Shown: piece by piece, positions 1 through 35,979 of the stretch
How the letters are laid out: every line of letters starts with the position of its first letter
Position numbering within the stretch: position 1 is the stretch's first letter
From: Thiohalophilus sp.
GTDB taxonomy: Bacteria; Pseudomonadota; Gammaproteobacteria; UBA6429; Thiohalophilaceae
NCBI GenBank assembly: GCA_050116795.1
Contig: JASFNY010000001.1
Location: forward strand, 1 to 35,979
Length of the DNA: 35,979 nucleotides
Reading direction: 5' to 3'
Notes under the pieces: generated by a model
Told to the model about the DNA's origin: nothing
What the model saw: only the letters and a program-made list of their open reading frames with translations
Database searches by the model: none
Translations under genes and position numbers: made by a program

Positions 1-666
1 CTCGATTCCCGTCTGAAACTTCGCACTGAGCAGCGGGAACGGTTAAATGAACGTGTTGACCGGATGTTGATCGCGCGCAACCCGGATTTTCTGGCAACTA
101 TCAACGAAAGAATATATCTGCATAAAATCAAGGCAATTGAAAAGCAGTTGAAAAGGCACGGTGGCAATTCCTCGGATCAAAGCTGGGAGCGGGTGCAAAG
201 GCTGAAAGGTGTAGTTCTGTGGCCGATCTACACCAACTATGACAAGCGTCTGACAAAGGCCTACAAGAACCTCCGTGAACTGGACGGTTATATCGAGCAA
301 TTGGACAGCCAATACAATTCATTTGTTCGTACCTTTCATGGGGCCCGGCAAAGTTATGAAGGCTACGAAATGCCGTTGCGCCTGACCAGGTCTCGAATTC
401 AACAAGCGATCGAGCGGCTTGATATGGTCAAAGCCAGGCAGGGACGCATCCTGGAATTGCTGGCAATAAACGAGCTGGACAGGAGACGAAAACGACTTGA
501 GGAGTATCAGGTTAAAGCCCGATTTGCGATGGCAGAGAGCTATGACAAGGCGACCAAGGCTGCTCAGGGACAGCCGGGCAGTACTTCGAATAAAACTACG
601 CCAGAACAATCGCAACCGGCCCGTTCCGGTGACGATGCTAATGCAGGGGAAGCCGGGGAACAATGA
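1..666 (+). CDS. C-terminal part of a helical/coiled-coil, probably TPR-type envelope protein (GltC-like by position); 5'-truncated by the window edge
   Basis: Frame is open from base 1 (LDSRLKLRTEQRERLNERVDRML...), so the ORF-track start at 64 is not the true start. Amphipathic helical sequence ending ...YQVKARFAMAESYDKA plus a low-complexity tail. Stop overlaps the next ATG (ATGA, 663-666). Confidence 0.7.
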   Translation, partial: LDSRLKLRTEQRERLNERVDRMLIARNPDFLATINERIYLHKIKAIEKQLKRHGGNSSDQSWERVQRLKGVVLWPIYTNYDKRLTKAYKNLRELDGYIEQLDSQYNSFVRTFHGARQSYEGYEMPLRLTRSRIQQAIERLDMVKARQGRILELLAINELDRRRKRLEEYQVKARFAMAESYDKATKAAQGQPGSTSNKTTPEQSQPARSGDDANAGEAGEQ

Positions 667-3600
667 AACTGAGACTCGCCTACATTGTATCCATTCCGCT
701 GCTGTCGGCTTCCTGTGCAGGTTATAACGACGGCAAGACGTTGGCCAGCCTGCGTGATGTAAACATAGAAATCAAGGAAACCCGGGTTGATGGCAGTCTG
801 GACAAGGCTATGCAAAGTTACCAGCGATTTTTGCAGGAAACCCCTGAATCCGCACTGACCCCTGAAGCAATCCGTCGCCTCGCCGATCTGAAGGTCGAGA
901 AAGAGTATGGAGTGGTCGATCAACCGGAAGTAGTAGAGAAAACAGAGGAAAAACCGGCCAAGTCGTTATCACCACCTGCCAGTGTCGCTCTCAACGAGGG
1001 TGATAAATCACAGAAACAGGTTGTGGATCCGTCACAAATCAAAAACAGGGAGTCTATTGCCGCGTTCGAACAACGGGCTACACAGACAAAAAATCTGGAG
1101 AAAAAAAGCAAGCCACAGAAAGTTCAGTTACCCAAGGGAGAACCGGGTAATGATTTGCAAACGGTCGGGGCTCTTGAAGCCATCGCGCTATACAAGAAGT
1201 TGCTGAAGAAATATCCGCTGTATGAGCGGAACGATCAGGTCCTTTACCAGTTGTCGCGTGCCTACGAGGAGACAGGACAGGTCGAGAAAGCCATGCAGGT
1301 CATGAACCAGATTGTCAGTAAATATCCAGATTCACGACATATCGATGAGGTTCAATTCCGACGTGCAGAATACTATTTTACCCGCAAGAAATATCTGTCT
1401 GCCGAAGAGGCCTATCAATCTGTATTGAACGTTGGTGTCGGTTCAGCTTTCTATGAACTGGCAGTATACAAGCAGGGTTGGGCATTCTTCAAACAGGAAT
1501 TGTATGAACGGGCACTGAATAATTACATCAGGCTTCTTGATTATAAAGTAGCCAATGGTTATGACTTCGATCAGACTGAAAACAAGACTGAAAAGAAGCA
1601 TATTGACGATACCTTCAGGGTAATCAGCATCAGTTTCTCGTACCTGGGTGGAGCGCCTGCGGTAGTTGATTATTTCAAAAAAGCAGGTCCTCGCTCCTAT
1701 GAAGTCAACGTATATAGCAACCTTGGCGAGTATTATCTGGATAAGCGTCGCTACAGTGATGCGGCATCAGCTTATGAGAAGTTTGTTGAGCTGAATCCTT
1801 TTCACAAGAATGCCCCGCATTTTCAGACCCGGGTCATAGAGATTTACAAAAAAGGTGGTTTTCCCAAGCTGGTTGTGGAAGCCAAGAAAACATTCGCACA
1901 GAAATACGGCCTGAAAGCAGCATACTGGACCTATTTCGATATCAACAAATATCAGAAGGTTGTTGATGCCCTGAAGACCAATCTGGTTGATCTGGCCAAT
2001 CACTATCATGCGCTCTACCAGGACCGTCGCTTCGCAAGTAGCAAATCCCTAAACTTCGCGGAGGCGGCAAACTGGTACCAGGAATACCTCAAGTCATTTC
2101 CGAGTGACAACAAGGCGCCGGAAATTAATTATTTGTTGGCCGATCTATATAGACAAAATAAGGACTATCGCAATGCGGCAGTCGAATACGAACGTACTGC
2201 CTACGATTATCCCAAACATAAAAAATCATCTGCAGCAGGCTATGCCGCTGTTTATGCGTATCGTGAATATCTCAAAGTTGTTTCTCCTTCACAGAAACAG
2301 GCAGTCATGCGGGAAACTATTCGTAGTTCATTAAGGTTTTCCGATACCTATCCGGAGCATAAAAAAGCGGCTGTCATCATGACAGCTGCTACGGAAGACT
2401 TGTATGAAATGAAAGACTATCAGCTGGCGATTAAAACCGCCGAGAAATTACTCAAGGTGTTTCCTTCAGCAGACGAGAAATTGCGCTATTCAGCCCAGTT
2501 GGTCGTGGCACATGGCTCCTTTGACTTGATGCGTTTCCAGGAGGCAGAAACCGCTTATCTGAAGGTGCTTAAATACAAAATACCTGACGCCAAAAGCCGC
2601 AATGAAATCACTGAAAATCTAGCGGCATCTATTTACAAGCAGGGTGAAGCGGACAGCAAACTTGGTAAATACGAAGAGGCGGCAAACCACTTTTTACGTA
2701 TCGCAAAACTGGTACCGAACGCAAAAATACGTCCTACCGCTGAGTATGACGCCGCTGCAATATTGATTCGCATAGAACAGTGGCCGAAGGCAGCCAAAGT
2801 CCTTGAGGATTTCCGACGCAATTATCCAAAGCACAAACTGGGTCCGGAAGTCACAAAGAAACTGGCTGTGGTGTACAAGGAAGATGGTAAATATCTGAAG
2901 GCGGCAACTGAGTTCGAACGTATAGAGAAAAACGAGAAAGACCCTGAGTTACGACGTGAAGCGCTATTTCAGGCTGCAGAGCTTTATGAGCTGGCAAAAA
3001 ATACAGACAGGTCGCTGGCTATTTATGAGCGCTATGTGAAGTTATTCCCCCGACCGCTGGAATATGCGCTCGAAACACGACAGAAAATCGCCGAAATATA
3101 CAAGCAGCGCAAGCAGAATGTGAAATATGTCAAAGAACTGAAAAAAATAGTGCGAGCCGATGCTAATGCTGGCAGGGAGCGAACCGATAGAACCAAGTAC
3201 CTTGCATCCGGTGCCGCGCTGGAATTGACCAGGCCGGTCATGGACAGCTATTTGAGTGTAAAGCTGGTCAAGCCATTCAAAAAGAATCTGAATATAAAGA
3301 AACAACGTATGAAAAAGGCTATTGAAGCCTATACCAGGCTTGTCGATTATGGTGTTGGTGAAACAACAGCGGCAGCAACTTTCCACATCGCCGAGATCTA
3401 TTACCACTTCAACAAGGCGCTAATAAACTCGGAAAGGCCTGATAACCTCAGCCCGCTGGAAAAGGAACAATATGAACTTGCAATCGAAGAGCAGGCCTAT
3501 CCATTTGAAGAAAAGACCATCACCATACATAAGAAGAACCTCGAATTGCTCTCAAGAGGTATTTTTAATCGCTGGATAGACCAGAGTCTGGACAAACTGG

Positions 3601-3791
3601 CCAGTCTATTGCCAGCCAGGTTTGGGAAGCCGGAGGCCAGTCTTGGTTATGTGACGCAGATCCGTCCTTATCAAATTACTGAGGGCCTTGACAGTGTGTC
3701 CACCAGTAATCTGGCGAACTCGGTGTCAGATAAGCAAGGCCAAGTGTCAGGCGAAAGAAAGCAGACACTTATGCAAGCCATGGCTGATTAG
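663..3791 (+). CDS. Large tetratricopeptide-repeat protein, probable lipoprotein (GltD/AgmU-like)
   Basis: 1042 aa with many TPR-like helical pairs (e.g. DQVLYQLSRAYEETGQVEKA, EVQFRRAEYYF, PEINYLLADLY). Signal peptide ends in Cys (LLSASC, atypical lipobox). C-terminal segment YELAIEEQAYPFEEKTITIHKKN and gene context fit gammaproteobacterial GltD-like proteins. Confidence 0.8.
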   Translation: MKLRLAYIVSIPLLSASCAGYNDGKTLASLRDVNIEIKETRVDGSLDKAMQSYQRFLQETPESALTPEAIRRLADLKVEKEYGVVDQPEVVEKTEEKPAKSLSPPASVALNEGDKSQKQVVDPSQIKNRESIAAFEQRATQTKNLEKKSKPQKVQLPKGEPGNDLQTVGALEAIALYKKLLKKYPLYERNDQVLYQLSRAYEETGQVEKAMQVMNQIVSKYPDSRHIDEVQFRRAEYYFTRKKYLSAEEAYQSVLNVGVGSAFYELAVYKQGWAFFKQELYERALNNYIRLLDYKVANGYDFDQTENKTEKKHIDDTFRVISISFSYLGGAPAVVDYFKKAGPRSYEVNVYSNLGEYYLDKRRYSDAASAYEKFVELNPFHKNAPHFQTRVIEIYKKGGFPKLVVEAKKTFAQKYGLKAAYWTYFDINKYQKVVDALKTNLVDLANHYHALYQDRRFASSKSLNFAEAANWYQEYLKSFPSDNKAPEINYLLADLYRQNKDYRNAAVEYERTAYDYPKHKKSSAAGYAAVYAYREYLKVVSPSQKQAVMRETIRSSLRFSDTYPEHKKAAVIMTAATEDLYEMKDYQLAIKTAEKLLKVFPSADEKLRYSAQLVVAHGSFDLMRFQEAETAYLKVLKYKIPDAKSRNEITENLAASIYKQGEADSKLGKYEEAANHFLRIAKLVPNAKIRPTAEYDAAAILIRIEQWPKAAKVLEDFRRNYPKHKLGPEVTKKLAVVYKEDGKYLKAATEFERIEKNEKDPELRREALFQAAELYELAKNTDRSLAIYERYVKLFPRPLEYALETRQKIAEIYKQRKQNVKYVKELKKIVRADANAGRERTDRTKYLASGAALELTRPVMDSYLSVKLVKPFKKNLNIKKQRMKKAIEAYTRLVDYGVGETTAAATFHIAEIYYHFNKALINSERPDNLSPLEKEQYELAIEEQAYPFEEKTITIHKKNLELLSRGIFNRWIDQSLDKLASLLPARFGKPEASLGYVTQIRPYQITEGLDSVSTSNLANSVSDKQGQVSGERKQTLMQAMAD

Positions 3792-3801
3792 GCAAGACGA
3801 T

Positions 3802-4449
3802 ATGGATCAATATTATTATCTCAAGCCAGAACCCGGGATTAGAGGCAAATACGCGTATCTGTGTCGCCTGCTGATCATTGCTCTGCTCTCCATCATGCTT
3901 GGCGCTTGCGCAACAACCGCAAAACACGCCGGAGATAGCGGTTCCATCCTGGTGGGTGCAAGGGATGATATCGCAATAGACCCTGGTGTGGCCCGCGACT
4001 TCAATACTGCATTGTCACTTCTTAAAAAGGAGAAGTACGAGCAAGCCATAGAATTACTGGAATCAATTGTCAAAAGAGAGAACCGGGTAACAGCACCATA
4101 CGTCAATCTCGGGATAGCATATATGAGAGTAGGTGAGATGGGCAAGGCAGAAAACAATCTCAAAAAAGCCGTTGAGCTCGATCCTGGACATCCAATTGCA
4201 AATAATGAACTTGGTCTTTTGTACCGCCGAACAGGGCGGTTCTCTCAGGCGAGAAATGTTTATGAAAGAACTTTGAAAAAATATCCGGACTTTCTCCCTG
4301 TGCGGAAAAATCTGGCAATCCTTTGTGATATTTATCTCGACGACCTGGATTGCGCGCTTAACAATTTCGAAAAGCTTGCAGAAGCACTTCCCGAGGACCA
4401 GCAATTAAAAATATGGATCGCGGAAGTGAAAAATCGTAAAGGCCGGTGA
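3802..4449 (+). CDS. TPR lipoprotein (GltE/AglT-like)
   Basis: Likely start is ATG 3802, just after the upstream stop, not 3688. Hydrophobic stretch and lipobox LGAC. TPR motifs PYVNLGIAY...A, ANNELGLLYR...A and KNLAILCDIYL. Confidence 0.8.
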   Translation: MDQYYYLKPEPGIRGKYAYLCRLLIIALLSIMLGACATTAKHAGDSGSILVGARDDIAIDPGVARDFNTALSLLKKEKYEQAIELLESIVKRENRVTAPYVNLGIAYMRVGEMGKAENNLKKAVELDPGHPIANNELGLLYRRTGRFSQARNVYERTLKKYPDFLPVRKNLAILCDIYLDDLDCALNNFEKLAEALPEDQQLKIWIAEVKNRKGR

Positions 4450-4461
4450 GGAGATGATGAG

Positions 4462-4737
4462 ATGAAATATTTTTACTTTTTGCTCATGTTGTCGGTATTT
4501 GCTGTTAATCCTGCATTTGCAGAAGATAGTGAACAGGCAAAGACCCTCTCAGGTATCTCGATTGTCGGCAACAAGGAAGCCCCGAAGGCGCTGTATATCG
4601 TGCCCTGGAAAAGTTCTGAAATAGGTATTGAAACAAGCCTGACATCAGGATTGATGGATGAGAGTCTGCGACCGGTCGACAAAGAAGTTTTTCAGCGTCA
4701 ACTGGATTTTTATAATGCTGTATTGGACAAGCCTTGA
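4462..4737 (+). CDS. Small exported protein (GltF-like)
   Basis: RBS GAGGAG upstream; Sec signal ending AFA|ED. Motif GISIVGNKEAPKALYIVPWK. Lies between the TPR lipoprotein and the TolQ-like gene. Confidence 0.7.
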   Translation: MKYFYFLLMLSVFAVNPAFAEDSEQAKTLSGISIVGNKEAPKALYIVPWKSSEIGIETSLTSGLMDESLRPVDKEVFQRQLDFYNAVLDKP

Positions 4738-4778
4738 TTTAAAGGTTGCATATAAATTCTTGTGAAGAGGAAATAGCG

Positions 4779-5426
4779 ATGGAGTTCTTCAGTAATATCA
4801 TAGCCTTCTTCCAGACCGGCGGTGCATTTATGTACCCGATACTGATCGTCTTCGCGTTCGGTCTGGCAATTGCGATTGAACGATATCTGGTACTGACCCG
4901 TGTGCGGAATAACAACCGCAAAGTCTGGGATGAAGTTCATCCTGTATTAGCGGAAGGTAATTTCGATCAGGCCAGGGAAATGATAGCAGAGGACAAGTCA
5001 ATCATTGCCGAGATGTTGAATATGGGTTTGATACGCCAGGGTTCGGTACGCCGACGTGACGATATTGAAATCGCCATGGAGGAAAGCATGATGGAGATTG
5101 TCCCACAGCTGGAGAAGCGCACGCCATATGTTGCCCTGTTTGCCAATATTTCCACTCTTCTGGGTCTGTTGGGGACCATCATGGGGCTGATAGCGGCATT
5201 CACTGCAGTAGCGAATGCCAACCCGGCTGAAAAAGCTGATCTGTTATCTGCAAGTATCTCAGTAGCAATGAATACCACCGCATTCGGATTGATGGCTGGT
5301 ATTCCATTACTGATTTTTTACACGGTATTGACTTCGAAAACCGGTGAAATTGTTGACAGTCTGGAAATGGCTTCAGTCAAGACATTGAATATAATTTCTG
5401 AATTCGCCAAACGTCAAACCGGATAA
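4779..5426 (+). CDS. MotA/TolQ/ExbB-family ion channel protein (AglR-like)
   Basis: ATG 4779 follows GAGG. Family motifs GGAFMYPI, IAIER, TLLGLLGTIMGLI and AMNTTAFGL; three TM segments. Confidence 0.9.
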   Translation: MEFFSNIIAFFQTGGAFMYPILIVFAFGLAIAIERYLVLTRVRNNNRKVWDEVHPVLAEGNFDQAREMIAEDKSIIAEMLNMGLIRQGSVRRRDDIEIAMEESMMEIVPQLEKRTPYVALFANISTLLGLLGTIMGLIAAFTAVANANPAEKADLLSASISVAMNTTAFGLMAGIPLLIFYTVLTSKTGEIVDSLEMASVKTLNIISEFAKRQTG

Positions 5427-5435
5427 CGCTGAACA

Positions 5436-5957
5436 ATGCCAAGAAAACATCACTACAGGCGACGTGAAGGCGGCCCTCCGGAGCTGGATGTCACTACCTT
5501 TCTGAATTTGATGGTGGTGCTGGTCCCGTTTCTGCTGATCACCGCAGTATTCTCTCGTATCACTATCCATGAGCTGAGTATGCCGGCATCAGCCGGAGCA
5601 GATCAGGCCAACAAGCCCAAAGTCACGATCGAAGTTATCGTGCGTAAAAACGCACTCGAAGTCGGGGATGGTCGAAGAACCATCGCTCGTTTCAGAAACA
5701 AGGAAGACAATAAATATGATCTGAAAAAACTTTCCGATTATCTTCTTAAAGTCAAGGGCTCTTATCCCGACAAGACTGATGCAGTGATCCTGATGGAGCC
5801 GGATATTGAATATGACTATCTCGTACAAGTTATGGATGCAGTACGCGTGCGAGAGAAAAAACCCAAGGGCGAGATAGTTGAGGAGAATCAAGACAGAGAG
5901 ACTGAGTCTGAAAAAATTGTCCTGTTCCCTGATATATCCATCGGAGATGCGCCATGA
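5436..5957 (+). CDS. ExbD/TolR-family protein (AglQ/AglS-like), with Asn at the usual TM Asp position
   Basis: Basic N-terminus, single TM (ELDVTTFLNLMVVLVPFLLITA), periplasmic motif EPDIEYDYLVQVMDAVR, C-terminal LFPDISIG. Confidence 0.85.
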   Translation: MPRKHHYRRREGGPPELDVTTFLNLMVVLVPFLLITAVFSRITIHELSMPASAGADQANKPKVTIEVIVRKNALEVGDGRRTIARFRNKEDNKYDLKKLSDYLLKVKGSYPDKTDAVILMEPDIEYDYLVQVMDAVRVREKKPKGEIVEENQDRETESEKIVLFPDISIGDAP

Positions 5958-6451
5958 AGCCTTCGCGACGCATAAACCGCATGGCCCGACGCCGTAAAAG
6001 AAGTATGCCGGGTCTTAATCTGGTCTCCCTGATGGATGTGTTCACGATATTGGTTTTTTTCCTGCTTGTTAATTCATCGACAAGTGAAGTGCTCGATACA
6101 CCGAAAGAAATAACTTTGCCCGATTCAATCGTTGAGTCAAAACCCAGGGAGTCAGTTGTTGTGCTTGTTTCAACTGAGGCCATTCTCGTCCAGGGTGAAC
6201 CCGTTGTTACACTCCAGGATGCGCTAAATGATAAATCATCAGTCATCAGTCCGCTAAAAGCTAGTTTGCAGCGAAATAAAGGGAAAAAGATCGGAATAAA
6301 AACAGGTGAAGATTCAAAAGGAGATGAAGTCACAATTCTTGCTCATAAGACGGTTCCCTTTAAGTTATTAAAAAAGGTGATGTCTAGTTGTACCAGCGCA
6401 GGCTATTCAACGATATCCCTTGCCGTAATCCAGAAAGCATCAAACAGTTAG
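5954..6451 (+). CDS. ExbD/TolR-family protein (AglQ/AglS-like)
   Basis: ATGA overlap with the previous gene. TM LNLVSLMDVFTILVFFLL carries the canonical Asp28. Also ITLPDS and AHKTVPFKLLKKVMSSC..AGY. Confidence 0.9.
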   Translation: MKPSRRINRMARRRKRSMPGLNLVSLMDVFTILVFFLLVNSSTSEVLDTPKEITLPDSIVESKPRESVVVLVSTEAILVQGEPVVTLQDALNDKSSVISPLKASLQRNKGKKIGIKTGEDSKGDEVTILAHKTVPFKLLKKVMSSCTSAGYSTISLAVIQKASNS

Positions 6452-6460
6452 TGGTTTTTC

Positions 6461-7810
6461 GTGAATAGCGTAGTCTCTGAACAGGAAAACCGGCTAAATC
6501 AGCAAATCGATGCGGCTCTTGAGAAAATCAAAGAGCTGCAGTCTAAGCTGCGTGAACTGGATCAATCACTGGACAGCATGTCCGGGGACAAGGCCAAGTA
6601 TGGTTTGCTCTCTGAAATACACGAACGTCTGATTGAGCTGGATTCACTGGATGGGCTGGATATTTTCTGGGGCGAGCAATACAAACCTGAAGATTCCAGC
6701 CAGCATCTTTCCTACCTCCAACACCGAATCAGTATATTCGAAAAACAGCTGAATGAGGTTCAACAGCAGCGGGAGGTTGTCAGGGAAGAGATTGAACGAC
6801 TGGAAAATGAGGTTGGCTTATTACACCAGGACATCGAAATTCTCAGGGAAGAGGAGGAATCCAAGAAATTCGAATTCATTGTTGAACGAGAGATGCCAAA
6901 TCTGCCGTTTCGTCCGGTGATTATGCCCTGGACGAAAAGTGCAGAAGATGAAAAACGATATCGTAAAATTCTCGCGGCAGTATTACTCTATTCCCTGTTA
7001 TTCGGTCTGCTGATTCCGTTGTATACCATACCGCAACCGGAAGAAGCCGAAGAAATAGAAATACCAGAACGCCTGGTCAAGCTGATCAAGAAAGAACCAG
7101 CCAAGCCGGTCGAGCGCAAGAAACCTCAACCTGCCGAACAGAAACAGGCCAAGCAGGATCCAACCAAGGCTACCCAGAAGCAGAAAGAGGTTGCACGCAA
7201 AAAAGTTGAACGCACAGGGCTGTTGGCTTTCAAGGATAACTTCTCCGATCTGCTGGATGACTCTCCTGCCGACAAACTGGGTGCCAAAGCTGATATCACC
7301 AACAAGGGACAGAATACTACACGGACCAAGCGGTCTATCGTGACTTCTTCGGCTGGCCAGACCAGTGGCGGTATCAATACCTCAAATATCAGCCGCAATG
7401 TGGGTGGCAGTGGTAAAAACCTCTCTAACATCGAGTTCGCCCGTGTAGAGAGCACAATTGGTACTGACATGGCAGATCAGCAGCGACCGCTGAGCAGTGG
7501 GCCAGGACCATCACGAACCGATGAAGAGATTCAGATCGTCTTTGATCGGTATAAAGCCGCCCTCTATCGAATCTATAACCGTGAGTTACGCAAAAATCCG
7601 ACTCTGCAGGGCAAGGTTGTTCTGATAATCAGGATTGAACCTGACGGTAGTGTTTCGCTGACCAGGGTTGATTCTATCGATATGGGTGCAGGCTCTGGAC
7701 CACTGGCCAAGAAGATTGTTGCACGAGTCAAGCGATTCAACTTCGGTGCCAAGAAAGGTGTTCCTACTGTCACTATCAAGTATCCGATCGACTTCCTTCC
7801 GGCGTCATAG
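6461..7810 (+). CDS. TonB-like energy transducer with AgmX/PglI-type C-terminal domain (GltG-like) and N-terminal coiled-coil extension
   Basis: GTG start. Coiled coil over aa ~1-140, single TM (ILAAVLLYSLLFGLLIPLY), Pro/Lys/Glu-rich linker, TonB_C-like domain (IYNRELRKNPTLQGKVVLIIRIEPDGSV...FNF...YPIDFLP). Alternative start at ATG 6893. Confidence 0.8.
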   Translation: MNSVVSEQENRLNQQIDAALEKIKELQSKLRELDQSLDSMSGDKAKYGLLSEIHERLIELDSLDGLDIFWGEQYKPEDSSQHLSYLQHRISIFEKQLNEVQQQREVVREEIERLENEVGLLHQDIEILREEEESKKFEFIVEREMPNLPFRPVIMPWTKSAEDEKRYRKILAAVLLYSLLFGLLIPLYTIPQPEEAEEIEIPERLVKLIKKEPAKPVERKKPQPAEQKQAKQDPTKATQKQKEVARKKVERTGLLAFKDNFSDLLDDSPADKLGAKADITNKGQNTTRTKRSIVTSSAGQTSGGINTSNISRNVGGSGKNLSNIEFARVESTIGTDMADQQRPLSSGPGPSRTDEEIQIVFDRYKAALYRIYNRELRKNPTLQGKVVLIIRIEPDGSVSLTRVDSIDMGAGSGPLAKKIVARVKRFNFGAKKGVPTVTIKYPIDFLPAS

Positions 7811-7869
7811 AATCTGGCCTGGGTATTATTTTATTTGTCTAAAAATAAAAAATAAAAAAAAGGAAAAAT

Positions 7870-7950
7870 AATATGAAACATATTGGTTTGCTGCATCAGG
7901 ATTCTCCTGATGTCTAAGGTCTGCGCGTCACTAAGTCGTCAGGCTTTATA
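7870..7950 (+). promoter_or_regulatory. Putative structured leader of the giant adhesin gene (uORF plus alternative hairpins)
   Basis: Perfect inverted repeats AATATG-aaa-CATATT (7870-7884) and CATCAGGA-ttc-TCCTGATG (7894-7912). CCTGATG can alternatively pair with CGTCAGG (7937-7943). A 14-aa uORF at 7873-7917 has an AAGGA RBS. Confidence 0.4.
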
Positions 7951-7983
7951 TATGTATGTGTTTTAACCCAGGAATAGAACTGG

Positions 7984-10900
7984 TTGTCCATGTACCGCAT
8001 TGGAAAAAATGTGCAAGCCCCGCGTGCCCTGGTATATCTTGTATTATCAGTGCTTGGACTTCTATTTTCCATTGAGACAGCATCTGCAGAAGCCTGCCCC
8101 AATCCAAATGACATAAGTATCAATCACCAGCCGCAAAGCTATTGTGAGCTGTGCGGTGTTGGTGAGGTTACTCTCCGAGTCGAATACGGGCGTAACTTTA
8201 ATCCTGAAATAACCAATCTCGCCATTACCGAGGATTTCCAGGCCAGTGGGCTTGAACCGATCCCCGGCACTACCACGTTTAACACGCGTTTCGGCGCTGC
8301 ACCACTCTCAACTGATCCAACCCAAACTGCACCAGGCGAGTGGACCTGGGATCTTGGCGGCTTCTGGCTGGATCCGGCTGGTAACAACTCGGGTAACAGG
8401 CAGTACCTGGATATCACGTTCCAGGTACGGCGCTCGAACAGCCAGGACGAAGAGGGGCTCTATTTCGATAGTAAATCAGTGCAGGCTACCCTGGCCTATA
8501 CCACTGATACCGATACCTGTTCAGACGAAACTGACTCCCACACTCTGGACATGAATGCCCCGAATCCGAACATTACCAAGCTGGGCCGCAATGTCGACGC
8601 CAGTCAGGGCGGTTACACGAATCCCGTCTACGGTCACAATAACGATGACATCATCTGGCGCATACAGATCAGTAACAGCGGTCTGGCCGATATGCAGGAT
8701 CTTATGTTCACCGACCTGATGCAGGACGGAAACTTCGAGATTAACTATGCCTGTCCCTCTGAAGGCGAGGCGCTCTCCATTGCCAATGCCAACGGTGCCG
8801 GACCTGTTGGCGGATGTATCGCAGCGGGTAACAGTACGCTCAGCGATTGGGAAGTGACCAATCCTTTTGGTGACGCGGGCACGACAAATTATCCTAATGG
8901 TGGCAGTGTCAATGGGTTCAGCCGCAACCTGAACGGGTGGGAAGTGGATGTGGCCGCCGGTGGTTCCACTTTCATCTACCTGGTCGGCAAGGTCACGGCA
9001 GACGGCTCCTGTACTTCAGGAGGGCGCACCAACACGGCAAACCAGCTTGAGTTTGGCTGTGAGGTAGACGCCAACGGGGTAGGGGGTATTCCTAACGCTT
9101 CCAGCAGCAGTGCGGTGTTGCGAACTTACGTTGGTGATGTCAACGCACAGCTCACGATCAATCGACAGCTCACGGGTATCAATCCCGGACAGCCCGTCGG
9201 TTCCCGGGGTTACGTAACCCTGACTATCACCAACAATACCGGAGGTACCGTCAAGGACATTTATCTGGACGATGTTCTGCCACCAGAATACGTCGTCGAT
9301 CCTACGTACTGGAGCTCGGGTTTGACCAAGACTCTGCCGGTGCGAGGCACGCCGGTGGTAGGCGAGAGTTCCATCGACCCGCTGTATGGCAGCTACGATG
9401 GCATGATTGATCGCCTCACCTGGGAAAACCCGCAGGGATCGTTGAGTTCACCGTCGCAGGATCCATTGCAAAATACCGGTCCACAGTTTCGCCTGTGGAG
9501 TAGCACCTCTTATTCAGATAACGGGGAGACGTACGAACATCTGCTTCGTCATGGCGACGAAATTACCGTCACTTTTCCGATCGTTTTGATCAGCCAGGAC
9601 CGAAGTGTCGTTGAGCCTTACGATCTGGCGGCAAACCTTGATGTTACGCCGGAAGTCACCGGTGACGGGACCGACCCCGCTTACACCTCAAGCCTGAGCA
9701 ATAGTCTGACTATCGACTACAACACACTCTGTAATACACAAGGTGCTCAACAACTGACATTCAATGAGAACTTTGCCGCCTTCCCCGAGGACCTGGATGT
9801 CGCTATTAACGGTACCACCTTTATCCTCACCAATGATCCGAATCAGCAACTGACCCTGCCGGTGACATTGACGAATAACGGGGGACACGAAGCCAGGAAC
9901 TACCATCTGTACGTAACCTTCGGTACCACCATGGACGTGGTGAGCGCCCCGGCCGGGTGTAGTGTTGTTAATTCGCCGAATAGTACGCCGTCCAGTCCCG
10001 ACGAATGGCAACCCATTCCGCGGCAGGTGTGGGTCAAGGACCAGGTCACCCCGATAGCCATTCCATCGACGGCGACCGTCTACGAATGTACCTCACCAAC
10101 TGTCATCTCGCCTAATCAGTCGGTTAACTATAACTTCAACGTTATCAAAACCTCCGATGCTGGCAGGATCGCGGTGGATGATCTCACTTTCCGCGCTGAT
10201 GTGATCGGCGAGATTCTGCTCGATGACGGCACACCGCTGTGGTTCCCGACACCGGTGACGCGTGCTGACGGGCTGACCGATCCGAGCAACAACTACTCGC
10301 TGGATGCGGTCTGGGCACGAGTCATCGGGTTCAACCTGAAGAAGAGCCAGGTTGGTGAATGCAGTGAAAACCCGCCGGCAAGTTTCGACGGCAGTGGATT
10401 CGAACAGGTAGAAATCGGCGAGGAGTGTACTTATCTGATTGAAACCGGTGGGTGGTTCGGTTTTGAAACACCGGGTTATGCCTACATTGCGGTACAGAAT
10501 ATTGACGTTGTCGATGAAATCCCTGATGGCCAGGCCTATATCTCCAATACCGATCCCTATGCGGCTTCCACTTCGTTAATTGGTATCAATAATGATTTGT
10601 CTCGCAACCCGGCCGATCTCACAGCGCCGGATGAACGCTGGTTTGACTGGCGATTCAATACGGCCGACGCCAACCGCATCGAGATCGCCGATGAATGGTT
10701 CATCGTCAATACCACCACGCGGTTGCTGAATAAACCGGTGGATACTCGCGCTGTGCCCAACGTGCACAGTGCTGACAGTTTCAATGTACTGAACTCCACT
10801 TTCGATGCCACCTTCAGTAATCTCAATACCGGAGCGGTGGAGACCTACACACTCGGTCCCTCGACCGTTGGCTATCCGAACGAGCCAATACGCCGGGTAG

Positions 10901-13900
10901 ATCTGCGAATTACTGAACCGAATCTCCTGGTGGACAAACAGGTCTGTAACGAGACCCTGTATGGCTCGGGTACCGGTTGTTCCAATTTCGTCGACCTGGC
11001 CGACGACGGCGATACCCAGGACTCCTATATATATAGAATCACCCTGACCAACCAGGCCAGCAGTGCCGGTTATACGCGGGCCCCGGCCTACGATATCGTC
11101 TCGAGCGATGTGCTTGACAGCAGTGACATGGTCTATGTCGTGCCGTTTGCCAGCGACGGTCTCGACAACGACGGGGATGGGCTGATCGACGGCGCCGACA
11201 GCGACGGCGAGGGTGGCATCAGCGACAACGTGGTGGAAAACGGTACGCCACCCGTCATTACCTATTCGCATACACACAGTTCCGCACTGTTGAAGCTTGA
11301 GCCTGGCAGCAGCGTGACTTTCTACTACCGGGTCGATCCCGACGATTCGGTCGCACCGCTGCAGACGTTGACCAACACCGTGTCAGCGACTTATGACAGT
11401 CTGGCCGGGGACTCGGGAAATCAGACTGTCGCACCGGGAGCAACCGGCACTCTGGGTGGTGCTCGCTTCTATACCTCGGCAGATGCCTCGGCAGCAGTGC
11501 AGATTCTCCCACTGCAGACTCAACCGAAAACCATTTTGCAACTGTCCAACACGCCGCTGGGAGGCACACCTCAATCCGTGTCGATCGGCGAGGAAGTGGA
11601 ATACGAACTGCGGGCGTTTATCCCGGTTGCCAACCTGCGCAACTTTGTCATTCGCGATGAGTTGCCGGCAGGGATTCGCTGTAGCGAGGCTCCGGTGGTA
11701 AATCTGGATGCGGCTCCCTACAGTGCAGCCGGATTTTCACCGGGTGGGCAGATCACGCCTACCTGTACCGGTAACCTCGTGGAATGGAATTTTGGTGACC
11801 AGGAATTAACTGCGGCACCCAGTACCAGCCTGTTTGAATTCCCAGTCACCTTTATCGCCCGGGTTGAGAACATTGCGGCGAATATCGATGGCCAGGTAAT
11901 CAGTAATGGCGATCCCGCCACCGTAGCGCGTCTGAGTTATGTCAACGATGCCGGTTCAACGGTGACATTGAACTTTGGTCAGGTTGATCTGGAAGTCAGG
12001 GAGCCCGAGATTTCTCTGATCAAATCCTTTGCCGTGGCCAATAGTGATGCAGGGGATGTGCTCACCGTAACAGTCAGGGCTATCAATGGCGGTACTGCAT
12101 CGGCCTATAACCTCCAGGTCATGGACGATCTGGTCGGTACGAATCTGACTTACCTGGGCAACCTATCGGGTACCGATCCACCGGATGTGGTCGACACCAC
12201 AACTTTGGGTCCGGATCAACCCATCTTCAAATGGAATCCAACCAATCCGGATTATCAAATACCTGTTGGTGGGGTCAGAACATTCACATTCGATGTACGA
12301 GTCGACACCGCCGCCCAACCTCACGAAATTCTGAATAACACCGCGCAGGCCAGCTGGACCTCGTTGCCGTTACAGACCACGGCACTCAACAGTAGTGGCA
12401 CGATCGGCGCCGATGGTAGTGCCGACGGCATGCGTAACGGTGTATTACCGAACAATCCGCTCGACACCCTGAACGATTACGAAACGGAAGCCAGCGCCCA
12501 GACAGAAGTTCTGCCGCTGACCATGAACAAGACAGATCTGGATCCCGGCCTGGTACCGGCGGTAGGCGCGCGTAAACATTTCCAGATTGAAATCAGTCTG
12601 CCGGAAGGAACAACGCAGAACCTGGTTGCGACGGACAACCTGAATTTCGGTGCACTGAGTTATGTGCTGGAGAACAATGCCAGCTATGACGTGAGTTATA
12701 CCTTCCAGGATATCGCCAGCATCAATGGTCAGTCACCTTCAGAAGGAGCATTAACTGCCTTTCCGGCCGATGGTGCAACCGGAAACATCAGCTGGGACAT
12801 CGGCACCGTGGTTACAAGTACCGAGGATGATTTGACGGTCAATACTGTCAACCCGGTGATCCGTGTCGACTACTACGCACGTATTAACAATGATGCGGCG
12901 ACCAATGCCGGTGACGGCCTGCAGAACCAGGCAACGGTCAACTACAGCAACGGTGAAACGGCCGTGACCGAAACGTTGATAGATACCACGCCAGCCGTCA
13001 GCGTGGTAGAACCGCTGCTGAACATCAACAAGACCGTGGTTAATGTCAGCAATCCCGGTAATCCTCCGATTGCCGGCGATATCCTGCGTTACAGTCTGAA
13101 TATTACAGCCAGTAGCGGCGCCAGCTATTCCGATGCGCTTGATGTTTCGATTAACGACGATCTCAGTCTGGGGCTGGCTTACAGCGGCAATTCGACCGTC
13201 AATGGCGCCGGTAACACTATCAATGATCCTGTTACCAGCGGTGATGGCATCACCACTGCCCAGTCCATGCGCTGGAGCCTGGCCGATGCCAACGCCGATA
13301 TCGATGTGTCCGAGGGCAGCACGGTCACGGTCACCTACGACGTGGTGGTGCTGGACAACGTACTGCCCGGACAGCAGCTGACCAACAGCGCCTCGATTCA
13401 GTGGACCAGCCTGGATGGAGCTGATGCGGCCGAGCGCGACGGTACGGCAAGCCCGGCCTATAACGATTATTTCACCGGGCCGGTGACGGCAATTCTGAAT
13501 GCGCCCGATCTGAACACTATCAGCAAGGCACGCCTGACCGATACTTTTGGCAGCGGCGATGCCAATGTGCGAATCGGCGATATCGTGGATTACGAGTTGC
13601 GCCTGACGCTGCAGGAGGGAACCAGCGGTAATGTATTGGTCAGCGATAGCCTGCCGCAGGGGCTGGCATTTGAAGGTCTGGTCAGCATCAACGGGGACAG
13701 CAGTGCACCCTTTACCTCGGTCTCACCGTTTACCCATACCGCGATCAACAATGCGACGGTCAGCGGCGATCCCGCCATCGGGCCGACGACAGTCACTATT
13801 GATATTGGTGATATCGTCAATGCCGGTGACGGTAATCCGGCAAACAACGATTTCATCATCGTCTACCGGGCACGGGTGCTGGATAACGTCTTTGCCCAGG

Positions 13901-16900
13901 TCAACTCGACCACCCTGACCAACGCGGTCACCTTCCAGTATGACAACATCTCGGGCACCCAGACCCGCAGCAGCAGTCAGGCGATCACCCTGCTGCAACC
14001 GAACCTGAGTGTCAGCAAATCTGCCTCGGCTGCCGGTGGCGATACAGTCATCGAGGCCAATGAACTGGTGACCTATACCGTCGACATCAGTAACAGCGGT
14101 ACGGCACCGGCCTATGATCTGATGCTGCAGGACATCATACCTGTCGGTATGCGTAATGGTACCGCTACCATCACCATGGTCAGCACCACCATCGGCGGAA
14201 CACCGGTAGCGAACCCGGTGCCAATCTATGATGCGACCACCGGTATTGTTAACTGGAACCTGGATACCGGCGTCGCTGATTCCTATACCATCCCGGCGGG
14301 GCAGACTCTGTCCCTGGTGTACCAGGTCCAGGCCGATCCCGATATCGGTGCGGGTCTGACCCTGACCAACCAGGCACAGGGCCTGTCCTATTACTCGTTT
14401 GATGATGAAGCCGCTCCCACGGCGGGCAGTGTCAGCGGTGTGCGGGAAATTTATGGGCCAACCAATACCGCTTCGACCACACTGACTACCGATGCTCCAG
14501 GTGCGCCATTAAAAGAAAATCCGGCCTCGACCGATGTCACCATCGGCGAGACTTTCAGCTATCGCATCACCATCCCGGCGTCACCACATCCAACCGCGCT
14601 GCATGATGTACGCATCCTGGATAACCTGCCAGCGGGTTCCGGTGATGCCGATCTTGGTTTTGTCAGCGTCAGCAAGGTGTCCGGTTCACTGTCATGGACC
14701 CCGGTCAATACCGGCACGGCGACCAGCCTGGTGATCGAAGATACCACTGACGGTATCGATATCCCGGCGGGCGAACAGATCGTTATCGATGTTGCCGTGA
14801 TTGTAAATGACAGTTCAGACAACGTGGCAGGAGTGCTGTTTAACAATACCGCGAGTTATACCTATAACCAGCTGGACGATACGCCGGCAACCCAACAACC
14901 GGGCGGCAGCAGTACCACTGCCGACATGCGGATCGTCGAGCCGCAACTGGTGATGCAGAAATCCGGCCCGGGGCAGATGCAACTCGGTGTGCCGGAGACC
15001 TTCACGCTGGATCTTCAGAATACCGGTAACAGCACGGCCTGGGACATTACGGTCACGGACCTGTTGCCAAACCCCTCGCCGGGCGGCATGTGTGATACAC
15101 CGCCGGCAAACATTACCGCCCAGGTCTTCGAGGCTGACGGCAGTACGGCGGTATCCGGAGTGCTGGTGGAAGGGACCGATTATGTCAGCAGCTTCACCGG
15201 TGACCCGACCTGCAGCCTGACGCTGACAATGCAAACGGCGGACGCCGCGGTGGCGCCGACCCAGCGGCTGATTATTACTTACGAGGCTGAACTGGATCTC
15301 GATAATCCGCAGGCCCAGCCACTGACCAATATTGCCGGCGCCACCGAATGGTTCAGCCTGGATACCGCCGGTGCCGGTGCGACCGGTCAGATCCGTACCT
15401 ACAGCCGCGCGCTGACCGACGGTAGCCTGCTCCATGAAGATGCGCACACAGTAACTTCCGAGTTACCGGAACTCTCTATTCAGAAGACCGTTGACAACGT
15501 AACTTCCAGCCAGAGCCCGGCGAGCACCGCACAACCGGGCGATACCCTGAGTTACACCGTAACCATCACCAATATCAGTGATGTGCCGGTAACCGATTTC
15601 ACCCTGCGAGATGAACTGGATCGACTGAATACTACGCAATCGAAGTTTGCCGCCGGGACGTTGAACATCATCACTTTACCATCGGGTACGGATGTCAGTG
15701 ACAGCAATGGCGGGACGAATGGCACCGGCTTGCTGGAAATACAGAACCTCAACCTGGATGCTCAGGGCGGTGCCAATGACAGTCTGACCTTCGTGTATGA
15801 AGTCACTCTTGCCCCGGTTCTTACCAACGGCAGCCAGGTACTCAACCAGGCCCAGGTAATCATTCTCGATAGCCTGACACTGGATAGTGATGATCCGAAT
15901 ATCGGAGGTGCTGAAGATCCGACAGCCGTAACCATTAATTCTGCCCCGGCATTTGAAGTATGGAAGACTTCCCAGGATCTGACAGATGATCCGGCGACAC
16001 TCGAGGCGGGTGACAGGCTGCGCTATACCATCACGGTGAAGAACACCGGTACCGAGGATGCAGTGAATGTCACGCTGCGCGATCAGATACCGGGTAACAC
16101 CAGCTATGACCCCGGGAGTACCACCTTGAATGGTAGCCCGGTAGGCGATCCGTCGAACGGGGTGTCGGCACTGGAAAGCGGCATGCTGATCAATGCCCCG
16201 GAGAATACCACCGCCGGTTATCTGCGTGCCGACAGCAGCGCCACCACCAGTAACGTGTCAACGATCACCTTCGATGTCATTGTCGATACCAATGCGGTCG
16301 ACGGTACCGTGATCTCCAACCAGGGATTCGTTAACGGGCAAGGGCAGGGCAGCGGTAGCTTCCCGGAACAGCCGTCGGATGATCCTTCGACCGCACTGGT
16401 TGATGATCCGACCATCGACGTGGTGGGCAGCGTTCCGCTGGTCGATTCGCAAAAAATCGTCAGCATCGTCATCGACAACGATGGTGATGGTATCGTCGAT
16501 CCCGGCGACCGGCTGCAATACACCATCATCACCACCAACTTCGGGGCCTTGCCGGCCACGGGCGTAGTCCTGACCGATGCGATCCCGGCCGATACGACTT
16601 ATGTACCCAACAGTACAACGTTGAACACTCTTGCCGTACCGGATCCCGCTGCCGGTGTGTCGGCACTGGAAAGCGGGCTGGATATCAGCTCTTCGGATCT
16701 TACTCCCCCGTTGCCCACCGCCGGTAACGGTACCCTGTCACCGGGTCAGGCGGCGACGGTCACTTTCGAAGTCGATGTGACCGGTGGCGTGCTCATCAGT
16801 AACCAGGGCACGGTTAGCAACAACGAACTGCCGGATGAACCAACTGACCAGGATGGTATCGACAGCAATGGCGATCAACCGACCATCATCGGCGTGGGTA

Positions 16901-19161
16901 ACGTCCAGCAATTGTCGATTACCAAGGATGTTAACGTCGTCGGTGGCGGAGCCGCATTGCCTGGTGGTGAGCTGGAATACGTAATACGGGTTACCAACAT
17001 CAGCGGCGTCGCGGCCACCGATGTGACGATCACCGATAACCTGGATTTGCCGGTAGCTAATCAGCTTAACTATGTAGCCGGTTCGGCGATCATGAACGGT
17101 TCGACGGCGGGGATCAGTTTCTCCGATCCGGTGCTCACAGCCGACTATTCGACTCCTTATGGCGATCTGCAGCCGGGTGACACGGTGGTATTACGCTTCC
17201 GTGCCCAGATCGATTCGGCCCTGGCCATCGGTACCACAATTACCAATACCGCCGATGTCAGCTGGGATGCGGGTACCCGGAACGACTCGGCCAGTGTCTC
17301 GGTCGATGTCGGTGGCACACCGGGCGTTGCCAGTCTGAACGGTAATGTCTGGCACGATGCCGATTTTGATCTCACTGCCGACAGTGGTGAACGGTTACTG
17401 GCGAACTGGACGGTAAACCTGTATCGCAACAGCGTGCTGTATGCCTCGACCCAGACAGACAGCAGCGGTCAGTTCCAGTTCAATGGTGTTGCACCAAATG
17501 ATCTCAGTGGCGATAACTACGAACTGCGTTTTACTGCTCCCGGGAGCGGAGCGAATACCGCCTCACTGGGTGAAACCGATTCGCCGTTTACCGATGGCCA
17601 GCAGTCGATTACCAATATCGTGGTCACCTCGGGCAGCAACACTCAGAACCTGAATCTACCCATACAACCCAATGGTGTGGTTTACGATGCGGTGCTGCGT
17701 ACACCGGTGGCCGGAGCCACGCTGGTCATGCTGCGTGCCTCGGACAATCTGCAACTGCCGGACAGCTGCTTTGATGATACGGCACAGCAGGGACAGGTCA
17801 GTACCGCGAATGGTTACTACAAGTTTGCCCTTAACTTTACTCAACCGGAATGTAATGCCGGCGACGACTATCTCATTCAGATTACACCGCCAGCCAGCGG
17901 TTATACCGCCGCACCTTCTGTACTGGTTCCACCGACGACCAGCGCGGCCACAGCGGCATTTGATGTGCCGTCCTGTCCGGGAACTGCCAGTGATGCGATA
18001 ACCGCCACTACCAACCATTGTGAAGCACAAATCTCTGAGCTGCCGCCGGCGACATCCATTGCGGCAGGACCGGGTACTCGCTATCACCTGAACCTGACCC
18101 TGAATGACACGCTGGTGCCGGGTCACAGCGAAATGTTCAACAATCATATACCACTGGATCCGGAACTGGGTTCAGCCGTCTCACTGTCAAAAGTTGCTGC
18201 CAAGGTCAATGTGACCCGTAGTGATCTGGTGCCCTACACCATCAGGTTGAATAACACGCTGAGTGCACCACTGGCAGCGTTGGATGTAATCGATACCTTC
18301 CCGGCCGGTTTCAAATACGTGAAAAATTCCGCGCGGGTCAATGATACCCCGATGGAACCGGCTATCAACGGACAACAGCTAACCTGGTCCGACATGGTTG
18401 TTGCACCGAATTCCAGCCTAACGATCAAATTACTGTTGATCGTCGGTTCCGGGGTCAACGAAGGGGAATACATTAACCGGGCACGGGTGCTGAACAATAT
18501 CACCGGTGATTATGTCTCCGGGGAAGCCAGTGCCACGGTACGTGTGGTACCTGATCCCACCTTCGATTGTTCAGACATCATCGGCAAGGTCTTTGATGAT
18601 CAGAACCTGAATGGTTACCAGGACGAGGGCGAGCCTGGCTTACCTGGTGCACGTGTCTATACCGCCCGTGGCCTGGAAATTACCGCCGATGAATACGGCC
18701 GGTTCCATGTCACCTGTGCCATCACGCCGAATCAGGATCGCGGTTCCAACTTCATCATGAAACTGGACGAGCGCAGTCTCCCGACCGGTTATCGCGTCAC
18801 CACCGAAAACCCACGAGTGCAGCGCGTTACTCGAGGCAAGATCGTCAAATTCAATTTCGGTGCCACGATTCATCGGGTGGTCAAGCTGGACATGGCCGAT
18901 GCGGTCTTCGAACCCGGTTCAGCCAAAATGCGTCCGCAATGGATACCGCGGCTGGATCTGCTGGTTGGGCAACTCAGGAAAGCGGCATCAGTCCTGCGTT
19001 TGTCCTATCTGGCCGAGAATGAAGATGATGGCCTGGTCGAAGATCGACTCGATGCCGTCAAACAGATGGTCGAGGAACGCTGGGAGGAACCCTACAAGTT
19101 ACGTATTGAGACCGAAGTGTTCTGGCGCGGCGGCGGACCGGATGAGCGGGGTGATCTGTGA
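7984..19161 (+). CDS. Giant exported repeat protein, putative fibrillar adhesin (DUF11/isopeptide-type Ig-like repeats, SdrD B-like domains, degenerate OmpA-like C-terminus)
   Basis: 3725-aa uninterrupted ORF (start TTG 7984 or ATG 7990) with Sec signal ending ASA|EAC. About 16 repeats of pattern K...GDxxxYxIxxxNxG...A...DxLP...N[TQ]A. SdrD B-like starts NGNVWHDADFD and IGKVFDDQNLNGYQDEGE. D/T/N/G-rich and acidic. Confidence 0.85.
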   Translation: MSMYRIGKNVQAPRALVYLVLSVLGLLFSIETASAEACPNPNDISINHQPQSYCELCGVGEVTLRVEYGRNFNPEITNLAITEDFQASGLEPIPGTTTFNTRFGAAPLSTDPTQTAPGEWTWDLGGFWLDPAGNNSGNRQYLDITFQVRRSNSQDEEGLYFDSKSVQATLAYTTDTDTCSDETDSHTLDMNAPNPNITKLGRNVDASQGGYTNPVYGHNNDDIIWRIQISNSGLADMQDLMFTDLMQDGNFEINYACPSEGEALSIANANGAGPVGGCIAAGNSTLSDWEVTNPFGDAGTTNYPNGGSVNGFSRNLNGWEVDVAAGGSTFIYLVGKVTADGSCTSGGRTNTANQLEFGCEVDANGVGGIPNASSSSAVLRTYVGDVNAQLTINRQLTGINPGQPVGSRGYVTLTITNNTGGTVKDIYLDDVLPPEYVVDPTYWSSGLTKTLPVRGTPVVGESSIDPLYGSYDGMIDRLTWENPQGSLSSPSQDPLQNTGPQFRLWSSTSYSDNGETYEHLLRHGDEITVTFPIVLISQDRSVVEPYDLAANLDVTPEVTGDGTDPAYTSSLSNSLTIDYNTLCNTQGAQQLTFNENFAAFPEDLDVAINGTTFILTNDPNQQLTLPVTLTNNGGHEARNYHLYVTFGTTMDVVSAPAGCSVVNSPNSTPSSPDEWQPIPRQVWVKDQVTPIAIPSTATVYECTSPTVISPNQSVNYNFNVIKTSDAGRIAVDDLTFRADVIGEILLDDGTPLWFPTPVTRADGLTDPSNNYSLDAVWARVIGFNLKKSQVGECSENPPASFDGSGFEQVEIGEECTYLIETGGWFGFETPGYAYIAVQNIDVVDEIPDGQAYISNTDPYAASTSLIGINNDLSRNPADLTAPDERWFDWRFNTADANRIEIADEWFIVNTTTRLLNKPVDTRAVPNVHSADSFNVLNSTFDATFSNLNTGAVETYTLGPSTVGYPNEPIRRVDLRITEPNLLVDKQVCNETLYGSGTGCSNFVDLADDGDTQDSYIYRITLTNQASSAGYTRAPAYDIVSSDVLDSSDMVYVVPFASDGLDNDGDGLIDGADSDGEGGISDNVVENGTPPVITYSHTHSSALLKLEPGSSVTFYYRVDPDDSVAPLQTLTNTVSATYDSLAGDSGNQTVAPGATGTLGGARFYTSADASAAVQILPLQTQPKTILQLSNTPLGGTPQSVSIGEEVEYELRAFIPVANLRNFVIRDELPAGIRCSEAPVVNLDAAPYSAAGFSPGGQITPTCTGNLVEWNFGDQELTAAPSTSLFEFPVTFIARVENIAANIDGQVISNGDPATVARLSYVNDAGSTVTLNFGQVDLEVREPEISLIKSFAVANSDAGDVLTVTVRAINGGTASAYNLQVMDDLVGTNLTYLGNLSGTDPPDVVDTTTLGPDQPIFKWNPTNPDYQIPVGGVRTFTFDVRVDTAAQPHEILNNTAQASWTSLPLQTTALNSSGTIGADGSADGMRNGVLPNNPLDTLNDYETEASAQTEVLPLTMNKTDLDPGLVPAVGARKHFQIEISLPEGTTQNLVATDNLNFGALSYVLENNASYDVSYTFQDIASINGQSPSEGALTAFPADGATGNISWDIGTVVTSTEDDLTVNTVNPVIRVDYYARINNDAATNAGDGLQNQATVNYSNGETAVTETLIDTTPAVSVVEPLLNINKTVVNVSNPGNPPIAGDILRYSLNITASSGASYSDALDVSINDDLSLGLAYSGNSTVNGAGNTINDPVTSGDGITTAQSMRWSLADANADIDVSEGSTVTVTYDVVVLDNVLPGQQLTNSASIQWTSLDGADAAERDGTASPAYNDYFTGPVTAILNAPDLNTISKARLTDTFGSGDANVRIGDIVDYELRLTLQEGTSGNVLVSDSLPQGLAFEGLVSINGDSSAPFTSVSPFTHTAINNATVSGDPAIGPTTVTIDIGDIVNAGDGNPANNDFIIVYRARVLDNVFAQVNSTTLTNAVTFQYDNISGTQTRSSSQAITLLQPNLSVSKSASAAGGDTVIEANELVTYTVDISNSGTAPAYDLMLQDIIPVGMRNGTATITMVSTTIGGTPVANPVPIYDATTGIVNWNLDTGVADSYTIPAGQTLSLVYQVQADPDIGAGLTLTNQAQGLSYYSFDDEAAPTAGSVSGVREIYGPTNTASTTLTTDAPGAPLKENPASTDVTIGETFSYRITIPASPHPTALHDVRILDNLPAGSGDADLGFVSVSKVSGSLSWTPVNTGTATSLVIEDTTDGIDIPAGEQIVIDVAVIVNDSSDNVAGVLFNNTASYTYNQLDDTPATQQPGGSSTTADMRIVEPQLVMQKSGPGQMQLGVPETFTLDLQNTGNSTAWDITVTDLLPNPSPGGMCDTPPANITAQVFEADGSTAVSGVLVEGTDYVSSFTGDPTCSLTLTMQTADAAVAPTQRLIITYEAELDLDNPQAQPLTNIAGATEWFSLDTAGAGATGQIRTYSRALTDGSLLHEDAHTVTSELPELSIQKTVDNVTSSQSPASTAQPGDTLSYTVTITNISDVPVTDFTLRDELDRLNTTQSKFAAGTLNIITLPSGTDVSDSNGGTNGTGLLEIQNLNLDAQGGANDSLTFVYEVTLAPVLTNGSQVLNQAQVIILDSLTLDSDDPNIGGAEDPTAVTINSAPAFEVWKTSQDLTDDPATLEAGDRLRYTITVKNTGTEDAVNVTLRDQIPGNTSYDPGSTTLNGSPVGDPSNGVSALESGMLINAPENTTAGYLRADSSATTSNVSTITFDVIVDTNAVDGTVISNQGFVNGQGQGSGSFPEQPSDDPSTALVDDPTIDVVGSVPLVDSQKIVSIVIDNDGDGIVDPGDRLQYTIITTNFGALPATGVVLTDAIPADTTYVPNSTTLNTLAVPDPAAGVSALESGLDISSSDLTPPLPTAGNGTLSPGQAATVTFEVDVTGGVLISNQGTVSNNELPDEPTDQDGIDSNGDQPTIIGVGNVQQLSITKDVNVVGGGAALPGGELEYVIRVTNISGVAATDVTITDNLDLPVANQLNYVAGSAIMNGSTAGISFSDPVLTADYSTPYGDLQPGDTVVLRFRAQIDSALAIGTTITNTADVSWDAGTRNDSASVSVDVGGTPGVASLNGNVWHDADFDLTADSGERLLANWTVNLYRNSVLYASTQTDSSGQFQFNGVAPNDLSGDNYELRFTAPGSGANTASLGETDSPFTDGQQSITNIVVTSGSNTQNLNLPIQPNGVVYDAVLRTPVAGATLVMLRASDNLQLPDSCFDDTAQQGQVSTANGYYKFALNFTQPECNAGDDYLIQITPPASGYTAAPSVLVPPTTSAATAAFDVPSCPGTASDAITATTNHCEAQISELPPATSIAAGPGTRYHLNLTLNDTLVPGHSEMFNNHIPLDPELGSAVSLSKVAAKVNVTRSDLVPYTIRLNNTLSAPLAALDVIDTFPAGFKYVKNSARVNDTPMEPAINGQQLTWSDMVVAPNSSLTIKLLLIVGSGVNEGEYINRARVLNNITGDYVSGEASATVRVVPDPTFDCSDIIGKVFDDQNLNGYQDEGEPGLPGARVYTARGLEITADEYGRFHVTCAITPNQDRGSNFIMKLDERSLPTGYRVTTENPRVQRVTRGKIVKFNFGATIHRVVKLDMADAVFEPGSAKMRPQWIPRLDLLVGQLRKAASVLRLSYLAENEDDGLVEDRLDAVKQMVEERWEEPYKLRIETEVFWRGGGPDERGDL
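16162..16676 (+). repeat. 20-bp exact direct repeat marking a tandem domain duplication in the adhesin gene
   Basis: GTGTCGGCACTGGAAAGCGG at 16162-16181 and 16657-16676 (495 nt apart, 165 aa). Both copies encode STTLN...V.DP..GVSALESG. Confidence 0.8.
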
Positions 19162-22100
19162 TGATTGCTCATCTGCTCATGCTCAAATATGCCACCTATA
19201 CGGGCAACTTGAGGCGACAGCTTGGCCTGACGCTGTTGCTGTGCCTTTTATCTCTGCCGTTGTTCGCAGCGGAAGAACCGGCTGGAGAAGATAGTACGCA
19301 AGACGCTACCGTGACCGAAGTAACAAAGGATGTGATCGGCGAGAATACCGAACAGCACCTGCCGCCGGATGAGGTGTTTATTCCCTGGGTGCAGGATGAT
19401 AGTCAGTACAAGCAGGAAGAAGAGGACCAGGTCGAGATCGAGAAGAGTCTGGAGAAGGTCTACACCACCAAAAAACTGAAAAACGTGGTGCCACCGATCC
19501 GCTTCCAGTCCGGCGTTGCGGAAATACCGGAACGGTTTGTGGTGTTGTTACGCGAAGTACTCGAAAAAATGAAAGATCGTACCAATGTACGACTGCATTT
19601 TATCGGCCATACTGACAACGTACCTCTCAGCGGCAGTGTCGCCGAGCAATATGGCGACAACTTCGGGCTGTCCCGTGCACGGGCCGAGATGGCCGCGCTG
19701 TTCTTCCAGCGCGAGTTAAACCTGCCCCCCGAAGCCATCTCCTATGATGGTGCCGGTGCAACCCGGCCGATAGCCAGTAATGACACCGCTGCCGGCAAGG
19801 CACGCAATCGCCGGGTTGAGGTACAGGTCTGGTATGACGAGGTGAGTGAGAAGGTCGTCGAAAAAGAGATCGAGAAAACCCCGGACAACAAGCGGGTCAA
19901 GATCTGCCGCATGGAGACGGTGTGCAAGATTAGTTACAAGCAGGGATACAGTAAACGAATACGCCTGAAGAACCTGGTACCGCCATTACGCCTGCAGCAA
20001 GGTCAGATCGAATTACCGGAGCGATTTATCGGCGATCTGCGTGAGACCCTGAATAACCTGCGGGACAAGAAGAATGTCATGATCCGGTTTATCGGGCATA
20101 CCGATAACCTGCCGTTGGCCGATCGCGCAGCACGGATCTACGGGGACCATATGGCGCTGTCCAAGGCCAATGCCCGTCGTGTCGCCCTGGTGGTTCAGGA
20201 AAAACTGGGGCTACCCAACCGGGCGGTAAGCAGTGACGGTAAAGGCAGCTCGGTACCGATTGCCAGTAATGATTCGATTAACGGTCGGGCACTGAATCGC
20301 CGAATCGAGGTCGAGTTCTGGTACGACGATCCGCTGGAAGTCATGAATGACGAGATCCAGTCCTGTCCGGACTCCGCCGCCGCTGAAACCGTCACCCGGA
20401 TATATCAGCCGCCTACCGGCCCGATCGAACCGATCTATTTCAAAGACGGAGATCCGCAGATACCGCTCGGTTATACATCGCGACTGCAGCGCCTGATGGA
20501 GCAGATCGAGGAAAAATCCAACGTCAGATTACGGTTCATCGGTTACACCAGTAATGAACGCCTGGAACGGCGTACCGCGATGTTATACGGCGATGACATC
20601 GGCCTGTCCACGGCGCGTGCTCGCAGGGTCAAGGATGAGATCAAGAAAGAACTCTCCCTGAGCGAGAAACAGGTCGAGTTCGAGGGACGCGGCTATGTGC
20701 AGACTGACGAGGTCATTGCGCGCCAGTTTGCAGACGATGACGAATCGAGGGTGGTCGTCCAGATTGTCTATGATGCTCTGGCCATGCTGGATGAAGACGA
20801 GGGAATGGATATCACCCGGATTACCCGCGAGATCGAGCCCAGCAACCCGTATGCCCTGAACCTGATGCGGATTACCGTCGATGGCGAGCCCCTGCATGAT
20901 CCGAATCGCAGCAGTGCTGACATTCAGCGTTGCACCGATGTGGCATTGGAGAAAACCGATATTGAATTCCGCTTCGATAATCTCAAGCTGAAACCGCGAT
21001 TGAATGTCACTGCCTGGCCACGCACCATCAGTTATCTCAACGATCCTGCCACCAGCCTGGAAGACAACCGGACACATTTCCGCGCCTATACCAACTACGC
21101 TGCTTTCATCGACAAAATGGAAGTCCGCCTGTTTAACAAGGGGCAGTCAACACGTGATACCCCGCTCGAAGTGATCGAGCTGAACAAGGATGGCTATGCC
21201 GAATGGCAGCCGCGTCTGGTCGAATTCAATGCGCCCGTGATGGAACTGCAGTATGTCTTGCGCGTCTATGATGCCGAAGGCCGGTTTGATGAGACCGAAC
21301 CCCAGCAGCTGTGGATCGTCGATCAACTGGAAGATGCCGATCAGATGCTGAATATCGATCAGGAATTACTGGTCGGGTATGGGGAAAATCATCTGGCATT
21401 GCAGAACATCCCATTGGAAGGTGGCACGGTGCGGGTCAACGGTGAAAATGTGCCTGCCGATCATACGGTATGGCTGGCCGGTCGTCCGGTGCCGGTCAGT
21501 GACGACAAGGAGTTCGTCAGTGAAGAGATCCTGCCGTCGGGCCTGCATAGCGTGGAAGTGGCAGTAGTCGATCAACAGGGTAACGGGGAACTGTTCCTGC
21601 GCGATCTGGAAATGGACAACGATGACTGGTTCTATGTCGGCATGGCCGATGTCGTGGTCAGCAAGGACAACACCAACGGCCCGGCCAAACTGGTGACCGG
21701 CGATACCACGCACTATGACAATGACCTGACTGTAGACGGGCAACTGGCGTTTTTCGTCAACGGCAAGTTCGGGGACAACTGGCAGTTGACCACCAGTGCC
21801 GATACCCGTGAGGGACCGTTGAACGAAATCTTCAGCAACTTCACCGAGAAGTCGCCCGATTCTATTTTCCGCAGACTGGATCCCGATTACTACTATCCGA
21901 CCTTTGGCGATGACAGCAGCGTTGAGGAACTGGCACCGACCCTGGGCAAATTCTACGTCAAGCTGAAGAAGGACGAGGATTACGGTCTGTGGGGCAATTT
22001 CGATATCAATTACCTGGACACTGATCTGGCCCAGGTTGACCGGACCCTGTATGGCGGCAACCTGCACCTGGAAGATGATGAAACCACCAGCTTTGGTGAG

Positions 22101-24308
22101 AAACGTTATTTGCTGGATGGCTTTGCCGCCGATCCGGGTTCAGTGGCAGCGCGGGATGAGTTGCGCGGTACCGGCGGTTCCCTGTATTTCCTCAAGCATC
22201 AGGATATTCTCATCGGATCCGACAAGCTGCGGATCGAGGTGAGAGACAAGGATTCCGGCATTGTTATCGGTGTGAAGGAGCTGGTTCCGGGGATCGATTA
22301 TGACATCGATTATATCCAGGGCCGGGTTGTGTTAAGCAACGCTCTGTCCTCCACCTCGGATGACAACCTGCTGGTAGAGGATGTTGCGGGCAGTGGACAC
22401 CCGGCCTATCTGGTGGCCCGTTACGAATACACTCCGGGCTTCGAGAAACTGGACCAGGTGGCCACCGGCGGACGTATCCATTACTGGTTCGGTGATCATG
22501 TCAAACTCGGCCTGACCAACAGTAACCAGGGTGAACCCGGCAGCGAAAGCAAAGTGAACGGGGTAGACCTGACCCTGCGTAAAAACAGTGGGACCTGGTT
22601 GAAGATGGAAATGGCCTCAAGCGAAGGGGCGGGTACCGGACTACAGAGTTCCCTGGATGGCGGCTTCAGTTACGATCCACTGGATCTTTCCACCGGTGAA
22701 ACTGTTTCGGCCGATGCCAGCCGCGTGGAAGCCGGTATCAAACTGGATGATCTGTTCGATGGCGCCAACGGCACCGCCACCCTTTATACCCAGCACCGTG
22801 ACGCCGGATTCTCGGCACCGGGGCAGCTGACCAATACCGATGTTGACCAGGTCGGTGGTTCATTAAGTATGCCGATCAACGAATCCCTGCAGCTGGATAT
22901 CAAGGCAGACAGGAAAGACCAGAAACAGGATCTGCAGACTTCGGCCCTGGATGTCAGTGTCGGTTATCAATTGAATGACAACTGGCAACTCACTACCGGC
23001 GGCCGACATGATTCACGCAAGGATGAGTCGCCCGTGGTTCCGACCACCCAGACAGAAGGTCAGCGGACCGATATTGCTTTCAAGGCGGAATACAACTCCA
23101 GGGAGGACTGGACGGCCTATGGCTTTACCCAGTTTACCGCCAATACCACCGAAAGCCGGGAACAGAATGATCGGGTCGGAATAGGCGGCAGTTACCGTGC
23201 TACCAATCGCTTTACCGTGGATGGTGAGATTTCCGAGGGGGATACCGGGACCGGCGCCAGGGTTGGCTCGCAATATCTGTTATCCGATCGCAGCAATATA
23301 TATCTCAATTATGCCCTGGAGAACGAACGCACCGACAATGGAATACGTTCACGCAAGGGTAATCTGACTTCCGGTTTCCGTACCCGGTATTCCGATTCGG
23401 CCAGCGTCTATGCGGAAGAGCGTTATACCCATGGCGATGAGCCGGTCGGCCTGACACACTCGCTGGGCATGGACCTGGCGCCCAGCGATCGCTGGAACTT
23501 TGGGGTCAATCTGGATGCCGGTTCGCTGGAAGATCGCAATGCCGGCACCACGATTGATCGTACCGCCCTTGGCTTTACCGTCGGTTACGGTTTCGAAAGC
23601 ATGAAATATGCCGGCGCCGCCGAGTACCGGATTGATGAAACCGGCTACCCGGATGATACTGTCAGTGAACGGACCACCTGGCTGGTGAAAAACAGCCTCA
23701 AATATCAAATCAACCCGGACTGGCGCCTGATCGCCAAGTACAATCATTCCGATAGTCAAAGTTCGCAGAGCGAATTTTATGACGGCAAGTTCACCGAGGC
23801 GGTTCTGGGATACGGCTACAGACCGACCACCAATGATCGCTGGAACACGCTGTTCAAATATACCTATTTCTACAATGTACCGGCGGCGGATCAGGTTACT
23901 CTGACCAACACCGCTGCGGAATATATACAGAAGAGCCATATTCTGTCGGTCGATACCACCTATGATCTGACTAAACGCTGGAGTATCGGTGCCAAGTACG
24001 CGCACCGCCTGGGGCAAATCAGCCAGGATCGTGAGAATCCCGAATTCTTCGACAGCGAGGCCAGGCTGTATATCCTGCGTGCCGACTGGCACTTCGTTAA
24101 CCGCTGGGATTTACTGATGGAGGCCCGAATGCTTGATCTTCCCGATGCACAGGATCGTCGTAGCGGGGCACTGGTCGGCGTCTACCGGCATATTGGCGAT
24201 AATTTCAAATTTGGTGTGGGATATAACTATACCGATTTCTCCGATGACCTCACCGATCTCGATTATGATAGCCAGGGCGTCTTCATCAATCTGATTGGAA
24301 AAATGTAG
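19158..24308 (+). CDS. Multi-OmpA-domain outer-membrane protein with a large C-terminal beta-barrel region
   Basis: GTG/ATG start overlaps the adhesin stop; signal peptide ends LFA|AEE. OmpA_C motifs GHTD..LSRARA..RPIASN..RNRRVEV and GHTD..LSKANA..LNRRIEV, plus a degenerate third (GYTS..LSTARA). From ~21620 on, alternating aromatic/Gly beta-strands end in GVFINLIGKM. Confidence 0.85.
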   Translation: MMIAHLLMLKYATYTGNLRRQLGLTLLLCLLSLPLFAAEEPAGEDSTQDATVTEVTKDVIGENTEQHLPPDEVFIPWVQDDSQYKQEEEDQVEIEKSLEKVYTTKKLKNVVPPIRFQSGVAEIPERFVVLLREVLEKMKDRTNVRLHFIGHTDNVPLSGSVAEQYGDNFGLSRARAEMAALFFQRELNLPPEAISYDGAGATRPIASNDTAAGKARNRRVEVQVWYDEVSEKVVEKEIEKTPDNKRVKICRMETVCKISYKQGYSKRIRLKNLVPPLRLQQGQIELPERFIGDLRETLNNLRDKKNVMIRFIGHTDNLPLADRAARIYGDHMALSKANARRVALVVQEKLGLPNRAVSSDGKGSSVPIASNDSINGRALNRRIEVEFWYDDPLEVMNDEIQSCPDSAAAETVTRIYQPPTGPIEPIYFKDGDPQIPLGYTSRLQRLMEQIEEKSNVRLRFIGYTSNERLERRTAMLYGDDIGLSTARARRVKDEIKKELSLSEKQVEFEGRGYVQTDEVIARQFADDDESRVVVQIVYDALAMLDEDEGMDITRITREIEPSNPYALNLMRITVDGEPLHDPNRSSADIQRCTDVALEKTDIEFRFDNLKLKPRLNVTAWPRTISYLNDPATSLEDNRTHFRAYTNYAAFIDKMEVRLFNKGQSTRDTPLEVIELNKDGYAEWQPRLVEFNAPVMELQYVLRVYDAEGRFDETEPQQLWIVDQLEDADQMLNIDQELLVGYGENHLALQNIPLEGGTVRVNGENVPADHTVWLAGRPVPVSDDKEFVSEEILPSGLHSVEVAVVDQQGNGELFLRDLEMDNDDWFYVGMADVVVSKDNTNGPAKLVTGDTTHYDNDLTVDGQLAFFVNGKFGDNWQLTTSADTREGPLNEIFSNFTEKSPDSIFRRLDPDYYYPTFGDDSSVEELAPTLGKFYVKLKKDEDYGLWGNFDINYLDTDLAQVDRTLYGGNLHLEDDETTSFGEKRYLLDGFAADPGSVAARDELRGTGGSLYFLKHQDILIGSDKLRIEVRDKDSGIVIGVKELVPGIDYDIDYIQGRVVLSNALSSTSDDNLLVEDVAGSGHPAYLVARYEYTPGFEKLDQVATGGRIHYWFGDHVKLGLTNSNQGEPGSESKVNGVDLTLRKNSGTWLKMEMASSEGAGTGLQSSLDGGFSYDPLDLSTGETVSADASRVEAGIKLDDLFDGANGTATLYTQHRDAGFSAPGQLTNTDVDQVGGSLSMPINESLQLDIKADRKDQKQDLQTSALDVSVGYQLNDNWQLTTGGRHDSRKDESPVVPTTQTEGQRTDIAFKAEYNSREDWTAYGFTQFTANTTESREQNDRVGIGGSYRATNRFTVDGEISEGDTGTGARVGSQYLLSDRSNIYLNYALENERTDNGIRSRKGNLTSGFRTRYSDSASVYAEERYTHGDEPVGLTHSLGMDLAPSDRWNFGVNLDAGSLEDRNAGTTIDRTALGFTVGYGFESMKYAGAAEYRIDETGYPDDTVSERTTWLVKNSLKYQINPDWRLIAKYNHSDSQSSQSEFYDGKFTEAVLGYGYRPTTNDRWNTLFKYTYFYNVPAADQVTLTNTAAEYIQKSHILSVDTTYDLTKRWSIGAKYAHRLGQISQDRENPEFFDSEARLYILRADWHFVNRWDLLMEARMLDLPDAQDRRSGALVGVYRHIGDNFKFGVGYNYTDFSDDLTDLDYDSQGVFINLIGKM

Positions 24309-24466
24309 CAGAGCCAGCAGATACAACGCCCGCGATCACAGGCGGCCGGGTTTACGTCAGTGAAAGTGAATATCGTAAAAAAGCAATAAAAAACAAAGCA
24401 TTATCATCTTTCAGGCACTCTGGCGTATCTGGTTGCGACGCTATTCCCGTTCCCTCACCAGCCGCT

Positions 24467-24496
24467 GTCCGCACAGGATTTTGCGGGTCTTTTTTT
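24467..24496 (+). terminator. Probable Rho-independent terminator after the adhesin/barrel operon
   Basis: Stem CCGCA (24469-24473) / TGCGG (24482-24486), extendable by G-U pairs, followed by a T7 tract (24490-24496). Confidence 0.55.
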
Positions 24497-24597
24497 GGCG
24501 GTTTACCTTACTTTGGCGCATGCAGCGAATTTTTTTATAGACCCCTAAAATTAAGCTAACTTTATGTTCTGCAAGGCGTTTCGTGCTTTATACAAAC

Positions 24598-24627
24598 TTG
24601 ACACAAAGTTTATGGCTAGCCTAGACT
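24598..24627 (+). promoter_or_regulatory. Sigma70-type promoter of the nuo operon
   Basis: Perfect -35 TTGACA (24598-24603), 18-nt spacer, -10 TAGACT (24622-24627), about 120 nt upstream of nuoA. Confidence 0.65.
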
Positions 24628-24746
24628 GGCTCGGCTTTGGATCGCATTGATCCGACAAGAAAAAATAATAAACAAAGTCGTTCATTGAGGCGGCTAATTA
24701 TAAATACATCCGCAGCCACTGCGGGATTCGGCGGAGGAACATGCCC

Positions 24747-25103
24747 ATGTTAGAGAACTATCTGCCGGTTCTCATTTTCATGATTGTCGGTTTGACCGTC
24801 GGCGTTGTTATGATCGTGCTGGGCTTTGTCCTGGCGCCGAGCCGTCCTGACAGTGAAAAGCTCTCTCCTTATGAATGTGGCTTCGAGGCATTCGAAGATT
24901 CACGCATGAAGTTCGATGTGCGTTATTACCTCGTGGCAATCCTTTTTATAATTTTCGATCTGGAAATTGCTTTCCTGTTTCCATGGGGTGTGGTGCTCAA
25001 AGAGATAGGTCTTTTTGGTTATACCGCCATGGCAATATTTCTGGGGATTCTGGTCATTGGCTTCATCTATGAATGGAAAAAAGGGGCCCTGGAATGGGAG
25101 TAG
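24747..25103 (+). CDS. nuoA: NADH-quinone oxidoreductase subunit A
   Basis: [41 protein letters not shown] 24747 is better spaced from GGAGG than ATG 24741. Confidence 0.97.
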
Positions 25104-25232
25104 CGGCAAGAGCAGGTTACTCGTTTGACACAAACGGCCGCGCGCCTCGCGCGGGGATAAGCGTTGCGAATTGCCGCATGCTCGGTTTGCGAGTTACAGG
25201 TTCAATGCAAAAGCGTACTGGAGCATCAAGTA

Positions 25233-25709
25233 ATGGGCATTGAAGGATTACTGAAAGAAGGTTACGTCACGACCACGGCTGATCGATTGATCAACTGGGC
25301 CAGGACTGGATCACTGTGGCCGATGACTTTTGGTCTGGCCTGTTGCGCCGTGGAAATGATGCATGCTGCGGCCTCGCGCTATGATATGGACCGCATGGGA
25401 CTGATTTTCCGACCCAGTCCGCGCCAGTCCGACGTGATGATCGTGGCCGGTACCCTGGTCAACAAGATGGCGCCGGCCCTGCGCAAGGTCTATGACCAGA
25501 TGGCCGAACCGCGCTGGGTTATCTCCATGGGTTCCTGTGCCAACGGCGGGGGTTATTATCATTACTCCTATTCAGTAGTGCGTGGTTGCGACCGTATTGT
25601 CCCGGTGGATATCTATGTGCCGGGTTGTCCGCCAACAGCTGAGGCATTGCTGTACGGTATCTTGCAACTGCAAAACAAAATAAAAAGAACAAACACCATA
25701 GCCCGTTAA
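25233..25709 (+). CDS. nuoB: NADH-quinone oxidoreductase subunit B
   Basis: [33 protein letters not shown] (cluster N2 ligands). Start ATG 25233 (MGIEG) follows GGAG. Confidence 0.97.
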
Positions 25710-25719
25710 ACATTCACCT

Positions 25720-26340
25720 ATGTCTGAATATTACACACAGCTGGCCGAAAAGGTCCGGGAAAAACTTGGCGGTCAAATCCAGTCCTGCGACGTTGCCTGG
25801 GGTGAACTGACTGTGGTTGCCGACAAGCGTGACCTGCTTGAAGTAGCTACCCGCCTGCGTGATGAGACCGAGCTGGCATTTTCCGAATTGATCGATGTTT
25901 GTGGCGTGGACTATCTCGATTATGGTGGTGACGGGGCCTGGCAAGGTTCACGTTTCGCCTCTGTCTATCATTTGTTGTCAATCAAGCACAACCATCGCCT
26001 GCGGCTGAAAGTCATGCTGGATGGCGATCCCCCGGTCATTCCTTCGCTGGTGAATATCTGGGCCTCGGCCAACTGGTTCGAGCGCGAAGCTTTTGATCTG
26101 TTCGGCATAGTTTACGAAGGTCATCCTGACATGCGCCGTATTCTTACCGATTACGGTTTTATCGGCCATCCGTTCCGCAAGGATTTCCCTCTGATCGGTA
26201 ATGTCGAAATGCGTTATGACCCTGAAAAGCAGCGCGTGGTTTATCAACCGGTCAGTATCGAACCGCGGGTCAACCAGCAACGGGTCATCCGTGATGATCA
26301 TCGCTATGCCGATCGTCATCTGCAGGAAGAAGAGGAATAA
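25720..26340 (+). CDS. nuoC: NADH-quinone oxidoreductase subunit C (not fused to D)
   Basis: [34 protein letters not shown]. Confidence 0.97.
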
Positions 26341-26342
26341 GC

Positions 26343-27596
26343 ATGCCTGAGATTCGTAACTACACGCTGAATTTCGGGCCGCAGCATCCAGCCGCACACG
26401 GTGTATTGCGCCTGGTGCTGGAAATGGACGGCGAAGTCATCCAGCGGGCCGATCCCCATATCGGCCTGCTGCACCGTGCCACCGAAAAGCTGGCCGAAAG
26501 CAAACCGTTCAACCAGACCATTCCATATATGGATCGGCTCGATTACGTCTCCATGATGTGTAACGAGCACGGCTATGTCCTGGCGCTGGAAAAACTGCTG
26601 GGTGTTACACCGCCGGAACGTGCCCAGTATATCCGCGTCATGTTTGACGAGCTCACCCGCATACTGAACCACCTGATGTGGCTTGGAACGCATGCGCTCG
26701 ATGTCGGTGCAATGACAATGTTCCTTTACTGCTTCCGTGAGCGCGAAGACCTGATGGATATGTATGAGGCTGTTTCGGGTGCGCGTATGCACGCGGCTTA
26801 CTACCGCCCGGGTGGCGTTTATCGCGATCTGCCGGGACAGATGCCGCAATACCAGAAAAGCAAATACAAGAACGATGCCGATGTCAAACAGCTCAACGAT
26901 GCACGTAGCGGATCATTGCTCGATTTTATCGACGACTTTGTAAATCGCTTCCCGGCCCTGATTGACGAGTATGAGACCCTGCTGACCGATAATCGTATCT
27001 GGAAACAGCGTACGGTAGGGATCGGTGTAGTCACGCCGGAACGCGCGCAACAACTGGGCTTTACCGGTCCCATGCTGCGCGGTTCAGGTATCGAGTGGGA
27101 TCTGCGCAAGAAACAGCCGTACGAAGTTTACGACAGAATGGATTTTGATATTCCGGTGGGGGTTAATGGTGATTGTTATGACCGTTACCTGGTGCGGATT
27201 GAAGAGATGCGACAGTCAAACCGGATTGTGAAACAGTGTACCGAATGGCTGCGTAACAACCCGGGCCCTGTAATGCTCGATGATCACAAGCTGACTCCTC
27301 CGCGTCGTGAAGAGATGAAAGACGACATGGAAGCATTAATTCATCACTTCAAGCTGTTTACCGAAGGCTATACCCTGCCGGCAGGTGAAGTGTATACCGC
27401 AATCGAGCATCCCAAGGGCGAGTTTGGTGTTTACCTGGTGTCCGACGGTGCCAACAAGCCATACCGTTTGAAAGTTCGTGCGCCGGGGTTTGCTCACCTG
27501 GCGGCAATGGATGAAATGAGCGAAGGTCACATGTTGGCCGACGTGGTGGCGATCATTGGCACCATGGATATCGTATTCGGAGAAATCGATCGATGA
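26343..27596 (+). CDS. nuoD: NADH-quinone oxidoreductase subunit D
   Basis: [30 protein letters not shown]-terminal DIVFGEIDR. Confidence 0.98.
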
Positions 27597-28105
27597 TGGC
27601 GCAACATAAAAAAGGTGGCAGCAAACTGCACCTGATCAATGATGAATCACGTGCAGAAATCGATAGCTGGATTGCCAAGTACCCGTCTGAACAAAAACAG
27701 TCGGCAGTCATGGCGGCGCTGCGTATCCTGCAGGATCAGAATAAGGGTTATCTGACTGATGATTTGATCGAGGCAACTGCCGAGTACCTGGAGATGCCGC
27801 CGATCGCCGTGTATGAAGTTGCGACATTTTATTCCATGTATGAACTGGAACCGGTTGGACAACACAAGATCTGTGTCTGCACCAATATATCCTGCAAGTT
27901 ATGTGGTTCCAGTGACGTGGTTAAACATTTGAAGGAACAGCTGGGTATCGGTCTGGGTGAAACCACCGACGACGGTCGTTTTACGCTCAAGGAAGTGGAG
28001 TGTCTGGGTGCCTGTGTTGATGCGCCGATGTTCCAGATTGGTGATACCTATTACGGCAAACTGACGCCGCAACGTATCGATGAAATACTCAAAGGTCTCG
28101 ATTGA
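27593..28105 (+). CDS. nuoE: NADH-quinone oxidoreductase subunit E
   Basis: [15 protein letters not shown] and ECLGAC ([2Fe-2S] N1a ligands). Confidence 0.97.
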
Positions 28106-28158
28106 CAGGCGAATGATGATGGCTGGTATGACTGGTAGACGAGTGGAGGGCATTCAAC

Positions 28159-29436
28159 ATGGCAAATGAAGTTTGCTTCCGCACGCTACAATTCGACAAA
28201 CCCTGGTCGCTCGAAAGCTATCGCAGTGTCGGCGGCTACGAGGTGCTGAAGAAGATTCTTGCCGAGCAGACACCTCCGGAGCAGATTATCGAGGAACTGA
28301 AGACCTCGTCACTGCGCGGCCGTGGCGGCGCGGGCTTCCCGACCGGCCTCAAGTGGAGCTTCATGCCGCGCACAGCCCCGGGACAGAAATATATCGTATG
28401 CAACTCGGACGAGGGCGAACCGGGCACCTGCAAGGATCGCGATATTCTGCGATATAACCCGCACCAGTTGATCGAGGGCATGATCATCGCCGGTTACACC
28501 ATCGGTGCATCTGTCGGTTACAACTACATTCGTGGTGAATTCTGGGAACCCTACGAACGTATGGAAGGGGCCCTGGAAGAGGCGCGGGCCGCCGGGTTAC
28601 TGGGTAATAATATCCTTGGCAGTGGATTCGATTTCGAATTGCACAATCATCTCGGTGCCGGTGCCTACATCTGTGGTGAAGAGACGGCACTGCTTGAATC
28701 ATTGGAAGGCAAGAAGGGTCAGCCGCGTTTCAAACCGCCTTTCCCTGCCGGTTACGGCCTGTATGGCAAGCCGACCACTATTAATAATACGGAGACACTG
28801 GCCTCGGTACCGGTCATTCTGCAACACGGTGGCCAGTGGTTTCTTGAACTTGGTAAACCGAACAATGGTGGTACCAAACTGTTCAGCGTTTCCGGCCATG
28901 TGAACAATCCCGGCAACTTTGAAGTCCCGCTGGGGACGCCTTTTGTCAAACTGCTGGAGATGGCCGGTGGCATGCGCGACGGTCGCAAGCTCAAGGCGGT
29001 TATCCCGGGTGGTTCCTCGGTACCGGTATTGCCGGCGGAAATCATTATGGACACCGATATGGATTATGACTCGCTGGCCAGTGCCGGCAGCATGCTCGGT
29101 GCCGGTTCGGTCATCGTTATGGATGAGACTACCTGCATGGTCGATGCGCTGGGCCGTTTGTCGCATTTTTATTTCGAGGAATCCTGTGGCCAGTGCACAC
29201 CGTGCCGTGAAGGTACCGGCTGGTTGTCACGGGTACTGCATCGTATCGAGCACGGCCAGGGCAAACAGGAAGATCTGGATCTGCTGGATGACGTAGCACA
29301 ACGTATTGCCGGACGTACTATCTGTGCACTGGGAGATGCGGCAGCTATGCCGGTCAACAGTTTCCTCAAGCATTTTCGTGATGAATTTCAGTACCACATC
29401 GACCATGGCAAGTGTCTGGTCGGTGAACGCTCATAA
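28159..29436 (+). CDS. nuoF: NADH-quinone oxidoreductase subunit F
   Basis: [48 protein letters not shown]. Confidence 0.98.
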
Positions 29437-29456
29437 CGCTAACAGGCAACGGTTGA

Positions 29457-31826
29457 ATGTCAGACGTTAACATTGAAATCAACGGGATTCCCCTGCAGGT
29501 GCCTGCCGGATCGATGGTAATCGAGGCGGCGGACAATGCCGGGATTACCATTCCGCGTTTCTGTTATCACAAGAAACTGTCGGTCGCGGCCAATTGCCGC
29601 ATGTGCCTGGTGGAGGTCGAAAAGGTCGCCAAACCGTTGCCGGCCTGCGCCACTCCGGTCACCGAAGGTATGAAAGTCTTCACCAAATCGGAGCGGGCTC
29701 TCGAAGCGCAAAAGAGCGTAATGGAATTTCTTTTGATCAATCACCCTCTCGATTGCCCGATTTGTGATCAGGGCGGTGAGTGTGATCTGCAGGACATTGC
29801 CATGGGCTATGGCAAGGATGTTTCCCGTTTCTCCGAGAAGAAGCGCGTGGTGCCGAGCAAGAACATCGGCTCGCTGATTGCCACCGACATGACCCGTTGC
29901 ATTCACTGTACCCGCTGCGTGCGTTTCGGCCAGGAGGTTGGCGGCATCATGGAACTCGGTGCTACCGGTCGCGGCGAGCATACCCGTATCGGCACGTATA
30001 TGGAGCGCGCAGTTTCTTCCGAGATGTCCGGTAACGTCATCGATCTCTGCCCGGTTGGTGCCTTGACCTCCAAGCCTTATCGATATCGCGGACGGCCGTG
30101 GGAAAATCAGCAACGCGACAGCATTGCCTTGCACGACTGTGTCGGTTCCAACCTGGATATCGAGGTGCGTCGAAATACCGTGATGCGGGTTCTGCCGAAG
30201 GAAAACGAGGCAATCAACGAATGCTGGCTTTCCGATCGCGATCGTTTCAGTTACACCGGGCTGTACCACGAACAGCGTGCCAAGCATGCACTGATCAAAC
30301 AGGGCGAACAGTGGAAACAGGTCGATTGGCAAATCGCACTGAATTACGCGGTTGAGGGAATCAGGACAGTTCAGCAACGCGACGGCAATGATCAGCTTGG
30401 CGCGCTGGCTTCGCCGAGTGCCACGCTGGAAGAACTCTACCTGTTGCAAAAACTGACGCGCAGCCTGGGTAGTCACAATATCGATCACCGTTTGCGTCAG
30501 CTCGATTTCCGCGCCCAGGAACACATGCCGGTTTATCCTTCACTCGGTACCGGAATCGCCGAACTCGAGCGAATCGATGCGGGCCTGCTGATTGGCTCCT
30601 GCATTCGCAAGGACCAGCCGATCATTGCTCATCGACTGCGCAAGGCCGCGCTTAACGGTGCCAATGTCATGTCGGTTAATGCCATCGACTACGACGTCAA
30701 CTTCCCGCTGGCCGAATCCATTGTAGTGGCCCCGGCCGAGATGCCGTGGGTCCTGGCTGCTATCGCCAAGGCTCTTTTGACCCTGACGGGCGAAGCGGCT
30801 CCACAGGAACTGGCCGGTAAACTGGAAAACATCGACAGTCACGATGATCATCTGGCCATCGCCAAGCATCTGCACAGTGCCGACAAGCCCATGGTGTTGC
30901 TCGGGACCCAGGGCATGGGACAGAACGAATACACTGATCTGCAGGCACTGGGCGAGTTAATCGCCAGACTGTCCGGCGCTTGCTTCGGTCTGCTGAGCGA
31001 CGGCGCCAACGCTGCCGGTGCCTGGCTGGCCGGCGCGGTACCTCACCGGCTGCCCGGTGGTGAGGCAGTTGCAAGCCCGGGTCGGCATGCGGGTGATATG
31101 CTGACTCAGCCGCCAAAGGCCATGTTGTTGCTAAACATCGAGCCTGGTCTGGATACCGCTTATGGTGCTGCCGCAGTACGAGCGATGCAGGACAGTGACT
31201 TCGTGGTTTGCCTGAGCCCGTTCGTGGATGACGAACTCAAGGCCATTGCCGATGTGATCCTGCCGATCACGCCGTTTACCGAGATGTCCGGTACCAGTGT
31301 CAATGCCGAAGGGCAGTGGCAGAGTTTTGCCGCAGCAGTCAATCCGCTTGAAGAGGCCAAGCCGGCCTGGAAGGTCCTGCGCGTGCTGGGCAACCTGTTT
31401 GAGCTCGATGGCTTTGATCAGGTGACTTCCGAAGAAGTCGTGAATGAACTGCGCGATCAGATCGGCTCGTCGCTCGATAACACCGGACAATGGCATGCCC
31501 CCGCATTGGACAGCGATAACGCCGGTTTGCAACGTATAGGCCATTTGCCGATTTATGCTGTCGATTCACTGGTGCGTCGTGCCGGGCCTCTGCAGGACAC
31601 CTCCGATGCGATTGCCACGGCGGTGTATATGAGTGAACAGACTGCGCGCGACACCGGTGTGATCGATGCCGATAGCGTTCAGGTCAGGCAGGATGGTATC
31701 GAAGCACGTTTGCCGCTGGTTATCGACGAGGCCGTACCGGCTAATTGTGTCCTGATTCCCTACGGCGTCGCGGGCAGTGAAAAGCTGGGCCGTGCCTACG
31801 GACCGATTGAATTGCAACAGGCTTAG
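29457..31826 (+). CDS. nuoG: NADH-quinone oxidoreductase subunit G
   Basis: [43 protein letters not shown]. Confidence 0.97.
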
Positions 31827-31837
31827 GGCGAAACGAG

Positions 31838-32926
31838 ATGGAATGGCTTAATTCAACCTATCAATCTGTGGCCGAGTTTATCGCCTGGTGGTTCGCCCAG
31901 CCGGCGGTACTCATTCTGTTGCAGATCATTGCCATCGTGGCACCGCTGATGCTGGCTGTAGCCTACCTGACTTTTGCCGAGCGCAAGGTCATCGGGGCCA
32001 TGCAGGTGCGCATGGGCCCGACCCGGGTCGGGCCGCGTGGCTGGTTGCAACCGATTGCTGACGCGTTGAAACTGATCTTCAAGGAGATCATTATTCCGAC
32101 CGGCGCCAACAAGGTGCTGTTCGTGATTGCACCGATTCTTTCCATCGGCCCGGCGCTGGCTGCCTGGGCGGTGATTCCGTTCAATGCCGAATACGTCCTG
32201 GCCGATATCAATGCAGGTCTGCTGTATATCCTGGCCATCACTTCGGTCGGCGTCTATGGCGTGATCATTGCCGGCTGGGCTTCAAACTCGAAATACGCAC
32301 TGCTCGGCGCCATGCGCTCGGCGGCGCAGATAGTTGCTTACGAGATCGCCATGGGCTTTGCCCTGGTCACCGTGATTATGGCTGCCGGCAGTCTGAATAT
32401 TGGCACCATCATCGAATCCCAGGCTGGCAGTCCGCTGCACTGGTTCTGGCTGCCGCTGTTGCCGATGTTTGTTATCTATTTTATTTCCGGTGTGGCCGAG
32501 ACCAACCGTGCGCCGTTCGACGTGGCCGAAGGTGAATCGGAAATCGTTGCCGGTTTCCATGTAGAGTATTCCGGCATGGTGTTCGCGGTGTTCTTCCTGG
32601 CCGAGTACGCCAATATGATCCTGATTTCGGTACTGGCCGCGATCATGTTCCTCGGTGGCTGGTTGTCGCCGTTCGAAGGCTGGATACCCGCGAGCTGGTT
32701 CGAGATTACTGGTATAGGTTGGCTGCTGGGTCACGGGATCCACTGGCTGTTACTCAAGACAGCGATCTTCTTATTCTTTTATTTATGGTTCCGCGCCACC
32801 TTCCCGCGTTATCGCTACGATCAGATCATGCGTCTGGGCTGGAAGGTCTTTATCCCGATCACCATCGTCTGGCTGATGATCGTCGGGATCATGATTCTGA
32901 CCGGTTTCGGTTGGTGGTTTGACTAG
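31838..32926 (+). CDS. nuoH: NADH-quinone oxidoreductase subunit H
   Basis: [46 protein letters not shown]. Confidence 0.98.
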
Positions 32927-32941
32927 GAACAGGAGGCGTAG

Positions 32942-33433
32942 ATGATGAATACCGCAGTACGGTTTCTCAAGAGTCTGTTCCTGCTTGAATTGTTCAAGGG
33001 GATGCAGCTTACCGGCCGCCACCTGTTCGTGCGCAAGGTGACGCTGCAGTACCCGGAAGAACATACGCCGCTGTCGCCACGTTTTCGAGGTTTGCACGCG
33101 CTGCGCCGTTACCCGAATGGCGAGGAGCGCTGTATTGCCTGCAAGCTTTGCGAAGTGGTCTGCCCGGCACTGGCGATTACCATCGAGTCGGAACAGCGTG
33201 ATGACGGAACCCGGCGGACAACCCGTTATGACATCGATCTGACCAAGTGCATTTTCTGCGGATATTGCGAGGAATCTTGCCCGGTCGATTCGATCGTCGA
33301 GACCCATATTTTCGAATATCACGGCGAAAAGCGCGGTGATCTGTACATGACCAAAGACCGGCTGCTGGCCGTGGGTGACAAGTACGAGAAGGAAATCGCC
33401 GCGGCCCGCGCTCTGGACGCGCCATACCGTTAA
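32942..33433 (+). CDS. nuoI: NADH-quinone oxidoreductase subunit I
   Basis: Two [4Fe-4S] motifs, [12 protein letters not shown] and [12 protein letters not shown]. Confidence 0.98.
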
Positions 33434-33464
33434 TGACGCAGTAAACGAAACAGATAACAAGAAT

Positions 33465-34067
33465 ATGATTGAAAAATTAATCTTCTATATTTTTGCCACC
33501 ATCATGGTGTTTGGCGCCACCATGGTGATCAGCGTACGTAACCCGGTCAGGGCTGCGTTATTTCTGGTATTGACCTTCTTTGCCAGTGCCGCCATCTGGA
33601 TGCTGCTGGAAGCGGAATTCCTCGCAATCACCCTGGTGCTTGTCTATGTCGGTGCGGTCATGGTGCTGTTCCTGTTCGTGGTGATGATGCTGGATATCAA
33701 TACCGCGCGACTCAAGGAAGGTTTTATCCGTTATCTGCCCATTGGCATTGGCGTGGGAATCATCCTGGTGGTCATGCTGGTTTATGTGGTGGGGCCGACC
33801 AATTTTGGTCATGGCGAGTGGACGGAAATGAAACGCCACGCTGCCGATTACAATAACACTCAAGAACTGGGCAGAGTCCTGTATACCGTGTATGTCTATC
33901 CCTTCGAAATTGCGGCGGTCATCCTTCTGGTGGCGATTGTCGCAGCGATAGCCCTGACACTGCGCAAACGTCCGGCCACCAAGTACCAGAATCCCGACAG
34001 CCAGATCTCGGTCAGGCGCGAAGATCGGGTGAGGGTGGTCAAGATGAAATCCGACGACAGGAAATAG
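33465..34067 (+). CDS. nuoJ: NADH-quinone oxidoreductase subunit J
   Basis: [29 protein letters not shown]. Start ATG 33465 (MIEKLIF) avoids overlap with nuoI. Confidence 0.95.
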
Positions 34068-34078
34068 GCGAGGTCACG

Positions 34079-34384
34079 ATGCTAGCGTTATCCGACTTTC
34101 TGATTCTGGGTGCCGTAATGTTCGGCCTGAGTATCGCCGGGATTTTCCTTAACCGGAAGAACATCATTATCCTGCTGATGGCCATCGAGTTGATGTTACT
34201 GGCAGTCAATATGAACTTTATCGCTTTTTCCCATTTCCTGGGTGACACCGCCGGTCAGGTGTTCGTGTTTTTCATTCTCACGGTAGCGGCGGCTGAAGCG
34301 GCCATCGGGCTGGCGATTCTGGTGGTGCTGTTCCGCAACCGGCGCACCATTAATGTTACCGACCTGGACAGCATGAAAGGCTAG
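34079..34384 (+). CDS. nuoK: NADH-quinone oxidoreductase subunit K
   Basis: [27 protein letters not shown]. Confidence 0.97.
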
Positions 34385-34388
34385 GCTG

Positions 34389-35979
34389 ATGAATAACATG
34401 GAAAATGTCTATCTCTGGACGGTACTCTCGCCCCTGATTGGCGCAATCATCGCCGGCCTGTTCGGTAAAAAGATCGGTCGTGCCGGCGCACACTGGGTGA
34501 CTATCCTGGGCGTCGCCGTGGCTTTTGTGCTCTCCGCGATTACCTTCAAACATCTCGTGTTCGATGGTGCACCGGCATTCAACGGTTCGGTGTATACCTG
34601 GATGGTCAGTGACGGCATTCGTTTCGAAATCGGCTTCCTTGTGGACCGGCTAACCGCACTGATGATGCTGGTGGTCACCTTTGTCTCACTCATGGTGCAT
34701 ATCTATACCGTCGGTTATATGCATGATGATCCCGGCTATCAACGTTTCTTCAGCTATATCTCGCTGTTCACTTTCTCGATGTTGATGCTGGTGATGGCGA
34801 ATAATTTCATGCAGTTGTTCTTTGGCTGGGAAGCGGTGGGTCTGGTTTCCTATCTGTTAATCGGTTTCTGGTATACCCGCGATTCGGCTATTTACGCCAA
34901 TCTCAAGGCTTTCCTGGTAAACCGGGTGGGGGACTTCGGTTTCCTGCTGGGGATTGCAGCGGTACTGATGTATTTCGGTTCTCTGGATTACGCCACCGTG
35001 TTCGGCAAAGTGGACCAGGTTAACGGCCAGACCATGACGATTTTTGGTGACCACGCCTGGTCGGTAATTACAGTCATCTGCATCCTGTTGTTTATCGGTG
35101 CCATGGGCAAATCGGCCCAGGTGCCATTACATGTCTGGCTGCCTGATTCCATGGAAGGCCCGACACCCATCTCGGCCCTGATCCATGCGGCGACCATGGT
35201 CACCGCCGGTATTTTCATGGTCGCGCGCATGTCACCGTTATTCGAGTTTTCCGAAACTGCACTCGCCGTGGTCATGATCATCGGTGCGATAACTGCCTTC
35301 TTCATGGGGCTGCTGGGTATCGTACAGAACGACATCAAGCGTGTTGTGGCTTACTCGACCCTGTCACAGTTGGGGTACATGACCGTCGCCCTGGGTGCCT
35401 CGGCCTATGCCGCAGGGATATTCCATTTGATGACCCATGCCTTCTTCAAGGCGCTGCTGTTCCTGGCCGCCGGTTCGGTCATCATCGCCATGCACCATGA
35501 GCAGGATATTCGCAAAATGGGCGGTCTCAAGAAGTACATGCCTATTACCTACTGGACTTCCCTGATCGGGTCGCTCGCTCTTATTGGTTTCCCGGGCTTT
35601 GCCGGCTTCTACTCCAAGGATGCGATTATCGTTGCCGCGGTACATGCCTCGCATATCCCGGGCTCGCAGCTGGTATACATTGCCGTGCTGCTCGGCGTGT
35701 TTATTACCGCCCTGTACAGCTTCCGCATGTTCTTCCTCGTGTTCCATGGCAAGGAACGCATGGACGATCACACCCGTGAGCATTTGCACGAATCTCCCTG
35801 GGTCGTCACCGTGCCATTGATACTCCTCGCTATCCCTTCGGTGATCGCCGGCTACGTGGCGCCATCGATATTCGGAACATACTTCGGCGACGCCATCCAG
35901 GTGTTGCCTGAACACGATACGCTGGCGAATGTCGCCGAACACCTCGAGCATGGCGTACATACATTCACGCTGCACGGGT
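34389..35979 (+). CDS. nuoL: NADH-quinone oxidoreductase subunit L, 3'-truncated by the window edge (absent from the ORF track)
   Basis: Translated by hand from ATG 34389 (or 34398): MNNMENVYLWTVLSPLIGAIIAGLFG..., with YMHDDPGYQRFFSYISLF, GWEAVGLVSYLLIGFW, GKSAQVPLHVWLPDSMEGPTPISALIHAATMV and HAFFKALLF. Confidence 0.96.
   Translation, partial: MNNMENVYLWTVLSPLIGAIIAGLFGKKIGRAGAHWVTILGVAVAFVLSAITFKHLVFDGAPAFNGSVYTWMVSDGIRFEIGFLVDRLTALMMLVVTFVSLMVHIYTVGYMHDDPGYQRFFSYISLFTFSMLMLVMANNFMQLFFGWEAVGLVSYLLIGFWYTRDSAIYANLKAFLVNRVGDFGFLLGIAAVLMYFGSLDYATVFGKVDQVNGQTMTIFGDHAWSVITVICILLFIGAMGKSAQVPLHVWLPDSMEGPTPISALIHAATMVTAGIFMVARMSPLFEFSETALAVVMIIGAITAFFMGLLGIVQNDIKRVVAYSTLSQLGYMTVALGASAYAAGIFHLMTHAFFKALLFLAAGSVIIAMHHEQDIRKMGGLKKYMPITYWTSLIGSLALIGFPGFAGFYSKDAIIVAAVHASHIPGSQLVYIAVLLGVFITALYSFRMFFLVFHGKERMDDHTREHLHESPWVVTVPLILLAIPSVIAGYVAPSIFGTYFGDAIQVLPEHDTLANVAEHLEHGVHTFTLHG

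What the first reader, a model, noticed from the sequence alone, without database searches (positions are those of the whole stretch)
1..24308. Glt/Agl-like motor cluster next to a giant adhesin and a dedicated OM barrel: candidate undescribed surface-translocation, display or gliding system
Seen: ten co-directional, closely packed genes: helical protein, large TPR, TPR lipoprotein, small exported protein, TolQ-like, two ExbD-like and TonB-like. They are followed 173 bp later by a 3725-aa repeat protein and a 1716-aa OmpA/barrel protein, with no convincing terminator until ~24470. Established: GltD-G plus AglRQS form the core of the Myxococcus gliding machine, and a related machine moves spore-coat polymer; Flavobacterium gliding propels a giant adhesin (SprB). 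To my knowledge, gammaproteobacterial copies of the core have no known cargo. Inference: the giant protein may be the cargo of this ion-driven machine, exported or held by the barrel and energised through the TonB-like subunit.
Basis: partly seen in the sequence, partly recalled or inferred. Interest (0 to 1): 0.85.

Follow-up and report, generated by a model that had tools for sequence, protein, structure and literature searches.

The report
Gliding-type motor coupled to giant adhesin
A proton-driven envelope motor of long-unknown purpose, the ancestral core of the Myxococcus gliding machine, is inherited here as one block with a giant, likely adhesive fibre protein and a predicted 40-strand outer-membrane pore, and the motor likely pulls on or repositions that fibre after the pore has exported it.

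Summary
The genes are there as described, and the linkage is real. The window holds the Agl-Glt 'core complex' (gltC, cut by the contig end; gltD, gltE, a small exported gene, aglR, two ExbD-like genes, gltG), then a 3725-aa Ig-repeat fibre and a 1716-aa protein with three OmpA-like domains and a predicted 40-strand barrel. Only one clade of the core is linked. It lies on the barrel's contig in 36 of 50 barrel genomes, in three gene orders, and the same 14 of 121 Cellvibrionaceae genomes carry both. Core and barrel trees share 15 of 18 splits, and four congeners lack the whole block at an empty tRNA-Leu–nuoA site. Natural fibre-barrel fusions make the fibre the barrel's likely passenger. Against 'export needs the motor': 20 of 46 barrel-family genomes show no core. 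The motor most likely acts on the exported, tethered fibre; physical contact is untested. Gliding is unlikely, and the barrel matches SprA only in one weak 80-residue segment. The core (2011) and an unnamed 40-strand barrel family (2021) are in print; I found no paper on the linkage. This scan reported the same system earlier on other genomes.

The parts
1..666 (+). GltC-like periplasmic TPR/helical protein, C-terminal 221 aa; 5' part and the upstream 'extra' core gene lie on adjoining contig C5
   Evidence: frame open from base 1; 68% to the end of a 647-aa TPR protein in G003; C5 end carries aa 1-444 and overlaps the window by 31 nt; position matches Gura_3077 = MXAN_2541
663..3791 (+). GltD-like large TPR protein, 1042 aa, predicted lipoprotein (Cys18); marker of the linked clade
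   Evidence: TPR families; 47-72% to linked copies, at most 45% to other copies
3802..4449 (+). GltE-like TPR lipoprotein, 215 aa from the likely ATG (longest ORF starts at 3688)
   Evidence: gliding_GltE E 3.3e-12, 46 bits, below the cut-off of 225; lipobox-like LGAC
4462..4737 (+). small exported core protein, 91 aa (likely the GltF-like bridge; inferred from position)
   Evidence: no family at E 0.01; found at this position in all 32 linked loci scored
4779..5426 (+). AglR (TolQ/ExbB/MotA family), three membrane helices
   Evidence: PF01618 E 1.3e-25; hydropathy
5436..5957 (+). ExbD-like subunit 1 (AglQ by gene order); Asn at the membrane position where ExbD has its proton-binding Asp
   Evidence: PF02472; Asn in 47 of 48 loci; the role of the position is recalled
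5954..6451 (+). ExbD-like subunit 2 (AglS by gene order); keeps the membrane Asp
   Evidence: PF02472; Asp in 48 of 48 loci
6461..7810 (+). GltG-like transducer: about 169-aa cytoplasmic helical domain typical of the linked clade, one membrane helix (170-188), linker, AgmX/PglI (TonB-like) C-terminal domain
   Evidence: NF033768 56.4 bits over cut-off 40; 167-199 residues before the helix in 30 of 30 linked loci, 21-50 in 15 of 16 others
7811..7983 (.). 173-nt AT-rich spacer with a 9-bp inverted repeat; possible internal promoter
   Evidence: sequence; no terminator or Rfam match; length and sequence not conserved
7984..19161 (+). giant fibre, 3725 aa: signal peptide, stacked Ig-like domains (DUF11, isopeptide type, SdrD_B), acidic
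   Evidence: model of aa 36-985 is all-beta, best match PrgB Ig-like domains
18871..19128 (+). conserved degenerate OmpA-like C-terminal domain of the fibre; predicted periplasmic tether
   Evidence: conserved in the 46 fibre ends printed; a paralogue's end matches PF00691 at E 2.9e-14; runs straight into the barrel N-terminus in fusions
19158..24308 (+). outer-membrane protein, 1716 aa: signal peptide, three OmpA-like units (aa 105-552), two beta-sandwich domains (about 600-822), giant barrel
   Evidence: PF00691, three stretches; three units by profile; model
21624..24305 (+). predicted single beta-barrel of about 40 strands (aa 823-1716)
   Evidence: AlphaFold2 pLDDT 73.5, pTM 0.63; strand list; closed barrels align from model residue 220-223 to 1116
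22263..22535 (+). small inserted domain in the barrel with weak likeness to SprA model positions 610-689
   Evidence: TIGR04189 E 0.075 here, 0.0013-0.038 in three relatives, far below cut-off
24467..24488 (+). terminator-like hairpin closing the block before the nuoA promoter region

Best explanation
The block encodes a fibre-display unit and a motor: the predicted 40-strand barrel likely exports the giant Ig-repeat fibre and holds it by a periplasmic, likely cell-wall-binding chain of OmpA-like domains, and the Agl-Glt core likely uses the proton gradient to pull on or reposition that tethered fibre after export. Steps: (1) shown: genes, domains, linkage, co-inheritance, natural fibre-barrel fusions; (2) predicted: barrel fold and size; (3) inferred: the fibre's stalk passes through the pore while its conserved OmpA-like end stays in the periplasm next to the barrel's OmpA units; (4) inferred from the Myxococcus model: force runs AglR/ExbD pair to GltG to GltD/E to GltC to the outer-membrane partner, and the giant barrel is the only such partner in the locus; (5) inferred: since motor-free relatives display equally large fibres, the motor adds a post-export action (tensioning, retraction, release or moving the anchor on the wall) used in surface attachment.
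For: Fibre directly upstream of the barrel in 65 of 76 loci; the other 11 begin inside the barrel gene. Linked core on the barrel's contig in 36 of 50 genomes (30 upstream, 2 divergent, 4 downstream); the other 14 have at most 20.1 kb of contig upstream. Same 14 of 121 genomes of the G054 family carry both, all on one contig. In 400 class genomes 8 of 8 linked cores come with a top-scoring barrel, 7 on one contig. Empty site in 4 of 4 congeners examined. 31 linked cores form one clade with one unlinked copy, support 1.0; 27 linked barrels form one clade with one barrel of unknown context, nested among motor-free barrels; 15 of 18 splits shared over 21 genomes. Fusions without the inner signal peptide. 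Linked barrels have three OmpA units, unlinked 0-1; linked GltG has a long cytoplasmic domain. Both studied Agl systems move cargo after export, not during it (PMC3858216, passages). Three c-di-GMP-I riboswitches precede the fibre gene in G079.
Against: No physical contact between motor and barrel or fibre was tested. G453 and G459 have close barrels but no linked-clade core was found, and one copy in the linked clade (L100) sits among cytochrome genes without a barrel. Invariant Asp/Arg in the first OmpA unit (45 of 45) suggests a firmly anchored barrel, which is hard to move sideways. Tree congruence is partly expected from common descent, and one supported conflict exists. No riboswitch in the window or in 31 other loci scanned. 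Threading of the stalk was not modelled.
Confidence: 0.45

Rival explanations
1. Energised export: in this clade the motor drives threading or extraction of the fibre through the barrel, as the GldLM chain extracts substrates from SprA in type IX secretion.
For: Same linkage data as above. In T9SS, loading needs no energy but extraction does, and a TPR lipoprotein (SprE) is needed for release (PMC10994853, passages). SprA gives the longest structural alignment among the listed rows (535 residues, Z 12.1, rmsd 11.5), and a short segment resembles SprA.
Against: 20 of 46 barrel-family genomes have no core match (7 of them rechecked with all candidates scored). Their fibres reach 2166-4711 aa, no smaller than linked ones. 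SprA's Z is tied with ordinary porins.
Confidence: 0.25
2. Envelope upkeep or gating: the motor acts on the barrel itself (opens a plug for uptake, TonB-like, or manages its wall anchors, Tol-Pal-like), and the fibre is a passive passenger or capture arm.
For: GltG ends in a TonB-like domain (E 0.008). Other core clades sit beside ApbE/LamG/DUF3570 or SH3-barrel genes, so the core serves varied outer-membrane partners. Linked barrels gained OmpA units.
Against: No TonB-receptor plug family matched. A pore occupied by its own passenger (fusions) suits display better than uptake.
Confidence: 0.13
3. Co-regulated passengers: the two modules travel together on an island and serve the same lifestyle but do not touch.
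For: Both modules occur apart in the wider families. The block sits at a tRNA-Leu site. Motor genes are 43-51% GC, fibre and barrel 55-56%.
Against: Linkage survives three gene orders and spans gamma-, beta- and deltaproteobacterial records and an Acidobacteriota record. Both partners carry clade-specific additions. The locus offers the core no other outer-membrane barrel.
Confidence: 0.1
4. True gliding: the motor propels the fibre along the cell as Flavobacterium propels SprB.
For: Motor ancestry; a long cytoplasmic domain on GltG could link to a cytoplasmic track.
Against: No GltA/B/H-type barrel over cut-off in 5 genomes; AgmX/PglI domains over cut-off equal the number of cores, so no separate GltJ; MglB-like genes in 2 of 5; no FHA domain. 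Luciano et al. judge that the core alone is unlikely to drive motility (PMC3169522, passages). Wall anchors on the barrel.
Confidence: 0.07

Closest known systems
Agl-Glt 'core complex' of non-gliding bacteria (Luciano et al. 2011, PMC3169522; passages and supplement passages seen)
   Same: Same gene set and order: gltC, gltD, gltE, small gene, aglR, two ExbD-like genes, gltG, plus an extra gene. Their Geobacter copy has a 484-aa GltG and 1108-aa GltD, the long forms seen in the linked clade (inference from length).
   Different: The paper calls the function unknown; the word 'adhesin' does not occur in its main text. Here one clade is tied to a fibre and a giant barrel.
Myxococcus Agl-Glt gliding and Agl-Nfs spore-coat machines (PMC11761067, PMC3858216; passages seen)
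   Same: Motor, GltG transducer and TPR shaft; an adhesin at the outer end.
   Different: No GltA/B/H/K-CglB module, no GltJ, no FHA domain found; the outer-membrane partner would be one giant barrel with wall-binding domains; the cargo is a 3700-aa fibre, not a lipoprotein or a glycan.
Type IX secretion and Flavobacterium gliding (SprA, GldLM, SprE, SprB; PMC10994853, passages seen)
   Same: Giant barrel (36 strands there), proton motor, TPR lipoprotein, giant adhesin: the closest working analogy.
   Different: Different motor family; no T9SS C-terminal signal family matched the fibre; one dedicated passenger, often fused; only an 80-residue weak match to SprA.
Large-barrel families 002 (40 strands, 1,194 homologues) and 003 (38 strands) of Solan et al. 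2021 (PMC8346858; passages and supplement passages seen)
   Same: A predicted single 40-strand barrel in a superfamily of large barrels; probably this family.
   Different: The text held gives no sequence, partner or function, so identity could not be checked; parts of the supplement are pictures.
Type V secretion (autotransporters, two-partner systems)
   Same: N-terminal passenger with a C-terminal barrel, fused or split into two adjacent genes.
   Different: About 40 strands instead of 12 or 16 (recalled), no POTRA or autotransporter family match, periplasmic OmpA chain between passenger and barrel.

Membership tests
Agl-Glt core complex (Group B genes) | aglR plus two ExbD-like genes, gltG, gltC, gltD, gltE and one extra gene in one cluster | tested here: met
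   order matches Gura_3070-3077
Agl-Glt core complex (Group B genes) | GltG with membrane helix and AgmX/PglI C-terminal domain | tested here: met
   NF033768 over cut-off; helix 170-188
Agl-Glt core complex (Group B genes) | branches with the published core sequences in a tree | not tested
   the tree holds no Myxococcus or published core sequence
Myxococcus gliding machine | GltE and GltG orthologues over the curated cut-offs | tested here: not met
   46 of 225 and 35 of 650 bits
Myxococcus gliding machine | GltA/B/H-type small barrels | tested here: not met
   TIGR04565 over cut-off in 0 of 5 linked genomes; own genome only 77% complete; none upstream
Myxococcus gliding machine | GltJ and an FHA domain on GltG | tested here: not met
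Myxococcus gliding machine | cells glide | not testable with these tools
   needs microscopy
T9SS translocon SprA/Sov | full-length sequence homology (TIGR04189, cut-off 200 bits) | tested here: not met
   best 15.8 bits over about 80 of 2319 positions in 5 genomes; no SprA chain found by sequence or profile
T9SS translocon SprA/Sov | same fold | tested here: inconclusive
   6h3i Z 12.1-12.2, rmsd 9.4-11.5, 341-535 aligned, tied with porins
T9SS translocon SprA/Sov | GldLM motor, PorV and other T9SS genes | not tested
   only SprA was searched genome-wide; the locus motor is of the TolQ/ExbD type
Type V secretion | 12-strand autotransporter barrel or Omp85/POTRA barrel | tested here: not met
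   no such Pfam or NCBIfam match on the barrel part; about 40 predicted strands
TonB-dependent transporter | 22-strand barrel with N-terminal plug | tested here: not met
   no plug or receptor family match; strand count
Large-barrel family 002 (Solan 2021) | single 40-strand barrel | tested here: met
   predicted only
Large-barrel family 002 (Solan 2021) | sequence membership in cluster 002 | not testable with these tools
   no member sequence in the passages returned

The most novel reading that the evidence does not exclude
An undescribed adhesin secretion-and-display pathway built on the largest single-chain barrel known, which once recruited the Agl-Glt core to become a motorised fibre: the motor ratchets a four-domain wall-binding chain to extend, tension, retract or walk the fibre. 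This would be the first protein cargo for the core outside Myxococcales and a second, independent pairing of proton motor, giant barrel and giant adhesin beside type IX secretion.
Probability: 0.35. Interest if true: 0.93.

Novelty: new variant of a known kind. Interest (0 to 1): 0.8.

Why it matters
The job of the Agl-Glt core in non-gliding bacteria has been an open question since 2011 (PMC3169522). This finding names a candidate cargo and outer-membrane partner for one clade, present in cultured Microbulbifer and Pseudomaricurvus species (record titles), so the question becomes testable with deletions and a point mutant. It also gives a likely job to an orphan 40-strand barrel family and points to an undescribed route for displaying very large adhesins (family size: 3542 representatives at E up to 1e-10). 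Motor-free relatives supply the natural control.

Tried and rejected
Complex prediction (extra protein + GltC N-part against the barrel's N-terminal OmpA region) was not available, so no contact was modelled. A model of the fused fibre-barrel junction was dropped because the alignment stacked fibre ends onto barrel starts. SprA homology: rejected at sequence level. Foldseek gave only generic barrels, TM at most 0.20 of the query. Atlas search of the barrel part returned only unnamed or automatically named clusters; the GltG cytoplasmic domain matched only its own kind. A FleQ-like box (recalled consensus) in the spacer scores 9 of 12 and is not conserved over 26 loci. Riboswitches: none at gathering score in the window or 31 further loci; found only in L104 (L088 and L095 do not reach the fibre's 5' end). 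Transcription: two wetland RNA libraries (X1, X2; contigs only; word share 0.11 and 0.07) hold pieces at 99% or better over gltD, gltE, aglR, both ExbD genes and the fibre, and at 97% or better over the barrel and nuo genes; no listed piece bridges 7810-7984 and no silent control was laid, so neither expression nor co-transcription is shown. 'Motor needed because the fibre is large': rejected, motor-free fibres are as large. A broken nuoL was suspected and rejected: the frame is open to the contig end. Literature searches that found no description of the linkage: (open-licence PMC and bioRxiv only; subscription papers are not searched). PMC12204202 has no mention of GltG, PglI, AgmX or DUF11 (passages). 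PMC8238504 describes ApbE-DUF3570 clusters without the word MotA (passages). PMC10629564 was seen only in the search listing.
Full report
Observation. The window is the whole of contig C1 of a 77% complete, 328-contig genome. Its closest named relative is titled an uncultured Thiohalophilus (L022, barrel 79% identical). The first ORF is open at base 1. Contig C5 ends with its 5' part and one more gene and overlaps the window by 31 nt. Upstream lie tpiA, secG and tRNA-Leu, and no small barrel gene.

The motor cluster. Families: TPR (663-3791, 3802-4449), MotA_ExbB, ExbD twice, and a C-terminal AgmX/PglI domain over its cut-off on the TonB-like gene; the Myxococcus GltE and GltG models match but far below cut-off. 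Gene set and order equal the 'core complex' of Luciano et al. 2011, whose function they call unknown (passages; supplement passages). The second ExbD keeps the membrane Asp in 48 of 48 loci and the first has Asn in 47 of 48, which fits an intact motor with one proton site per pair (the role of this Asp is recalled).

Fibre and barrel. The 3725-aa protein has a signal peptide, DUF11, isopeptide-type and SdrD_B repeats. A model of residues 36-985 is an all-beta stack (pLDDT 75.7), nearest to the Ig-like domains of the adhesin PrgB at low overall TM (0.21). Its last 90 residues are a conserved degenerate OmpA-like domain. The 1716-aa protein has three OmpA-like units; the wall-binding Asp and Arg (positions recalled) are invariant in unit 1 (45 of 45), partly kept in unit 2 (Asp 45, Arg 30) and unit 3 (Asp 8, Arg 45). 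A model of residues 601-1716 (69 sequences, pLDDT 73.5, pTM 0.63) shows two beta-sandwiches and then 46 strand elements; leaving out five of an inserted domain and one short loop strand gives 40 (my assignment from the secondary-structure list, without coordinates). Solved closed barrels align from the first to the last strand. No solved structure matched by sequence at E below 0.001. SprA is not a full-length relative: its model hits only about 80 residues of the inserted domain, E 0.0013-0.075, in 4 of 5 genomes. SprA is 36-stranded (PMC10994853; bioRxiv 10.64898/2026.03.07.710327, passages). A 40-strand family was predicted in 2021 without partner or function in the passages seen (PMC8346858); it is probably this family, but that could not be checked.

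Fibre and barrel belong together. The fibre lies directly upstream in 65 of 76 barrel loci, and the other 11 loci start inside the barrel gene. Three of these loci encode both in one frame; in G078 the 5192-aa fusion lacks the barrel's signal peptide at the junction. 17 of the 150 best representatives are 3000 aa or longer with the barrel at the C-terminus.

The motor belongs with them in one clade. Of 76 loci I tested the 50 genomes with the longest contigs. All 50 have a GltD match of 48% identity or more (two are short edge fragments). It is on the barrel's contig in 36: 30 upstream, 2 divergent, 4 downstream; the other 14 have at most 20.1 kb upstream, and two of these still show gltG before the fibre. 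In 121 genomes of the family of G054 (the centre, chosen for having the barrel), 97 have a core; the 14 with GltD at 50-55% are exactly the 14 with a barrel at 57-63%, always on one contig; of the other 83, one has a 34% barrel paralogue. In 400 class genomes the 8 linked-clade cores all come with a top-scoring barrel, 7 on the same contig; 2 further top-scoring barrels (G453, G459) have only other-clade cores, and both contigs break beside the barrel or inside the fibre (one search scored two candidates per genome). In the genus 3 of 9 genomes have both parts and 6 have neither; 4 of 4 examined among the six have tRNA-Leu and nuoA 375-540 nt apart, the site that holds the whole block in G000 and G003.

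Trees. 31 linked cores and one unlinked copy (L100, among cytochrome genes) form one clade, support 1.0, among 47 loci. 27 linked barrels and G459 form one clade, support 1.0, nested among motor-free barrels under midpoint rooting, among 44. Over 21 genomes core and barrel trees share 15 of 18 splits (shuffles: mean 0.3, at most 3 in 1000), with one supported conflict. Shuffles do not correct for kinship; but both trees place the three deltaproteobacterial loci among beta- and gammaproteobacterial ones and both split the G054 family, which common descent alone does not give. Two additions mark the linked clade: 167-199 residues before the GltG membrane helix (30 of 30 loci, two from one genome; 21-50 in 15 of 16 others) and three OmpA units on the barrel (4 of 4 linked and G453; 0-1 in 10 of 10 others; profile built from this window's units).

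Evidence against a simple 'motor exports the fibre'. 20 of 46 barrel-family genomes in the class sample have no core match; seven were rechecked in full and stayed empty, including a single-contig, 100% complete genome. Their barrels sit beside fibres of 1232-4711 aa with no motor genes in the stretches read. Other core clades have other neighbours: ApbE, LamG and DUF3570 genes, SH3-barrel genes, or T2SS genes. So the core is a general arm that pairs with different outer-membrane partners, and the fibre-barrel unit is older than its motor (inference, which rests on midpoint rooting).

Mechanism. In the AlphaFold model of the Myxococcus machine, GltG binds GltD, and GltC meets the outer-membrane barrels (PMC11761067, passages). 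This locus offers one barrel only. Both studied Agl systems move cargo after export (PMC3858216, passages). I therefore favour: barrel exports and tethers the fibre (inferred from fusions), and the motor works on the tethered fibre (inferred, 0.45). Energised extraction as in T9SS is the main rival (0.25), then gating or envelope upkeep (0.13), independence (0.10) and gliding (0.07). Functional coupling of some kind is thus about 0.9. One transcript is not required: gaps of 38-662 nt and two divergent loci. Three tandem c-di-GMP-I riboswitches precede the fibre in G079 only, a hint of an attachment lifestyle that does not extend to this genome. No contact was modelled or measured.

Novelty. 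The core and a 40-strand barrel family are in print. Nine searches of the open-licence library found no paper on their linkage or on the fibre as cargo; subscription papers and picture-only supplements could bear on this. Earlier reports of this scan describe the same system on at least eight other windows; they are not independent support. Verdict: a real, undescribed variant of the Agl-Glt class; interest 0.8.

Noticed in passing
L119:8477-13305, L123:8331-13446, L125:8318-13151, L129:6974-11827, L135:8168-13036: Five T6SS clusters carry GltC-, GltD- and GltE-like TPR genes (and a small gene) right after clpV, with no TolQ/ExbD/GltG genes beside them in the stretches read. The TPR shaft may have been borrowed by a T6SS subtype.
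   Followed up: partly
L102, L121, L122, L126, L127, L128, L137: The commonest other core clade in these loci follows apbE, a LamG protein and two unnamed exported proteins; L124 has LamG, SH3-barrel and DUF3570 genes; L118, L133, L134 have T2SS gspJ-N and apbE before the core.
   Followed up: partly
L100:2742-17462: A second core copy in G050 with the long GltG branches inside the linked clade but sits after c-type cytochrome and beta-propeller genes, with no fibre or barrel in the 20 kb read.
   Followed up: partly
L104:13345-13860: Three near-identical c-di-GMP-I riboswitches in tandem, 218 nt apart, upstream of the fibre gene of G079.
   Followed up: partly
L202 (G000 contig C209): The window's genome has a second, distant barrel-family gene (26-34% identity, one OmpA-like stretch, fused upstream domain) on a 4.4-kb contig.
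   Followed up: partly
L117 (G066), G076 contigs C9 and C16: G066 has two fibre genes in tandem before one barrel; G076 has two copies of both barrel and core.
   Followed up: no
G322:C2 near 460780 (L198): An open frame of 11,777 codons ends in a barrel of this family.
   Followed up: no
L099 and L170, spacer before the fibre gene: Three imperfect direct repeats containing GATACGCAAA lie just upstream of the fibre start in two related genomes (sequence); possibly an operator array.
   Followed up: no
window 663-7810 against 7984-24308: Motor genes are AT-richer (GC 43-51%, GC3 0.42-0.55) than fibre and barrel (55-56%, GC3 0.63-0.65) and the genome (54%).
   Followed up: no
L201:2551-4608: A 685-aa gene lies between ftsH and folP in the window's genome and is absent there in G003.
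   Followed up: no

What the first reader, a model, noticed from the sequence alone, without database searches (positions are those of the whole stretch)
18540..24308. Non-canonical two-gene export or anchoring route: Sec-signal giant plus POTRA-less barrel
Seen: the adhesin has a Sec signal but no RTX nonapeptides, autotransporter barrel, TPS domain or PEP-CTERM/GlyGly tail that I can see. It ends in an SdrD B-like domain and a degenerate OmpA-like alpha/beta segment (VFEPGSAKMRPQW..LRLSY..RLDAVK). Its stop overlaps the start of a partner with a ~900-aa beta-strand-rich C-terminus and no evident POTRA domains. Inference: the partner is a dedicated wide pore, and the adhesin C-terminus stays periplasmic as a retention plug. 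This would be a secretion/display mode outside the types I know.
Basis: partly seen in the sequence, partly recalled or inferred. Interest (0 to 1): 0.75.

Follow-up and report, generated by a model that had tools for sequence, protein, structure and literature searches.

The report
Giant 40-strand pore anchoring surface fibre
Two overlapping genes encode a huge fibre-like protein and an outer-membrane pore predicted to be wider than any solved single-chain barrel, and the fibre's base is predicted to lock inside that pore, so the pair likely forms an undescribed, widespread way for bacteria to export and anchor surface fibres.

Summary
Observation confirmed. Gene A (7984-19161, 3725 aa) is a DUF11/CLIPPER Ig-repeat giant. 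Gene B (19158-24308, 1716 aa) carries three OmpA-type wall-binding domains, two Ig-like domains and a region predicted as one closed 40-strand barrel (pLDDT 82); SprA, the largest known, has 36. No solved relative was found by sequence. The family has 4,726 clusters at 50% identity.

The pair is tightly coupled. All 70 of 80 related loci with upstream DNA hold an A-type gene there, and fusions are common. The near-invariant partner is A's last SdrD-B-like domain (aa 3524-3629), not its OmpA-like tail, which some relatives lack. A complex model puts this domain inside the barrel, across strands 33-40 and 1-3 (score 0.73, best control 0.00).

Best reading (0.6): the barrel exports the stalk and keeps its base docked. 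It fails the membership tests for TpsB, autotransporter, usher, TonB-dependent receptor and SprA. In this clade an Agl-Glt-core-like motor cluster is linked; in most other barrel-bearing genomes it was not found. Export itself is untested. Nine literature searches found no description. This scan noted the same family before on other genomes.

The parts
7984..19161 (+). Gene A: 3725-aa giant with DUF11/CLIPPER and isopeptide-pilin-type Ig repeats; putative surface fibre
   Evidence: PF01345 155.6 bits; TIGR01451 9 stretches; TIGR04226 7 stretches
7984..8091 (+). Putative Sec signal peptide of A (aa 1-36)
   Evidence: hydropathy and sequence; no predictor run
8092..18552 (+). Stalk of A (aa 37-3523): tandem Ig-like domains, one SdrD-B domain at aa ~3117-3225; no adhesive head identified
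18553..18870 (+). Docking domain of A (aa 3524-3629, SdrD-B-like): most conserved part of the C-terminal region compared, predicted to bind inside the barrel lumen
18871..19158 (+). Degenerate OmpA-like tail of A (aa 3630-3725), lacking the usual wall-binding residues; absent in some relatives
19158..24308 (+). Gene B: 1716-aa outer-membrane protein
19473..20783 (+). Three OmpA-C domains of B (aa 106-228, 267-392, 416-542); the first two keep GHTD and NRR motifs, the third is degenerate
20958..21617 (+). Two periplasmic Ig-like beta-sandwich domains of B (aa 601-722 and 744-820), not POTRA
21624..24302 (+). Predicted single 40-strand beta-barrel (aa 823-1715)
21819..21953 (+). Conserved loop after strand 3 (aa 888-932): low confidence in the lone barrel, contacts the docking domain in the complex model
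22143..22430 (+). Conserved inserted beta domain between strands 7 and 8 (aa 996-1091), on the outer side by strand parity; candidate lid or gate
1..7810 (+). Agl-Glt-core-like cluster: 3' end of an unknown gene, two TPR genes, ExbB/TolQ, two ExbD, and a TonB-like AgmX/PglI-domain gene; linked to the pair in this clade only

Best explanation
Gene B encodes an outer-membrane protein predicted to form a single 40-strand barrel likely tied to the cell wall, and gene A encodes a long Ig-repeat fibre whose last SdrD-B-like domain is predicted to dock inside that barrel, so the barrel likely exports the fibre and then holds it by its base. Steps: (1) both chains would cross the inner membrane by Sec (signal peptides seen by eye; inferred). 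(2) BAM would insert the barrel (general knowledge; the C-terminal strand is amphipathic). (3) The docking domain would enter from the periplasm and bind the inner wall across the strand 40/strand 1 seam, ordering loop 888-932 (predicted). (4) The ~3,500-residue stalk would pass through the remaining lumen, probably C-proximal end first, with folding and isopeptide cross-linking outside acting as a ratchet (inferred, untested). (5) The docking domain would stay put, with the OmpA-like tail below it as a stopper and B's OmpA domains gripping peptidoglycan (inferred). In this clade a proton-driven ExbBD/TonB-like cluster may gate, pull on or move the assembly, but most relatives appear to do without it.
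For: Barrel: AlphaFold2 with 123 sequences, pLDDT 81.7, pTM 0.75. Forty strands with short periplasmic turns and the long loops all on one side. Closed porins align from their first to their last residue across model positions 279-1172. Coupling: 70 of 80 loci have the A-type C-terminus directly upstream, and the other 10 start inside gene B. In 401 genomes, the 20 with strong barrel matches are exactly the 20 with strong docking-domain matches. 112 of 113 barrel proteins of 3,000-5,000 aa carry the docking domain and the barrel's N-terminal part in one chain. Fusion L066 has no second signal peptide. In six fused representatives only 17-41 residues separate the docking domain from the periplasmic Ig domain. 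Complex: score 0.73 against a best control of 0.00; the runs share at least 89% of contacts; partner pLDDT at least 84; the mark was reached by 116 of 157 solved complexes and 2 of 215 mismatched pairs, and holds only roughly with my own alignments. Contacts lie on the less hydrophobic face of 11 of 11 touched strands, and are more conserved than other lumen positions (0.81, n=48, against 0.70, n=204).
Against: Nothing shows export, surface location or adhesion. I could not view coordinates, so pore width, lid position and free space beside the docked domain are unmeasured. The complex is a model, and parts that occur fused in one gene tend to pass this test. The direction of the docked domain rests on a few residue pairs. 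Ten of 47 barrel-positive genomes, all weak or distant matches, had no docking-domain match with my query. No adhesive head was identified. No energy source is evident for most relatives: the large TPR gene matched in only 3 of 47 barrel genomes. My coevolution test was too noisy to confirm closure.
Confidence: 0.6

Rival explanations
1. Anchor only: the barrel is a socket for the docking domain, while the stalk gets out by another route such as type II secretion.
For: The model shows binding, not transport. The genome encodes secretins (3 matches). No dedicated energy source is seen in most relatives.
Against: In fused proteins the stalk, docking domain, periplasmic domains and barrel are one chain, so an outside stalk would have to pass the barrel's own lumen. 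A 40-strand pore is far more than a 106-residue socket needs; only 11 strands are touched.
Confidence: 0.13
2. Energised import or sensing channel: the docking domain is a plug, the fibre captures polymers or stays in the envelope, and the ExbBD/TonB-like cluster opens the pore as for a TonB-dependent receptor.
For: The TonB-like gene was found in 37 of 40 close-relative genomes, and within about 20 kb in all 18 where both genes share a contig. Databases label some relatives 'TonB-dependent receptor'.
Against: No TonB-receptor plug or family match. The cluster's large TPR gene was not found in 44 of 47 barrel genomes of the phylum sample. CLIPPER repeats are described as stalks of cell-surface adhesins (10.1101/2025.04.25.650565, passages). 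A stalk of this length would not fit across the periplasm (general knowledge).
Confidence: 0.12
3. Release system like type IX secretion: the docking domain is a transient C-terminal signal, and the fibre passes through and is released or re-attached elsewhere.
For: SprA binds its substrates' C-terminal domain inside its pore (PMC10994853, passages), and SprA gives the longest structural alignments (604 and 633 residues, rmsd about 13).
Against: Fused forms are common and could not be released without cleavage. A folded domain usually follows the docking domain. The pairing is normally one barrel gene with one partner gene.
Confidence: 0.1
4. The structural reading is wrong: the region forms two smaller barrels, an open sheet or an oligomer of a known kind.
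For: Pfam gives weak 8-strand OMP_b-brl matches inside the region.
Against: Two predictors agree on closure: AlphaFold2 (porin alignments span both ends) and ESMFold2 (one small domain touches strands 33-40 and 1-3 together).
Confidence: 0.05

Closest known systems
SprA/Sov, the type IX secretion translocon
   Same: Very large single-chain barrel; a C-terminal domain of the cargo binds inside the pore (PMC10994853, passages); longest structural alignment (8gl6_A Z 16.3, 604 residues, rmsd 13.2).
   Different: 40 against 36 strands; no sequence match with a 123-sequence profile; one dedicated, often fused partner that appears to be retained; OmpA wall anchors; found in Pseudomonadota, Desulfobacterota-type deltaproteobacteria, Nitrospirota and Acidobacteriota.
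Type V secretion: classical autotransporters (Va) and two-partner secretion (Vb, TpsA/TpsB)
   Same: Sec export plus a dedicated barrel; exists as a two-gene and as a fused version; large surface protein.
   Different: No 12-strand autotransporter domain, no Omp85 barrel with POTRA domains, no N-terminal TPS domain; the conserved domain is C-terminal; folded periplasmic domains lie between passenger and barrel. Strand numbers of these families are recalled.
Chaperone-usher pili (FimD, PapC)
   Same: Wide barrel with a mid-sequence inserted domain and periplasmic Ig-like domains, displaying a chain of Ig folds.
   Different: No usher family match; FimD and PapC align only generically (Z 12.4-12.7, rmsd 10-19); the fibre here is one polypeptide; no chaperone gene was seen in this window.
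CLIPPER (DUF11) fibrillar adhesins, e.g. Acinetobacter silvestris B9T28_05395
   Same: Isopeptide-stabilised Ig stalk with an OmpA-like C-terminal domain in a Gram-negative bacterium (10.1101/2025.04.25.650565, passages).
   Different: That paper's main text has no occurrence of 'barrel'; this locus supplies a candidate export and anchoring route.
Agl-Glt core complex of non-gliding bacteria (Luciano et al. 2011, PMC3169522)
   Same: Upstream cluster of TPR, ExbB/TolQ, two ExbD and TonB-like genes; described there as of unknown function (passages).
   Different: Here it is linked to a fibre-barrel pair; the link holds for the triple-OmpA clade only.

Membership tests
TpsB / Omp85 | POTRA domains before the barrel | tested here: not met
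   The region before the barrel is three OmpA domains and two beta-sandwiches; no POTRA match
TpsB / Omp85 | 16-strand Omp85 barrel (number recalled) | tested here: not met
   40 strands in the model; Omp85 matched 1 of 17 members at E=0.033
Two-partner secretion cargo (TpsA) | N-terminal TPS domain and beta-helix | tested here: not met
   No such Pfam or NCBIfam match; Ig repeats instead
Classical autotransporter | 12-strand PF03797 barrel joined directly to the passenger (number recalled) | tested here: not met
   No PF03797 match; folded domains intervene in fusions
Usher | 24-strand usher barrel family (number recalled) | tested here: not met
   40 strands; no usher family match; no sequence match to solved ushers
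TonB-dependent receptor | 22-strand barrel with N-terminal plug domain (recalled) | tested here: not met
   No plug or barrel family match; 40 strands
T9SS translocon SprA | Sequence homology and 36 strands | tested here: not met
   Profile search of PDB sequences gave one unrelated hit at E=1.1; 40 strands
T9SS translocon SprA | Cargo C-terminal domain binds inside the pore | tested here: met
   As a prediction only, and as an analogy:
T9SS translocon SprA | Other T9SS genes in the genome | tested here: inconclusive
   SprA_N not found in the own genome (77% complete), but the search rang in no control either; PorV and others not searched
Type I secreted RTX adhesin | RTX repeats and no Sec signal | tested here: not met
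   No nonapeptide match; N-terminal hydrophobic signal present
OmpA-C peptidoglycan-binding domain | Conserved Asp (GHTD) and Arg (NRRV) (their role is recalled) in B domains 1 and 2 | tested here: met
OmpA-C peptidoglycan-binding domain | The same residues in A's tail | tested here: not met
   Fold is alike but the motifs are missing
CLIPPER (DUF11) adhesin | Tandem PF01345 domains above the cut-off | tested here: met
   155.6 bits against 24.6
CLIPPER (DUF11) adhesin | Lys-Asn isopeptide bond actually formed | not testable with these tools
   First-strand lysines are present in several repeats; triads not checked in 3D
Agl-Glt core complex | Clustered ExbB-like, two ExbD-like, GltG-like and TPR genes | tested here: met
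   (AgmX/PglI domain above cut-off; GltE and GltG models below cut-off)
Agl-Glt core complex | Orthology to gltC, D, E, G and aglR, Q, S by phylogeny | not tested
   No tree was built

The most novel reading that the evidence does not exclude
A new class of bacterial secretion system: the widest single-chain outer-membrane barrel (40 strands) recognises a C-terminal SdrD-B-like domain inside its lumen, exports a covalently stiffened fibre of thousands of residues and keeps it anchored; in one clade it is coupled to the ancestral Agl-Glt motor, which would give that motor its long-missing original job.
Probability: 0.5. Interest if true: 0.9.

Novelty: categorically new. Interest (0 to 1): 0.78.

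Why it matters
If true, it names an export route for the many DUF11/CLIPPER giant proteins of Gram-negative bacteria, in a barrel family of thousands of clusters that databases mislabel as MotB, OmpA or TonB-dependent receptor. It would exceed the largest known single-chain barrel (SprA, 36 strands; 10.64898/2026.03.07.710327). It gives a 106-residue candidate signal and named interface residues, so the idea is directly testable and might serve for surface display of very large proteins. It also offers a concrete partner for the Agl-Glt core complex, whose role in non-gliding bacteria was left open in 2011.

Tried and rejected
Coevolution analysis (mean-field DCA, 317 sequences, about 188 effective) to confirm barrel closure: too noisy, 42 adjacent against 168 non-adjacent strand pairs in the top 400; not used. 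Homology to SprA through the inserted domain: no support from a profile search of PDB sequences or Pfam. Foldseek found no match with TM-score above 0.18 for the query; VIA-align found only generic barrel matches; neither excludes a distant relation. SprA_N search in the own genome was uninformative because no control rang. Pairwise comparison of A's C-terminal alignment with one OmpA domain was not significant (probability 0.4%); only the profile-profile version was, and 3 of 16 tails matched Pfam OmpA, best E=0.0023. The ESM Atlas gave unnamed or generically named outer-membrane clusters for the barrel; it gave no answer for A's N-terminus, which remains unassigned. The idea that the OmpA-like tail is the essential plug was rejected. 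The idea that the motor cluster is an obligate part was rejected for the family as a whole. Two papers on archaeal and Chloroflexota fibres (PMC11821415, 10.1101/2025.08.19.671072), one on type 11 secretion (10.1101/2024.09.26.615229) and one on cyanobacterial signal peptides (PMC13297417) were read as passages only and did not describe this barrel. Sequencing reads were not examined.
Full report
Observation. The window holds two long forward ORFs, A (7984-19161, 3725 aa) and B (19158-24308, 1716 aa), overlapping by four bases. A matches DUF11 (155.6 bits), the isopeptide-pilin D2 model (7 stretches) and SdrD_B. B matches OmpA three times and, weakly, generic barrel models. Both start with a hydrophobic stretch that looks like a Sec signal (no predictor run). 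A has no RTX repeat, PEP-CTERM or LPxTG motif. Upstream lie two TPR genes, ExbB/TolQ, two ExbD genes and a TonB-like gene with the AgmX/PglI domain. Downstream lie respiratory complex I genes, recognised from their sequences and unrelated to the finding.

The barrel. AlphaFold2 on aa 545-1716 with 123 sequences gave pLDDT 81.7 and pTM 0.75. From its secondary structure I count two beta-sandwich domains (aa 601-722, 744-820) and 40 long strands from aa 823 to 1715, leaving out the strands of an inserted domain (aa 996-1091) and one four-residue strand in a loop. With this numbering the periplasmic turns are 2-11 residues and all loops over 11 residues fall on the outer side. I had read an earlier scan note of 40 strands before counting, so the count was not blind. 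I could not view coordinates. Closure into one barrel rests on two indirect results: closed porins align from first to last residue across model positions 279-1172, and in a separate ESMFold2 model one small domain touches strands 33-40 and 1-3 together. No solved chain matches by sequence. Foldseek's best TM-score for the query is 0.18. SprA gives the longest alignments, 604 and 633 residues at rmsd about 13. A 2026 preprint calls SprA, with 36 strands, the largest known barrel (10.64898/2026.03.07.710327; part 1 of 4 and passages). Extrapolating its radius formula, which it says overestimates large barrels, gives a backbone diameter somewhat under 8 nm.

The family. The barrel region found 2,947 relatives among 7,989 scored candidates. 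A 17-sequence profile found 4,726 clusters at 50% identity with E up to 0.001, 2,292 of them at 1e-30. It matched 47 of 401 genomes of the phylum and 25 plasmid records. Named hosts include Microbulbifer, Woeseiaceae, Desulfuromonadales, Nitrospirota, Acidobacteriota, Sinorhizobium and Vibrio. Sources call these proteins MotB, OmpA family, TonB-dependent receptor or hypothetical.

Among 113 barrel proteins of 3,000-5,000 aa, 112 carry A's last SdrD-B-like domain together with the barrel's N-terminal part; the 113th has the domain and only a C-terminal barrel match; 79 also match A's tail. One fused locus, L066, runs from the tail through a short polar linker into B's mature sequence with no second signal peptide, so it is a true fusion. 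In the 401 genomes the docking domain matched 38, of which 37 are barrel genomes, and the 20 strong matches coincide exactly with the 20 strong barrel matches. Ten barrel genomes with weak or distant matches had no hit with this query.

Which part is the plug. The last SdrD-B-like domain (aa 3524-3629) is 71% identical across close relatives, against 52-59% for its neighbours, including an earlier SdrD-B domain. Among 150 representatives, 47 carry it, including all 46 with stalk domains. Only 9 of the 47 match my tail profile, which is narrow and undercounts. In six of them just 17-41 residues separate it from the periplasmic Ig domain. In locus L117 the partner ends five residues after it. 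The tail folds like an OmpA-C domain but lacks the GHTD and NRRV motifs that B's first two OmpA domains keep. So the tail is a usual but dispensable periplasmic extra, and the SdrD-B-like domain is the near-invariant element.

Complex model. Barrel (893 aa) plus docking domain (106 aa) scored 0.73, best of three controls 0.00; runs agree in at least 89% of contacts; partner pLDDT at least 84. The mark was reached by 116 of 157 solved complexes and 2 of 215 mismatched pairs, counts that hold only roughly with my alignments. Parts that occur fused tend to pass such tests, often by likeness to solved structures; here no solved barrel relative was found. Contacts fall on alternating residues of 11 strands, on the less hydrophobic face in 11 of 11, and are more conserved than other lumen positions, 0.81 against 0.70; on the docking domain the difference is small, 0.84 against 0.78. 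Residues 913-930, partly below pLDDT 50 in the lone barrel, contact the domain. The pairs V827-K3593 and M829-I3591, read with the known SdrD-B topology (recalled), suggest that the domain's C-terminal end faces the periplasm and its N-terminal end faces out. That is a weak inference, but it agrees with the short fusion linkers.

Mechanism. In fused chains the order is stalk, docking domain, periplasmic domains, barrel. If the stalk is outside, it must have passed through the barrel's own lumen. That it is outside is inferred from its length and from the description of CLIPPER repeats as stalks of surface adhesins (10.1101/2025.04.25.650565, passages). I therefore favour export plus retention (0.6) over anchoring alone, an energised import channel, release as in type IX secretion, or a wrong fold. 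No adhesive head was identified, so 'adhesin' is a presumption.

The motor cluster. Such genes were seen within 10 kb in 20 of 80 loci, upstream in some lineages and downstream in others. In 40 of the 79 genomes behind those loci, the TonB-like gene was found in 37; in all 18 where it shares a contig with the barrel it lies within about 20 kb, and the other 19 are on separate contigs. These genomes are kin and not independent. In the phylum sample the large TPR gene matched 11 of 401 genomes, only 3 of them barrel genomes. Those three are the window's own, G067 and G178, all with three OmpA domains. Eight have the TPR gene with no barrel match. The cluster resembles the Agl-Glt core complex of unknown function (PMC3169522, passages). 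It is an accessory of one clade, not a requirement of the family.

Comparison and novelty. Membership tests fail for TpsB, autotransporters, ushers, TonB-dependent receptors, type I cargo and SprA. It works most like SprA in recognition (PMC10994853, passages) and like type V systems in its one-barrel, one-passenger logic. Nine searches of the held library returned no paper describing this barrel family, judged mostly from listings; most subscription journals are not covered, and no supplements were read, where such genes could be listed. Earlier notes of this scan reached similar readings on other genomes; they are unchecked leads, not independent support. Verdict: a real, widespread and probably undescribed export-and-anchor module, resting wholly on computation; interest 0.78.

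Noticed in passing
G000:C209:100-4392 (minus strand): A second, distant barrel-family gene in the same genome: an open frame of 1431 aa cut by the contig end, starting in an SdrD-like domain and holding an OmpA-like stretch and a barrel in one chain.
   Followed up: partly
L033:6129-18494 (Acinetobacter haemolyticus plasmid): Several small DUF11/NEW3 genes, a fused DUF11-SdrD-barrel gene, an OmpA gene and another DUF11 gene: a pilus-like layout of the distant barrel class.
   Followed up: partly
L114:13221-16501 and L115:10744-12972: The docking-domain partner is only 743-771 aa; in L114 another DUF11-type gene lies next to it, so the stalk may be built from separate chains.
   Followed up: no
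L118-L121: Partners carry about 200 residues after the docking domain, apparently two OmpA-like units instead of one.
   Followed up: no
L050 and L051 (Microbulbifer sediminum): Two tandem copies of the fibre-barrel pair with identical barrel scores; a real duplication or an assembly artefact.
   Followed up: no
window 1-7810 against 7984-24308: G+C is mostly 44-48% in the motor cluster and 53-58% in the fibre and barrel genes, although the two are linked across the clade.
   Followed up: no
window 1-666: 3' end of a gene cut by the contig start; relatives are about 630-690 aa and sit first in the motor cluster; no informative family match.
   Followed up: no
window 24303-24308: The barrel ends in Met here; relatives end in Phe, Tyr, Ile, Leu or Met, a looser C-terminal signal than the usual aromatic residue.
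   Followed up: no
window 24741-35979: Respiratory complex I (nuo) genes, recognised from the translations; ordinary and unrelated.
   Followed up: no
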